The translations under genes and the position numbers were made by a program. A stretch of 64,000 nt of DNA, taken from the NCBI RefSeq assembly GCF_028641065.1, contig NC_073382.1, forward strand, positions 58,342,001 through 58,406,000. The letters are read 5' to 3'. The notes under the pieces are model-generated. The model was given only the letters and a program-made list of their open reading frames with translations. It had not been told where the DNA came from and searched no databases. Positions 1-64,000 of this stretch are shown here, one piece after another. How positions within the stretch are numbered: the first letter of the stretch is position 1; the number at the start of each line of letters is the position of its first letter. This DNA is from Leucoraja erinacea. Its lineage: Eukaryota.

Positions 1-954
1 ATATGCTCATTCTTCGATGGCCACATAATTTTCTCTTTGGGTCCTCTCCAAGTTATGATCACCCAACCTACAAAAGAGTATGTGGGAAATTGTTGGGATG
101 GATGGCGATGGATTTGCTGGCTGCTGACATCTTCTGCTCATTGGGAACAAGACATCGCCATGTGCCTTGTCTTCCCACCCGCCACATAGCCACAATTGGG
201 GGCTGGGTTGAGCCGAGCAGACCTGGGATAGCTGAGCAAACCCCTCACTCATTGAGTCAGGGATGCTGGCTCGTGGCCACTGTTCCTGTGCTTGCTCACT
301 CTCCAGTGATAGGCAGTTCTGTGATACTAGGACTTCCCAATAGCTTGGGCAATCACCGTTCCTCGGAATGGAACCCTGCTATAACCTTGAGGGAGGGAGA
401 ATTCTATGGGTAAGACTGAATGTCAGTGGGATTTAAGTAATGGCACATCCTAGGAGGAGGCACAGCTAACTAACTCTTGAGAAGCATTCCAACTGCAAAC
501 ATTTCAAAATCCCAGCTCCATGTCTGCACAACTAATTTTCAGCGTGGTGCACTCTACAGCAATCAGGAATAAGGAATTAGTTCACTATCCCCAGATGCAC
601 GAAAGCCAATTGTAGAATGTCGTCGGTTGCTCCAAGATTAATTAGCTTTAATCAAAATCTGAAATTGAAAAATGTTTTGCTCTCAGCACCTCTGACAATT
701 GCTCTTCCTTGATTACAGGTTGTAGTTTACCAGTGTGACTTTTAGCAAAAATCAAACAAAAGCAACGTGCACTTTTAAATTTCAGACATCTTAACTCGAG
801 ATTTTGTAGCATATTGGAACGACTTTCATTGTTACCATATGGAGAAACATGGCTGCCAAATTGTATAGCACTGCCACATCAATAGATTGCAAGTCTATTT
901 AATAATATACATTAACGAATGAACATGGAAAACTAATTTTCACACTACACAAGA

Positions 955-1730
955 AAGCAAGAGGCTGCAGATTGGTGAACACAGCCCTACCCATCACCAG
1001 CAGCTCTCCCCACCAGTCAACGTATCAACATGAGGCACTACCTCAGGACGCAACATTTATCATCAAAGTTCCCCACCATCTGGGCTATGCCCCCTTCTCC
1101 TGTAACCGTTGGGCAGAAGGGGGTCAGATACCAGCAGGTTCAAGAACAGCGACTTTCCTACAGGGACAGCACAGTGGTGCAGCTGGTAGAGCTGCTACTT
1201 ACAGCGCCAGAAGCCTTGGTTCAATCCTGACCTTCGGGTGCAGTCTGCATATTCCCTGGTGACTGTGTGAACTTCAGTTTTCTCACACGTCCCAAAGACG
1301 TGTGGGTTAATTGGCTTCTGTGAATTGCCCCTGGTGTGTAGGGAGTGGATGGGAAAGTAGGATAACATAGAACTAATACAAACAGGTGATTGGTGGTCGG
1401 CATGGACTTGAAGGGGTGAAGTGCCTGTTTTCATTCTTATGACTTAACTATCAGGTTCTTGAACTAACCTGCACAACCATATTCCGACATTGACAACAGT
1501 TCACTGAGAACTATGTCTCACGATTATAGACTTTTTTCCCCTAATTGAGTTTCGGACTAATATCCTTTTTTGTAGTTTTTCTCTTTTTACTTTCTTGCTG
1601 GATGTCTAATTCACAAATAATTTATGTCTGATTTGTGCATTGTCTGAGTGATGTTCAGACAACGCACAAAAACAAGATGTTCACTGTACATACGCCTTAT
1701 TGTAATTGTGTGTATCTGACAAAAACGACA
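955..1730 (+). mobile_element. Old Rex1/Babar LINE 3' fragment interrupted by a SINE
   Basis: Degenerate coding sequence of the IIKDPHHPG..F..LPSGRR type. It resumes after the SINE with atcaggttcttgaac and a Rex-type tail. Confidence 0.55.
1162..1445 (+). mobile_element. tRNA-derived V-SINE (HE1-like)
   Basis: tRNA-like head with A box (agtggtgcagctgg) and B box (ggttcaatcc), partial V domain, CR1-like tail. Confidence 0.8.
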
Positions 1731-2079
1731 TGAAATGTACTATGGGGTCTATTACATGTAACTGAAGGGTGGCGGCAGGGGGGGGGTCTAAAATTTAACA
1801 GGTTAAATGGGACAAATTTTGTATTGGCATCTGCTGTTAATTAGACGACTTTTCACCATTGGGTTTTTCAACATTCGGCATGACATGTTGATGAAAGTGG
1901 GAGGTGACAACATCACATCACAGAACAAACTAAACAAACTGGTCAATCTACTATATCCTTTAGCGAGGATTGTGAAATTTAAGTACAATGACCAAGGTGC
2001 AGATAAATACAATTTTGCCTTTCCACTGTTGGGAGCATCAAATATAAATAAGTGATAATTCATTCGGCTCTTAGGCCTC

Positions 2080-2170
2080 TGTTTCTCATTTCCACAGATG
2101 CTGTCTGACCTGCTGAGTCTTCCCAGGGTTTTCTGTTTTTATTTCAGAATTATTACATTTGCACTTTTCA
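2080..2170 (+). mobile_element. Old Penelope-like 3' terminal fragment
   Basis: cacagatgctgtctgacctgctgagt...ttttctgtttttatttcaga is the same terminal motif found at the ends of the GIY-YIG elements in this window. Confidence 0.6.
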
Positions 2171-2719
2171 TTATTTCCATGAAAAGTAATAAAAGTGGAT
2201 GCTGATCAATATTTTGTCCATTTCAGCAACGTGCCTTAACTTCAGTTTGCAAAAATGAGCATGTAACTGGATTACAAAAGAATGTGCTTATTTCTGTTAG
2301 GCTATACCGTGCCAGAATTCCATTGTGAAACCATTATTTTTCCTCTAAATTTCGCGCATTTTTTTAATAGCATCTTAAAACAATTCCAATTATGGTGCTA
2401 ATTTATTACTTCATTCTCTTCACATATTTTTCATTTCACATTGTAAACGCACAAACCATGCAAGCCAACTAAACTGTTCACAATTAAATAACTCAGTAGA
2501 AATCACATTCCAATAGTTAGAGACCGAAAAGAAAATATTCATTCACAAAGTCCAGCAAATTTGGTCATCCCTTCATACTGGTATGGCTTCTCCAAGCAAT
2601 AGCAATATAAATCAATTGTATAAAATTGAATGTTTACATTGGCTGCGTTATATATATTATATGTATTATATATTAGACATAGGCGAGAAAAGGCAAAAAA
2701 TTAATTTGGGAAACTCTAA

Positions 2720-3276
2720 TGGCTAGTTTTCACGGGGCGACTTGACGCAAGATGTAGCCAGAGTGGAGTGGTCGTGGTCTAGCACGATATCACACGATAT
2801 AACGGGGGTAGAGTAAAGAGTTCCCACGGTACTCGGCAATTCTGTCATTTGTGCGAGTGACTTGTCCGTCTCCCGATCTTTCCCGAATCAACATCGTGGA
2901 CTGTAGTGTAGTTAATCACGTGGCACAAATGATGTTACTTTGTTGTCACACACTCTATTCGTTTTTTTCACCCGAGCTCTTTAATGAGCTGAAGAATAAT
3001 CTGTGTTTTTTTAGACAAATGTTGTTTGGTGTGATGCACCTTCTCTCAATATGTGCAAGAAGTCGTCTTTTTATTTTGTCAAATATGAATAAAGACTGTG
3101 TCTCACATTGACCGTGATGATTGTGTTATTTTATGATCTACTGAGAGGTGAAACTTTCAGTCTGAAGAAACTTTCAGCCCGAAACGCCACCCGTTCCTTC
3201 TATCCAGAGATGCTGCCTGTCCCGCTGAGTTGCTCCAAGCAACTGGTGTCTATCTTCAAAGGACTGACCAGGACTG

Positions 3277-3312
<36 letters not shown>

Positions 3313-3591
3313 CTCTCTCTCTCTCTCTCTCCCCCTCCCTCTCTCACAGGCATGAATGGATGAACTCCGCGGGCCAGGCAGCATCTACGGAGAGAAATGG
3401 ACAGCGACCCATTCTTCAGGCTGCCTTATGTCTCTTCCACCCCCCCCTCACCCCAACTCCCACCCACACACGCGAATGCTGGAGAAACTCAGCGGGTGCA
3501 GCGGGGCCGAAACGTTGTCTATTTCCTTCGTTCCATAGATGCTGCTGCACCCGCTGAGTTTCTGCAGCATTCGCGTGTGTGGTGGGGGTTG

Positions 3592-3624
<33 letters not shown>

Positions 3625-4010
3625 GACATAAGGCAGCCTGAAGAATGGGTCGTCTGTCCATTTCCCAAATGCTGTCTGGCCCGCGGAGTTCCTCCATTCA
3701 TGCCTGTGTGAGAGGGAGGGAGGGAGAGAGAGAGAGAGAGAGAGGCAGTCCTGGTCAGTCCTTTGAAGATAGACACCAGTTGCTTGGAGCAACTCAGCGG
3801 GACAGGCAGCATCTCTGGAGAGAAGGAACGGGTGGCGTTTCGGGTCGAGAGCCTTCTTCACACTCTCCCTCCCTCACTCTCACACAGGCATGAATGGAGG
3901 AACTCCGCGGGCCAGGCAGCATTTACGTTCCTTCTCTCCAGAGCGGCTGCCTGTCCCGCTGAGTTGCTCCAAGCAACTGGTGTCTATCTTCAAAGGACTG
4001 ACCAGGACTG

Positions 4011-4052
<42 letters not shown>

Positions 4053-4697
4053 CCTCTCCTCTCTCTCTCTCACACAGGCATGAATGGATGAACTCCGCGG
4101 GCCAGACAGCATCTACGGAGAGAAATGGACAGCGACCCATTCTTCAGGCTGCCTTATGTCTCCCCCCCCCCCCCCCCCCCCCCACCCCAACTCCCACCTA
4201 CACACACGAATGCTGGAGAAACTCAGCGGGTGCAGCGGGGCCGAAACGTTGTCTATTTCCTTCGTTCCATAGATGCCTGGCCCGCGGAGTTCCTCCAGTT
4301 AGAAACTGCTTTCAGACAAAAAGAGACACACTGACATTAATGAAATGCTTAGCTAGTTTTATTAGATTTGTATGTAAATAGCAAACTGGCTGGATTCACT
4401 CTATCCAACCTCCGGGTTCACCGTTGGCAGGAGTTCCCACGGTGACCGCAAGAGTTACTACGGATATCGCACGGGACACTTCGTTCATAAAATGTTGCAA
4501 TGCTCAACCACAAGTGCACAAGACACTCTTGGACAAATTCAAACATGTTTGAATTTTCTCCCGAGTACCCAAGGTACACGATTAGCTGCCGTTAGCGCCA
4601 CGGTGGTCCACGAATGCCGTATTGTTACCGCACGAGGTTCCCACGATGTCAAACTCTGGTTACCTCTTGCGTCAAGTCGCACCGTGAAAAGGGGGTT
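2720..4697. mobile_element. PIF/Harbinger-like non-autonomous DNA transposon carrying Penelope-derived palindromic cargo
   Basis: 38-bp inverted termini at 2727-2764 and 4653-4690 (TTTTCACGG.GCGACTTGACGCAAGA.GTA.CCAGAGT, 3 mismatches). Flanks are TAA and TCA. A 22-bp perfect palindrome lies at 4535-4556. Confidence 0.75.
3161..4297. repeat. Inverted plus direct triplication (A, inverted A, A) of a ~340-bp unit built from Penelope terminal pieces, (CT)n and poly-C
   Basis: 3161-3502 is the reverse complement of 3543-3862. About 3925-4275 repeats the first arm in direct orientation. Confidence 0.9.
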
Positions 4698-6149
4698 TCA
4701 AACAACTGTTTTGCCAACATTGTTCTAATAGCTGTCTTAGTACTACTTCCATTTTAGTGTTTCCAAGATTGGGCAGCAATCTGCCCTGCACCTTAACAGC
4801 AGAGGCATTGATAGAAATGTGCAGAATTGCAGATAACCACTCTGACGGCCGTTCTGTGTATTTTTTTTTTAATTGCCCGACAAGTTCAGCACTGGAGTAA
4901 TTTTTAAATCAGCCTCTAAAGCCGTCAACGCCGACAACGGGTAAAGGAAAGCTGGTTATTTTATGTATAAAAGTGCTCCTTAAGATGCCTTTAATTTAAA
5001 TTTTACGTTGCGAAAAGGTGATTTTTTTTCCCCTCATACGAACCGGCAGTATTTTTCCTGCCGATATGGGGTTTAAATTCACCGCAACCGCAACGTTCCA
5101 ATTGATCGCGTTCCAGAAAACACACTCGCAAGATGATTTAAATGGACATTAATTTAAGGTATTAAACATTAAATTCCTTCCATTTGGCCTATAAATCCAT
5201 GGCAATGAGATTTAAAAATTATGTTATATTTTGAATTCTTGTGTAAACGTTATTTGGACACTTAGGCTATTTAAAAATGTTAATCTATTCTTAAGAAATT
5301 GATAGATGTTTAGATCTAGTAATTGAATTTTGTAATTAGCTACAATTAGGTAACTAACTAATTATATGCTTTAATTTCAAGTCATCTAAGTAAGATTGTT
5401 TCATAATTGTTTCAGAATGTTTCAATCTATAATAACTGAAAAGTTATTTCAGTTCTCTTCATTTTTAAGAAAGTTATGGCCATTTGACTGTCCACGGTCA
5501 CAGCTTTTGTGTTAAGTCAATGGAAAAGCAAGATGCTAATTTCCGAGTATGAAAATGGCCATAACTTATTTAATACTGAAGATATGAAAGTGAATTAGGG
5601 GTCAAATTAAACTCCTTTTTATGCTTTATCTGATGGGATAAATTACAGACTTGATTTTTAAAATCTCAAAATTTTGTAACATTGCTACACTCTGGCTTCA
5701 CGATTTTCCAGCTCTTCATGCTTAAAACCCAATTGATATATTTACTTTTGGTAACATAGACATACCTGGCACCAGATTGTACAATATGCAATACTCTGAG
5801 ATAAAAACAAAAAATACTGAAAACACTTGGAAATGCCAAATGTTTTCAGAATTTTTGGTTTTATTTTCCATTTATACCATTTGAAATTTGTTTTTCAAAT
5901 ATACTAATAAGCTCTTGTCCAACAGGTACATATATTTTCTCAAGATTCATCATTGGACGTATTTCACTAAAAGGTGGTAGTGATGGGAAATGAGGGGCAA
6001 TCTCAACTCTTCAGAGCTATTTATATAATGCCTAACAAAATCACAGTACACTGTTACTCCTCTTAGCACTAGTCGTGAGAGTGCTCAATCATGGTCCTGG
6101 AGTCCAAACACTCACAGGTACATACCACCCGGCACCGCTCCCATACCGT

Positions 6150-6380
6150 GTTCTCTCAAAGGGTGGTGAATCACTGGAATACTCTGCCCTTGGGTGTTGG
6201 AGGGCAAATCAATAAACAAATTTAAGGTGGAGATAAATAAATGTGGGAAAGTAAGTAATTGAGGGTAAATGGGGAACTGGCATAGAAGAGACCAGCAAAG
6301 ATTAGCCGCGATTATACTGAATGGTAGGAAGGCTCGAGGGGGCCTGCTTGCCAACTCCTGTTCTTATTCCTATGTTCTTG
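6150..6380 (+). mobile_element. CR1 LINE 3' fragment (old)
   Basis: Sequence of the SQRVVNxWNxLP type followed by the CR1 3' UTR (ggctcgaggggcc...ctcctgttcttattcctatg). Confidence 0.75.
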
Positions 6381-6771
6381 ACCTTCTCTCAGCATGCAGC
6401 TCGCTGTGTTGAGAACCTAAGCAATCCACACCTCTCATTTCAACCACCAACTCCAGTCCGCATTGTCATGCAGAGATGAGATCCATTTGGCAGTTTCATT
6501 GTTGCAAGAATACCAGCAAAGTGCTGAGCCTTCAACCGCATACTCCACACAACAGCTGTGAGGGAATAGATTTGTGCCAGATTCCGAGTACACCAGTATT
6601 GTCAGTAATATATCCCTCTACATAAAATGCGGCGACTGCCCCTTTTAACTCTATTCCATTAACGGAATTGCCCCTGAGTAATGCATCCTGAGTAGTAAGC
6701 AAAGTGCCAGTGTACTTATGGTGAGAGAATGTTCAGACTGTTTAGGTAAGTGTATGAAAAAGGTCAACAGA

Positions 6772-7259
6772 TTAAGCGGAGGTTGGGCGATCATTTCGCC
6801 GAACACCTCCGCTCAGTCCGCAATAACCTACCTGAACTCCCGGTGGCTCAGCACTTCAACTCCCCCTCCCATTCCCAATCCGACCTCTGTCCCGGGTCTC
6901 CTCCATTGCCAGAGTGAGCAACACCGGAAATTGGAGGAACAGCACCTCATATTCCGCCTGGGTTGCTTGCGTCCGGATGGCATGAACGTTGAATTCTCCC
7001 AATTTTGCTAGCCCTTGCTGTCTCCTCCCTTTCCTTAACCCTCAAGCTGCCTCCTCCCATCCCCCCGCCCTCGGGCTCCTCCTCCTCCCTTTTTCCTTCC
7101 TTCTCCCCCCCCCCCCCACCCCCCATCAGTCTGAAGAAGGGTTTTGGCCCGAAACGTCGCCAATTTCCTTCGCTCCATAGATGCTGCTGCACTCGCTGAG
7201 TTTCTCCAGCATTTTTGTGTACCTTTGATCTTTCAGCATCTGCAGTTCCTTCTTGAACA
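6772..7259 (+). mobile_element. Penelope-like element 3' fragment (GIY-YIG C-terminus, poly-C, hammerhead core, terminal tail)
   Basis: Encodes KRRLGDHFAEHL...HFNSPSH...RKLEEQHLIFRLG..PDGMNVEF and is nearly identical to 41590-42040. Confidence 0.88.
7131..7158 (+). ncRNA. Putative minimal hammerhead ribozyme core (Penelope-associated)
   Basis: CUGAAGA-A-GGGU[UUUG]GCCC-GAAAC-GUC has all core nucleotides, helix II and a palindromic ACGU helix III. Helix I is only about 2 bp. Confidence 0.6.
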
Positions 7260-8823
7260 ACAGATTATCTTGATGAGTATACTATTTCACACATGTAGAT
7301 GGCTCAAGATCCACTCACAGTATGTGAATTGATGGACTGACATACTAGTTCTTTCCACATCAAAATTAATGTTCTCTAACATTTTGTCTCAAGATAATGT
7401 GCTAGGATAGATTCACACTAAAAGAGAATTTTCACCTTTATGAGCAGGCTTAGGTTTCAAATCCTGAATATACAATTCCTCCAAATTCTACAGCTATAAG
7501 TAAGACAAAAGAGAGAATGTTGATGTTTGATATATTCTATAAACGAGATACTATCTATATTCCCCATTGATTTTCCTTTACCCCGATCCATTTTGTAAAT
7601 AAAGTAACAAAAGAATAGCCAAAGTGCTGCATCATTACAGTTGAATTAAATAATAGCGTGGAGTAAATAGCTTCCCCAACTATCTTCAAGCTTGCTCATG
7701 GTGTTGCAAAATGAAAAACTTCCAAAAAAGGGTTATCCTGAGATGAAAGGCAATGATTGATAAAGTAAAACAAAGCAAAGATCAATACTTGCAGGTAACA
7801 TTTATATTAAAGCACGATGTCAAGGAACTAGATTTAAAAGTGCCTTCATCAAAGCAAAGCCTTTTTACTTGTTATTATTTATATTATGATTTATGATTGT
7901 GAAGCATCATTTTTCAGCAATTTTTCACTGCAATGAATATTTGCAGCAAAATTGTGGGCAAGGGTGATGGATTTTTTCCAGTTTTGTCATTGATCACATT
8001 TCTTTGAGATTGAAACGCAAGGTTTCTCTTTGTTGTGAAATATGTCTTCAGAGAAAGGTGGGGCACAGAGAGGAACACCACAGCTGTGTTGGGTTATTAA
8101 GTTGCACCCAACCTTTTTTTTTAAGTCACCTTATCCATTCCGGGTTTGGTCCAAAGCATGTAAATGTTAACTTTGTCAGACAACACATTTATGGTATGTA
8201 CACAAATGTTGTAACAGCACATTTGTAAACCAGATGGGATGAAATTAAACTTTAAATGTAGGCTTAGTTTGAGTGTCGGATAGGATTGATTGGATAAAAT
8301 GGATACGGGAATTTGTTCAATTTGATGGAAGGCTCATGTTTTGACAACATTTGCCAAGTTGCTCATGGTACAATAGGGTTAATGATTCTGCTTAAGTATA
8401 ATCTGCTGAAGTACCTAACAATTTTGTAATTATTGTAAGGGAAATAATGATTGGAGAGGTGCCTCAGATGCTATTTATTGCAATATGACTTGCTTTGAAA
8501 TTGTTGATTGGAGCTATCTTGAAGCAGATATATCACTCAAAAACAAAACTTTCACCCCAAATGTGCACTGTGTGCAACGCATGATAGGTTAAATTACATG
8601 AAGAAAATTAAATTGATCGATTATAAGGAATCCGAATTGATCACGTAAAAAAACATACTATAATTTAGTGATTTAGGAATCAAATTAATGTGATTTAGAA
8701 AGAAATTAATATAAAAATAAAATCAATAGGATTAACCTATTTAAAATATATTCAATTCACTGTTACTGTTCTACTTGTAATACATTGCAGTTTACTTGGA
8801 TAAAAAGAGTATATTAGATTTTA

Positions 8824-8931
8824 TGTTTAAGAAAGAACTGCAGATGCTGGAAAAATCAAAGGTAGACAAAAATGCTGGAGAAACTCAGCGGGTGAGGCAG
8901 CATTTATGGAGCGAAGGAAAATATGACGTTT
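8824..8931 (-). mobile_element. Penelope terminal fragment
   Basis: tgtttaagaaagaactgcagatgctgg...ctcagcgggtgaggcagc is the reverse complement of the PLE terminus. Confidence 0.8.
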
Positions 8932-9204
8932 ATGTGCTGTTTTAATGTTGTGAAATGTCAGGCATGGATGAAAAACAAAGGCAAATAGTTTTTAAAATAT
9001 TTCTAAACTGTATTCTTATATGAAATGTAGGAGTGTATTTTTTTTGCAATGTTTTCCATGTCTGCAGCGTTTAGTGAGCAAATTGCTTGTAATATATTGA
9101 AGAGATGAAATAATTCATATGGGGAATATGAATCAAATTAAGATAATATAATGAAACGCAATGATCAGAAGTAATAGCTACATACAAGAGTATGTATAGG
9201 TTGC

Positions 9205-9445
9205 AACTGAATCATCCTACCACAACTGAGAGCAGTCCTGAACTATTATCCACCTCATTGGTGACCCTCGGACTATGTTTGATCGGACTTTACTGGCTTT
9301 ATCTTACACTAAACGTTATTCCCTATCATGTATCTATACACTGTGACTGGCCCGATTGTAATCATTTATTGTCGTTCTGCTGACTGATCAGCACGCAACA
9401 AAAACTTTTTACTGTAGCTCGGTACACGTGACAATAAACTAAACA
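9205..9445 (+). mobile_element. Rex1/Babar-type 3' UTR fragment
   Basis: Homologous to the 3' UTR at ~49920-50155, which follows Rex1-type coding sequence. Ends gtgacaataaactaaac. Confidence 0.6.
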
Positions 9446-9842
9446 GAATTGGAAGTCTAGAATGAAGATCTAGAAGAGATGAAGATAGCAAATTATAATA
9501 AGTTCCAAGTAATAGAAGATTACAGTATATAAAAAGTGTCTAATTAAACATATGACAATAGGCAGGAATGCTGAGCTGAGGAACTGGTGCCGAGAGGTGA
9601 AGGTAAACTCATTCAGACCATAGAGGGAAAAGAAATGGTGAAGAAGCTTAATCTTGAATACCTCCAAACTACTTCTAGAGGGACCAATGAATAATAGCCA
9701 CCACTGTTGCCCAAGTAAAAAGTCATAACAGTTAAATCCAAAGTACTATTAAAATAGTAAAAATAAATAATCTTAAAAACTGAAAATGAACATTGAATTA
9801 CATTTTAATGTAATCGAACTTTTATGACAATGAGGAAAAACA

Positions 9843-10045
9843 TAAAAATGCTGGAGGAACCCAACTGGTCAGGCAGCATCTGCGGAGGGAATGGTCAGAC
9901 GTGTTTCGTGTCACGAGTCTGAAGAAGGTTCCTGACCTGAAACATCATCTGTCCATACCCTCCCCAGATGCTGCCTGACCTGCTGAATTCCTCTCACACT
10001 TTGTGTTTTGCTCAAGATTACAGCGTCTACAGTCTCTTGTGTACC
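9843..10045. mobile_element. Fold-back mini element made of two inverted Penelope termini joined at the hammerhead core
   Basis: The left arm (gctggaggaaccc..gtcaggcagcatctg) is the reverse complement of the right arm (cagatgctgcctgacctgctgaattcc). The core CTGAAGA-AGGT-tcctg-ACCT-GAAAC-ATC is at 9919-9946. Confidence 0.75.
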
Positions 10046-10364
10046 ATGATACTGGGCCTTGATAGCAGAGAAGCTTAAACCTTACCCTAACTGTGCACAT
10101 AATACTATCTGTACCGTTCAAATGCTATTATTTTTTCATTCATTTCTCTTCTTCTGTATGATACTTACATTTTCTGCTATTATATTTTAACAATGTGCTT
10201 ATTTTTTCGATTTAGTTTTGTAGCAATGAGCACCCAGAGAGAAGTGCATACAGGATCATACCTGGAAAACAGAGGGTTGGAGAATAAGTGCAGGGTTCTA
10301 ACAGGAAGACAAGATATAGGTCACCCTTGTCATATATTCTCATTTGCCTAATATCAAGTAACAA

Positions 10365-10606
10365 ATTTTTACACAGAGAGTGGTGAATCTCTGGAATTCT
10401 CTGCCACAGAAGGTAGTTGAGGCCAGTTCATTGGCTATATTTAAGAGGAAGTTAGATGTGGCCCTTGTGGATAAAGGGATCAGGGGGTATGGAGAGAATG
10501 CAGGTACAGGATACCGAGTTGGATGATCAGCCATGATCCTATTGAATGGCGGTGCAGGCTCGAAGGGCCGAATGGCCTACTCCTACTCCTGCACCTATTT
10601 TCTATG
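10365..10606 (+). mobile_element. CR1 LINE 3' end (young family)
   Basis: Reverse complement of the 3' end of the CR1 at 17134-18512. Ends tttctatg. Confidence 0.9.
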
Positions 10607-11457
10607 AAAATCTGAATTTGAACAGAATGTTTGACCTTCCAAGGTAATATGAGATTGTACAACATCAATGAAATTACAAGTAGATGTGATAGCTGCAAGG
10701 TTTGATGATATTTTGGCCTTTGCTATCCCTTTTCACAAAAATAAAAGATGGAGAAAGGTCAGAAAGTGAAGAATATACCATGATCCTTTCATGAGCTTAG
10801 GAGGAGTGCAGCTATTTATTGGTATTTTCAAACAAAATTACTTTCTTAATGAAGTTATACTTGAATTATTGAAAATTCAGGTTAACTACATCCAACTTTT
10901 TTCAAACCTCTTTTACCAAAAAGAAACATTTATAGATGTTTTGCAAAGTATTCAATGCAAATTTTACTGAAATTACTCAATTACTTAAATAAATACAAAA
11001 AAAACCCACAAATACTTGGATAAAAAATACTTCAATATGTTTAAAATTACGAGTAACACTGCCTGCTTCCAATCAAGCAAAGCAGTGCATCAATTTAAAT
11101 TTTTGAACAGAGTAGATATAGACAAACGGGAACCAAACAAAAAGAACTTTAAAGATATTTTATACACATCCGGTAAAGTCAGTACAAATGTTGGTCACAT
11201 TAATGCAATGCTTGCTTGGAGGTTACAAGTAAACTGATCTCATTCACCCATCTGCCTTCCAGATGAGCTCTCTTTTCAACTGACATCCCTAAAATAAATA
11301 GTTGCTTTCCCCATTCTAAACTGAAGAATAGACAATAGATTTGAATGAGGACTCTGAGGTGATTGAAACGTGGATAAAATTATTAAATCAAAAACCTAGC
11401 TTGACAACTGTAAATGTAAATGCTGCCAGGAACCCAAAAGTAATCAAACTTAAAATA

Positions 11458-11659
11458 AATACAAAAAAACTGGAGAAAATCAGCGGGACAGGCAGCATCT
11501 CTGGAGAGAAGGAATGGGTGACATTATGGGTCGAGGCTCTTCTTCAGACCCAAAACGTCACCCATTCCTTCTCTCCAGAGATGCTGCCTGTCCTGCTGAG
11601 TTACTCCAGCTTTTTGTGTCTATCTTCGGTTTAATCCAGCATCTGCAGTTCCTTCTTAC
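11458..11659. mobile_element. Fold-back mini element made of inverted Penelope termini fused within the hammerhead core
   Basis: gggacaggcagcatctctggagagaaggaatgggtgac pairs with gtcacccattccttctctccagagatgctgcctgtcc. The centre is tcttcttcagacccaaaacgtc. Confidence 0.85.
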
Positions 11660-11792
11660 CCAGTAATTAAACTTGCTGGACATCGATTTCTGCTGTGGCA
11701 TATAACCGCTTGAGAATCTGAAACATCTGAAAATTTTCCATTGTTTTAAGAATATGTCTGGATTAATTGAAAACTACTTTTAAATTTATTTT

Positions 11793-12096
11793 TATAGATT
11801 TAGAGATACAGTGTGGGAACACGACCTTTTAGCCCACTGTCCATGCCAACCATCAATCAACCATACACTAGTTCTAGGCAATCCTATCCTACACACAAGG
11901 GGCAATTTACAGAAGTTAATTAACCTGCAAATATGCACGTCTTTGGAATGTGTGAGGAAACCGGAGCACCCGGGGAAAACCCACGTGGTCACAGGGAGAA
12001 CAAACAAACTCTGTACAGACAGCACCCATAGTCAGAGTCAAAGCTGGGTCTCTGCTTTTGTGAGGCATGAACTCTATCGCTGCACCACTGTGCCGT
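11793..12096 (-). mobile_element. HE1-like V-SINE
   Basis: Reverse complement contains a tRNA head, the V domain (gtgggttttccccgggtgctccggtttcctcacaca) and the tail tgtatctctaaa. Confidence 0.85.
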
Positions 12097-12747
12097 ATTT
12101 TTGCTGGTGTAAATAGTGTTCATCTCTGCAATCCATTTAGCTAAAGCCCGTCAGGACTGATTGCTGAGAGGATAAACCGACCCAGAGAATGCCCACCTCT
12201 TCTACCATTCCACTGTATAAACCTCACTGTATTATTTACGACATGTGTGAATGGTAAGCCTTTAAACTAGAGACATCAGTTGTGGAACGGATACCATAGT
12301 CTATTATCACGAGTGTGACTCAAGTATGACTTGAATCCAAATGTGACCTGATTAAACAGTCAGTGTGTGGGTTAAGGGTTGATTAATCCTAACTAATACA
12401 TTTATTCCTAACTGATGCAGTTACAACCTTTTTAAACGAATCAGCATGGTTGACAAATAGTATCAATGAATGTTGTCTAGTGGATTTGAAATTCTCCAAA
12501 TGAATCTACCAGTTTCGATTATCAGCAAAGCTGAGGTGAATGTAATTGAAGGTAAGTGTGATAGGACAGTTACCAATTGAAAAACAGGAGGCAGGAGATA
12601 AGAATAATAATGGAAATGTACTAGGATTATTAGAATGTGCCAAGAAATATTTAACCATCTCTGCTGAGCAAGCAATGTTTCACCATATACAACAGCGACT
12701 TGGGTTAAGGAGAACCCACTACCTGCTCCCTCGACCCTCTCCCCTGC

Positions 12748-13767
12748 TGAATGAATGAATGAATGAATCTCTTTATTGTCATTGCACATGGTACAACGAA
12801 ATTTAAAAGTCAATCCCATGGTGTGATTCACAAGAGCAATTTTAAATATATAAGAAAAGGTAAAATTATATACATATTAAAAACAAATACAGATAAATAA
12901 CAATAGCAGCTGAGGTAGAACCATTCAGTTGAATGTGAGTGTTATTTCTTATTTTGCATTGTTAAGTTCACGTATGGCTATGGGGTAAAGCTGTCTCTGA
13001 GTCTGTTTGTGCGAGTTTTGAAAGACCTGTACCGTCTGCCAGAGGGCAGTAGGTGGAACAGTTTGTGTCCAGGGTGGGAAGGGTCCTTCAGGATGTTGGC
13101 TGCCCTGCCAAGGCAGCGAGAGCTGAAGATGTCCTTCAGGGACGGCAGTGGGCAGCCAGTGATTTTTTGTGCGGTGTTGATGACCCGTTGAAGGGCTCTC
13201 CTGTCCGCTGCAGAGCAGCTGGCATACCATGTGGTTATACAGTACGCCAGCACACTCTCGATGGAGCAGCGGTAGGGCACCAGCAGCTTCTCCTCCAGGT
13301 TGTTTTTCCTGAGGATCCTCAGAAAGTAGAGTCGCTGCTGGGCCTTCTTGACTGCTGTGGTGGTGTTTGTAGTCCAGGAGAGATCCTCCGTAATTTGTGT
13401 GCCCAGGAGTCTGAAGTCTGATACCCTTTCCACACAGTCCCCATTGATGAATAGGGGTTTGGGGGCTGCACTGTTCTTACGGAAGTCTATGATAATTTCC
13501 TTTGTTTTTGTGGTGTTTAGGATGAGGTTGTTGTCTGAACACCACGCTGCCAGTCTTTGGACTTCCTCCCTGTAGGCTGTCTCATTTCCTCCTGAGATAC
13601 GTCCAACCACAGTCGTGTCGTCCGCAAACTTGACGATGGTGTTGGTGGAGTGGGCGGGGGCACAATCGTGGGTGTAGAGGGCGTAGAGGAGGGGGCTCAA
13701 CACACAGCCCTGTGGGGAGCTGGTGCTGAGTGTGATGGGGGTGGAGAGGTGATGGCCCAGTCTGACG
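12748..13767 (-). mobile_element. Rex1/Babar LINE, 5'-truncated, RT C-terminal half largely intact
   Basis: ORF 12978-13817 encodes PQGCVLSPLLYALYTHDC, KFADDT, KKAQQRLYFLR, ILKDPSHPGH and LPSGRRYRS. The tail is caatgacaataaa plus (ATTC)n. Confidence 0.92.
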
Positions 13768-15355
13768 GTGGTTACACCAATCTTAAAGAAACCTGGTCTT
13801 GATCCCTCCTCTCTCATTAACTACTGCCCAATCTCAAACCTCCCCTTTCTTTCAAAAACCCTGGAGTGTATAGTTGCGTCGCAACTTCATTCCCACCTCC
13901 CTGCGTATAACCAACTTGAACCCATCCAATCTGGCTTTCGCCTCCTCCATAGCACAGAAACTGCTCTCCTCAAAGTCCTCAACGACCTCCTCACCTCTGC
14001 TGACACTTGTTCCCTCAACATCCTCATCCTCCTCGACCTGAGCGTAGCCTTCGATACAGTGAACCATAACATCCTGCTCACCAGACTCGAGGACCTCGGC
14101 ATTGAAGGCTCTGCACTCAGCTGGCTCCGTTCCTACCTTTCCAACAGATCCCACTTCATCTCTCTCCACAACCACACCTCTGCTACAGCCACAGTCACTC
14201 AAGGCGTTCCCCAAGGCTCTGAACTCGGCCCCCTCCTCTTCATCATCTACATCCTCCCCCTTGGTCAGATACTCCGCCACTTCAACCTGAACTTCCACTG
14301 TTACGCCGATGACACCCAGATCTACCTCGGCACCAAATCCCCCCACAACCCCCCTCTCCCATATCAACTCCTGTTTGGCAGCTATAAAAACCTGGATGCA
14401 ACATAACTTCCTCAAACTCAACAGCGATAAGACAGAATTCCTCCTCATAAGCTCCAAAGCCACACTCAGCAAAATCAGTAACCCCACTCTCATCATCGAC
14501 GGCACCACTGTCTCCCCATCTCCCCAGGCCCGCAACCTTGGCATGATCTTTGACTCCACCCTCTCCCTTGAGCCTCACATCCGCCATGTCATTAAAACCT
14601 CCCTTTCATCTCCGCAACATCGCCAAACTCAGACCATCTCTCACACGTCCCGCTGCTGAAAGACTCATCCATGCCTTCATCTCCTCCCGACTGGACTATT
14701 GCAACTCACGTCTCCTTGGCATCAGCTCCACCTACATCAACCGACTCCAACTGGTCCAGAACGCAGCCGCCCGACTCATCACCCACACCAAATCCTGGCA
14801 TCACATCACTACAGTCCTCAAACAACTTCACTGGCTTCCCATCTCCCACCGGATCACCTACAAAATCCTGATCCTCACCTACAAAGCCCTCCACCATCTG
14901 GCCCCCCCATATCTCACTGACCTCCTCTCCCCCTACCAACCCTCATGGTCCCTCAGATCCACATCAGCCGGTCTCCTCTCCATCCACATGTCCAACCTCC
15001 GCAGTTTTGGGGACAGAGCCTTCTCCAGGGCAGTTCCCAGGCTCTGGAACTCCCTCTCCCAACTGATCCGCAATTCCGTGTCCCTCACCATCTTCCAGTC
15101 CCGCCTCAAGACCCATCTCTTCACCTCTGCCTATCCTTAGCCCCACGTCTCCCTCCCTTTTCATCTGTGCATTAATTGCCTCATATTGTGTTTTGAATTG
15201 TATTCTGTCTTTACTTTGTGTACTAGTCATGTCTCTACTATTTATTTCATTCCCCTTACATGTTTTTCCTCTACATGCTAAATTTTTGTAAGGTGTCCTT
15301 GAGACTCTTGAAAGGCGCCCATAAATAAAATTTATTATTATTATTATTATTATTA
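13768..15355 (+). mobile_element. L2 LINE, 5'-truncated, with frameshifted ORF2
   Basis: Encodes VTPILKKPGLDP, PISNLPFLSK, QSGFR, LDLSVAFDTV, GVPQGS, YADDTQIY, SRLDYCN, QLHWLP and GDRAFS. Ends ataaataaaa(tta)n. Confidence 0.93.
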
Positions 15356-15559
15356 TACATTTCCCTCCATTTTTTAAAAATATAAAGAGGACATTGACCC
15401 AAATTTGGTTGAGCAGCTCCACATCCATGGGGATAAATTCACTGCTCCACAAATTCCCAATTCAGAGCTACAGAGATCTCCTGGACCAAGTTGATGATGA
15501 GCATCTGCATCTGGAGGACCTCACAAAATAATCGGGTTTCGGAGTTAAGCCAGAGCAGT

Positions 15560-15730
15560 CAATATTAATTGGGGAATAAAACATTGGACAGGTTATCAGA
15601 AAAAAACACCCAGCCGTTCTTTGAAATAATGCCATAGGATCGTTAAAATCCAGCCAAAATGATAAAGTTATATCTTCCGATTAACCAATACAGAGCAAGA
15701 GCCCTCTGAGCACAGGCTCAATTACGAGTA
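15560..15730 (-). mobile_element. Ancient Deu-SINE (SacSINE1/AmnSINE1-like) fragment
   Basis: ggggaataaaacattggacagg...ttctttgaaataatgccataggatc resembles the reverse complement of the Deu domain as I recall it. Highly diverged. Confidence 0.4.
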
Positions 15731-15801
15731 AAAGAAATCAAGGTAATTGATTTGAAACATCAATACATTGTTCTCTCCAGAGTTGGTGTTAAAGCTGTTA
15801 C

Positions 15802-16553
15802 AAATGTTATCCAAATATATCCACCACTTGTGATAAATGTCTAGCCCAAAAGGCAACTATAACACACTCCTTAGTTTCCTAAACTTTATAGATTTTGGAA
15901 TGATATTTTTGAAATATTTACAAAATTATTCAAGACAAGAATGGAACCTAATACTGAAATGATTATATTTGGCGTAATGGAAGATGGGAATAAATTGAAC
16001 ACATCTCAAAATCTATTCCTTAACTATGGTTTAATAATAGCAAAAAAATTAATACTTAAATTTTGGAAGGGTACATCAATACCAACGCTTAAAATGTGGA
16101 TTGCAAGTATGTTGGACACAGCTCATCTTGAGGAAATGCGATTCCTCCTAATGGATAAATCAGACCAATTCATAACGAGTTGGTCTCCATTCGTCGGTTT
16201 TTTTGGAATCATATGGTGCAACACAATTGTAAAATAACTGTTTCAGGTCTGGACGAGGGTTGGTCAAGATTATAAATAATGATCTCCTTTCCTTTTTTAT
16301 TTTATCTTCTTTTCTCTATTTTCTCTCTCAACTTTCTTCATTTACTCGTTTTCTTTCTTCACACACTATATATTTCACATCTTTCTATCCTTTACTATCT
16401 AACTTATTTTTCTTATTCTAATCTTTTTTCAATGTAACAAAAAAAAAAAAGTTGTACATAAAATGTATTATGAAAATATATATTAGGCACTTTGGTGCCA
16501 TATGACTGTACTTACTTCTAATAAAATAAAAATAAAAAAAATAAAAAATAAAA
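15802..16553 (+). mobile_element. L1-clade LINE 3' fragment with poly(A) and 11-bp TSD
   Basis: Remnant CCHC motif (CDKC...H) and AKKLILKFWK..IPTLKMW. AATAAA and an A-rich tail follow. TSD AAAGCTGTTAC at 15791-15801 and 16554-16564. Confidence 0.85.
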
Positions 16554-16574
16554 AAAGCTGTTACGTACTGTTAC

Positions 16575-16930
16575 ATACGAGCTGGTCATAGACTGCCATA
16601 AACAGGGCTGGAAGGCAAGGTATATGCCCATCGAGGTTGGCTGCAGAGATTTTGCAGGGCAATCGCTCTACAAAGCCTTGAGTGCGCTGAGCTTCAACGG
16701 AATGGAGAGGAGAAGAGCCATCAAGAACACCACAGAGGCAGCGGAGAAGGCCTCAAGTTGGCTCTGGATCAGGAGAGGAGGTCCATGGGGAGGAGCGAAT
16801 GCCACCTCAACACGTCATGGTCTGATCAACCACGGCTGGGTCGCCCGGGTGAGGGTGTCTGATGTTGAAAGACCCGAAACACCCAATGACCCCAGGTTAC
16901 ATCACTGATATGTCCAGGAGCATCAATAGA
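16575..16930 (+). mobile_element. RLE-type non-LTR retrotransposon (Hero-like) C-terminus and 3' UTR
   Basis: ELVIDCHKQGWKARYMPIEVGCRDFAGQSL...AAEKASSWLWIRR is a typical Hero/NeSL restriction-like endonuclease tail. Confidence 0.7.
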
Positions 16931-17133
16931 TGGGGGTTTTTAATCAATTACGTATTTCCAGCAATTTTTTTTGTTTCCAGAATAAATTTGCCAAATTTTC
17001 TTTTGGTATAACTGAGTCGTTGACATTTTGTAAAGTATTGATAACTGTTTGTTTTTAATCCACAAATCTACTGAAATATGAAAGATATGGAAGGTACAAT
17101 CAGCTATACCTATTGGCAGAAATTGCTTTTCTG

Positions 17134-18512
17134 CATAGAAACATAGAAATTAGGTGCAGGAGTAGGCCATTCGGCCCTTCGAGCCTGCACCGCCATTCAA
17201 TATGATCATGGCTGATCATCCAATTCAGTATCCCGTACCTGCCTTCTCTCCATACCCTCTGATCCCCTTGGCCACAAGGGCCACATCTAACTCCCTCTTA
17301 AATATAGCCAATGAACTGGCCTCAACTACCCTCTGTGGCAGAGAGTTCCAGGGATTCACCACTCTCTGTGTGAAAAAAGTTCTCCTCATCTCGGTTCTAA
17401 AGGATTTTCCCCTTATCCTTAAGCTGTGACCCCTTGTCCTGGACTTCCCCAACATCGGGAACAATCTTCCTGCATCTAGCCTGTCCAACCCCTTAAGAAT
17501 TTTGTAAGTTTCTATAAGATCCCCTCTCAATCTCCTAAATTCTAGAGAGTATAAACCAAGTCTATCCAGTCTTTCTTCATAAGACAGTCCTGACATCCCA
17601 GGAATCAGTCTGGTGAACCTTCTCTGCACTCCCTCTATGGCAATAATGTCCTTCCTCAGATTTGGAGACCAAAACTGCACGCAATACTCCAGGTGTGGTC
17701 TCACCAAGACCCTGTACAACTGCAGTAGAACCTCCCTGCTCCTATACTCAAATCCTCTTGCTATGAAAGCCAACATACCATTTGCTTTCTTTACTGCCTG
17801 CTGCACCTGCATGCCTACCTTCAATGACTGGTGTACCATGACACCCAGGTCTCGCTGTATCTCCCCCTTTCCCAATCGGCCACCATTTAGATAATAATCT
17901 GCTTTCCCGTTTTTGCCACCAAAATGGATAACCTCACATTTATCCACATTATACTGCATCTGCCAAACATTTGCCCATTCACCCAGCCTATCCAAGTCAC
18001 CTTGCAGTCTCCTAGCATCCTCCTCACACCTAACACTGCCCCCCAGCTTAGTGTCATCCGCAAACTTGGAGATATTGCCTTCAATTCCCTCATCCAGATC
18101 ATTAATATATATTGTAAATAGCTGGGGTCCCAGTACTGAGCCTTGCGGTACCCCACTAGTCACTGCCTGCCATTGTGAAAAGGACCCGTTTACTCCTACT
18201 CTTTGCTTCCTGTTTGCCAGCCAGTTCTCTATCCACATTAATACTGAACCCCCAATGCCATGTGCTTTAAGTTTGTATACTAATCTCTTATGTGGGACCT
18301 TGTCGAAAGCCTTCTGGAAGTCCAGATACACCACATCCACTGGTTCTCCCCTATCCACGCTACTAGTTACATCCTCGAAAAATTCTATAAGATTCGTCAG
18401 ACATGATTTACCTTTCGTAAATCCATGCTGACTTTGTCCAATGATTTCACCACTTTCCAAATGTGCTGCTATCCCATCTTTAATAACTGACTCTAGCAGT
18501 TTCCCCACTACC
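17134..18512 (-). mobile_element. Young CR1 LINE, 5'-truncated, uninterrupted RT reading frame of ~430 aa
   Basis: ORF 17225-18535 encodes QHGF, YLDFQKAFDKV, GVPQGSVLGP, KFADD, RPHLEY and FFTQRVV. Tail is (TTTCTATG)n. Confidence 0.95.
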
Positions 18513-18919
18513 GCATCTAATCCGAAACACAACAACGTTTTACAGATTAAGCTATTTCAATTTAAAATGTGAGGATATATTTCTGATAGTAATATACAAG
18601 TACATGCATTACTATAGAAAATAAACATTGGTAGAATAATGTGAGATTGTACACCACAACAAAGATTACAACAGAATTTATAGCATATTTTTAAGAACAG
18701 ATTTCAATTATTTTTCCTGTCATAGCATTAATAGTTATTGTATTAGAATTGATAGCACAGAAACAGGACATTTGTATTGACTGATCTTTACCATTATACT
18801 TGATCCATTTCAGCCTCTTTGCGTTTAATTCAGAAACACAAGAAATTGCAGATGCTAGAATCTTAAGCAAAGCGAAGTGCTGGAAGAACTCAGCGGGTGA
18901 GGCAGGTCAGATACAGGGA

Positions 18920-19190
18920 TGCACTATTGTTTGCATGCTATCCAATGAAATGAAATCACACTAAAAGCAGGTACAATCAAGCCATACCCAAGAACGCAAT
19001 GAAGATGGGTTGAAAGATCGAGCTTCCCCCATAAATTATGGGAAGACCATTCTATTAACGGCATGAAGAAGCTGTTCATGAATCTGGTGGTACATGCATT
19101 CAAGATTTTGTATTCTCTGCCCGATGGGAGAGGGAAGAAGAGGGAATGGCCGAGGTGAATAACAGTCCTTTGACAGACATCTGTCACTTT
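18920..19190 (-). mobile_element. Old Rex1/Babar 3' fragment
   Basis: HLGHSLFFPLPSGREYKIL..TTRFMNSFF in ORF 18924-19310. Confidence 0.7.
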
Positions 19191-21388
19191 GTTCACCGCC
19201 TCTGAGGTTAGAAGGTACGGTGAAGGGTGGACCGCTGGAGAGAGGAGCGGCAGAGTGGACAAAGCAAAGGGAAGAGGTGGCGGCAGTGGAGGGGGAAGTG
19301 GACTAAGCAACGGCTAACATGAAGCCACTGCTGGAGAGAGGGGAGAGAGCCTCAAGGTGACCGAGCGCCAAATGACGGTGGTGGCGGCCTGAAGAAAGTG
19401 GTGTCCCCAGTGGCTACAACGAGAGCGGTGACAACCGGAATGGTGCATCAACAGGTGAAGAAGGGCTCAATGGTGCACCTTGTGGAAGATGCCAGCAACT
19501 GGGCCCGGGAGTTGCTCTCTACTCTCTCTCGTTCTCACTCTCCTTCCCAGTGTCACACTAACAGTGGCTGAAAATAGAAGAGCAGCGAGCCCAGGTAATG
19601 TTGTTGCATCTATGAAGTGGATGGGAAGTCCTTGCCATCCTCCTGTTGCAATAACAGGTCATTCAGGAAACGGGACCACCTATTGTGAATTGGTTACCTA
19701 AGTGGGATTTTACACAACTCGCTTATTACGCAAGGCGGGGAGTATCTGTACATATAACAGAGTAATATTGATAACACAAAGTCCTCAAACTATTATTCAA
19801 AAATCAAACTGCAAAGGTCTTGAATAGCAGGAGAGAAATGTGGATGATTTGGCGTCTTACACTAAATGTGGAACTTTAATCTCTTGCTAATCAACTAAGA
19901 ACTTGTGAGGAATAGACCACTTAGATCTTTTAGACCTAACTCCACACAGCTACTCAATATTTCTTAATAATATAAAAAAAATTGTAACAATTAACATCTG
20001 ACCTAGCATCAACTGCAGTTTACAGAAGTGAGTTCCAACACATTGCAGAACTGAACCAATTCCCACTCCGTATTTACCAGAGTGAGTAATATGTTCAGCT
20101 AGATTCCAGCCCGAAGCAATGAAGTTTAAAATTCACCCTGTGTTTCACACATTTTGGTACCTAAATGACTTCTTTGAAATTACAACCAAAATTATTTAAG
20201 TGCAATTAAAGACAGATGGAAAACATTTGTGTTTTTGGAAGTAAACACTAAAGTATTGCCGCAATACGTCATTATTTTCTGAAACTTATTTGTCCATTCC
20301 AGGCTCTTACAAAAAACAGCTGCAAGTACTGAACCAAGTTAAGGATAGTTGCTCATCGAATAACCTTATTGATACAGCCTATTGTTGAGTTGAGCTCTTA
20401 AAGAGAGCTTAGCCAGAAATACAAATAATCAATGCAACAGTTCTATAAAGAATTGTTTGCTGATTTGGAAAGTTGGAACAATATTGAACACATCAACTTA
20501 CACAAGTGTGTATTGATTTGGGAGGGAAATACAAAACAAATTCCAATTTTAATTATTTTAGTGGTATTAATAAAACTCTCTCCATTATGTCAAAATACAA
20601 GATTGTAGTTAGAATTTATAATTGCATTTTATCAACCAAAAATACCTGCATGTAAAAGTGCAAAGCAAAATTGAATCCTTGGTGGAAATAATTTTAGGTT
20701 GAAGCCCACCAAATCTTAGATTAAATCAAAATACAATAAATGCATTAAAAAAAAATCATGGGAATCAGCCATCTCTGGAATTGGTGCATTCATCTCTGAA
20801 CTATTGATACAATGAATAATGATAGCTAGCCATCAGGAAAGCAGACGTCCATTTTTAAAAGAGGGAATTGAACGGTCCCATTGAAGAAAAGTCAAATAAT
20901 TGTAACTCTTTGATCATACCTTTGATGCCACTCTACCTTATACTTGCAATTTTGAAGTACACTTCTTTTTAATTATAGCTGCAATTATAGTGAGCATCAA
21001 ATGGCATTTGTATGCCAATCTGCTCTGTGCTGTCAGTATTTTATAAATGTCTTCCAATTTTTGTCTTTAAACACATTATGAATAATTCACTTGCAGCTGA
21101 AGCAACTCTGCTGATTAACCAATTGCTGCAATGAACTCTGGTACCCTGCAGTCCACAGTAACTGCAAATATTCCAGAAACACTCAGGCTAATGGGTTAGA
21201 CAGGGCTGCCAACTCTCACGCATTGAGCGCGAGAATCACGCATTTCGCCAAATTCTCACGCTCTCACGCTGATCACAAATTTCTCACATTCTGTCGTGAG
21301 AAATTCTGTGATCAACGAAAATTTAAAAATCATATCAACTGCATGGGCCACGGGTGTTTGAGAGCAGGGGCTGGGGGAGGGATGGAAG

Positions 21389-21800
21389 TAGAATCAGAAT
21401 CAGAATGCTTTATTGTCATTGCATGTGTCACATACAACGAGATTACTGTGTCTCTCCATTTAAAAGAACTTCAAACATTCACATACTCATACATTTTACA
21501 CTCCCTCCCTCCCCAAACCCACCCATGGATTCACATTTACATAAATTAACACTGTCTCCCACCCCCCCTCCTTCCCCATAACCCGCTCCCGAGACAGAAG
21601 CAGCGGCAGGGCCAGATGCGGATGGGGAGCCGTGGCTGGCGAGTGTTTGCCGGGCTGGCAAGTTGCTCGCTGCAGCTCCGGCCATGGAGCAGCCCCATTG
21701 CAAGAGTCCCGGGCCGTCGAAGACGTCGGAAGCATTGCGCCGCTGCCGTGAGAGTCTCTGTGCCAAATTCGCCCAGGTGACCGGCATGGATCAGGCTGCG
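21389..21800 (-). mobile_element. Non-autonomous element with GC-rich body and Rex1-type tail
   Basis: Minus strand ends atctcgttgtatgtgacacatgcaatgacaataaagc(attctg)n, like the Rex1 tail at 12748-12800. Confidence 0.55.
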
Positions 21801-21944
21801 GTTCGGTGCATTATGGAGGACAACAATGGCTGCTGGAAGTAAGTACCAAGCACTGGATAAAAACTGGATGGAAGATAGTGGCCTACAAATGAGGGTGGTT
21901 GGAGAAAGCACCCTGCTTGCCTGCTAGATTTTCACTTACTGTAA

Positions 21945-22287
21945 CTGCAGGAAAAATGTTCCCGATGTTGGGGGAGTTCAGAACCAGGGGTCACAGTTTA
22001 AGAATAAAGGGTAGGCCAGTTAGGACTGAGATGAGGACAAACTTTCTTCATGCAGAGAGTTGCGAGTCTGGGGAACTCTCTGCCACAAATGGCAGTAGAG
22101 GCCAATTCACTGGATGTTTTCAAGAGATAGTTACATTTAGCTCTTGGGGCTAGCGAAATCAAGATATATCTGGAAAAACAGGAAAGAGGTACTGATTTTA
22201 GATGAACAGCCATGATCATATTGAATGGCAGTGCTGGCTCGAAGGGCCGAATGGCCTATTCCTGCACCTATTTTCTGTGTTTCTATG
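21945..22287 (+). mobile_element. CR1 LINE 3' fragment
   Basis: AGKMFPMLGEFRTRGHSLRIKG followed by the CR1 3' UTR. Confidence 0.88.
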
Positions 22288-22649
22288 CTTGAGTATATGG
22301 CAATAAAACTCGACCACTTGATTTTGAAGCATTAATGCATGGTGGAGGTATAATGGCGTGATAGAGTGATAAAGTGTGAAAACAGGCCCTTCAGCGCAAC
22401 TTGCCCACACCCGTCAATGTGTCCCAGCTTCAATGCTTCAAATAAAAAACATTGAAATCATACTTCTACAATGCACTAAAACATGATTTTAATACATCAA
22501 ATTTCAAGAAGTCCCTACCGTGAGAGTAATTGGGAATGGGTTCCTATTAAATCTTTCCTCTCTCATCTTAAACCTATGTCCTCTGGTTCTCAATTCCCAT
22601 ACTCTGGGTAAAAAACTCTGCATTTACTCTACATCTGCTTCTATCATAA

Positions 22650-23420
22650 TTCAAGATTCAAGAGAGTTTATTGTCATGTGTCTCAGATAGAATAATGGAA
22701 TTCTTGCTTTGCTTCAGCACAACAGAATATGGTAGGCATGAATACAGAACAGAGTGTCCATATACCATTATATAAATATATACACACATTAATAAATAAA
22801 CAGATAAAGTGCAAATAAACAGATAATGGGCTATTAAGGTTCAGTTTTGTTTGAGTTGAGTTTAATAGCCTGATGGCTGTGGGGAAGTAGCTATTACTGA
22901 ACCTGGACTTTGCAGTCTTCAGGCTCCTGTACCTTCTACCTGGTGGTAGCGGGGAGATGAGTGGGTGGCCAGCATGGTGTTGGTCCTTGATGAAGCTGCC
23001 AGCCTTTTTGAGGCAGCGACTGCGATAAATTCCCTCGGTGGTAGGGAGGTCAGAGCTGATAGAAACATAGAAATTAGGTGCAGGAGTAGGCCATTCGGCC
23101 CTTCGAGCCTGCACCGCCATTCAATATGATCATGGCTGATCATCCAACTCAGTATCCCGTAACTGCCTTCTCTCCATACCCTCTGATCCCCTTAGCCACA
23201 AGGGCCACATCTAACTCCCTCTTAAATATAGCCAATGAACTGGCCTCGACTACCCTCTGTGGCAGAGAGTTCCAGAGATTCACCACTCTCTGTGTGAAAA
23301 AAGTTCTTCTCATCTCGGTTTTAAAGGATTTCCCCCTTATCCTTAAGCTGTGACCCCTTGTCCTGATGATGGATTGGGCAGTGTTTATTACATTTTGTAG
23401 TCTTTTCTGCTCCTGGGCAC
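22650..23420 (-). mobile_element. Rex1/Babar 3' fragment interrupted by a CR1 insertion
   Basis: SDLPTTEGIYRSRCLKKAGSFIKD...PPGRRYRSLKT with a (TCTTGAA)-type tail. Continues after 23367. Confidence 0.85.
23061..23362 (-). mobile_element. Young CR1 3' end inserted in Rex1, TSD CTGAT
   Basis: Near-identical to 17134-17441. CTGAT at 23056-23060 and 23363-23367. Confidence 0.9.
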
Positions 23421-24554
23421 ATTGTGGATAAAGTTTATGAAAAAGGAAGAAAATAAACAGGAAATAGGAAAGATCCTAGGGAAGATTGGAGAAGTAGAAA
23501 ATCAAAGAACTACAGAAGCTGAAATGTGAAATTGGACAGAAAATACTGGAAGTACTCAACTTGTCAGAGAGTATCAGCGAAAATGGGAAGCAGAGCTCAA
23601 GGTCATTGAGGATCTCAAAGAAAAACGTTAATATTAAGTTGCAGAAAGGGTGGGGAAAGATAGACAGATGCCTCTGATGGGGTAAGGCCAGACTTGCCGC
23701 AGGGGTAAATTACAAAAAGGTCATCCAGTCAAAGGCTTAACAGGCACAGACAGAACGAACTTGAACAAAAGGGAATTTTAAAAAAGCAAATAGATTAGGC
23801 TGCTTAAAGAGCAATTACACAAAGAAATGTAAAAGTTCTGATACGCAGATCTGTAGGATGTGACTGAAAGTCAAGCAATGTTAAGGGAGTGAAAAAAAAC
23901 TGAGCTAAACTGGGCTGACCAGTTCTGACACAGATTGAGAATACAAGTTAACTAAAGTTTATAGAATTCAAAATCAAAGCAAAAATAATAAAATATAATA
24001 AATAAAAAAACAAGAGTGACAAGTGAAAAGAACAAAACTGGACAGTTCTAATTAATCATCAATTCCCACAAGGGACAATAGATGTGTCTCAAAACTGGAA
24101 GAAAGGTGACAGCAAATTTAACAGAAAATAAGAGAAACAAAGTATCTAGCAAGATAAGAATGCAGAAGCAATGAAAAGACACCAATGTATGAGCAGGTTC
24201 CCATGCAATTCAACTACGAGATCATTTATGCTCACTTAAAAAAAAATAATAATAATCCCACACCGCACGGCTCTCAGTAATCCACTACAGCAATGGATAA
24301 TCAAGTTATGACTCAAAACTGGGTCCAACTAAGAATCCATTTTAGGTCATTCAACTAAGGGATTGTTTAAAAAAAAAATCTGTTGCTTATTTTGAGTAAT
24401 ATTCACATCCTAAGTACATTCGAAGTAATTCATTACCAAAGAACAGCTTTCAGGGTATTAATTTAAAATATAGAAATGTGCTAACTACAAGTAGATATAC
24501 GATAAATAACTACTGCTTACTGAGCTTCATGTATCCAACCAGCGATTGGATTAC

Positions 24555-24785
24555 ATTAACATTACCCTACACACACTGGGAACAATTTACACTTATACCA
24601 GGCCAATTAACCTACAACCCTATATGTCTTTGGAGTGTGGGAGGAAACCAAAGATCTTCAGAAAACCAAGCGGTCATGGGGAGAACGTACAAACTCCATA
24701 CAGACAGCACCATAGTCGGGATCAAACCCGGGTCTCTAGCGCTGCAAGTGCTGTGAGGCAGTAACTCTACCACTGCGCCACCTGC
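24555..24785 (-). mobile_element. HE1-like V-SINE
   Basis: Reverse-complement tRNA head (gtggcgcagtggtagagttactgcc, cccgggtttgatcc) and V domain. Confidence 0.8.
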
Positions 24786-24910
24786 TCAACTCTCTAGTTC
24801 TATCAGCAGATTGTTTGCTGCTCCAGATTCCAGCATCTGCAGTCTCTTGTGTCTCCAACTCAATCCAAATCCCAGCTAGTTGTACGGTAAGGAACTGCAG
24901 ATTCTGGGTA

Positions 24911-25210
24911 ACATAGAAACATAAAAAATAGGTGCAAAAGTAGGCTATTTGGCCATTCGAGCCAGCACTGCCATTCAATATGACCATGGCTGATCATCCA
25001 AAATCAGTACTCCATTCTGGCATATCCTTTGATTCCCTTAACCCCAAGAGCTAAACCTCTCTCTTGAAAACATCCAATGAATTGGCCTCCACTGCCTTTT
25101 GTGGCAGATAATTCCACAGATTCACAACTCTCTGGGTGAAAAACTTTTTCCCTCGTCAGTCCTAAATGGCCTACCTCTTATTCTTAAACTGTGACCTCTG
25201 GTTCTGGACA
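24911..25210 (-). mobile_element. CR1 3' fragment
   Basis: (catagaaa)n tail and CR1 3' UTR. Confidence 0.85.
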
Positions 25211-25296
25211 AAAAATAACATGCACAAATTGCTGGGGAAACTCAGCTGGTCCAGCAGCATCTCTGGAGAATAGGCTTGTTTTACACACCTTCATAT

Positions 25297-26990
25297 TATA
25301 ACCATATAACAATTACAGCACGGAAACGGGCCATCTCGACCCTTCTAGTCCGTGCCGACCATGTATTCTCCCCTAGTCCCATATACCTGCGTTCAGACCA
25401 TAACCCTCCATTCCTTTCCCGTCCATATAACTATCCAATTTATTTTTAAATAATAAAAACTAACCTGCCTCCACCACCTTCACTGGAAGCTCATTCCACA
25501 CAGCCACCACTCTCTGAGTAAAGAAGTTCCCCCTCATGTTACCCCTAAACTTTTGTCCCTTAATTCTCAAGTCATGTCCCCTTGTTTGAATCTTCCCTAC
25601 TCTCAGTGGGAAAAGATTATCCACGTCAACTCTGTCTATCCCTCTCATCATTTTAAAAACCTCTATCAAGTCCCCCCTTAACCTTCTGCGCTCCAAAGAA
25701 TAAAGCCCTAACTTGTTCAACCTTTCTCTGTAACTTAGTTGCTGTAACCCAGGCAACATTCTAGTAAATCTCCCCTGTACTGTCTCTATTTTGTTGACAT
25801 CCTTCCTATAATTAGGCGACCAAAATTGTACACCATACTCCAGAATTGGCCTCACCAATGCCTTGTACAATTTTAACATTGCATCCCAACTTCTATACTC
25901 AATGCTCTGATTTATAAAGGCCAGCACACCACACCACCACCACCCTTTACCACCCTATCTACATGAGATTCCAATTTACCACACCATCATCCAGATCATT
26001 GATGTACATGACAAAAGTGGACCCAACACAGATCCCTGTGGCACCCCACTAGTCACTGGCCTCCAACCTGACAAACAACCAACCATTACTCTCTGGCATC
26101 TCCCATTCAGCCACTGTTGAATCCATCTTGCTACTCCACCATTAATACCCAACAATTGAACCTTCTTAACCAACCTTCCGTGAGGAACCTTGTCAAAGGC
26201 CTTACTCAAATCCATATATACAACATCCACTGCTTTACCCTCATCAATTTCCCGAGTAACCTCTTCAGAAAATTCAAGAAGATTAGTCAAACATGACCTT
26301 CCAGGCACAAATCCATGTTGACTGTTCCTAATCAGACCCTGTTTATCCAGATGCTTATATATATTATCTCTAAGTATCCTTTCCATTAATTTGCTCACCA
26401 CTGACGTCAAACTAACAGGTCTATAATTGCTAGGTTTACTCTTAGAACCCTTTTTAAACAATGGAACAACATGCGCAGTACGCCAATCCTCTGGCACCAT
26501 TCCCGTTTCTAATGACATTTGAAATATTTCTGTCATAGCCCCTGCTATTTCTACACTAACTTCCCTCAATGTCAATGTCCTAGGGAATATCCTGTCCGGA
26601 CCTGGAGACTTATCCACTTTTATATTTCTCAAAAGTGTCAGTACTTCCTCTTCTTTGATCCTCATAGTTTCCATAGCTACTCTACTTGTTTCCCTTACCT
26701 CACATAATTCAATATCCTTCTCCTTGGTGAATACCGAAGAAAAGAAATTTGTTCAATATCTCCCCCATCTCTTTTGGCTCTGCAGATAGCTGTCCACTCT
26801 GACTCTCTAATGGACCAACTTTATCCCTCGTTATCCTTTTGCTATTAATATAGCTCTAGAAACCCTTTGGATTTACTTTCACCTTACTTGCCAAAGCAAC
26901 CTCATATCTTCTTTTAGCTTTTCTAATTTCTTTCTTAAGATTCTTTTTACATTCTTTATACTCCTCAAGCACCTCATTTACTTATGCTGC
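25297..26990 (-). mobile_element. CR1 LINE (second family), internally deleted
   Basis: ORFs 25976-26674 (KSPGPD, NYRPVSLTS, QHGF, DLSKAFDKV, GVPQGS) and 25460-25927. The FADD region is deleted near 25930-25990. Tail reads (ataaccat)n on the plus strand. Confidence 0.92.
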
Positions 26991-27160
26991 CTATTTGTAC
27001 TATAACATTCTACAACAAGTACATTCTTGATTCCAAGATTATTTGTAGATAAATAATTTCTGTAAAGTAACCTAACCCCATCCACCTTTCCAAATTATTC
27101 AATATACAGATATGTTTATTTTATAGCTGCAATGAACATCTGTACTCTTCAGTCACGTTA

Positions 27161-27462
27161 GGGCAACACAGTGGTGCAGCAGTAGAATTGCTGCCTTAAA
27201 GCACCAAAGACCTGGGTTCGATCCTGATTATGTGTGTTGTGTGTACGGAGTATGTAGGTTCTCCTTGTGACCGTGTGGGTTTTCTCCGGGTGCTCTGGTT
27301 TCTTCCCACACTCCAAAGACATGCAGGTTTATAGGTTAATTGGCTTTTTGGAAAATTTGTAAATTGTCTCTGGTATGAAGGATAGTGCCAGCATATGGGG
27401 TGATCGCTGGTCGGCGCCGATTCAGTTAGCCAAAGGGCTTGTTTCTACACTGTATCTCTAAA
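27161..27462 (+). mobile_element. HE1-like V-SINE, full length
   Basis: tRNA head with B box ggttcgatcc, V domain gtgtgggttttctccgggtgctctggtttcttcccaca, CR1-like tail. Confidence 0.9.
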
Positions 27463-27605
27463 GTCACTTGTGTCAATGTTTAAAAAGTAGAATTTTACTA
27501 ATTATCCCAAATCAACTGAACTGACCTGGCGTTACATCATGCCAAGTGCAGAATTATTTCCAGTGTATAGAAATTTCCATGCTGAACATCTTTTAAAGTG
27601 CATTC

Positions 27606-27870
27606 GGACGACAGATAGCACAATGGGCTAAGAGTTCGGCTGGCGACCGGAGGGTAGCCGGTTCAAATCCCGCTTGGAGTGCATACTGTCGTTGTGTCCT
27701 TGGGCAAGACACTTCACCCATCTTTGCCTGTAATGGAATGTTACGGCGGCAGGCGCGGGCACACCGCGACGCCCTGTGTCTCCCTTTCAAGGGAGATGCT
27801 AAAAATGCATTTCGTTGTCTCTGTACTGTACACTGACAATGACAATAAATTGAATCATTTCATTTCATTG
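27606..27870 (+). mobile_element. tRNA-derived CORE-like SINE with Rex1/Babar-type tail
   Basis: A box tagcacaatgg, B box ggttcaaatcc, CORE-like gtgtccttgggcaagacacttcaccc, tail atttcgttgt...caatgacaataaa(catt)n. Confidence 0.7.
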
Positions 27871-28549
27871 AACAAATTATATAATCAGTTATTTAAATTA
27901 CCCCCTTATCTGAATAAAGGCATTTCCTGAACTGTAAATTGTGCCTGAATACACATTACTTTAAACGATGAATGCCAGTAATTTTTTTTAATCATGTTAG
28001 CTTGGAAGCATTATTGATGCCAAGAGTGACAGGAAGTTATTGATCTAAACAGTTAATGCTGAATCAACCCTAAGTTTATGACCATATTCTTACTCATGCT
28101 AATTCATGCATATCTCTTTAACCCTGCAAGGATATAACTATTGTTCTCATCAAAAGCCACATGAAACTAGTTCAAGTGTGAAGGAAAACCTATGCTACGG
28201 AAAATTCTGTATTTTGAAACTACCAAATGCAATATTTTCTCAATCAATAAAGCTAAATGAATTTAAAATTTATAATAATTTAAAATTTGTGATTTGCATT
28301 AACAAAATAAAACGTTTTAAACAAATGTCTGGTTATCTATAAAACAAATAATGAAATAATTAACTGGAATCACTTTAACATGTATACATGATGAATCACA
28401 TTAACCACAAAAGCCCCAGAACATTTGATTACTGTATGTCTCAACTATTCCTGGTCCAATGAAATCCACATTCTCACAACGTTCTGGATAAAAATGTTTT
28501 TCCCTAAATTTCCCACTTAATTTCTTAATAGAGACGTTGATAGTGATAG

Positions 28550-29330
28550 CATGCTGCATGGAAACAGTTCCTTCAACTTAACTCATGCCTCACCTAAACT
28601 CATCCCATTTGCCCACTTTTGGCCTTATCCCTCCAAACCTTTCCTATCCATGTAACTGTCCGAATGCCTTTTAAATATTATTGTAACTGCCTCAACTGCC
28701 TTCTCCAGCAGCTCATTCCATATTCCCACCACCCTCTGAGTGAAACAGAAGCCTCTCATGTTTCTATTAGAACTTTCTTCCTTACCTTAAATCTATGTCC
28801 TTTGGTTCTTGGTTCCCTACCCTGGGCCAAAGACTGTGCATCATCCCATAAATTACTCTCGTGAATTTATACACCTCTGTAAGTTCATCCCTTAGCCTCC
28901 TGTACTTCAAGGAATTAAGTCTTAGTTTGCCCAATCTCTCCCCATACCTCAGACCCTTACATCCCAACAAAATCCACATAAATCGTCTCTGTACCCTTTC
29001 CGGCTTAATGACATCCTTCCTCTTGCAGGGTGACCAAATGCAGCCTCAGCTATGTCTTGTACAACTGTAACGGTGTGCAAACTTCTATATTCAATAACTT
29101 GACCGATGAGCGCCAATGTTCAAAAAGTCACCTTTACGATCCTAACTACCTGTGACACCACTTTCGGAACTGTGTATTTGTTCATAGATCCCTCCACTCT
29201 ATACTCTATACGGCCCAACGGTTCACTTTGAAGGTCCTGCCATGGTGACTTCCAAAAATGCAACACCTCACACTTATATGCATTAAACTCCATTAGCCAT
29301 TCTTCAGCCCACATGATCCTGCTGTAATCT
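28550..29330 (-). mobile_element. Old CR1 fragment
   Basis: Remnants WAEEWLMEFNAYKCEVLHF and YGERLGKLRLNSLKYRRLR. Confidence 0.8.
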
Positions 29331-29717
29331 TCCATTGGTCGCCATAACTTAAACAAGTAAGGAACAAGTAGGAAGATGTTGACTGCATCCATTTTATGAT
29401 ATCACCCCTCAACCATTTGGACAAATAAGCTGCATTCTGCCAAACCATTCAGGATAATTTGCATGTCTAGTAACTCTTTGCAATTCTTTCAGTATCTCTA
29501 TGGTGACAAAAACTGAACACAGTACCCCAAGGCTCAAAAACAAGGTTAACATAGCATTGAGCCATTCCAATTGTTTACTTATATGAAAATCAATAGTTCA
29601 TCAGTTTGATTCATTCTGGTTAACAATTTTGCATTTACACAACCAGAACCTGTTTCTCTACCTATTTTTTAGTGCTTTCTAATAAATGAGTTATTTCTTT
29701 ATTTTGAAATATTTTTA

Positions 29718-30332
29718 ATAACCATATAATAACCATATAACAATTACAGCACGGAAACAGGCCATCTCGACCCTTCTAGTCCGTGCCGAACACATAATCT
29801 CCCCTAGTCCCATATACCTGCGCTCAGGCCATAACCCTCCATTCCCTTCCCATCCATATAACTATCCAATTTATTTTTAAATGATAAAAAACGAACCTGC
29901 CTCCACCACCTTCACTGGAAGCTCATTCCACACAGCTACCACTCTGAGTAAAGAAGTTCCCCCTCATGTTACCCCTAAACTTCAGTCCCTTAATTCTCAT
30001 GTCATGTCCCCTTGTTTGAATCTTCCCTACTCTCAGTGGGAAAAGCTTTTCCACGTCAACTCTGTCTATCCCTCTCATCATTTTAAAAACCTCTATCAAG
30101 TCCCCCCTTAACCTTCTGCACTCCAAAGAATAAAGCCCTAACTTGTTCAACCTTTCTCTGTAACTTAGTTGCTGAAACCCAGGCAACATTCTAGTAAATC
30201 TCCTCTGTACTCTCTCTATATTGTTGACATCCTTCCTATAATTAGGCGACCAAAATTGTACACCATACTCCAGAATTGGCCTCACCAATGCCTTGTACAA
30301 TTTTAACATTACATCCCAACTTCTATACTCAT
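29718..30332 (-). mobile_element. CR1 3' fragment (same family as 25297-26990)
   Basis: Near-identical to 25297-25905. ORF 29923-30363. Confidence 0.92.
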
Positions 30333-30804
30333 GGGATATCCAATTGGATGTCGCAGTTCTCAATTGTTATTACCTCTCACGATTTCCTATTACCATTTCA
30401 AAATCTAAAAATTAAATATAAATGGTAAGCAACCATGTCCCCAGGACAAATCCTGTGGGATCTTTCCACCTTCTGCCACTCTGATTATTTAACATTAACT
30501 AATATGCAGGGAATGGGACTGTTGGCATCAATTTGATGGACTAAATGGCCATCTCCCATTTCATGACAAATTGGGAAAATTCCATCCTTTGTTTATCTTT
30601 CTTCCATCTGATAACCCATTGTTCTATCTATTCTATCTCATATGTTGATATCCTTTCCTATTATTTAGTACATTATCTCAAGAGGTTGTGAAACCTTGAT
30701 ATGAACCATATTATTTTTGCCTTCATCATTATTACATCTACAAAATACTTTAATTGGATCAATATTTTTTTTATTACTGAAATTAACTTTTCAGAATTAT
30801 ATAG

Positions 30805-31072
30805 TTTAGAATTTAGTTTAGAAAAACAACGTGGAATCAGGCCGTTTGGCCCACCAGGTCTGCGGCCAGTAGCAGTCTCAATACACTAATTCTATTCTAT
30901 ACATGAGGGACAATTTACTGAAGCCAAGTATCCTACTAACCTGCATGTCTTTGGAATGTGTGAGGAAACCGGAGCATCCGGAGAAACCCCATGCGGTCAA
31001 AGGGAGAAGGTACAATCTCGGGTCTCTGGCACTGTAAGGCAGCAACTCTACCGCTGCACCACTGTGCCGCCC
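30805..31072 (-). mobile_element. HE1-like V-SINE
   Basis: Reverse complement gggcggcacagtggtgcagcggtagagttgctgcc followed by the V domain. Confidence 0.85.
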
Positions 31073-32099
31073 ACTCTGAATTTTCTCCAATGAGGATCCA
31101 TTACTTGTTCTTTTAGCAAATAGGCTGGCTGTTAGAGATCCCTGAATATATGTTTTTTTGTCCTTAAAATTAGGTGTATAAGGAATGTATAATAACTACA
31201 TTTCCATTAACATTCAATAAAATGTCACAGAAGTATCATTATACATTATATAACGTAGTACCGTAAACTAACAAATAGTACAGAAATAAAACAGTTGGAA
31301 TAAATGTGTTTTTGGAATGGCAGAACTATCCAACAAGAATCAGTCTTTGCTTGTCAACTATTTCTGGCTTGGATAAAAGAACAGCGTAATGTATCCAAGT
31401 CTGCCAGCAATCCCAACCAAGCTTGGCAAGAACGCAAGCTGCAAGATGTAAAAGTGTGCTCTAAGATGAAGACGAGTTAAAAGGGAAATATGTTGGCACA
31501 TGAAATATAATGTGATTAAGTGAAAAGTGATCCATTTCGTTAAAAGAATGGAAAAGTAGATTTTTTTTTTAAATCTTGGAAACCAGCAAGTATTTGCAAT
31601 CAAAGGAATTTGTGTTCCTGGTAAATGAATTACATAAAGCAAATCTACAGCAATATATTAAAATAGCAAAAATCTTTGGAATTCAACTGCAAACTCCTAC
31701 AGCATGGAAACAGGCCCTTCAGTCCAACTTGCCCATGCCGACCAAGATGCCCCACCAAAGTTAGTCCCATTCGACCACACTTGGCCCATATCCTGCTAAA
31801 CTCTTCTGATCCATGTACCTTAAACATTGTTCAAGAGCAAAGGATGCTCAGCCATTAATTATCCAAAAGATTGAGATAGATTTTCTGAGCATCCAAGGTA
31901 TCGGAGAAAATAGGGACAAGGTGAGATAGTAGTGTACAACTTTGCCCATTAACTTAGTGAATGGCAACAGTAACCTGATAGCATAATGTGACTATGAAGG
32001 GTCTCGACCCAAAACGTCACCCATTCCTTCTCCCAGAGATGCTGCCTGTCCCGCTGAGTTAATCCAACTAATGTGACTTATCCTTGCTCCTGTTTCACA

Positions 32100-32700
32100 T
32101 ATGTTTGTATGGAAGATGCGACGGAGATAGATTATGCAAGACTGTGGAGAAATGTGAGGTAACTACAGATTTGTAATCAATTATACTGAGGGTCAGGGAG
32201 CCAACATGCCTGTATGGCCAGACTTGTTGCCCAAATAGAACGACACCAGACAAGAAGAGCAGAGTTCTGGTTGCATTGAAAACATGGAAATCAGGAAAGA
32301 AAGACATTGGCGTAACAAACCTATAAGTACGGAAGTGTGGAAAAGCTTCTACAGCTCTCAGAACATTGCAGACAATGGTTCAAAAAGCTCATCCAAACTA
32401 AACATAAGAAAATACTGTGTGGAATTGTTCACATTTGACACATGGCTGATGAAGAGAAATTACGCAAGGGAGCTCAAATTATGACAAAGGCCAAAATAGT
32501 CATCGTTCAAATGTTCGATTAAAAACAATTTTGACTCATCAACAGATAGTCTGAACCAAGATGACTTACGGTAGAATTTGAGTCATCAGCACATCCATGG
32601 AACATGACGCTATTAGTTTGATGATGTCACCACAGGACAGATCATCGGAAAAGAAGCAGCAAGGATTGAAACTCAAGCTCTCCAAGACATTACACAAAGG
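32100..32700 (-). mobile_element. Ancient L2 RT fossil
   Basis: Minus strand ggtgacatcatc...gttccatggatgtgctgatgactcaaattctacc resembles a degenerate GDII..FHxYADDTQxY. Confidence 0.5.
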
Positions 32701-32756
32701 ATCCGATTTAATGAATCCTCTGTGGTAGAGCTGCTTATTCTCAATCCTATAGAGAT

Positions 32757-33000
32757 CCACAATAGTAGAGCTGCTGCCTCACTGCACCAGAGGCCCAAGT
32801 GCGATCCAAACTTCAGCTGCTGTGTGTGTGAATTCTGTGTGTTCTCCCTGTGACAGCATGCATTTCCTCGCACATCCCAAAGTCATACGGGTTAATCAGC
32901 CTCTGTAAATTGCCCTTTGTGTGCAGGGAGTACACATGGTACCAGTAATTAATGCTTGGTGTGGACTCAGTGAGCCTATTTCCTTGCCGTTTCAATCAAT
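32757..33000 (+). mobile_element. Old V-SINE
   Basis: gtagagctgctgcctcac head and a degenerate V domain. Confidence 0.7.
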
Positions 33001-33217
33001 TCAAGCAATCCAGAAGAAATTATACAGAAATACTCTTCCAGTCATTGAACATTCAACCCCTCTCTTCAGCTACCCCGTTTATTCCACTGGACAATTCTAT
33101 AAACATCTCAATCATAAATTTCACTCTTCTTTACCCATCTTTATTTCCCTATAAAAAGCAAAGAGCTGCTGAATTTCTCTTACTCATGGATTGCAATCAT
33201 GTTGTGCTCATCAACAT

Positions 33218-33497
33218 AGGCCGGCACAGTGGTAGAGTTGCCGTGTTACAGCTCCAGCGGCCCGGGTTCGATTGACCTAGGATTGTAGCTGGATGTTCTC
33301 CCTGTGAACACATCGTTTTTTTCTGGGTACTCTGATTTCCTCCCACACTCCAAAGACGTACAGGTTTGTAGGTTAATCATTTTTTCTAACTTGTTAATAG
33401 TCCCTATTGTGTAGAAAACTGTTATGGCAAGAGGTGATCGTTAATCAGCATGGACTCGTTGGGCCGAAGGGCCTGTTTTCGTGCTGTGTCTCTCAAG
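33218..33497 (+). mobile_element. HE1-like V-SINE
   Basis: cccgggttcgatt B box, V domain, tail gggccgaagggcctgtttt. Confidence 0.82.
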
Positions 33498-35902
33498 TCT
33501 AATATTCCTATCACAAAGTCCTCATCCTCTTGACTGTCGTTCTGTCTGGTGTATGAATGCTCATACACCAGACGGCTTTGCAAAGAAAAAAAACAACTAA
33601 CCTTCCAAGTTGATAAATTTTTAAAGTTAGAAGTTGGAAATAACAAAAATTTTCAAGATCCATAGAAAGGAAAGCAGGAAAAAACAAAAATAGAGGAAAC
33701 CCTGCGATGTGATAAAGCAGGATAAATTAAGTGACAACGTGAGAAAACAAATGGGAAGTGTTAATGGGATAAGAAAACAGTGTATCTGGTAAAGATAAAA
33801 AATAATCAGGATATGAAATTGTGCATCTCAATGTGGTTCGGAAAGTTAGAATGTGCCTAATGAAAAGATGAGCTGCTATTCTCAGCTTATGTTGAGATTG
33901 ATTAGAGCAAAGTAGGAGACAGAAAATCAAGTGGTCAGTGGTTTTGAAGAATCAAAATAGCAAGATATGGAAGTTCAGGGTAACACTTAAAGATTCTAAG
34001 ATGTTCAATAAAACAGTCTAGTGTTCTTAAGATCATTCCTAAGCAGAGTTCACTTCATTAACAACAAGTAGATTATAAAAAGTTGAAAGAAGTAAGCAAA
34101 TCAATGTCACGCTGGAGTGGTTGCTTTGGGCTGTTGACATTGAGGTGGTGAAGAGCAGATACCGCATCTCCTGCGACTGCACGGACAGCTGATATGCTAT
34201 CTGAGCACAGCTGAGCACTATCTTGATTTTTTTTTTCCCTTATCGAGAGTTGGTCTTAATCATTACTATCAGGACACAAAGTCAGGTTTCATGCCCTTAA
34301 TGAAAAATTATTTAATCATTTTAATTCCTTGATTGCCACCATGCTTGACTATTTAACTGACACGTACTACACGGATCAAATCTTTGCCCAAGTCTCAGTG
34401 CCAAATAAAGCAATCCCGTTTTCATACTGAAACTTATGCACCTTGAGGCATCCCCATCCTTGGAAACTATTAGTCTCAACCGAAATGGTCACATCACTAT
34501 TTAGATCACATTTTCACACCAATATCATTGTAAGCCTCAATCCATCGCAGATGATGCATGTTTACACACATGATTTTAATGATCGATTTAAAAGTCTATC
34601 AAATGCCACCATCCATCAAAAACTAGCTTGTTCCAATCGACATTCTTTTTCTCTGTCCCTCCCCTGCTCTTAACTTGATTTCTATTCGTGAATTTCAAAA
34701 CGCTCATTGCAAATCCCTCCATGGCCTTAACTTACCTCTACTCCTATAACTTCACTTGGTAAATGTGAACGTACTGTTCTGACCTAATCTTACAATTCAA
34801 CATTCAATATTTTGGCCAGATACGATGGAAATCTCTCCCAAAACCTTTCCTCTTTCTTCTGAAGGCAATTATTCAATGATGCTTTCAGCCAGCACATATA
34901 ACTCTTCCCCCAACCTTTAATGGCTTATTTTTCCACTGTGAAATATTCTGGGACTTTGGGTGTATTGATGCTGCCCAAAAATGGTAAATTATCATTCTCT
35001 TCATAGTTGGGGTCAGAGCACAGTAGTTTAATATCATCCTTCAAGCTTAAAGGAAAGAAAAGGATAAAAGTAATATGTTTTCCTGCCAGTAACATTTTCT
35101 AGTCATGTAGATCACAGTAATGACCATGAAAAAATAGCCAGAAATTCAAGGAACCTATTATAATGAAATATTTCCTGTCAGTTGAGATGTCAGAAACTGC
35201 CTACAAAATTTGTCAGCTCATCATTTTGGTTGGCACTGAAAGGAAAATTGTTACGGTACGTAATGCAGAGGTCTATTTTATTGAATACAAACACATTACA
35301 TTGGAGACAATTTAAAAGTTAATTTTCTTCAACTGAATATTCAAAACAAGCCATTTAAAACCACTTTGTGTGGTTTTGAACCTCTTTCAAAACTACACAA
35401 TTCACAACAAAAAAAGCTTAACTGACCTGCTATTTTACAAAATAATAATAGTCAACAATTCCCACTACTCAGTCTAAAATTTCACTACAGCCAAGCACAT
35501 CTTGGATCTCTTACACGTGGATCCTTGCTGTGTGCATACAGACATCTACATGTTCTAAATCATTACAACCATCTTGGTGCCTATAAAGCATTTGGGCCAT
35601 GGACGAAATTCCATAGATAAAAGCACGCAATCAAATATAATATTGAAATGTTGATTTACCCCACTGCATGTTAGCACCATCAGCAGAAAACTATCATTTG
35701 GATTACTCAATAGATAGATAGATCTGCAGTTTCTAGGTTGCTTAATGGCCACTAAGCATTAGTGGAGCATGAACTCACCAGCAGCAGTCAATGATAAACT
35801 ACGTGTTTTGTAAAACATTTTAATCAGACTTCCACTGCCATTGAAACATGGATGCAAATCAATAAACTAGCGGAATTATTATATCACAGAATGTGGACTC
35901 AC

Positions 35903-35959
35903 CTCCGTAACATCCATAACTTTAATGGCTGCCAGCTGGCCTGTTTTGACATGGCGACC
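35903..35959 (-). pseudogene. Duplicate copy of the same kinase exon with a broken acceptor (pseudo-exon or assembly duplicate)
   Basis: The 57 nt and the GTGAGT donor are identical, but upstream reads ttctttctttG|GGTCGC, so the A of the AG is missing. Confidence 0.8.
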
Positions 35960-37617
35960 CAAAGAAAGAAAAACAAGATATCAGATCGTTGAAATTTTTT
36001 TTTTTCAATTAGATCGGCTACCTGTGAATTGAAACTTAACTTTTGCTTATTCAAATGGCAAATCTGCTGTGTAAGAAAACTGTTTTGAAAAGCAAAGAAT
36101 ATTTAAAGCCAATAAAAGCTAATTTTTACCTAACACCAAGGCAAGGAAAACTATGCAGGTCATGTGAGACCTCTGCTGCATTGCACACTATTTTTCCTAT
36201 CTTCAATAATTCTACTTTCAATTCTCTTTCATATCAATAATATTCTGTTCCCTGTTTACTGGACCATAAAAAGCTACTAATAAAATCATTCTGTCAATAA
36301 AACTTCAAACTACCCTCTGACCTGCTGCTGGCACAACTTTGTGTGAACAAAACCTTGTCACTCTACGGCATAAATCTTCTCTCCCCTGCTCTTGTGACTG
36401 CAAAACATGTTGAAATCCCTCCATGGCCTTAACTTACCTCTACTCCTATAACTTCACTTGGTAAATGTGAACGTACTGTTCTGACCTAATCTTACAATTC
36501 AACATTCAATATTTTGGCCAGATACGATGGAAATCTCTCCCAAAACCTTTCCTCTTTCTTCTGAAGGCAATTATTCAATGATGCTTTCAGCCAGCACATA
36601 TAACTCTTTCCCCAACCTTTAATGGCTTATTTTTCCACTGTGAAATATTCTGGGACTTTGGGTGTATTGATGCTGCCCAAAAATGGTAAATTATCATTCT
36701 CTTCATAGTTGGGGTCAGAGCACAGTAGTTTAATATCATCCTTCAAGCTTAAAGGAAAGAAAAGGATAAAAGTAATATGTTTTCCTGCCAGTAACATTTT
36801 CTAGTCATGTAGATCACAGTAATGACCATGAAAAAATAAGCCAGGAATTCAAGGAACTATTATAATCAAGAAATATTTCCTGTCAGTTGAGATGTCAGAA
36901 ACTGCCTACAAAATTTGTCAGCTCATCATTTTTGGTTGGCACTGAAAGGAAAATTGTTACGGTACGTAATGCAGAGGTCTATTTTATTGAATACAAACAC
37001 ATTACATTGGAGACAATTTAAAAGTTAATTTCCTTCAACTGAATATTCAAAACAGTCTAAAACAAACCATGATAAACCACTTTGTGTGGAACGCTCTTTA
37101 TAAACTACACAATTCACAACAAAATATTGAAAGCTTAACTGACCTGCTATTTTACAAAATAATAATAGTCAACAATTCACACTACTCAGTCTAAAATTAC
37201 ACTACAGCCAAGGCAAATCTTGGATCTCTTACACGTGGATCCTTGCTGTGTGCATACAGACATCTACATGTTCTAAAATACATTACCACCATCTTGGTGC
37301 CTATAAAGCATTTGGGCCATGGACGAAATTCCATAGATAAATGCAAGTAATTTGGATCAAATATATTGTGAATTTACCCACTGCATTTAGCACCATCGCA
37401 GAAAATATCAATTTAGATGTAATAAGAATAGATGCTGCAGTTATACATTTGCTTAATGAGCCACTAAGGTGCTTAGTGGAGCATGAACTCACCAGCAGTC
37501 AATGATAAACTACGTGTTTTGTAAAACATTTTAATCAGACTTCCACTATGCCATTGAAACATGGATGCACAATCAATAACTAGCGGAATTATTATATCAA
37601 AAAGAATGTGGACTCAC

Positions 37618-37674
37618 CTCCGTAACATCCATAACTTTAATGGCTGCCAGCTGGCCTGTTTTGACATGGCGACC
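37618..37674 (-). CDS. MAP4K4: Internal 57-nt coding exon of a GCK-IV STE20 kinase (MAP4K4 most likely; MINK1/TNIK not excluded), encoding GRHVKTGQLAAIKVMDVTE (kinase subdomain II, AAIK lysine)
   Basis: Minus strand reads ttgtttctttctttAG|GGTCGCCATGTCAAAACAGGCCAGCTGGCAGCCATTAAAGTTATGGATGTTACGGAG|GTGAGT: polypyrimidine tract, AG acceptor, consensus donor, phase 0-0. The peptide matches the MAP4K4/MINK1 sequence as I recall it. I found no neighbouring exons within >26 kb on either side, which fits the long-intron paralogues. Confidence 0.88.
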
Positions 37675-38159
37675 CTAAAGAAAGAAACAAGATATCAGAT
37701 CGTTGAAATTTTTTTTTAAATTAGATCGTTTGTTGAATTTGAACTTATTTTTATTCAAAGTAAAATGCTGTGTAAGAAAACTGTTTTAAAAAGCAAAGAA
37801 TATTTAAAAGCCAATAAAAGCTAATTTGGTACTAACACAAGGCAAGGAAAACTATGCAGGTCATGTGAGACCTGCTGCATTGCACACTATTTTTGTCTTC
37901 AGGTATGGGACACTTCATAATTCCTACATTTCAATTCTCTTTCATAAGGTTTAAATATGCAAATCCAATATTCTTTCCCTGACAGACTGGACCATAAACT
38001 ACCTTGAACAAAATTTATACATCAATAACATTCTAACCTGCCATTATAAGCAATAAATATACATACTCTCACACTCATTGTGTGTGAACAAATGGAAATT
38101 TATACAATAGCAAATAAAAAATAGCACGTCATAAAATTCTCCTGCTCCTCCTGTGGTGG

Positions 38160-38392
38160 GCTGCAACATGTTGAAAATCCAGCGGCGACCAGAACAAGGT
38201 ACCTTTGGGTGACTACTCACGACTGTACAGGCTTCACCCCATGACATGCCAGGGTGTGAGTAATCACCTCAGTCACCCAAAGAATCATAGCGTCTTTCTG
38301 GTTGCGACTGAATTTTCAACATGTTGCAAATTTTCGCTGACCTGCAACGACCTGTGACGGGTGCCGGCAGTCGCATAAGTGGGACAGTCCCT
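38160..38392. mobile_element. Harbinger-like MITE, right end only
   Basis: Ends AAGTGGGACAGTCCCT|TAA, like the MITE at 53503-54251. The left TIR is not recognisable. Confidence 0.65.
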
Positions 38393-38407
38393 TAACAGTA
38401 TACTACA

Positions 38408-39040
38408 TTAAATGACCAAAGTCGCCTGGTTGCACATAATTACGAGCATTTTTTTTCAAATTATCTGGTGGTAAATTCAGACAGACATATGCTTCAGTTG
38501 TGAAAAACCTCTTTCTACTCCAGCTGAGGTCACTGGTGCATACCCGAACAAGCTACAGACTCTATATTCATGTCGATATCTTGTGCATTACAACTACATT
38601 TGAGAACTTTAGCTATGTTTTCTATTTCTTCAAGATCTTTGTTAGTTAAAATCACTCTCACATTTTCCTTGCATGTCTTTACCTACATCGCCAAGAACTT
38701 TACGAATATCGTCAGTTACTTTGTTGAAAACCTGCAAGTTATTCACTAATGTTTCGCCACATATCTCAAGGGAAGTGATAGCTTGTGGGAAGTTTGCAAA
38801 ATTGGAAGCAATAAACACAAGATTGCGGTGGAGGGACTTTTTCTGCATGATTTCACTGACGATAACATAGAAAACGTCATTGTAATCACGGTACAACTAG
38901 AGAAAATAGCACGACCTTTCAGCAAATCGGCAAAAAAAGGCTGATTTAGGCACTAGATCGTGAAAAATACATTATCCTGGTGGAATCATCTAAAAAGGCA
39001 TAAAAAGACACATGGCATTTATGGCAAACTCCTGGCTCTA
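38408..39040 (-). mobile_element. hAT transposase fossil (C-terminal dimerisation region) with one terminus
   Basis: Across frameshifts it reads LVFIASNFANFPQAITSLEICG...NKDLEEIENIAKVL...YAPVTSAGVERGFSQLKH...DNLKK-MLVIMCN*, with the stop at 38408-38410. The minus-strand terminus TAGAGCCAGGA is at 39040. Confidence 0.75.
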
Positions 39041-39164
39041 ATAATAACACGTGCAGAGAATCTGGTGTGAATTCCTGCCCTTGTCGCTGGTACACTGGGA
39101 ATTTCCAATGGTGTTCCCATGATATTCAGATGGTTAAATTGTTCTCATTTCGCGATCCCTTTGC

Positions 39165-39530
39165 CAGAGGTGGGCCTCGGTGCTCCAATTGTGGATGCTT
39201 GCGGACATAACATCACGGAGCCCGTAGTCTCTGGTCAGAGACCGACTTTAGGAACTCCAAGCCGCGGGAATTTCGATCGACCCGACGCGGGGCTTCGACC
39301 GCCCTGATGGATGATTCGACTGCCCCGACCGTGGGAGAATAAAGAGGAAGAAGATTGGACTTTTTTTGCCTTCCATCACAGTGAGAAATGTGGGCAATCC
39401 GCTGTGGTGGATGTTTATGTTAAATGTTATGTAGGTGTGTCTTGTTGCTTTTTTTCCCTTATGGCTGAATGGTAATTTGCATGTCACTGTACCTTAATTG
39501 GTACATGTGACAATAAGAAACCTCTGAACT
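39165..39530 (+). mobile_element. Non-autonomous GC-rich element with Rex1-type tail
   Basis: Shares ttcgacc.gccc and gccttccatcacagtgag.aatgtg with 60880-61430. Ends ggtacatgtgacaataa. Confidence 0.6.
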
Positions 39531-39923
39531 CTCTACCCATTAACAGTGCAAATACCTTTGTAAGAAGCATGCCAATGGTTCAAGTTTGGTTTAATAAGAT
39601 GAACAACTTATATGGAAGAAACTGCGAGCCACAGAATTCTGCAGTTCATGAAATTTAGAGGTCTGCTTAGATAACTGTAGCAATGGAGACAGCGAAAATA
39701 GGTATTTCACTAGCACTGAAGCTTGAAAGCAGATGGTGATGGAAGTGCAGCACAAAGGTTGCATACTCTGGTTTTTCAAGCTAGATGTTGTGGAAGGAGA
39801 ATGGCCAGAAGTATGGAATCATTTAGATTAAATTTGATGGATTCTATCAAATTTAAACTTTAAAATATTCAAGTTAACTCGCATCATGGCAGGCAAGCAG
39901 TCTATCAAAATGGTCAATAGCAT

Positions 39924-40205
39924 GTTAGTTTAGTTTCGTCTAGTTTAGAGATACAATTTGAAAACAGGCCCTTTGGCCCATTCTGACTGGCAATCCTCAT
40001 ACATAGCACTATCCTACACACTAGGGACAATTAATAATTTTTTACCAAAGCCTGTATGTGTGGAAGGAAACGGGAACACTCAGGGAAAACCCATGCAGTC
40101 GCAGGGAGAACGCACCACCTCCATACAGACAGCACCTGTAGTGAGGATCAAACCCGGGTCTCTGGCGCTGTAAGGCAGTAACTTTACCGCCGAGACATCA
40201 TGCCA
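39924..40205 (-). mobile_element. HE1-like V-SINE
   Basis: Reverse-complement head ccttacagcgccagagacccgggtttgatcc and tail tatctctaaactag. Confidence 0.82.
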
Positions 40206-40781
40206 CTAACTTGAGAAATTCTTGAGAAATAATCACAAACACACAACATATTCAATCCATAAGGATTCTACAAACGGGAGAAAGATCTGCAGGTAAATTC
40301 TAAAAGAAAAGAGACATTTGTACTGTCAGAATTCAAACACTCTTCAGTTTTTGTGGGAACACTCAGATGAAAGAGAATTATTTTTAAAGAATAATTATTA
40401 TATTTCCTCACTTCACCAAGCAACCAAATTCCTTAAATCTTTTGCATTAAAAAAAGATCAATCTAGACAGACAGGCAGGGGCCTTGCTATTTGGGACCAT
40501 ACAATCATGATCTTAAAATTTTAAAAAGATTCCCTACATCGTGGAAGATACTTTGCATTTATGAAATATGTCACTTCAAACAATTCTTTAAGTAGCTCAC
40601 ATGAAACTCCATCCTATTCATCCAAATAGCAAGATAACTATCTAAACCCGTAGGCAGTCATTCCAGTTTAAAACAAGATATCCTTAATCTTGCACACCAA
40701 TTAAATACTGCTTCTTTGAAAACAAAGAGAATTACATTCTATCACATAAAATAAGCATCTGGTGAAGGTGTCCCAAAATAC

Positions 40782-42040
40782 ATTGCCGACTGCTTTGGGG
40801 CCACCTCCTGCACCTACACACAACTGACTGACTTCATCCACTTCACCACCAACTTCCATCCGGCACTCCAATACACCTGGACCATTTCCGACACTTCCCT
40901 ACCATTCCTTGACCTCACCATCTCCATCGCAGGGAACAGACGTCTGACCGACATACACTACAAACCAACTGACTCACATGGCTATCTGGATTACACATCT
41001 TCCCACCCTGCCCCCTGTAAAGACTCCATCCCCTACTCCCAATTCCTCCGCCTACGCCGCATCTGTTCCCAGGATGAGACATTCCATACCAGGGCATCGG
41101 AAATGTCCTCGTTCTTCAGGGAACGGGGATTTCCCTCCGCCACCATAGATGAGGCTCGCACCAGGGTCTCATCCATACCCCGCAACACTGCTCTCTCTCC
41201 CCATCCCCGCACTCGCAACAAGGGCAGTCTTTCTCGCCTTTCACCCCACCAGCCGGCAAATACAACACATAATCCTCCTCCATTTCCGCCACCTCCAACG
41301 TGACCCCACCACTCGCCACATCTTCCCATCTCCCCCTATGTCTGCCTTCCGCAAAGACCGCTCCCTCCGCAACACCCTTGTCAATTCTTCCCTTCCCTCC
41401 CACCGCCTCCCCGGGCACCTTCCGTTGCAACCGCAAGAAATGCAACACCTGTCCCTTCACCTCCCCCCTCGACTCCATTCAAGGTCCCAAGCAGTCGTTC
41501 CAGATGCGACAAAGGTTCACCTGTATCTCCTCCAACCTCATCTGCTGCATCCGCTGCTCTAGATGTCAGCTGATTTACATCGGGGAGACTAAGCGGAGGT
41601 TGGGCGATCATTTCGCCGAACACCTCCACTCAGTCCGCAATAACCTACCTGAACTCCCGGTGGCTCAGCACTTCAACTCCCCCTCCCATTCTCAATCCAA
41701 CCTCTCTGTCCTGGGTCTCCTCCATTGCCAGAGTGAGCAACACCGGAAATTGGAGGAACAGCACCGCATATTCCGCCTGGGCAGCTTGCGTCCTGATGGC
41801 ATGAACGTTGAATTCTCCCAATTTTGCTAGCCCTTGCTGTCTCCTCCCCTTCCTTAACCCTCGAGCTGTCTCCTCCCATCCCCCCGCCCTCGGGCTCCTC
41901 CTCCTCCCTTTTTTCTTCCTTCTCCCCCCCCACACCCCCATCAGTCTGAAGAAGGGTTTTGGCCCGAAACGTCGCCTATTTCCTTCGCTCCATATATGCT
42001 GCTTCACCCGCTGAGTTTCTCCAGCAATTTTGTGTACCTA
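40782..42040 (+). mobile_element. Penelope-like retroelement, 5'-truncated (RT thumb, GIY-YIG, hammerhead), 9-bp TSD
   Basis: Encodes FHPALQYT..LPFLDL..YKPTDSHGYLDYTSSHP..SIPYSQFLRLRRICS, CNRKKCNTC and CSRCQLIYIGETKRRL. TSD CCAAAATAC at 40773-40781 and 42041-42049. Confidence 0.93.
41946..41973 (+). ncRNA. Putative minimal hammerhead ribozyme core
   Basis: CUGAAGA-A-GGGU[UUUG]GCCC-GAAAC-GUC, about 115 nt after the GIY-YIG stop. Confidence 0.6.
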
Positions 42041-42171
42041 CCAAAATACTAAGGCTGGGAGGGAAGAACCTGGAAGAAAAGTGCAAGGTTACAGACCTAA
42101 GCTTAGGTATGATTTAAAGATGACCAGACTCCATGGGTGTACCAAACTAACTTTTCTGTACATAGATTCTA

Positions 42172-42480
42172 GTTTTATTTTAGACAGAGCATGAAAACAT
42201 GCCATCAGCCTGTCGTGTCCACACCGACCAGCGATCGATCATCTGTTCACGCTAGTTCTATGTTATCCCACTTTCTCATCCACTCCCTACACATTTTTAC
42301 AGAGGCCAAATAACCTATAAACCCACACGTCTTCAGGGATGTGGGAAGAAACTGAAGCACCTGGAGGAAATCCAGGTGGTCAGAGAGAATGTGGTCACTC
42401 CACACTGACAGCACCTAAAGTCAGTATCAAACCCGGGTCTCTGGTGCTGTGAGGCAGCAGCTCTACCAGCTATGTGCCAC
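42172..42480 (-). mobile_element. HE1-like V-SINE
   Basis: Reverse-complement head gctggtagagctgctgcctcacagcaccagagacccgggtttgat followed by the V domain. Confidence 0.8.
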
Positions 42481-43719
42481 AGTTTCTCTCTGCTGCTCAA
42501 ATCACAAGGCAAAAATAAATTTAAATTAGATCACCTGATTGCAAAAATCAAAATTTAAAATACAGAATTAAGTTTTGGGGGAATAGGATAGGGAAATAGT
42601 AACAAATAGGATGAAAATGTAATCTTCCACTACGCAGCTGAGATCTATTAACCCAGCACAAACTAACCCAAACCTTACCACAGATCTTTCTTCTCCTGAA
42701 CGATATACAATGCATCATTTTTACCCACTTGGCAGATAAAATTTCAGAGATATAATGTGCAAACTGTGTATTACAATTTCAATTTCCAACAATTGCCACA
42801 CCAAGTGGCCCACATCTCATTTCCTGATGATGATGATGATTAAAGAGTCATTGAGAGCAGTTACAAATTTCCATAAAGAAAACAAACTACATTCCTCACT
42901 TTCTGTTTAAGTATTATTTTCCCCAGATGATGCAGCACTTCTACTTATCAACATATTGTTTATGCTGGGAGAAGCAACTTTTCAAATAATCATTTTGCTT
43001 GGATAAAGCATGATTCTTTGCAAATAAATATAGAGTAATAGTTCCAGATACAACAACCCTGTTCTTTTCACTTCAAAATGCACTTTCAGATATTTAAGAA
43101 ATTTCATACATATAAACCCACTCCACATATATTAAATAGACACTTAACTAGTTTGAAAATATATTTTAAAAGCAATTAAAATGATCACCCTTCTATCTCT
43201 TCCGGCTGCTGCAAGTATTTATTTAGGTTTGACAATAAGATCTAATTCCAGAAGGGATAGATCTACTTTGACATGCAATTTTTATGATTGCAGAAAAAAC
43301 AACTCCAAGCATACATTTTTATTACAAGTTTTTCAAATGGCAGGATTCTCCTCTGCATATCTAACTTCTCCTCCCCCGCCCCAATCCAGAGGGAATTCCA
43401 GAACATGAGTTTGCTGGAACAAAGCATTTTCTGGTGAGCACAGTTGAGAGTTTGCGCTGGTCCTTCATATTCAATTACTTGTGCAGGACTGATTGTGCAA
43501 GGGTGAGTGAGGCCAATGGGGATTCCAGGATGTCAGTAAATGCGTCATTTAACCAATGAGATACAGAGCAAGAATGGGGGGAAAAAATTGTATGACTTAA
43601 GTCTTACTAATTGCAAACAGAAAAAAAGTGCCATGGATAAAATATAACGCAGAATATGGATTTCACAACTTCAACTATTTGCTTTCTGAACTACATTTGT
43701 TGACTGTCTGTCACATGGT

Positions 43720-45357
43720 AGACACAAGGAACTACATATGCTGATTTACAAAACAAAAGAAAGTGTTGGAGTACCTCAGCCGGTCTTGCAGCATCTCTGG
43801 AAATCACGGATAGGCAACATTTTGGGTCAGTACCATTTTTCAGACCAATTGTAGGAGGGGTGAGAAAGCTGGAAGGGAGGTGGGGGCAGGACACAGCGTG
43901 ACAATTGATAACTATATTTTGGGCGAGGGTGGTATTCAATGGCAGATGGGTGGACAAAAGACAAAGATGGGAAGAAGGCAACAGGGTGAGAGATAGAAAA
44001 AGTGAGAAATGTGAAGTTGGAGGAAGGGATATAGGTCGAAGGGGAAAGGGGTGCTGTGGGCTAGTTACCTAAAAGGTTGGAGGCTTAGGTAACTAATTTT
44101 ACCTCTAATGTTCATGCTGTTGGGTTGTAGACCACCCAAACAGAATAAAATGCGCGGTTCCTCCAGTTTACGTGTGGCCTCAGTCTGCCTGTGTAGGAGG
44201 CCCAGGTCAGTTGGGTCGGTGTGGGAACAAGAGGAGGAGTTAAAATGGTTAGCAACCAGGAGATCCAGTAGGCCTTGGCGGACTGAGCACAAGTGTTCAT
44301 CTAAAAAGTTGTCTAGTCTATGCTTGGTTTCACCGATGTAAAGGATCCCACATAACAAGATGAATCGAATTTGGCTTAATAACAAGAGGAATCGAATATA
44401 GGAGCAAAGAGTCCCTCCTGCAGTTGTACAGAGCTCTAGTGAGACCACACCTGGAGTATTGTGTGCAGTTTTGGTCTCCTAATTTGAGGAAGGACATTCT
44501 TGCTATTGAGGGAGAGCAGCGTAGGTTTACAATGTTAATTCCCGGGATGGCGGGACTGTCATATGCTGACAGAATACGGCAGCTGGGCTTGTACACTCTA
44601 GAGTTTAGAAGGATGAGAGGGGATCTCATTGAAACATATAAGATTGTTAAGGGTGTGGACACGAGGCAGGAAACATGTTCCCGATGTTGGGGGAGTCCAG
44701 AACCAGGGGCCACAGTTTAAGAATGAGTAAGCCATTTAGAACGGAGACGAGGAAACACTTTTTCTCACAGAGAGTTGTGAGTCTGTGGAATTCTCTGCCT
44801 CAGAGGGCGGTGGAGGCAGGTTCTCTGGATGCTTTCAAGAGAGAGCTAGATAGGGCTCTTAAAAATAGTGGAGTCAGGGAATATGGGGAGAAGACAGGAA
44901 CGGGGTACTGATTGGGGATGATCAGCCATGATCAGATTGAATGGCGGTGCTGGCTCGAAGGGCCGAATGGCCTATCCCTGCACCTATTGTCTATTGCCTA
45001 TTGCCTATTATCGAGAGCATCGAATGAGGAAAAATGAGGCTAGAGGAGGTGCATATGTCTCACCTGGAAGGGCTGCTGGGGTCCCTGGATGAATGTGAGG
45101 AAGGTGGTCTAGGGACAGATGTTACATCTCCTACAGTTAAAGGCAAAATAACCTAAGGAGGGGGTTGTTACAGTGGGAAAGGATGAGTGAACCAAAGAGT
45201 TGCGTAGGGAATGAGCTCTGCAGAAGGCAGAAAGGGCTGGGCATGTGAAAATGTGACTGGTGGTGGGATCACAATGAAGGAACTGTCAGAAAATTGTGTG
45301 TTGGAAGCAGAGGCTGGGATGAAAGGTAAAGACTAGGGGAACTCTATCCTTGTTCTG

Positions 45358-45393
<36 letters not shown>

Positions 45394-45915
45394 AGAGCAG
45401 GACACAGGTCCCAGAGAAGACATGAGTGAGGAATGGAAAGGAAACAAAGGAAACAAAGGAAAAAGGAAACCATATTTACTAAACAAAGAGGGAATCTCTC
45501 ATGTCAGAGAATGGAAGGCCTCATCTTGCGAGCAAATGTGGCAGAGATGGGGAAATTGAGAGCGTTTGCAAGAGGCAGGGTGGGAGGAGGTGGCAGTGGG
45601 ACACGGTGGGTTTATATTTAATGTTAGTCAATAGTCTGTCTGCTGTGATGGAGACAGAGATCAAGAAAGGGGAGAGAGGTGTCAGAGACAGTCCAGGTGA
45701 ATTTGAAGGCAGAATGGAAGTTAGTGGCAATAGAGTTCTGCATGGGTGGAAGAGGTAGCCCCGATACAGTCGATGTAACGGAAAACAAATGATGCCAGTG
45801 TACATTTGGAACAAGGACTGTTTGACGTCAACAACAAAAAGGAATGCATGGCTGGGGTCAATTCTAGTTCCCATAGCTTCGTCGTTAACAAAGAAAGTGA
45901 AATAAGTCAAGAGCT
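43720..45915 (-). mobile_element. Older Penelope-like element (RT to 3' terminus) interrupted by CR1
   Basis: AMGTRIDPSHAFLFV..VKQSLF (RT motif B) at the high end, LYIGETKHRL...RKLEE..LGGLQPNSMN lower down. Terminal motif near 43720-43850. Confidence 0.85.
44354..45009 (+). mobile_element. CR1 3' fragment nested in the Penelope element
   Basis: YRALVRPHLEYCVQFWSP...FFSQRVV with a (ctattg)n tail. Confidence 0.9.
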
Positions 45916-45944
45916 AAGTTGCGGAGTGTGCGGCAGAGGGAGGC

Positions 45945-46650
45945 ACAGGTACCTTCCCCTGCAACCGCAGAAAATGCAACACCTGCCACTATACCTCCTC
46001 CATTGACTCTATGCAGGGACCCCGACAGTCCTTTCAGGTTAGGCAGAGGTTCACTTGTACCTCCTCCAACCTCATCTACTGTAACCGTTGTTCAAGATGT
46101 GGACTCTTATTCATCGGCGAGACCAAACGCAGACTGGGCGATCGTTTCGCGGAACACCTTCACTCAGCCCGCGTTAACCAACCTGATCTCCCGGTTGTTG
46201 GACACTTTAATTCTCCTTCCCATTCCTACACTGACCTTTCTGTCCTCGGTCTCCTCCATTGTCAGAGTGAGGCTAAACGCAAATTGGAGGATCAGCATCT
46301 CATATTTCGCTTGGGCAGCTTACAGCCCAATGGTATGAATATTGATTTCTCTCACTTCAGGTAGTCCCGACATTCCCTCTCTCTCTCTATCCCTCCCCCA
46401 CCAGTCGCACTAGCTTCTCATTTTCACCCTACAAACAGCTTACCTTTAAACAGCTCAATGGCCAGTTTCCTTTATCATGGCCACTTTTTGCATATCTTTC
46501 ATTCATTGTTCTTTATCTCTCCACATCACCGTCTATATCTCTTGTTTCACTTATCCCATAACCAGTCTGAAGAAGGGTCTCGGCCCAAAACATCACCCAT
46601 TCCTTCTCTCCAGAGATGCCGCTGAGTTACTCCAGCTTTTTGTGTCTGTC
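45945..46650 (+). mobile_element. Penelope-like GIY-YIG fragment plus terminus
   Basis: ORF 46011-46364 encodes CSRCGLLFIGETKRRLGDRF. A decayed hammerhead core is at 46567-46594. Confidence 0.88.
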
Positions 46651-46851
46651 TTGTGAGGTGATCAATTCACGTCGATTATGCTACTCTCCTCCACCTGGCA
46701 GAACTTGTCCCGACCCTCAACATCTCCTCTTTTGTTACTCCAGGTTAAAGGTGCAGCCAAATAACTCACATGAGCCCCAGCTATGCCTGTTCTTCGGAGA
46801 TGCTGCCTGACCCACCGAGTTATTCCAGCGCTTTGTATCTTTACTTGAAGA

Positions 46852-47478
46852 ATACAATAAGAGGATTTCAGTATAGGAGTAAAGAGGTTCTTCTGCAGTT
46901 GTATAGGGCTCTGGTGAGACCACATCTGGAGTATTGTGTACAGATTTGATCTCCTAATTTGAGGATGGACATCCTTGTGATTGAGGCAGTGCAGCGTAGG
47001 TTCACGAGATTGATCCCTGGGATGGCGGGACTGTCATATGAGGAAAGATTGAAAAGACTAGGCTTGTATTCACTAGAGTTTAGAAGTATGAGGGGGTATC
47101 TTATAGAAACATATAAAATTATAAAAGGACTGGACAAGTTAGATGCAGGAAAAATGTTCCCAATGTTGGGCGAGTCCAGAAACTGGGGCCACAGTCTTAG
47201 AATAAAGGGGAGGCCATTTATGACTGAGATGAGAAAAAACTTTTTCACCCAGAGAGTTGTGAATTTATGGAATTCCCTGCCACAGAGGGCAATGGAGGCC
47301 AAATCACTGGATAGATTTAAGAGAGAGTTAGAGCTCTAGGGGCTAGTGGAGTCAAGGGATATGGGGAGAAAGCAGGCATGGGTTATTGATAGGGGACGAT
47401 CAGCCATGGTCACAATGAATGGCGGTGCTGGCTCGAAGGGCCGAATGGCCTCCTACTGCACCTATTTTCTATGTTTCT
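46852..47478 (+). mobile_element. CR1 3' fragment
   Basis: ORF 46959-47339 encodes QRRFTRLIPG..YEERL. Tail tttctatgtttcta. Confidence 0.9.
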
Positions 47479-48307
47479 AATTTGTCTTTGTTATTTGCAT
47501 CTACATCACAATTCCAGCAATTTGATGAAATTCAGATGATGCCGAGCAGGAGGTACTGTGTACCCCTGGCGAACAACCCTGTGCACACTGTCCAACAATC
47601 TGTGATGCTTTGCAATTTAAGGCACCCTCTTCCTTGTGCAAAATGTCTCGATATTTTTCTGATGTAAATAGCAGGACAAGCATTTATCCCACCATTACGA
47701 ATTCTATCCCCATAAAGCAGCAGCACATTGTTCACTTTAAATTGATTATGTATCCCTGAAATCGCTCCACGAGCAACATTTGCCATTTGGGCAGCCAGCT
47801 TTACTCCACCCTCTGGCACTATTCCATTATAAACTTCTGTCCGGTCTTTCAAAATCCTTAAGACTCTCATCTGTTCCCACACTTTTACCTCTTTCTGATC
47901 ACCACCCATCATTTTCCAATAATACATTACAAGTCTGACAAGTAGCAGCAGGAATTACAATGAGGCTGCATTGTATTAAGTGTTACATTCATGATATAAG
48001 CTTTCAGGTGATGCAAAAAGGGTAAAACATACATCATTTGTTGCACCCCACCTCCAACAAACTTCCCATGGAAATGAAGCTAATCTTCGGAACTATGGGA
48101 AGCTGTTCACTCTGCAGAATGAAGGTCTCCAGAATGGTGTCTACACTCCAGAGTGAAGGCCAACAGACCACTTGTTGAACCAAAATTATGCACTGGCAAA
48201 TAACTCGCCTCCCAGCTCACTTAAGACTCCACTGTCTACAAGCAATGTGATGGAAAACAATACCCTTGCATGCACACAAAGCAGCTCAATACCACTCAAT
48301 ACTCAAT

Positions 48308-48762
48308 CAGGACAAGAAGGCTCTGCAGAGAGTAGTGTGTTCGGCCGAACGTACTATGGGAACTTCACTTGCCCCCCTGCAGGAACTATACATCAGGAGG
48401 TGCAACTCCAGAGCCAACAATATCATGAGAGACCCCTTCCACCCCTGCAACGGACTGTTCCAGCTGCTACGGTCAGGCAAACGCCTCCGTTGCCATACGG
48501 TGAGAACGGAGAAGTTGAGAAGGAGTTTCTTCCCATAGGCCATTTGGACTGTAAACGCCTATCTCACCAGGGACTAACTCTACTGAACGTTTTTCCTTCC
48601 ATTATTTATTATGTAAAAGAATATGTGTGTTATGATTGTGTTTATAGTTTGTTTGGTTGTTTGGTTGTTTGTCTTTTGCACAAAAGTCCGCGAGAATTGG
48701 CACTTTCATTTCACTGCACATCTCGTATGTGTATGTGACAAATAAACTTGACTTGACTTGAC
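48308..48762 (+). mobile_element. Rex1/Babar 3' fragment
   Basis: KALQRVVCSAER..IMRDPFHP..LLRSGKRLR..SFFP. Tail gtgacaaataaa(cttga)n. Confidence 0.88.
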
Positions 48763-49689
48763 TACCAAGGAAGACAAAGCAGTCCACTTGATTGCAAACT
48801 GATCCACTATTAAATATTAATTCTTTCCAACAACAGCGCAGCATGGTTTCAGAATTCACAATGCATTGCTACAACATACCATGGTCTTTACAAAGGCAAC
48901 TCCCAAAACCACAACTTCAATCATTTTGGGAAAAAAAAGTCTAACAGTTGCAATTAAGTCTGCAATTTGCCCTCCAGGCTACCAACTAACCGTGAAAATA
49001 TATCTGCTTTCTTCATTGTTGTTGGGTTAAAATCCTGGAGTTACCTAACATCACCAGAAACGTGGCCACATGCCCAAGGATGTGAGATTTGAATTAACAG
49101 CTCATAACTATCCTTTAAAACCACAGTGAAAGTTCGTGGGACACCAGTTTCTTCCACAACCCAAACTAAAGAAGGAAATCTACTGTATTAACATTAATGG
49201 TCCCAATACCCACACACTGGGCAAACCAGATACTAAACAGAATGATATGCTAGAGATGGAGCATCATCACAACCCTTGTAGTCTAGTGCAAATGCAGCCA
49301 CCACCAAACAATAAACGCAATTAAATATATAGACATCAGCCCTTAACAATAATATTAGATTTTTATGCAACAAATCCCCGACAGAGACCAAAATTCAAAT
49401 GTCTTTTTTGTTATTTCAGGAAATAATATCTCTCAAATGGTCAAAAAACTGCTTAAGCATTTGCAATAAAATGACACCACCTAGGGCTGCATAATTTGAT
49501 CCAGTGCCGATAAACGTCACGAACTGCAGTCTTTTGCATATTTGTGCACATCACCTGGGAGTTGTCTGCAAACCACAAACTACTCTGTGGTATGTGCCAC
49601 CATTGCTGAAACAAAGAAATGATCTTCAAGCAGCACCAGCTGCTGAAAGTATCGAGGCAGCTCTTGGCGTGGGAGTGCTGGGATGTACA

Positions 49690-50155
49690 CAGAAGAATGC
49701 ATCCAACACCACAAGAAACTGCGGAGAGTTGTGGATTCAGCGAGACCATCACGCAAACCAGCTTCCTTTCCATTAACTCCATCTACATTTCACGTTGCCT
49801 CGGCGGGGCTACCAGCATAATCAAGGATCAGTCTCACGCTGGTCAAGCAAGAGATACAGAAGTTTGAAAACGCACCCCTCCGATTCAGGGACTATTTCTT
49901 CCCAGCTGTTATCAGGCAAATGAATGGTCCTCTCACCAGCTCGAGTGTGGTACTAATCTCCCATCTACCTCATTGGAGACCTTTGAACTATCTTGAATGA
50001 GACAATCTCGCACTAAATGCTGTACCCTATATCTTTTAGCTGTGCACTGTGGATGGCTTGAGTGTTACCATGTATAGTCTTTTCTCTAAATGGATAGCAC
50101 GCATACAAAGGCTTTTCACTGTACCTAGTTAAATGTGACAATAACTGAACTAAAC
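49690..50155 (+). mobile_element. Rex1/Babar 3' fragment
   Basis: SIYISRCLGGATSIIKDQSHAG. Tail gtgacaataactgaactaaac. Confidence 0.75.
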
Positions 50156-50406
50156 CTCCATTCCCCACTGGACATCACAATAGCAGAGGTGAACATCCAA
50201 AGAATCAATAAGCTCACAGAAGTAGCCCAAGCCAAATCCATCAGTAACAGAATCCTGCACAATGATTCATGTATAATACGTTAAAATCAAACACCTGTGG
50301 GCCTGCTTTTTTACTTATGGAAAACACTTTCTACATTGAAACATGTGGCCAAATGTGGCAATAACACAATTAAATATGCATCACAACCTGTGCTCCTTGT
50401 GTCCTT

Positions 50407-50540
50407 TGTTTAAGAAGGAACTGCAGATGCTGGAAAATCGAAGGTCTGAAGAAGGGTTTCGATCTGAAACGTTGCCTATTTCTTTTGCTCCATAGATGCT
50501 GCTGCACCCGCTGAGTTTCTCCAGCATATTTGTGTACCTC
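50407..50540. mobile_element. Mini Penelope fold-back element: inverted terminus joined directly to the hammerhead core
   Basis: The antisense terminus (tttaagaaggaactgcagatgctggaaaatcgaagg) switches to the sense strand right at CTGAAGA (50446). Confidence 0.8.
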
Positions 50541-52209
50541 CTTGTGTCCTTCGGCACTAGGCACAATACATATAGTCTGCAAAATTGGGCAAATCCAAGT
50601 TTCATTGTCTGCTAAGATCAAAAACTTTCCTCCACTGATTTCACCCTCATTTCAATCACCTACTGCATAAAACTTATGCCTAACATTGAAAACATTTCTG
50701 TATCAATGTTACATTCTACATCTAACACAATCAAGCGTTATCTAACTGAACATTGTGCAGGAAATTAATCTTGTCTCATGCATATTTATGCTATGGCATA
50801 AGTTTCTGAAAAAATACATAACCACACTCCTTAGACACTTTAACAAATCATCCTTTAGATACACCAGGGCCTCTACATAAACAAAACAAACGCAAACACA
50901 TCAAAAGGCAATGGTTCACTGCACAAGATGGACCCTCAAAATTAAAAAAAGTATGATCCTTTCATGTTTGGAAACAAATTATTTTTGGAATTGTATTCTA
51001 CCTTGTAGAGCATCAACGTCTTACTAGAATACTCTAAAAAACCATCAGACAATAGTCCCAAACCATTAGAAAATTTTATATTCGAAGAGCATAAAATATA
51101 TTGCTTTCTCTTGCTGAATATATTCACAGTATATTGTTGATATGAATATCAAATCATCCAAAGATTTAAGCTGGTATTTTCATAATTTATCCTATATCTC
51201 AAACACCAAAAACAACTACTGAACTACTGTACCTAAATTACATTAGCGACTAACAAACTGAGTTCAAAACATAAATCAAGTACATATATTTGCATATTTC
51301 AAAACGAGAAACTAGTTTTCAAGGGAGTAATTAAGCCAATTTACATCATTATTCAAAAACGGCATTCCATTAAAGATAATTAATGTAACATAAACAGATT
51401 GGAATGAGAATCCGAGTGCACAATGTACAGTTTAATCAATACCAGGGCACAGATAAGAGTTTTGATGCATGTCTGCTTGAGTGCTGGTGAAAATGAGATT
51501 TCAGCAAGATTAAATATTGTTAGCTCATCTACATTCTAAGCAAACCACTCCATTTGCAAAATAAAGCTGAAAAATAAAAGCTCTGAGTTTTTCACAGGTG
51601 CATCTGTTTCTGGTCTTTTTAAACAATGTCGTGTGTATTCAGTTGTGGCATTTCTTCTAAGCACAGTAGTCGAGTGTTCTATGGAAGGATTTAAATAGTA
51701 CAGACGCATACATTCAATGTCAGAATACAGTGCATCTTTGTCAAGAAGGATGCCACTGCAAACTTTCTTATTTGCTATTTCAGCAAGTGTGATCCGACAT
51801 TACTGGCCAAAAAGGGACAGAATTTTGCTTTTAATCGTGATTATGATCAAAACAAAGCAAAATCAACAAAATGAAATGCCATTTAATGAAATGCTCTCGG
51901 AGCAAAAATGTTCCAGAGCATTTCACAGATATGAAGCCAAATAAAAGATTGATGTCGAGACACACACAAAAGCCCACGGGGGTCAAAGGGCAAAAGGCTT
52001 GGTCGAAAATGATACTCTTAAAGGAGCTGCTTAAAGAAAGACAGAGGCAAGAAGAGGTTGCAAGGTTTGTGTGAAGGGTGGTATTTGGGAGCCTTGGCAA
52101 TTGATGGCACAGTTTCCAACAGTGAGAACTAATTTAAGAGAAGCTCTGGAGGCCAGAAGAGAGCGGGAGTAATGCAAATATATCAGATGGCTATAATGCT
52201 GGGACTCAC

Positions 52210-53240
52210 CTCCCATTTTATTCACATTGGGCAGCTTACAACCCAAAGGTATGAACGCTGATTTCACCAATTTCAAGTAACTCCTGCATTCCTTGCACCC
52301 CCTCCCCCCTCCACCTCCCCTCCCTTGCCCTCACTGTTCTCATCCTTGTATCCCTGTCGTTAGCACATCTTCCGGAGCCAACAACGGGCCATTATGGACT
52401 CCATCCTTCCTCAGGCCGTGAATAAGCAGAACTTGGTAAAATGAGAAAACATGGCTGAAATTTGTATTCCTATGAACCCCATCGCTAACATGTTAAAGAG
52501 AGAACTGCAGATGCTGGAAAAATCAAAGATAGACAAAAATGCTGGAGAAACTCAGCGGGTGAGGCAGCATCAATGGAGCGAAGGAATAGGTGACGTTTCG
52601 GGTCGAGACCCTTCTTCAGGCTGATGTTGGGGGGGGGGGGGGGGGGGCAGGAAAATAAAGGAAGGCGGAGACAATAGGCTGTGAGAAAGCTGGGAAGGGG
52701 AGGGAAGGAAGGAGAAAGCAATGACCACCTGAAATTGGAGAAGTCAATGTTCATACCACTGGGGTGCTAACATCCTAAGCTTACAACATTTTTCATTTAC
52801 AGGAAGATTTTAATCTTAGATTCAACCCATTATTTTTCTGAAAGTATATGCAATTCTTTTTTACCACTTTATTCTGCCTGGCTCCTGCCAGAAGAGGTAG
52901 AGACAAAATGCTGGAGTTACACGGCGGGACAGGCAGCATTTCGGAAGAGAAGGATTGGGTGATGTTTTGGGTCGAGACCCTTGTTCAGACTGTCAGGGGA
53001 AAGGGAGTTGAGAGATATGGATGGGTAAAGTGTGAAAATGACAGGTCAAAACAGATGATGATAAGGAAATGTAGAATGGTTCATTGTTAGCTGAATAGAA
53101 GGAGGCATACCATCAGTAAAATGAATCAGAAGGACAATGAAACTATTCTGAGAACTAGGGTGAGGGAGGAATGGAGAGAGAGGGAAAGTAAGGGTTACTG
53201 GAATTTAGAGAAATCAATATTCATACCACTGGGTTGGAAG
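52210..53240. mobile_element. Cluster of three Penelope 3' fragments (52210-52420 +, 52490-52780 -, 52885-53240 -)
   Basis: Each has the GMNxDF(S/T)NF end of GIY-YIG. The two minus-strand copies also keep the terminal motif. Confidence 0.8.
52592..52619 (-). ncRNA. Putative minimal hammerhead ribozyme core
   Basis: Minus strand CUGAAGA-A-GGGU[CUCG]ACCC-GAAAC-GUC, with a fully Watson-Crick helix II. Confidence 0.62.
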
Positions 53241-53502
53241 AGGTAGACATGTTCAACTGTTACATGCATCTATAATTGAATCCTGGTTTACTCACTATTT
53301 GCCCCAGTGGCTCATCACTTAATATGTGAATAATGCTTCTGTGCAGTACAAGGACAACATTATCTCTCTGCTAATACTCACATGGAACAAAGACAAAACA
53401 TTTTAATATGACAGATAAAATATTACACTGTGACCCACAAAAATAAGCCTCAAGTGTTTAAGAACATGTGGAATGATTAAGTATTACCAGGACTATACCT
53501 TA

Positions 53503-54251
53503 CAGGGCTGTCCCACTGCAGCGACCTAATCTGCGAGTTAAAGAGTGTCTTCGACCTTCAAGCTCGAGGGCACTCGCCTGAAAAACCTCGAGCTGGATCG
53601 ACCGTCAGCGGTGAAACCGCGAGCTGGATCGACCGACTGCACGCGCACACACACACACATCGCAAAGGCGGGGGCCAGGGAAAATGGGGGAGCTCTGTCT
53701 GAAATTCACACCCGCGATGAAGAGGAAGGTAAAAGACGTCTGCACAGTGTACGGTAAGTCCTTGAGAGAGCGCGGGGAGGGGAGGGGAGAGAGGGGGAGA
53801 GGGGGGAGAAGGGGAGAGGTGAAGGTGGGGAAAAGGAGTGGAGAAACTTTTAAGAAGTATAATAAAGCTTAGCAGGCATTTAATTTACCGGTCGGTTTTC
53901 CTTGGTCCTGAAAACTCCAATGAGCCAATCAAAATGCCCGGTCAGCGAAGGAGATTGCCTACGGCTGCCCTCGACTACCTGTCACTACATAGCGACCCCA
54001 CTACACTGCACTACGAGTTCAAAAGAACCATGTCGACCAATTTTTACTTGTGGAAAATATTTCAACATGCTGAAAAAATTTCCGCGACCTAGCTGAGGCC
54101 GCGAGTATGCAGGAACTTCCCTCGAGCATGAAAAGAGAGTTCCAGTGACCTCATAGGACCTCCTAGGACCACATGTCGACCATGCTGCGAGTATGTCGAG
54201 GGCAAACTCTTCTAAACTCACAGATTAGGTCGCCGCAGTGGGACAGCCCCT
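53503..54251. mobile_element. PIF/Harbinger-like MITE
   Basis: TIRs GGGCTGTCCCACTGC.GCGACCTAATCTG.GAGTT at both ends. TAA at the right flank. Confidence 0.88.
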
Positions 54252-54779
54252 TAAAGTTGATAACCAATAAATAACCTTTCTTGCTGTATAGAGAATTATA
54301 TTTCAAATTACTGCAAACTAAAATGAGATACAATTTCTCTTCTACAATAGCAAGTTTCTTTGTGGTGGTACAGATACATAAAAAATAGGTGCAGGAGGAG
54401 TCCAGTTGTTTCAACCAAGTAAAATCTTAAAAATCCTTCTTTGCTCAACTGCTTTTGAAAGGGAAAATAATTATGCACTTTAGTCCAATGAATACTAAAA
54501 CTTAATTAGCTTCACATCCAAGATAATAATGCATTTAACTGGCATTTTAAATTCTCACATTTACTGTGCATCAAATGGTGTGCAATTTAACTCTACATGC
54601 AGAGAAATGGTGTATCATGTTATGGAAGCACGTTTTCTGGAGGCAACATAGAAGACGGCTGGAAAATAACCTGCATAGCAAGAAAACACAGTGACTCTGG
54701 TATTCCATGAACAAGATTACCAAGTTTTAAAAATCCACGAGTGTAATGAAGGTACTAAACACATTCAATGCAAGGTTGC

Positions 54780-55110
54780 TGCACAGTGGAGCTGCGGTAG
54801 AGTTGCTGCCTTACAGTGCTCTGTTCCTACAGAGAAATCAAAAGTTTCAACATCTCATTTGTTAATTTCTATGCTACTCTCACATTCACAAGGACCAGTC
54901 GTGACTCTTCCTTTCCTTAATTTGTGTCCAACCTCATCTTTCTCACAGAGGGTGCATTACATTCAACATATAACTCACCCGGAGAAAACCCACGTGGTCA
55001 CAGGAAGAACATATGAACTCCATCGTTGGCAATTGTTGGTCAGCTCGGACTTAGTGGGCCGAAAGCCCTGTTTCTATGCTGTATCTCTAAACTGAACCGA
55101 ACTAAACTAA
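54780..55110 (+). mobile_element. Rearranged V-SINE with inverted V domain
   Basis: Head (54780-54820) and tail (55030-55110) are sense. The V-domain piece at 54975-55022 is antisense. Confidence 0.65.
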
Positions 55111-55177
55111 CACACAAGCTCCCACAAACAGTGACATGATTAAGACCATTTAATTTTATTTAAGACATAACTGATCC

Positions 55178-55413
55178 TGTTCGATCCAGTCTCTGAGTGC
55201 TGTCTGTGCAGAGTTTGTATGTTCTCTCTGTGCCCGCGTGGGTTTTCTCTGGGTGCTCCGGTTTCCTCCCACACTCCATAGACATGGAGGTTTGTAGATT
55301 AATTGCCTTCTGTAAATTGTCCCAAGTGTGTAGGATAGTGCCCGTGTACGGGTGATCGTTGGTTCGAGCGGGCTTGGTGGGCTGAATGGCGTTTCTGCGC
55401 TGTATCTCTAAAA
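55178..55413 (+). mobile_element. HE1-like V-SINE, head truncated
   Basis: gttcgatcc, full V domain, tail tgtatctctaaa. Confidence 0.82.
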
Positions 55414-55717
55414 TGACTAAAGTGAAGATTAAATGCCAGGAATATGCTCCCACTCTATTTCACTGCAGTGCCAAGTTTGAATGTATCGTACCAGTACTGT
55501 GTAGTGTTCATTTGTTTACTGAAAAAAGAAAGTACTTGAAATAGATATGGAGTAGTTCAAATGATGCCGGGTTTGTTGTATGAGCAGAGTGTAGATTGGG
55601 ACTGCATCCTTAGAGATTAGAAGGTTAGGAGATCTTATCAAAACTGACCAAATTCCCAAAAGGCTTGAGAAGCTAAATGCAAGGAGATGTTTCCCCTCAC
55701 AGAGTCAAAGAAAAAGG

Positions 55718-56425
55718 GTCAAGTGTCAAGAGTGTTTTATTGTCATATGTCCCAGATAGGACAATGAAATTCTTACTTGCTGCAGCACAACAGAATATGT
55801 AAACATAGTACATAACTGGAGAAAAAAAGTTTAGTGTGTATATGTATATACACATGCACACATACACAATAAATAAACAAATATAATGCAAAAATAATAA
55901 TAGTCTGTTGTAGTTCAGAGCTTATTTGTTGTCATGTTTAATAGCCTGATGGCTGTAGGGAAGAAGCTGTTCCTGGATGTTACAGATTTCAGGCTCCTGT
56001 ACCTTCTTCCCAATGGCAATGGTGAAATGAGTGTGTAGCCAGGATTGTATGGATCTTTGATGATGTTGGCTGCCTTTTTGAGGCAGCAACTTCGATAGGT
56101 CCCTTCGATGGTGGGGAGGTCAGAGCCGGTGATGGACTGGGCAGTGTTCACAACTTTTTGCAGTCTTTTCCGCTCCTGGACGTTCAAGTTGCTGAACCAG
56201 GCCACGATGCAACCAGTTAGTATGCTCTCTACTGTGCACCTGGAGAAGTTCAAGAGAATCCTCTTTGACATACCGAATATCCGTAATCTTCTCAGGAAGT
56301 AGAGGCGCTGATGTGCCTTCTTTATAATTGCATTAGTGTGCTGGGTCCAGGAAAGTTCATCGGAAATTTGAAGTTTTTGACTCTCTCCGCCATCGTCCCA
56401 TTAATATGAACAGGATTGTGGGTAA
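55718..56425 (-). mobile_element. Rex1/Babar fragment nested in an old plus-strand CR1 (55580-55698 and 56440-56605)
   Basis: ORF 55915-56271 encodes RCTVESILTGCIVAW...KDPYNPG..LGRRYRS. Confidence 0.88.
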
Positions 56426-56834
56426 GTTTGAAAGTAACAGATAGGCCCCAGAAGACTGAGACAAGGAGAAATGTGTTCATTTAGAGTGTAGTGAACCTTT
56501 GTGATTTCTTTCCGCAGACAGCTGTGGAAGCTCAGACAGTGTATTCCTTTCAAATAGAGAATGATCGATTTCTATACAAGGGAATCAAAGGATATGGGAA
56601 TGGTGGAGCAGACTTGGCAGGAGTGTCTATTCCCGCTGCTACAACTTATGCTCTTAGACAAAATGGAGCTGTTCTGAAAATACAGCACTACCACTACTCC
56701 ACTGCAATATCAACTCAGATTTCTGTGTACGACACTCTGGACCCAGAACATTCTCACCACAAAATTAGGGTGCTCGCAGGTGACAGATGTAAAAGTAGTT
56801 TGAGGGGAAATCCAGGGTACCACATTTCCCAAGT

Positions 56835-57078
56835 TCATAAGTTACAGGAGCAGAAGTAGGCCATTCAGCCCATCAAGTGTACTCCACCATTCAATCATGG
56901 CTGATGTATCTTTCCCTCTGAACCCTATTCTCCTGCCTACACCCCGTAACCCTTGATACCTTTATTAATCAAGAATCTATCAATCTACACCTTAAAAAAA
57001 CCATTGATTTGACCTCCAGAGCCATATGTGGCAATGAATTCTACAGATTCACCAACCTCTGACTAAAGAAATTCCTCA
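56835..57078 (-). mobile_element. CR1 3' fragment
   Basis: CR1 3' UTR ggagcagaagtaggccattcagccc... Confidence 0.8.
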
Positions 57079-57382
57079 TCTAAAGGAGATCTCGACCTGA
57101 AATGTCACCCATTCCTTTGCTCCAGAGATGCTGCCTGTCCCAGAGTTACTCCAGTTGGAAACTGAGTATCTTAGCTCTAAATGCGAACCTCGGGGGATGG
57201 TTCTATTGAAGTCTTTAATTGCCTCAGAGCAAATTTTAAATGCTACTTTTAAATAAACTGAGAGTTGCACAACAGAGGATCTTATAGTTAGCCCAAGCAA
57301 AATCTAATTCCCACCCCTCCCCCCAGAAAATAGATGCAGCAGCTCTGAAAGATTGGAAGGAAATTCTAAATCACTTGCTTTA

Positions 57383-57687
57383 AGCCTCTGTCCCACTTTC
57401 CAGAGTTACTCACAAATTCTCCCAAGTTTTCGCCTTGATTCAAACGCAGAGAATTACGGTAATAGCCAGCGGTACTCAGGGCTATTTTTTTTACTCATGG
57501 ACATTTTTCAACATGCCGAGAAAAAGTCCCGACTTACCTGATGACTCGAGTACCTACGGCTGGCATTACGAGCCGCTACAAAATATCTACGGACTCCTAG
57601 GGACTCGCTTTGGACATTCTCCGAGTTTGAATCAAGGGGAAAATTCGGGAGAATTCGTGTGTAACTCGGGAGAGTGGGACTGGGGCT
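57383..57687. mobile_element. PIF/Harbinger-like MITE with TTA TSD
   Basis: TTA|AGCCTCTGTCCCACTTTCCAGAGTTAC ... GTAACTCGGGAGAGTGGGACTGGGGCT|TTA. Confidence 0.88.
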
Positions 57688-58483
57688 TTACAAAGTAGGA
57701 CATTATTGTAACATTTTTGTAACATTACTAAAAGTTTATTTCATTATTAGAAAGCAAAATTGTAACCACCAACCTCAAAACAGACAAGTGAAAGTAAACA
57801 GTCGCTGGATTTACCCAAAACCAGAGATTTACTTTTTTAAAAAATCTAATTTGTTTATTTACTTTCTTTTCAGGAGTCAAACAAAAATTAGTTAATTGCC
57901 GGGTACTCATCTAATCACCATTTCTTTGATGGGAGCACTGAAGGTACAGAACCATGGCCATTTTATTTCATCTTGTCCCTTCCTGAAAAAAACAATAATA
58001 AGGTTGGCTTCCACAGCAACTACCAGAAATGGGAACTATAGTTTCAACATCACTTTTTTCACAAAGTTGATTGCACTTAAGAGAAGCCCCAATCTGTTAT
58101 CTTTGAACATCCCAAAATAGCACCTAGCTTTGGACAAGAACTCCTGGGCGTTCACCCATCATTAATGCTGGGAATAGGCACTAGTTCCATTTTTGGTAAG
58201 GGGATCTTGATTCACACTTCCTGATCAGTGTGAACTAATGTAGAATCTAAGGGGGCGGCATGGTAGCACAGTGGCAGAGTTGTCACACCCAGGGCATACA
58301 GCAGGCACGAGTCCAACCGCAGCCAAATAATTAAAGTCTTACATGCTGTGAACAATTCCAAGTGAGATAAGTTCTAAGACTATAAAACATTAATGCAACT
58401 CCAGTGTGTTATACTACGCTGCAGACAGGTTTGTTTCCTTCCATAACAGTTTTGAAATCTTCTTTCCAGTACTCATATTAGAG

Positions 58484-58882
58484 TCATTCATCATCATCAT
58501 CGTTAAAAATCATTAGCGACACCGTGGTGCTGGTTTCCAACGGGAACGGTGACGGATGCACATCTTTGTCCTGCAGTTCCTGCGGACTTCCGCCGTTGGA
58601 AGTATAGGATTTTGGTGTGTGTGCTTTATCATCATTCCTTACAATGCTATGTACGACAGTGATAGCAACTTCTACTGAAGTGTAGATGGCCATTGGCTCG
58701 CTAGAAGCTCATCCGCCCTTTGACAGGTCATGTTTTTGGCTCTGCTGGGGGTCCACAGCCCCCTCCTGACCTGGCAAACCATGTGGGAGAAACGGTTTAG
58801 GCGCCGACTATCCGACCATTAAGCAAGTAGCACGGGATTACATGGTACCCGTGGCAGGAGGAACTCCCCCCGACCTGGCCTG
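58484..58882 (-). mobile_element. Possible non-autonomous RTE-type element
   Basis: CpG-rich body with a (GAT)n tail on the minus strand. atggccatctacacttcagtag resembles RTE 5' UTR motifs. No coding remnant recognised. Confidence 0.4.
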
Positions 58883-59100
58883 AGAGTCAAACAGCATGGA
58901 AATTGGTCTTTTGACCCAACTTGCCTATGCCAACCAAGATGCCCCATCTATATTAGTCCCACCAGCCAATGTTTGCCGCATATCCCTCTAAATCTTGCCT
59001 ATCCTTGTATGTGTCTAAACATCTTTTAAATGTTAGGTTCACAAAAAAGCTGGAGAAACTCAGCGGGTGCAGCAGCATCTATGGAGCGAAGGAAAAAGAC

Positions 59101-59128
59101 AACGTTTCGGGCCAAAACCCTTCTTCAG
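59101..59128 (-). ncRNA. Putative minimal hammerhead ribozyme core
   Basis: Minus strand CUGAAGA-A-GGGU[UUUG]GCCC-GAAAC-GUU. Confidence 0.55.
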
Positions 59129-60284
59129 ACTGATCGGGGGTGGGGGGGCGGGGAGAAGAAAGGAAAAAGGAGGAGGAGCCCGAAGGCTGGGGGATGGGAG
59201 GAGACAGCAGGAGGGCTGAGGAAGGGGAGGAGACAGCAAGGGCTAACAAAATTGGGAGAATTCAATGTTCATACCCCCAGGATGCAGACTCCCCAAGCAG
59301 AATATGACGTGCTGTTCCTCCAATTTCTGGTGTTGCTCGTTCTGGCCATGGAGGAGACCCAGGACAGAGAGGTCGGATATGGAGTGGGAGGGGGAGTTGA
59401 AGTGCTGAGCCACCGGGAGGTCAGCTTGGTTATTGCGGAGGTGTTCGGCGAAACGATCGGCCAACCTCCGCTTGGTCTCACCAATATAGATCTGCTGACA
59501 TCTAGTGCAGCGGATGCAATAGATGAGGTTGGAGGAGATGCAGGTAAACCTCTGTCGCACCTGGAACGACTGCTTGGGTCCTTGAATGGAGTCGAGGGGG
59601 GAGGTAAAGGGACAAGTGTTGCATCTCTTGCGGTTGCAATGGAAAGTGCCCGGGGAGGGGGTGGTCGGGAAGGAAGGGAAGAATTGACAAGGGAGTTATG
59701 GAGGTAGTGGTCTTTGCAGAAGGCAGATATGGGGGGAGATGGGAAGATGTGGCGAGTGGTGGAGTCACGTTGGAGGTGGCGAAACTGACAGAGGATTACT
59801 TGTTGTATGTGACGGCTGGTGGGGTGAAAGGTGAGGACTAGGGGGACTCTGCCCTTGTTGCGAGTGGGGGGGAATGGGGAGAGAGAGCAGTGTTGCGGGG
59901 TATGGAAGAGACCCTGGTGAGAGCCTCATCTATGGTGGAGGAGGGGAACCCCCGTTCCCTGAAGAATTAGGACATTTCAGATGCCCTGGTGTGGAATGCC
60001 TCATGCATTTCAACTCCCCCTCCCACTCCGTATCTGACCTCTCTGTCCCGGGTCTCCTCCATGGCCAGAGCGAGCAATACCGGAAATTGGAGGAACAGCA
60101 CCTCATATTCCGCTTGGGGAGTCTGCATCCTGGAGGCATGAACATTGAATTCTCACAATTTTGTTAGTCCTTGCTGTCTTCTCCCCTTCCTCAGCCCTCC
60201 TGCTGTCTCCTCCCATCCCCCAGCTTTTGGGCTCCTCCTCCTTTTTCCTTTCTTCTCCCCCCCCCCCCCCCACCCCCGATCAGT

Positions 60285-60312
60285 CTGAAGAAGGGTTTCG
60301 GCCCGAAACGTT
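60285..60312 (+). ncRNA. Putative minimal hammerhead ribozyme core
   Basis: CUGAAGA-A-GGGU[UUCG]GCCC-GAAAC-GUU. Confidence 0.58.
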
Positions 60313-60879
60313 GCCTTTTTCCTTCGCTTCATAGATGCTGCTGCACCCGCTGAGTTTCTCCAGCTTTTTTGTGTACCTTCGATTTTCCAGCATCTGCAGT
60401 TCCTTATTAAACATCTTTTAAATGTTGTTCTGCCAAATTTTGCTGAAGAAAGCACAATTTTCTAAGATGACTAATATAACTTAGTACCATTCCACAGAGC
60501 TGGGTCCAGTAAACCAAACCTGAAAATCTCATTACCCATTTGCTTAAGTGTCCAAGTTGTTCTTCATGATGTCCTTTAAATATGTCCATTACAAACCATG
60601 TTCTCGGGGTATCTAAATCTAAATTTTATTAGTTATTTAAGTTATGACATCGGATGGAAGCTGCATAACAAATCTCGTTACGCTTATGTGCAATGACAAT
60701 AAAATAAAATATATTATTATTATTATTATTATTAAATAAATAGCACAAAAGGAAACATTGGGCAGTCTCGGCCTATCCACTAGAATTTGGGATGGGTGGT
60801 TGAAACAAGAGACATTGAGGAGTCCTGACAGGACAGAAGCGAAGGTGAATGAATCCAGAATTGTGATTTTTTTTGGATC

Positions 60880-61430
60880 ACATTCTCCAGCGCGCTCGGC
60901 GACCTTCAATCGCTGGAGCTGGAAACCTCTTCAGACTGTCGTGAGCCCCACTACGGGGCGTGGACTTAACATCAGAGCTGATCCCTTGCCTGGGATCGCT
61001 CCCATCGCGACCAGCGCGGACCTTACCATCAAGAGCTTGCAGTCGGGAGAGGCTAGTTGGGAGCTCCAACGTCGCAGAAGGTTCGACCAGCCCCGACACG
61101 AGGTTCAATCGTCCAGTATGGGGGAGCTGACATCCCCCTGATGCGGGAGCGGAACGCGGAGGGCCCGAAATGCCGCCGGCTACGGGAGTCAAGATCGTCC
61201 CGTCCATGAGGGCTCGAGGCCCACGACCGAGGAAGAACTAAGGGAAAGGACTTGAACTTTATTTCGCCTTCCATCACAGTGAGGAATGTGTAGGAGTCAC
61301 TGCGGTGAATGTTCATGTTAAAATGTGTTTGAGTGATCTGTTGCTTGATGACTGACCTGGCAAATGAAATTCCTCGTATATTGCAAAACATACTTGGCGA
61401 ATAAAGTGTGATTCTGATTCCGATTCTGAA
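60880..61430 (+). mobile_element. Non-autonomous GC-rich element with (ATTCTG)n tail
   Basis: Shares a central block with 39165-39530. Ends ttggcgaataaagtgtgattctgattccgattctga. Confidence 0.6.
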
Positions 61431-61489
61431 AAGGGAGTCACTTGTTTAAGATTCCATAATTTTTTTTGCCGAGGGCCTCGAGTCTCTGG

Positions 61490-61755
61490 AACCTATCCCT
61501 TTGTTATCACCTATTCCCCAACCAGCAATGGGTCATCATGGGCTTCACCCTTGCTTGGTCATCTATTGACAGCCCTGATTTGTTCTGGCTTTTTCCTAAC
61601 TCAAGTTCTCTCTCTTCCCCCCGCCCCCGCCCCCCCTGTAGTCTGAACAAGGGTTCCGAACCAAAACCTCACCCATCTTTTTTCTCCAGAAATGCTGCCT
61701 GACCCACTGAGTTACTCCAGCACTATTAACCAGCATCTGCAGTTCCGTCCTACAC
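61490..61755 (+). mobile_element. Penelope 3' terminal fragment (decayed hammerhead)
   Basis: Poly-C, gtctgaacaagggttccgaaccaaaac, terminal motif. Confidence 0.7.
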
Positions 61756-63798
61756 AGTCTATTCCTCAAAGCCCAGTTTAGACAGAGCTTTAAAATATAT
61801 TCGACAGAAGTGGATATATTCTTGATGTGCAAGGTAAAATATTTCCATGGGTAAACAGGAATACAAAGTTTACATGCAGAACAGCCATTAGCTTGCTAAA
61901 TTGCCTATTGTGTTCCAAATGCTCCACTTGATCTCCACACGATCTTCTTGTTCTATCCAGAAGGGGGAAGGAGGTGAATAGAACAAATGGAATGACGGTA
62001 ATAGAGTGAAGGCCAGGTGAGACTAAATGACACAGACAGTGTTTTGCCAACTGAGTGAGGATAGTTAATCATGATGAATTTATCTTGGGAATTGTAGTCA
62101 AAGATGAAGAACAAGGGAGAGGGGGGAAATAATGAGGGAGCTGAGATTTAAAACATCAAAATTGCTGAAAATCCCTAATAATACTGGAAGTACTCAATAG
62201 CATCATCTGTGTACAGAGGAAAATTGAAACAACATCATAAGTTGACCACGTTACATTGGAACCAGCCATCTGTGACACAAACTGGGAAAGCATGTTATCT
62301 GAAGTTGCTGAACGTAACATAGCCTCTTTAATACTGAATTGGCTAGTTCTGATCAGACAAATTGCAGCATTAACTCAATACTTTCTTCTCCGTGGATGCT
62401 GTCTGCATCTCTGGGAATTTCCAGCATTCTCTTTTATTTCACATCTCCAGTGACTGCTGTGTATAGCATTTCAGTTCCAAGCCCTTGACACGTAATTGTA
62501 AAAAGGTACTTTGCAATAAGCTTAATGCCATTATGAATCTTGGGGTTTAAATTATTAATTAGATGCCCTAGAAAGAACAATGGTTACTTTTCTGTTTGGA
62601 AATTATAACTAATGCTTGAAAGGAACACTTGCATTGGACTGCTCATACCTGAATGAAGAGTCTGCACTTTGTCAAAGTAGTGGGAGTATGTAGAAAGCAA
62701 ACAACTGTATACAGATTTTCCATATTCTGTTGTGCTGCTGCAAGTAAGAATTGCATTGTTCGCTCGGGGACATATGACAATAAAACACTCTCACTTCACT
62801 CTTAAGATTTAGATGGAGGCAATTGGGCATTTGCCAACAATATACTTTATAGAAATGTATAGTTTTCTTGTCTCCATCAATATTGCTAAACTTATACAGA
62901 AAAAGCTGATGCCTCAGTGAAAGAACAAGAAACTCTTGATTGTGGTTCTCTTGATGGCAAATCCCACAACGCTACAGAAAAACTAAAGGTAGCACAGGGC
63001 TGCATTCAGGGTGATCAATTGTGAAACATCTCATCTTTGCTCAAGACATTGGCTCAGCCACATATATATCATTATGTCCCACTTTGGTTGACAAGTAGAA
63101 CAACTGGTTAACTGTAGTCGCATTGGTGTTAGTTTATTATTGTCACATGTACCAAGATACAGTGCAAAACTTTGTTTTGCGTGCTATACAGGCAAATCAC
63201 ATTATACACAAGTACAATCAAGCCATACAGAAGTATAACACAAAGTGCAAAGCGAAAAGTAAAAATTGCAGAATAGTGAAAAATCCTGCCAGACATAGTT
63301 TTTAAATAGTGGGATCGATTGTAGTAGTTGATAGAAGATCCTCTTTGGGATCATCACGCAGAGTATTGCCACGCACTGGCACCATCCCTGTGAAGGGGTT
63401 GGATTGTGTGCATGCTGGCAAAGAATTTGCAATTAAAATTGGGAGCACCAGGAGACAAGGGAAGACGGAGATAAAATGCTTTTCTTCCCCTAGTGAATAG
63501 CAAACCTATGCAGCAAAATATCAGCTGACATCATAACACAGTAGATTCACTGTACATATTGAAAAGGTGCAGGGATAATTAATAATTAACAATAAGTAAT
63601 CACAGAGGCATCCCACAAGTTATATATTTTGCTGCCAATGGGCTAATTTTAACAGATGTCATGAGAATGCACCTGATCTTTCATTCCAAATTGCCCATGG
63701 GTTTCTCCGTTTGACCAATTTTACTTAAATTGCACATAAAAGGGATGCATAATACAACAATATTGAGCAAGATCTTTTACCCATCCGATGTTTTCAAA

Positions 63799-63994
63799 TT
63801 TGCTTAGTTTGCCTTAGGTTGTAAAGGTATCAGGTGAATTTGCTTAACTCCTTGCATTCTTAAGCTGTCAAATGTTGCAGAAAACTTCATTTTAAACTGA
63901 AAATTACGTTTTCTGCAACATTTGACAGCTTAAGAATGCAAGGAGTTAAGCAAATTCACCTGATACCTTAACAACCCAAGGCAAACTAAGCAAA
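63799..63994. repeat. Near-perfect inverted repeat, 87-bp arms, 22-nt spacer
   Basis: 63799-63885 matches the reverse complement of 63908-63994 with 2 mismatches. Confidence 0.95.
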
Positions 63995-64000
63995 ACCCAG

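Follow-up and report, generated by a model that had tools for sequence, protein, structure and literature searches.

Hammerhead motifs of Penelope-like elements and the skate locus

Minimal hammerhead ribozymes of metazoan Penelope-like elements, with an extra base after A9 and a loopless palindromic helix III, were described by Cervera and de la Pena (2014; PMC4209133); Craig et al. (2021; PMC8557442) call the function of hammerheads in Penelope elements unclear. According to Frangieh et al. (2024; PMC11167929), cleavage of the hammerhead of Poseidon from Anolis carolinensis is protein-dependent and the uncleaved RNA is the main template. Animal non-LTR retrozymes, which also have a type I hammerhead and are related to a pLTR, have been reported in one chondrichthyan (10.64898/2026.07.22.740005). 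No chondrichthyan report of the motif presented here was found in the literature search and no shark or skate term occurs in two supplementary files of PMC4209133, while supplements outside this search may hold a cartilaginous-fish entry.

The window, i.e. the whole 64,000-nt stretch of Leucoraja erinacea contig NC_073382.1 analysed here, carries a motif that, judged by its sequence features, is a minimal type I hammerhead of a Neptune-type Penelope-like element, a class in print since 2014 (PMC4209133). With the hammerheads of that study it shares the type I topology, the lack of loop 3, the palindromic 15.2-16.2 pair, the unpaired base between 9 and 10.1 and the G10.1-C11.1 pair, as well as the pLTR location and the prevalence of single dispersed motifs from truncated elements. 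It differs by a helix I of 2 bp, against 2-5 bp there, and by its 69,962 exact genomic copies, against ~4,000 in coelacanth and ~9,000 in Xenopus tropicalis, bearing in mind that the search methods differ. As in the Anolis Poseidon, the hammerhead lies at the pLTR-ORF junction, the two 3' ends are a tail apart and there is no sign of cleaved templates; the present element, however, belongs to the Neptune clade, its ORF starts 136 nt past the cut site rather than inside the ribozyme, and its 5' ends pile up at the motif edge, which is not reported in the available part of PMC11167929. With the Neptune clade (PMC8557442) are shared the DKG motif, the CX2-5CxxC linker, CCHH, the C-terminal GIY-YIG, partial tandems, inverted 5' copies and the optional 30-40-bp tail. 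Retrozymes form tandem arrays, whereas the window copies are dispersed single or inverted units, and 7 of the 43 sampled intact copies have an intact neighbour on their strand within 5 kb.

While the motif itself is thus not new, this genome supplies tens of thousands of insertion junctions at which the motif is retained whole and uncleaved in the integrated copy, whose start often lies just before it, in agreement with the 2024 in vitro model (PMC11167929). The reading preferred here, with a probability of about three in four, is that of a Neptune-type minimal type I hammerhead within a 5' leader, 163 nt before the ORF, whose cleavage probably needs a dimer or the element's protein, most copies probably being inert by-products of insertion.

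Motif copies and their element

All six intact motifs of the preliminary description were recovered at exactly the positions given there, and its seven decayed sites were all found again (Table 1), together with two further decayed copies, at 11520-11547(-) and ~31996(+). The copy at 9919 had been counted among the decayed ones, which does not hold for its catalytic bases.

Table 1. Features of the window bearing on the hammerhead motif
Feature	Position	Strand	Remarks
Intact minimal hammerhead core (C3-H17)	7131..7158	+	inside 5'-truncated Neptune fragment 6769-7264, tail included
Longest Neptune fragment of the window	40779..42039	+	RT end frameshifted, linker zinc finger, GIY-YIG, pyrimidine tract, hammerhead 41946-41973, no tail
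Intact hammerhead core	41946..41973	+	within Neptune fragment 40779..42039
Short unit, 96 nt	50444..50539	+	begins 2 nt before C3; core 50446-50473; no ORF
Inverted tail	50407..50445	-	fused to 5' side of the 50446 unit; gives apparent 4-bp helix I
Intact core	52592..52619	-	in fragment ~52491-52780; sense to host gene; first helix I pair broken (C x A)
Neptune fragment	59035..60004	-	intact core 59101-59128; sense to host gene; arm of inverted pair with 59997..60413
Neptune fragment	59997..60413	+	intact core 60285-60312; tail; other arm of inverted pair with 59035..60004
Decayed core	3162..3188	+	
Decayed core	3834..3861	-	C3 and U16.1 changed
Motif copy	9919..9946	+	catalytic bases all retained; palindrome of helix III lost, as is one helix II pair
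Decayed core	11520..11547	-	in inverted pair; absent from preliminary description
Decayed core	43816..43843	-	older subfamily
Decayed core	46567..46594	+	G12 to A; after GIY-YIG fragment 45948-46357
Decayed core	52961..52988	-	
Decayed core	61643..61670	+	
Coding exon of MAP4K4-like host gene	37618..37674	-	all window copies intronic; found by splice-bounded scan

The motif had been placed after the GIY-YIG stop codon, which stands for four of the six intact copies (114-119 nt from stop codon to C3); the exceptions are 50446, which has no ORF, and 52619(-), where no stop codon was found at the corresponding place. On either side of the entire 50446 insertion stands a direct repeat of 12 bp (50395-50406 and 50540-50551, read from the printed sequence). 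Element ends had been put at ~65-100 nt past the motif and measure +66 or ~+101 after the cleavage site, i.e. two 3' ends 35 nt apart.

Regarding the protein, an 838-aa ORF holds the DKG, RT, CX4CxxC linker and GIY-YIG/CCHH residues; P0001 carries DKG, RT and, at the C terminus, GIY-YIG with CCHH in a single ORF, the CX2-5CxxC linker (as defined in PMC8557442) preceding the endonuclease at residues 705-713, and its Pfam matches, RVT_1 (E 5e-6) and GIY-YIG (E 9e-4), are both below the curated cut-offs. The best named homologs are shark proteins (63-70%), and motifs and host group are the grounds for preferring Neptune to Nematis.

The ATG at L210:1008 aligns with residue 1 of full-length homologs, and near-full-length units have the motif 163 nt upstream of the ORF start. 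Of 30 loci with the 5' part of the ORF, 8 have the motif module ~610-620 nt upstream and in register; five of these begin at the motif edge and three are partial tandems (L205, L211 and L214); in the latter the motif follows a stop codon and precedes an ATG, which gives the pLTR location. In distant relatives the same motif occurs downstream of the ORF in 20 of 49 cases and never in antisense. A place in the unit's 5' leader suits the motif better than that of a 3' feature.

Structure and conservation

The core, CUGANGA...GAAA...UH, is unchanged in the six window copies, and none of its 11 positions varies between subfamily majorities, against 17 of 62 flanking positions; within the genome, conservation of the core above its flank is thus borderline (p=0.04). 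The type I assignment with a palindromic helix III was borne out: in a 21-row alignment, with rows picked for at least 3 helix II pairs and helix I not used as a filter, the 4-bp helix II has G10.1-C11.1 in 20 rows, and the loopless helix III has A15.1-U16.1 in all 21 and 15.2-16.2 paired in 20, the extra base after A9 being present in 18 of 20 distant relatives. In this genome helix I has 2 bp (formed in 131 and 134 of 165 copies, a third pair in only 28 of 165), against 3-4 bp in most relatives. The 4 bp attributed to the 50446 copy are an artefact of the inversion junction.

Helix II had been said to keep pairing as the sequence changes between subfamilies. This had to be abandoned within the genome, where two-sided changes number zero and majorities differ only by a one-sided U-A to U.G; GGGU/AUCU (50446) and AGGU/ACCU (9919) are single-copy changes, the 9919 case needing a shifted register. 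Two-sided covariation exists only against distant Neptune relatives, where two-sided changes at the first and second pair of helix I number 12 and 8, a score reached by 0 of 500 shuffles. Rfam hammerhead families gave no match in the window at gathering score, in our reading because their models expect longer helices.

Copy number and insertion ends

A strict 28-nt pattern has 69,962 exact matches in the 2.19-Gb genome and its reversed control none; the motif is therefore not a product of chance, and the claim of very high copy number holds. In a genomic sample of 1.264 Mb, 43 of 349 copies keep the core, helix II and the palindrome altogether. Short units predominate, many of 95-135 nt, and target-site duplications flank 17 of 68 short copies, while shuffled pairs give 0-5%.

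The 5' ends of insertions cluster 0-7 nt before C3, with 26 of 56 copies ending at -7..0 (~0.06 per nt) and a background of ~0.001-0.002 per nt from -31 to -1000, although part of the apparent breaks may be subfamily divergence. Exact genome-wide counts drop from 24,345 to 19,278 and 11,562 across six added bases, and the sharpest step falls between -3 and -4, where the match goes from 0.72 to 0.40 (0.75 and 0.69 in continuing copies). No pile-up occurs at the cleavage site (2 of 86 copies; in a separate count, 24 of 304 in the four bins closest to it), and cleaved templates, with 5' ends at H17, were discarded as an explanation. In RNA reads, loose ends pile at -3/-2 of C3; the eight runs, from fragmented libraries, gave no site where many RNA molecules begin, and no joint of an intron starting at the ORF start appeared among the matches listed. 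Distant relatives do not share the initiator-like bases that precede C3 here. A splice acceptor before C3, suggested by a pyrimidine tract and AG look-alike, was rejected, the sequence upstream of short copies being heterogeneous and the best-supported loose ends lying at -5, -3 and -2, not -1.

In the preferred reading the RNA likely starts ~3 nt before C3 and is copied uncleaved. Its reverse transcription would have internal starts at +66 or +101, of the kind demonstrated for the anole element, then run off the 5' end to yield hammerhead-headed units of 95-135 nt; longer copies would arise from read-through or tandem RNA, leaving the motif after the GIY-YIG stop. Somewhat short of an even chance is given to the fuller proposal that, with this transcript start, the hammerhead is the extreme 5' end of the Neptune RNA and that starts 66/101 nt past the cut site mass-produce mini-insertions. 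If so, protein-triggered cleavage would take off a capped leader of 31 nt instead of processing multimers, and the genome would tentatively bear roughly 0.8 million hammerhead-headed modules, about 70,000 of them intact, the largest ribozyme-motif load among the reports found.

Alternative explanations

The same element could produce the 5' pile-up if reverse transcriptase dropped off or switched template at a folded or protein-bound motif rather than at an RNA end. Breaks are raised within the core too (28 of 84), 5' inversion near the motif affects 46 of 165 copies and the palindromic helix II favours fold-back. Stops induced by structure are nevertheless expected at its 3' foot, whereas the steepest change falls at the far, 5' edge, where five near-full-length units also start, so that this explanation is rather doubtful. 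Whether short units are instead a non-autonomous element that has master copies of its own and is transcribed independently is a question raised by their dominance and by the target-site duplications of some of them, but the unit matches the leader of the autonomous element and one subfamily includes both short and long copies, which makes this quite improbable.

Regarding activity, the 2-bp helix I and the folding predictions, in which the hammerhead is not the minimum in several young copies, suggest that the motif of this lineage may be weak or dead. A vestigial, non-cleaving hammerhead retained as promoter or protein-binding signal would also agree with the predicted competitive pairing of the core with a downstream pyrimidine run, with the lack of a cleavage-site signature and with the balance of copies in the host gene (42 sense, 45 antisense). 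This is unlikely all the same, given the constancy of the core across subfamilies (11/11 positions), the two helix I pairs that stay paired (U-A to U.G), the covariation in relatives and the anole motif, which also appears silent until protein is added (PMC11167929). The opposite and far less probable extreme, implied by the preliminary description, is that of tens of thousands of active ribozymes cutting host pre-mRNAs, e.g. that of the kinase. Intact sense copies do lie in the MAP4K4-like intron and RNA reads contain the module in abundance, on both strands; yet the gene holds 8 intact sense copies against 5 antisense, a second intact copy on the same strand lies within 5 kb for only 7 of 43 intact copies (sampled in 10-kb stretches, which limits the count), monomers were inactive in PMC4209133 and 8 of 9 Xenopus dimer elements showed no cleavage (10.64898/2026.07.22.740005). 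Mostly working ribozymes are likewise at odds with the small share of fully featured copies and with the lack of both host-gene strand bias and cut-site pile-up.

Host gene

The copy number makes this genome a good system to ask about the host cost of intronic ribozyme motifs, of which the one tested gene gives no sign. A search for the kinase by regex and Pfam in 150 minus-strand frames returned nothing, because the exon has only 19 codons. The splice-bounded scan confirmed a MAP4K4-like kinase gene, in which the minus-strand copies at 52592 and 59101 are, as first proposed, intronic and sense.

Element identity and family-level fold

The copies in the window are 5'-truncated fragments of one retroelement family, a long genomic copy of which carries an 838-aa ORF with the DKG, YIDD, CX4CxxC linker, YIGET and CCHH residues; its Pfam matches, RVT_1 (E 5e-6) and GIY-YIG (E 9e-4), lie slightly below the cut-offs. 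The closest named homologs are shark proteins (63-70% identity), followed by those of marine invertebrates (~50%), which points to a probable cartilaginous-fish host. The linker, described as a mark of Neptune/Nematis in PMC8557442, is present in the skate element too, which would be placed there by motif.

Among 80 metagenome loci found as distant relatives, 57 were scanned and 49 had enough downstream sequence; the motif follows the ORF in 20 of these 49, with the extra base in 18, and is on the opposite strand in none of the 49. In an alignment that joins the six window copies with 15 of the 25 motifs detected, leaving out near-duplicates and four motifs built differently, the first two pairs of helix I display 12 and 8 two-sided changes with one unpaired row each over 21 rows, and two helix II pairs display 3 and 6, the row selection filter having used helix II and not helix I. 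The covariation score was reached by none of 500 shuffles, a test inflated by the relatedness of the rows, and slid controls gave at most 0.11 vs. 0.485 for the true register. On this evidence, stronger than that within the genome, the hammerhead fold is real at the family level. Two distant relatives (L338:3872 and L349:3814) exhibit a hammerhead-like core 330-430 nt past the ORF that lacks the extra base and differs in helix III.

Within this genome, the preservation of helix II pairing by covariation across subfamilies, as initially proposed, was not supported: no two-sided change was found between subfamily majorities and the other variants are single copies. These majorities differ at 0/11 core, 1/8 helix II and 17/62 flank positions (core vs. 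flank, Fisher p=0.04), the sole helix II difference being U-A to U.G, while C-to-T decay turns G-C into G.U and retains pairing by default. The 4-bp helix I reported at 50446 is produced by an inverted tail fused upstream, in an insertion flanked by a 12-bp repeat; helix I ends at 2 bp in this genome, a third pair being formed in 28 of 165 copies. On folding, three window copies give helix II a predicted probability of 0.4-0.8 and the three others one below 0.05, the core of the latter pairing with flanking bases instead.

Copy number

The preliminary description was accurate as regards occurrence, since its pattern matches all six intact sites at their exact coordinates and its seven decayed sites are all present, besides two additional ones (see table). 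The very high copy number it anticipated is confirmed by 69,962 exact matches to the strict 28-nt pattern in the 2.19-Gb genome (none for the reversed pattern), plus 4,075 when another base is allowed at N7; in the window, Rfam returned no hammerhead match. A module profile built from the downstream flank only and run on 100 evenly picked 10-kb stretches retrieved 354 modules, i.e. ~7.8e5 genome-wide (6.5-9.0e5), and none on reversed sequence. The catalytic bases are kept in 72 of the 349 sampled copies with complete flank, and together with helix II and the palindrome in 43. The motif class itself is already in print, PMC4209133 describing all the features initially listed, with ~4,000 hammerheads in coelacanth and ~9,000 in Xenopus vs. 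69,962 here, though by different search methods. A 2026 preprint (10.64898/2026.07.22.740005) includes one chondrichthyan and reports cleavage in one of nine dimer elements. The literature search listed no paper on this skate family or on the 5'-edge pile-up described below, although supplements or further papers may contain entries; as far as searched, only the copy number and this pile-up go beyond published work.

Features located in the window
Feature	Position	Strand	Remark
Intact hammerhead cores	7131, 41946, 50446, 60285	+	
Intact hammerhead cores	52592-52619, 59101-59128	-	
Additional decayed motif	11520	-	
Additional decayed motif	~31996	+	
MAP4K4-like exon pair	35903-35959 and 37618-37674	-	exon duplicated within ~1.7-kb tandem duplication
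Other LINE reverse transcriptase fragments	12981-14403, 17228-18556, 25979-26752		RVT_1 matches; unrelated to the hammerhead element

Position of the motif and ends of the copies

The motif module (hammerhead and downstream flank) occurs in register ~610-620 nt upstream in 8 of 30 loci holding the 5' part of the ORF, and partly in a ninth; in three of the eight, the endonuclease end, the motif and the ORF start follow one another as a partial tandem, and the other five start within a few bases of C3, the first core base. Since, in addition, the ATG at L210:1008, aligned with residue 1 of full-length homologs, lies 163 nt past C3, the motif is part of the 5' leader of the element. Its reported location downstream of the GIY-YIG ORF stands as a distance (114-119 nt after the stop in four of the six intact window copies) but reflects a tandem pLTR, the terminal repeat holding the motif. 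At L210:893-1020, a short upstream frame opens within the leader and extends across the main ATG, at which a splice-donor-like site can also be read; no matching RNA joint was found among the matches listed.

At the 3' side, copies end at +66 or ~+101 past the cut site, matching the tail signature which, in PMC11167929, is tied to two internal reverse-transcription starts. Short tandem repeats of ~66 nt (L083:2535-2666, L162:5592-5724, L186:3683) span the last eight core bases to the first 3' end, without the 5' half of the core. Decayed hammerhead modules and G/C runs form a nested inverted cluster at 3150-4300 of the window, which may spread as a composite unit since a near-identical counterpart exists in L149.

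At the 5' side, 165 copies keeping the 5' half of the core were classed by composition, hence imperfectly, as having unrelated (68), inverted (46) or continuing (51, into a pyrimidine tract) sequence upstream. Element match is 0.72 at -3, 0.40 at -4 and at background by -7 in the unrelated class, vs. 0.75 at -3 and 0.69 at -4 in the continuing one. When 101 young-family copies are set against a natural reference (four broken beyond +70 being subtracted from denominators), 5' breaks fall at -7..0 in 26/56, inside the core in 28/84, at the cut site in 2/86 and farther upstream at ~0.001-0.002 per nt; a few of all these breaks may represent subfamily divergence. Adding C3 to -2 to the search string lowers the genome-wide exact count from 24,345 to 19,278, and adding -3 to -5 as well lowers it to 11,562, more than expected from 5% divergence per site, subfamily variants contributing. 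Target-site duplications surround 17 of 68 short copies (vs. 0-5% of shuffled pairs), so that these at least were inserted as 95-135-nt units.

Transcription and mechanism

In RNA runs of the same species label, read depth rises tens-fold at the 5' edge of the motif, and loose read ends lie at -3 and -2; both reflect junctions in the genome and do not mark where molecules end. Among the matches listed for eight runs, no site gathers many RNA molecule starts or ends. Most likely, the element RNA would start ~3 nt before C3, at bases which resemble the initiator consensus; these are not conserved in distant relatives. Drosophila Penelope has an internal promoter, according to PMC2377424. The main rival explanation, that reverse transcriptase drop-off at the folded motif generates the pile-up, is rather unlikely. 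Slightly less probable still is that the motif is vestigial in this lineage.

With the RNA starting near -3, the element protein would begin to reverse-transcribe it from +66 or +101, run-off at the RNA 5' end yielding short units and tandem RNA templates longer ones. The template would be uncleaved, because genomic copies retain the whole motif. By analogy with other members, cleavage likely needs a second copy forming helix III, or the element protein: other Penelope-like hammerheads are inactive as monomers and of low activity as dimers (PMC4209133), and another element cleaves only with protein, cleavage not being required for insertion (PMC11167929). Low-depth reads across the 5' part of the ORF (L210:1080-1400), which favour one strand in three out of four runs and bear variants of another subfamily, weakly suggest transcription of some full-length units.

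Host gene

Minus-strand exons both flank and enter the window, one being identical to human MAP4K4 over 44 aa, and the copies at 52592 and 59101 are, as anticipated, intronic and sense within the kinase pre-mRNA. Across the host-gene span, 42 modules are sense and 45 antisense, as are 8 and 5 intact cores, respectively, these small numbers giving no indication that sense copies are selected against. The exon copy at 35903-35959 is likely a dead pseudo-exon, since its acceptor AG is lost.

Follow-up and report, generated by a model that had tools for sequence, protein, structure and literature searches.

In the genome of Leucoraja erinacea, many copies of the terminus of a Penelope-like element (PLE), mirrored or not, end one or two bases before a hammerhead ribozyme motif and not at its predicted cut site. 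The mirrored copies are head-to-head pairs cut down to little more than this terminus; they are real and abundant, and they are a by-product of a known class of element. On balance, we consider it probable that they are dead, individually formed PLE stubs produced by twin priming, run-off at the RNA 5′ end and joining through microhomology, and most likely they are inert as elements. The ribozyme would thus lie at the junction because it fills the first 30 bases of the RNA and is self-complementary, not through cutting.

The window discussed here is a stretch of 64,000 nucleotides from contig NC_073382.1 (positions 58,342,001 to 58,406,000). All element positions are relative to +1, the C of the hammerhead CUGAAGA box, and the cleavage site is placed after +28, following the minimal-hammerhead layout in the accessible text of PMC4209133. 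An unbiased sample of 180 stretches of 10 kb, evenly spaced over the 21 largest contigs (1.8 Mb), gave 718 nhmmer hits, reduced to 688 arms once duplicates and scores below 50 were dropped; 6 arms at stretch edges were excluded from the end counts. Subfamily labels (A, A5, A52, B, C, D and E) are our own and denote clusters of sample hits; A, A5 and E are close to each other, as are C and D, and separation is not always possible. Arms were paired across gaps of up to 150 bases, with a reference reaching 260 bases upstream; long-armed pairs fall outside this rule.

Judged by its coding motifs, the parent is an endonuclease-bearing (EN+) PLE. The reference copy (40755-42040, plus strand) is a long 5′-truncated one comprising the end of the reverse transcriptase (RT), a CX4CXXC linker, a GIY-YIG region and the terminus. 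The RT motifs DKG and YIDD are present in another long copy (L241), which matches Pfam RVT_1 with E=2.4e-6 (27.8 bits, just below the cut-off of 29.6), and the endonuclease at 59243-59692 matches PF01541 above the cut-off (E=4.5e-5); three other fragments gave no Pfam match, and a PDB sequence search with the RT fragment returned none. The C-X4-C-X2-C linker occurs in the ORFs at 41273, 45918 and 59243. The available excerpts of PMC8557442 give a CX2-5CXXC linker between RT and endonuclease for Neptune and Nematis, so that the window ORFs carry the linker of the Neptune clade, one also found in Nematis. A minimal hammerhead sequence (CUGANGA, a 4-bp helix II and GAAA) can be recognized in every subfamily reference, and an Rfam scan of the window returned no hammerhead, only hairpin-type matches under the gathering scores. 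As excerpted in PMC8557442 and PMC3846280, an EN+ PLE insertion unit comprises a pseudo-LTR (pLTR), an adjacent inverted and 5′-truncated copy, a one-sided tail of 30-40 bp and a target duplication; the inverted, truncated, one-tailed layout is thereby already established. The optional tail and the inverted truncated copy are both present in the skate. Of 40 long copies listed, three were followed further upstream as candidates for a full-length unit with a 5′ pLTR, and all three are truncated. RT ORF fragments of other, LINE-type elements, identified by motif alone, lie at 12978-15140, 17225-18556 and 25460-26752.

A preliminary description had named five places in the window as short insertions, or possible look-alikes, in which an antisense PLE terminus meets a sense terminus in or beside the ribozyme core. 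Three of the five are clean head-to-head pairs, and they do come, as claimed, from different subfamilies (C, A and B) and lack any ORF, all ATG-open stretches being at most 49 amino acids long. For two of them arm mapping confirmed both the paired termini and the junction at the core. The first, described as 9843-10045 and remapped to 9836-10045, joins a tail-less antisense arm (9836-9912, minus strand, +91..+16, older subfamily C, 90% to the subfamily reference) to a tailed sense arm of subfamily C, again by arm mapping (9916-10045, plus strand, -2..about +128), which aligns as -2..+125 over 9916-10042 and contains a minimal hammerhead core at 9919-9946; the junction is thus +16 / -2, with 3 extra bases between the arms, and no target duplication was seen there by eye. 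The second (described as 11458-11659, remapped to 11452-11661) belongs to subfamily A: its tail-less antisense arm (11452-11549, minus strand) runs through a mutated core to -1, and its tailed sense arm (11547-11661, plus strand, +16..+131) starts inside helix II, so that -1 meets +16 across a 3-base overlap (11547-11549). It is flanked by target-site duplications at 11439-11451 and 11662-11674 that match at 12 of 13 bases, and an intact core is absent from both of its strands.

The third insertion (50407-50540, remapped to 50407-50539) is a head-to-head pair whose sense arm indeed ends at the core, but whose antisense arm ends about 90 bases away from it, at the second RT start site. Here a tail-only arm of subfamily B (50407-50445, minus strand, +129..+91, 100% to the reference) overlaps by 2 bases a tail-less subfamily B arm (50444-50539, plus strand, -1..+94) with a core at 50446-50473; the left target-site duplication (50393-50406) matches the right copy (50538-50551) at 14 of 14 bases. 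The new junction at 50442 had been credited with a 4-bp helix I; the pairing exists on paper, but helix II is mutated and the hammerhead fold (computed at -4.3 kcal/mol) is less stable than the minimum-energy prediction (-6.7 kcal/mol). The centre of the palindrome given as 3161-3862 likewise consists of fold-back PLE ends, but it is not an independent simple insertion. Its subfamily B junction (3475-3571) joins an antisense arm ending at +56 to a sense arm beginning at +16, the outer arms being oppositely oriented with their 5′ ends outside, and it sits inside a composite palindrome (3159-3864) of which a second copy with identical flank occurs at a locus on another contig (L153), so that 3475-3571 does not count as an independent event. 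Around this fold-back, nested PLE stubs together with simple repeats form a composite (window 3140-4300, L153:1900-2800) that probably travels within a larger repeat or duplication; in the window, it is further duplicated internally (3864-4297). The fifth place, at about 5795-5870, had been named as a possible older, core-less look-alike and is not confirmed as PLE-derived: it is an imperfect AT-rich palindrome (5804-5862, 59 bp, 85%) with high composition bias and no convincing PLE match (best E values 0.048 and 0.37). One further head-to-head insertion of the same family is long (59035-60413), with a tail-less antisense arm, a tailed sense arm and endonuclease coding sequence; it has a 19-base target duplication (59016-59034, 60408-60426) and its junction is far away from the core.

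In the 1.8-Mb sample the 688 arms form 124 head-to-head pairs, 23 tail-to-tail pairs and 61 same-strand neighbours, a density of about 69 head-to-head pairs per Mb, or some 150,000 genome-wide by extrapolation. The pairs are commoner than chance, and target duplications flank 59 of the 124 as against 5 of 300 random flank pairs; selected simple copies have them in 33 of 106 cases. The fold-back count is a lower bound, since the score cut missed a short antisense mate beside 19 of the 434 "simple" copies (chance level 8 of 1000). The 3′ ends of the arms fall into two groups, near +95 and near +131, and exactly one arm carries the 35-nt tail in 65 of the 77 pairs left after setting aside 47 with an unclassifiable end (49% expected, p=1e-10). 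Beyond the tail, the 212 tailed arms are followed only by unrelated repeats. With gaps of up to 40 bases there are 115 close pairs, 48 of them with more than 3 bases separating the arms, and in 104 of the 115 both arms come from the same group.

The clustering of junctions at the ribozyme, a central claim of the preliminary description, is borne out: at least one arm ends within -8..+28 in 110 of the 124 pairs, and within -8..+2 in 78. The main peak recurs among simple copies, however, with 150 of 434 ending there compared with 104 of 248 arms in pairs (p=0.059), so that the clustering is real but, contrary to what had been supposed, not specific to inversions. When the test is restricted to arms extending to at least +60 (405 simple, 232 paired), simple copies end at a rate of 7.7% per base within -8..+2, as opposed to 1.9% within +3..+8 and 0.4-1.1% in all remaining intervals, upstream ones included; the contrast covers nine other intervals, at 0.4-1.9% per base. 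The corresponding rate for paired arms, 16% per base, is inflated by the pairing rule because long-armed pairs are counted as simple copies. Genome-wide, the match to native sequence in copies with a perfect core ends at 0 in 5,176, at -1 in 8,772, at -2 in 6,312 and at -3 in 3,664, and a further 21,010 copies match as far as -4 or more; 23,924 of 44,934 thus depart within 0..-3, with a mode at -1, point mutations included. The 145 simple ends at the peak share no sequence upstream, and templated repeats of the 5′ end precede 8 of them (2.3% expected), a weak excess.

Paired arms have, in addition, a second cluster of ends in the self-complementary helix II (+9..+18: 50 of 232 paired versus 27 of 405 simple, p=1e-7). 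Direct joins overlap by at least 3 bases in 26 of 47 cases, against 7% expected, and the commonest junctions make use of one of two palindromes, a short one centred about position 0 (5 of 115) or that of helix II. Taken together, the helix II enrichment and the overlaps suggest that the ribozyme supplies self-complementary sequence for joining. In subfamily B, which is without the 3-base match, the equivalent junction has 336 copies as against 807, although the pattern also catches E and there is no clean denominator. At four loci (L251, L253, L075:9427-9666 and L158:3923-4107), short repeats of the element's 5′ end lie within the junction, as if priming had been retried.

In 11452-11661 and its kind, each arm holds sequence that the other lacks (-1..+15 in one, +96..+131 in the other). 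A single self-primed cDNA cannot yield such a pair whereas two cDNAs can, which argues against the self-priming to which the accessible text of PMC3846280 attributes the junction. The available text on an anole element, Anolis Poseidon PAc (PMC11167929), offers a close parallel: its protein nicks and extends both strands, reverse transcription has two internal start sites, one at either end of the tail, the protein is predicted to be dimeric, and ribozyme cleavage is not needed in vitro. The 3′ ends near +95 and +131 match these two start sites. The anole element is unlike ours in belonging to another clade by its linker motif, and the study as excerpted concerns start sites, not cDNA ends. 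The pairs are also reminiscent of L1 twin priming (10.1101/2024.08.27.596794, as excerpted), where both nicks prime, micro-complementarity joins the products and inversions carry an internal duplication or deletion; unlike in that process, the second primer site in the skate is fixed (+95) and not a matter of chance complementarity, and most pairs duplicate almost a whole arm. Tail-only arms ending at +91..+97, at 50407 and in five sampled copies, correspond to the non-overlapping inversion of classical twin priming.

In the scheme that we favour, a dimeric RT-endonuclease would nick both target strands, and each cut target end would prime one cDNA, at one internal start site each. The cDNAs would run off an RNA 5′ end located just before CUGA, most likely the point where transcription starts at an initiator-like motif. 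Their free ends could then anneal via the short palindrome around position 0 or via helix II. Twin priming appears highly probable, and, given twin priming, it seems fairly probable that the stop originates from the transcription start. Since the main peak lies after the whole core has been copied and no upstream sequence is shared, run-off fits better than a stall at the fold. Positions -4..+2 resemble what we take to be the polymerase II initiator consensus, and they resemble a 3′ splice site equally well. As for an extra G derived from the cap, hand counts over the first 100 listed places, all on contig 1, give a preceding G for 43 of 100 ends at -1 and for 42 of 100 at -2 (p 0.005 and 0.002 against base composition, but 0.15 and 0.14 against dinucleotide context), and no lone added G occurs at 17 loci chosen as G-preceded subfamily B sites. 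RNA reads aligned to the native copy have unaligned overhangs that begin at 41943 and 41944 (-2 and -1) and agree poorly, besides joints to the opposite strand at 41943-41945; this pattern mirrors genomic copies transcribed as part of host RNA. The four RNA runs, poly(A) or single-cell, consist mostly of such read-through in both orientations, do not count as evidence separate from the DNA, and contain no site where many molecules begin.

Rather unlikely, in our view, is an otherwise identical twin priming in which the -2/-1 end comes from RNA processing or a block, be it a splice-site-like CAG, trimming halted where protein binds the ribozyme, or stalling ahead of the pyrimidine tract. A pyrimidine-rich tract (78-95%) and CAG do precede position 0 in six of the seven references despite their differing upstream sequence, and this stretch (-45..-1) is a candidate 3′ splice site. 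In D. virilis Penelope, moreover, the 3′ end of an intron lies here, at helix I, and transcription starts about 120 bases upstream (PMC4209133, PMC2377424, available text), while the anole ribozyme is protein-assisted (PMC11167929, in part). Nevertheless, there is no common upstream exon sequence, none of 243 arms is an intron-less or spliced-type copy (one apparent case is a deletion), stops are least frequent in the subfamilies whose tracts are richest in C (B 21/43 and A52 14/32, versus A 67/78), and a stall at the fold would be expected on its 3′ side, not beyond it.

We regard it as very improbable that the fold-backs are a non-autonomous family mobilised in its own right and copied from masters, be it retrozyme-like, an alternative raised in the preliminary description, or MITE-like. 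In favour of such a family is the junction of 11452-11661 itself, which recurs as 807 exact 22-base copies genome-wide (none for a reversed-pattern control); 40 of 40 scored hits match this element over most of its length, and the tail sits on the helix II arm at 18 of 20 informative loci, a fixed side as expected from a master and a polarity absent from the general sample (26 versus 22). It had been asked whether identical junctions recur at many loci with their own target duplications, and they do, at 17 of 30 loci. In those 30, the first of 344 copies of a 28-base version of the junction, both arms are A in 18, A52 in 3, E in 2 and D in 1, with 6 mixed or uncallable. Moreover, non-consensus, non-CpG variants are shared between the two arms of one element more often than in shuffled pairs: 21 versus 6.2+-2.2 for A-A (31 pairs), 8 versus 1.8 for subfamily B (13 pairs) and 8 versus 2.4 for the recurrent-junction set (18 pairs), and above shuffled in every group tested, C/D being weakest (p=0.047). 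Later conversion between arms could account for part of this sharing. One junction in four subfamilies, together with variants shared within elements, points to formation anew and not to one family: the same junction arises recurrently, although the 18/20 tail polarity stands against this. The 115 close pairs represent 107 different junctions, and in the larger groups no position shows a fixed left-right difference between arms; secondary masters may contribute a little. As for a retrozyme nature, the fold-backs resemble non-LTR retrozymes (PMC7229834; 10.64898/2026.07.22.740005) in being non-coding, with a type I hammerhead sequence and an origin from a PLE terminus. Retrozymes, however, as described in the accessible portions of those sources, form head-to-tail arrays (150-450 bp), carry canonical ribozymes and give rise to circular RNAs, whereas the skate elements are single head-to-head pairs and not tandem monomers, their minimal cores often broken or destroyed, and their native helix I is 2 bp instead of the stable helix I of a canonical type I hammerhead. 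Two fold-backs on different contigs (L078:8360-8605 and L137:749-993) share a 16-base spacer and similar flanks and were likely copied within a larger repeat.

We give hardly any credence to the idea, also raised beforehand, that hammerhead self-cleavage sets the template end or switch point. The sample does show a slight excess of ends at +27..+31 (31 of 113, p=0.013), in an interval picked post hoc over a subfamily-variable stretch; genome-wide in subfamily B, however, 678 ends at +29 compare with 652 at the control position +31 (p=0.49), both including a mutation background. The main peak lies about 30 bases upstream of the predicted cut, native helix I is 2 bp, five cores do not adopt the hammerhead when folded singly in silico, and core mutants of the anole element leave insertion in vitro unchanged, cleavage being dispensable there (PMC11167929, in the available text). 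The cleavage reading is thus largely refuted for the main peak; one ribozyme stem, helix II, does matter, and the main peak is beyond a fully copied core. Bases conserved downstream of the cut site might find a better match in another 5′ partner, for instance after splicing. Generic 5′ truncation with a size bias, in which the clustering merely reflects short products, would account for the scatter through the background end rate of 0.4-1.1% per base and for part of the 16% rate through the omission of long-armed pairs, but it deserves as little credence and is refuted for the main peak, barring extensions hidden in the upstream low-complexity tract, as smooth decay cannot produce a rate in simple copies that climbs about tenfold in an 11-base interval and drops back upstream, and ends with target duplications directly at -2/-1 speak against such hidden extensions.

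With the layout of EN+ PLE insertions already known, the new part is quantitative evidence on how these insertions end. The pairs are like the EN+ units in the accessible text of PMC8557442 and PMC3846280 in their head-to-head order, tail at one end, target duplications and short palindromes or overlaps at the junction; they are unlike them in being cut down to a 130-210 bp terminus at about 69 per Mb, and in their sharp -2/-1 peak, which that text does not describe. The openly accessible papers that we searched contained neither a 5′-end peak at the hammerhead edge nor a PLE strong-stop product. In the accessible part of PMC4209133, minimal hammerheads are reported on opposite strands 100-700 bp apart, the motifs being mostly solitary. 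On how PLE integration is completed, and why pseudo-LTRs, inverted copies and one-sided tails form, the stubs provide a very large natural record; it is more in keeping with priming of two cDNAs than with self-priming, speaks against ribozyme cleavage as what fixes the insertion ends, and leads to a precise prediction of where the RNA starts. Possibly, though we put this forward with some doubt, PLEs make a retrovirus-style strong-stop cDNA: reverse transcription would begin 95 or 131 bases into a transcript that starts just before the hammerhead and would run off the 5′ end of that transcript, with a template jump needed for a full pseudo-LTR; fold-backs and the more numerous simple stubs would then be failed jumps, and the dimer would give each target strand one start site. 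The stubs would also add many RNA hairpins to host transcripts, and fold-back joints are indeed seen in RNA reads.

Other repeats in the window and sample deserve mention. A 196-bp, 94% palindrome at 63799-63994 is unrelated to the PLE terminus and has no match across the 1.8-Mb sample, and an AT-rich repeat of about 850 bp (4841-5689) has 80-86% matches at three sampled loci (L045, L063 and L068). At five sampled loci, PLE stubs begin near -4 right behind the tail of one SINE-like repeat, an association that may reflect target preference or a composite element.
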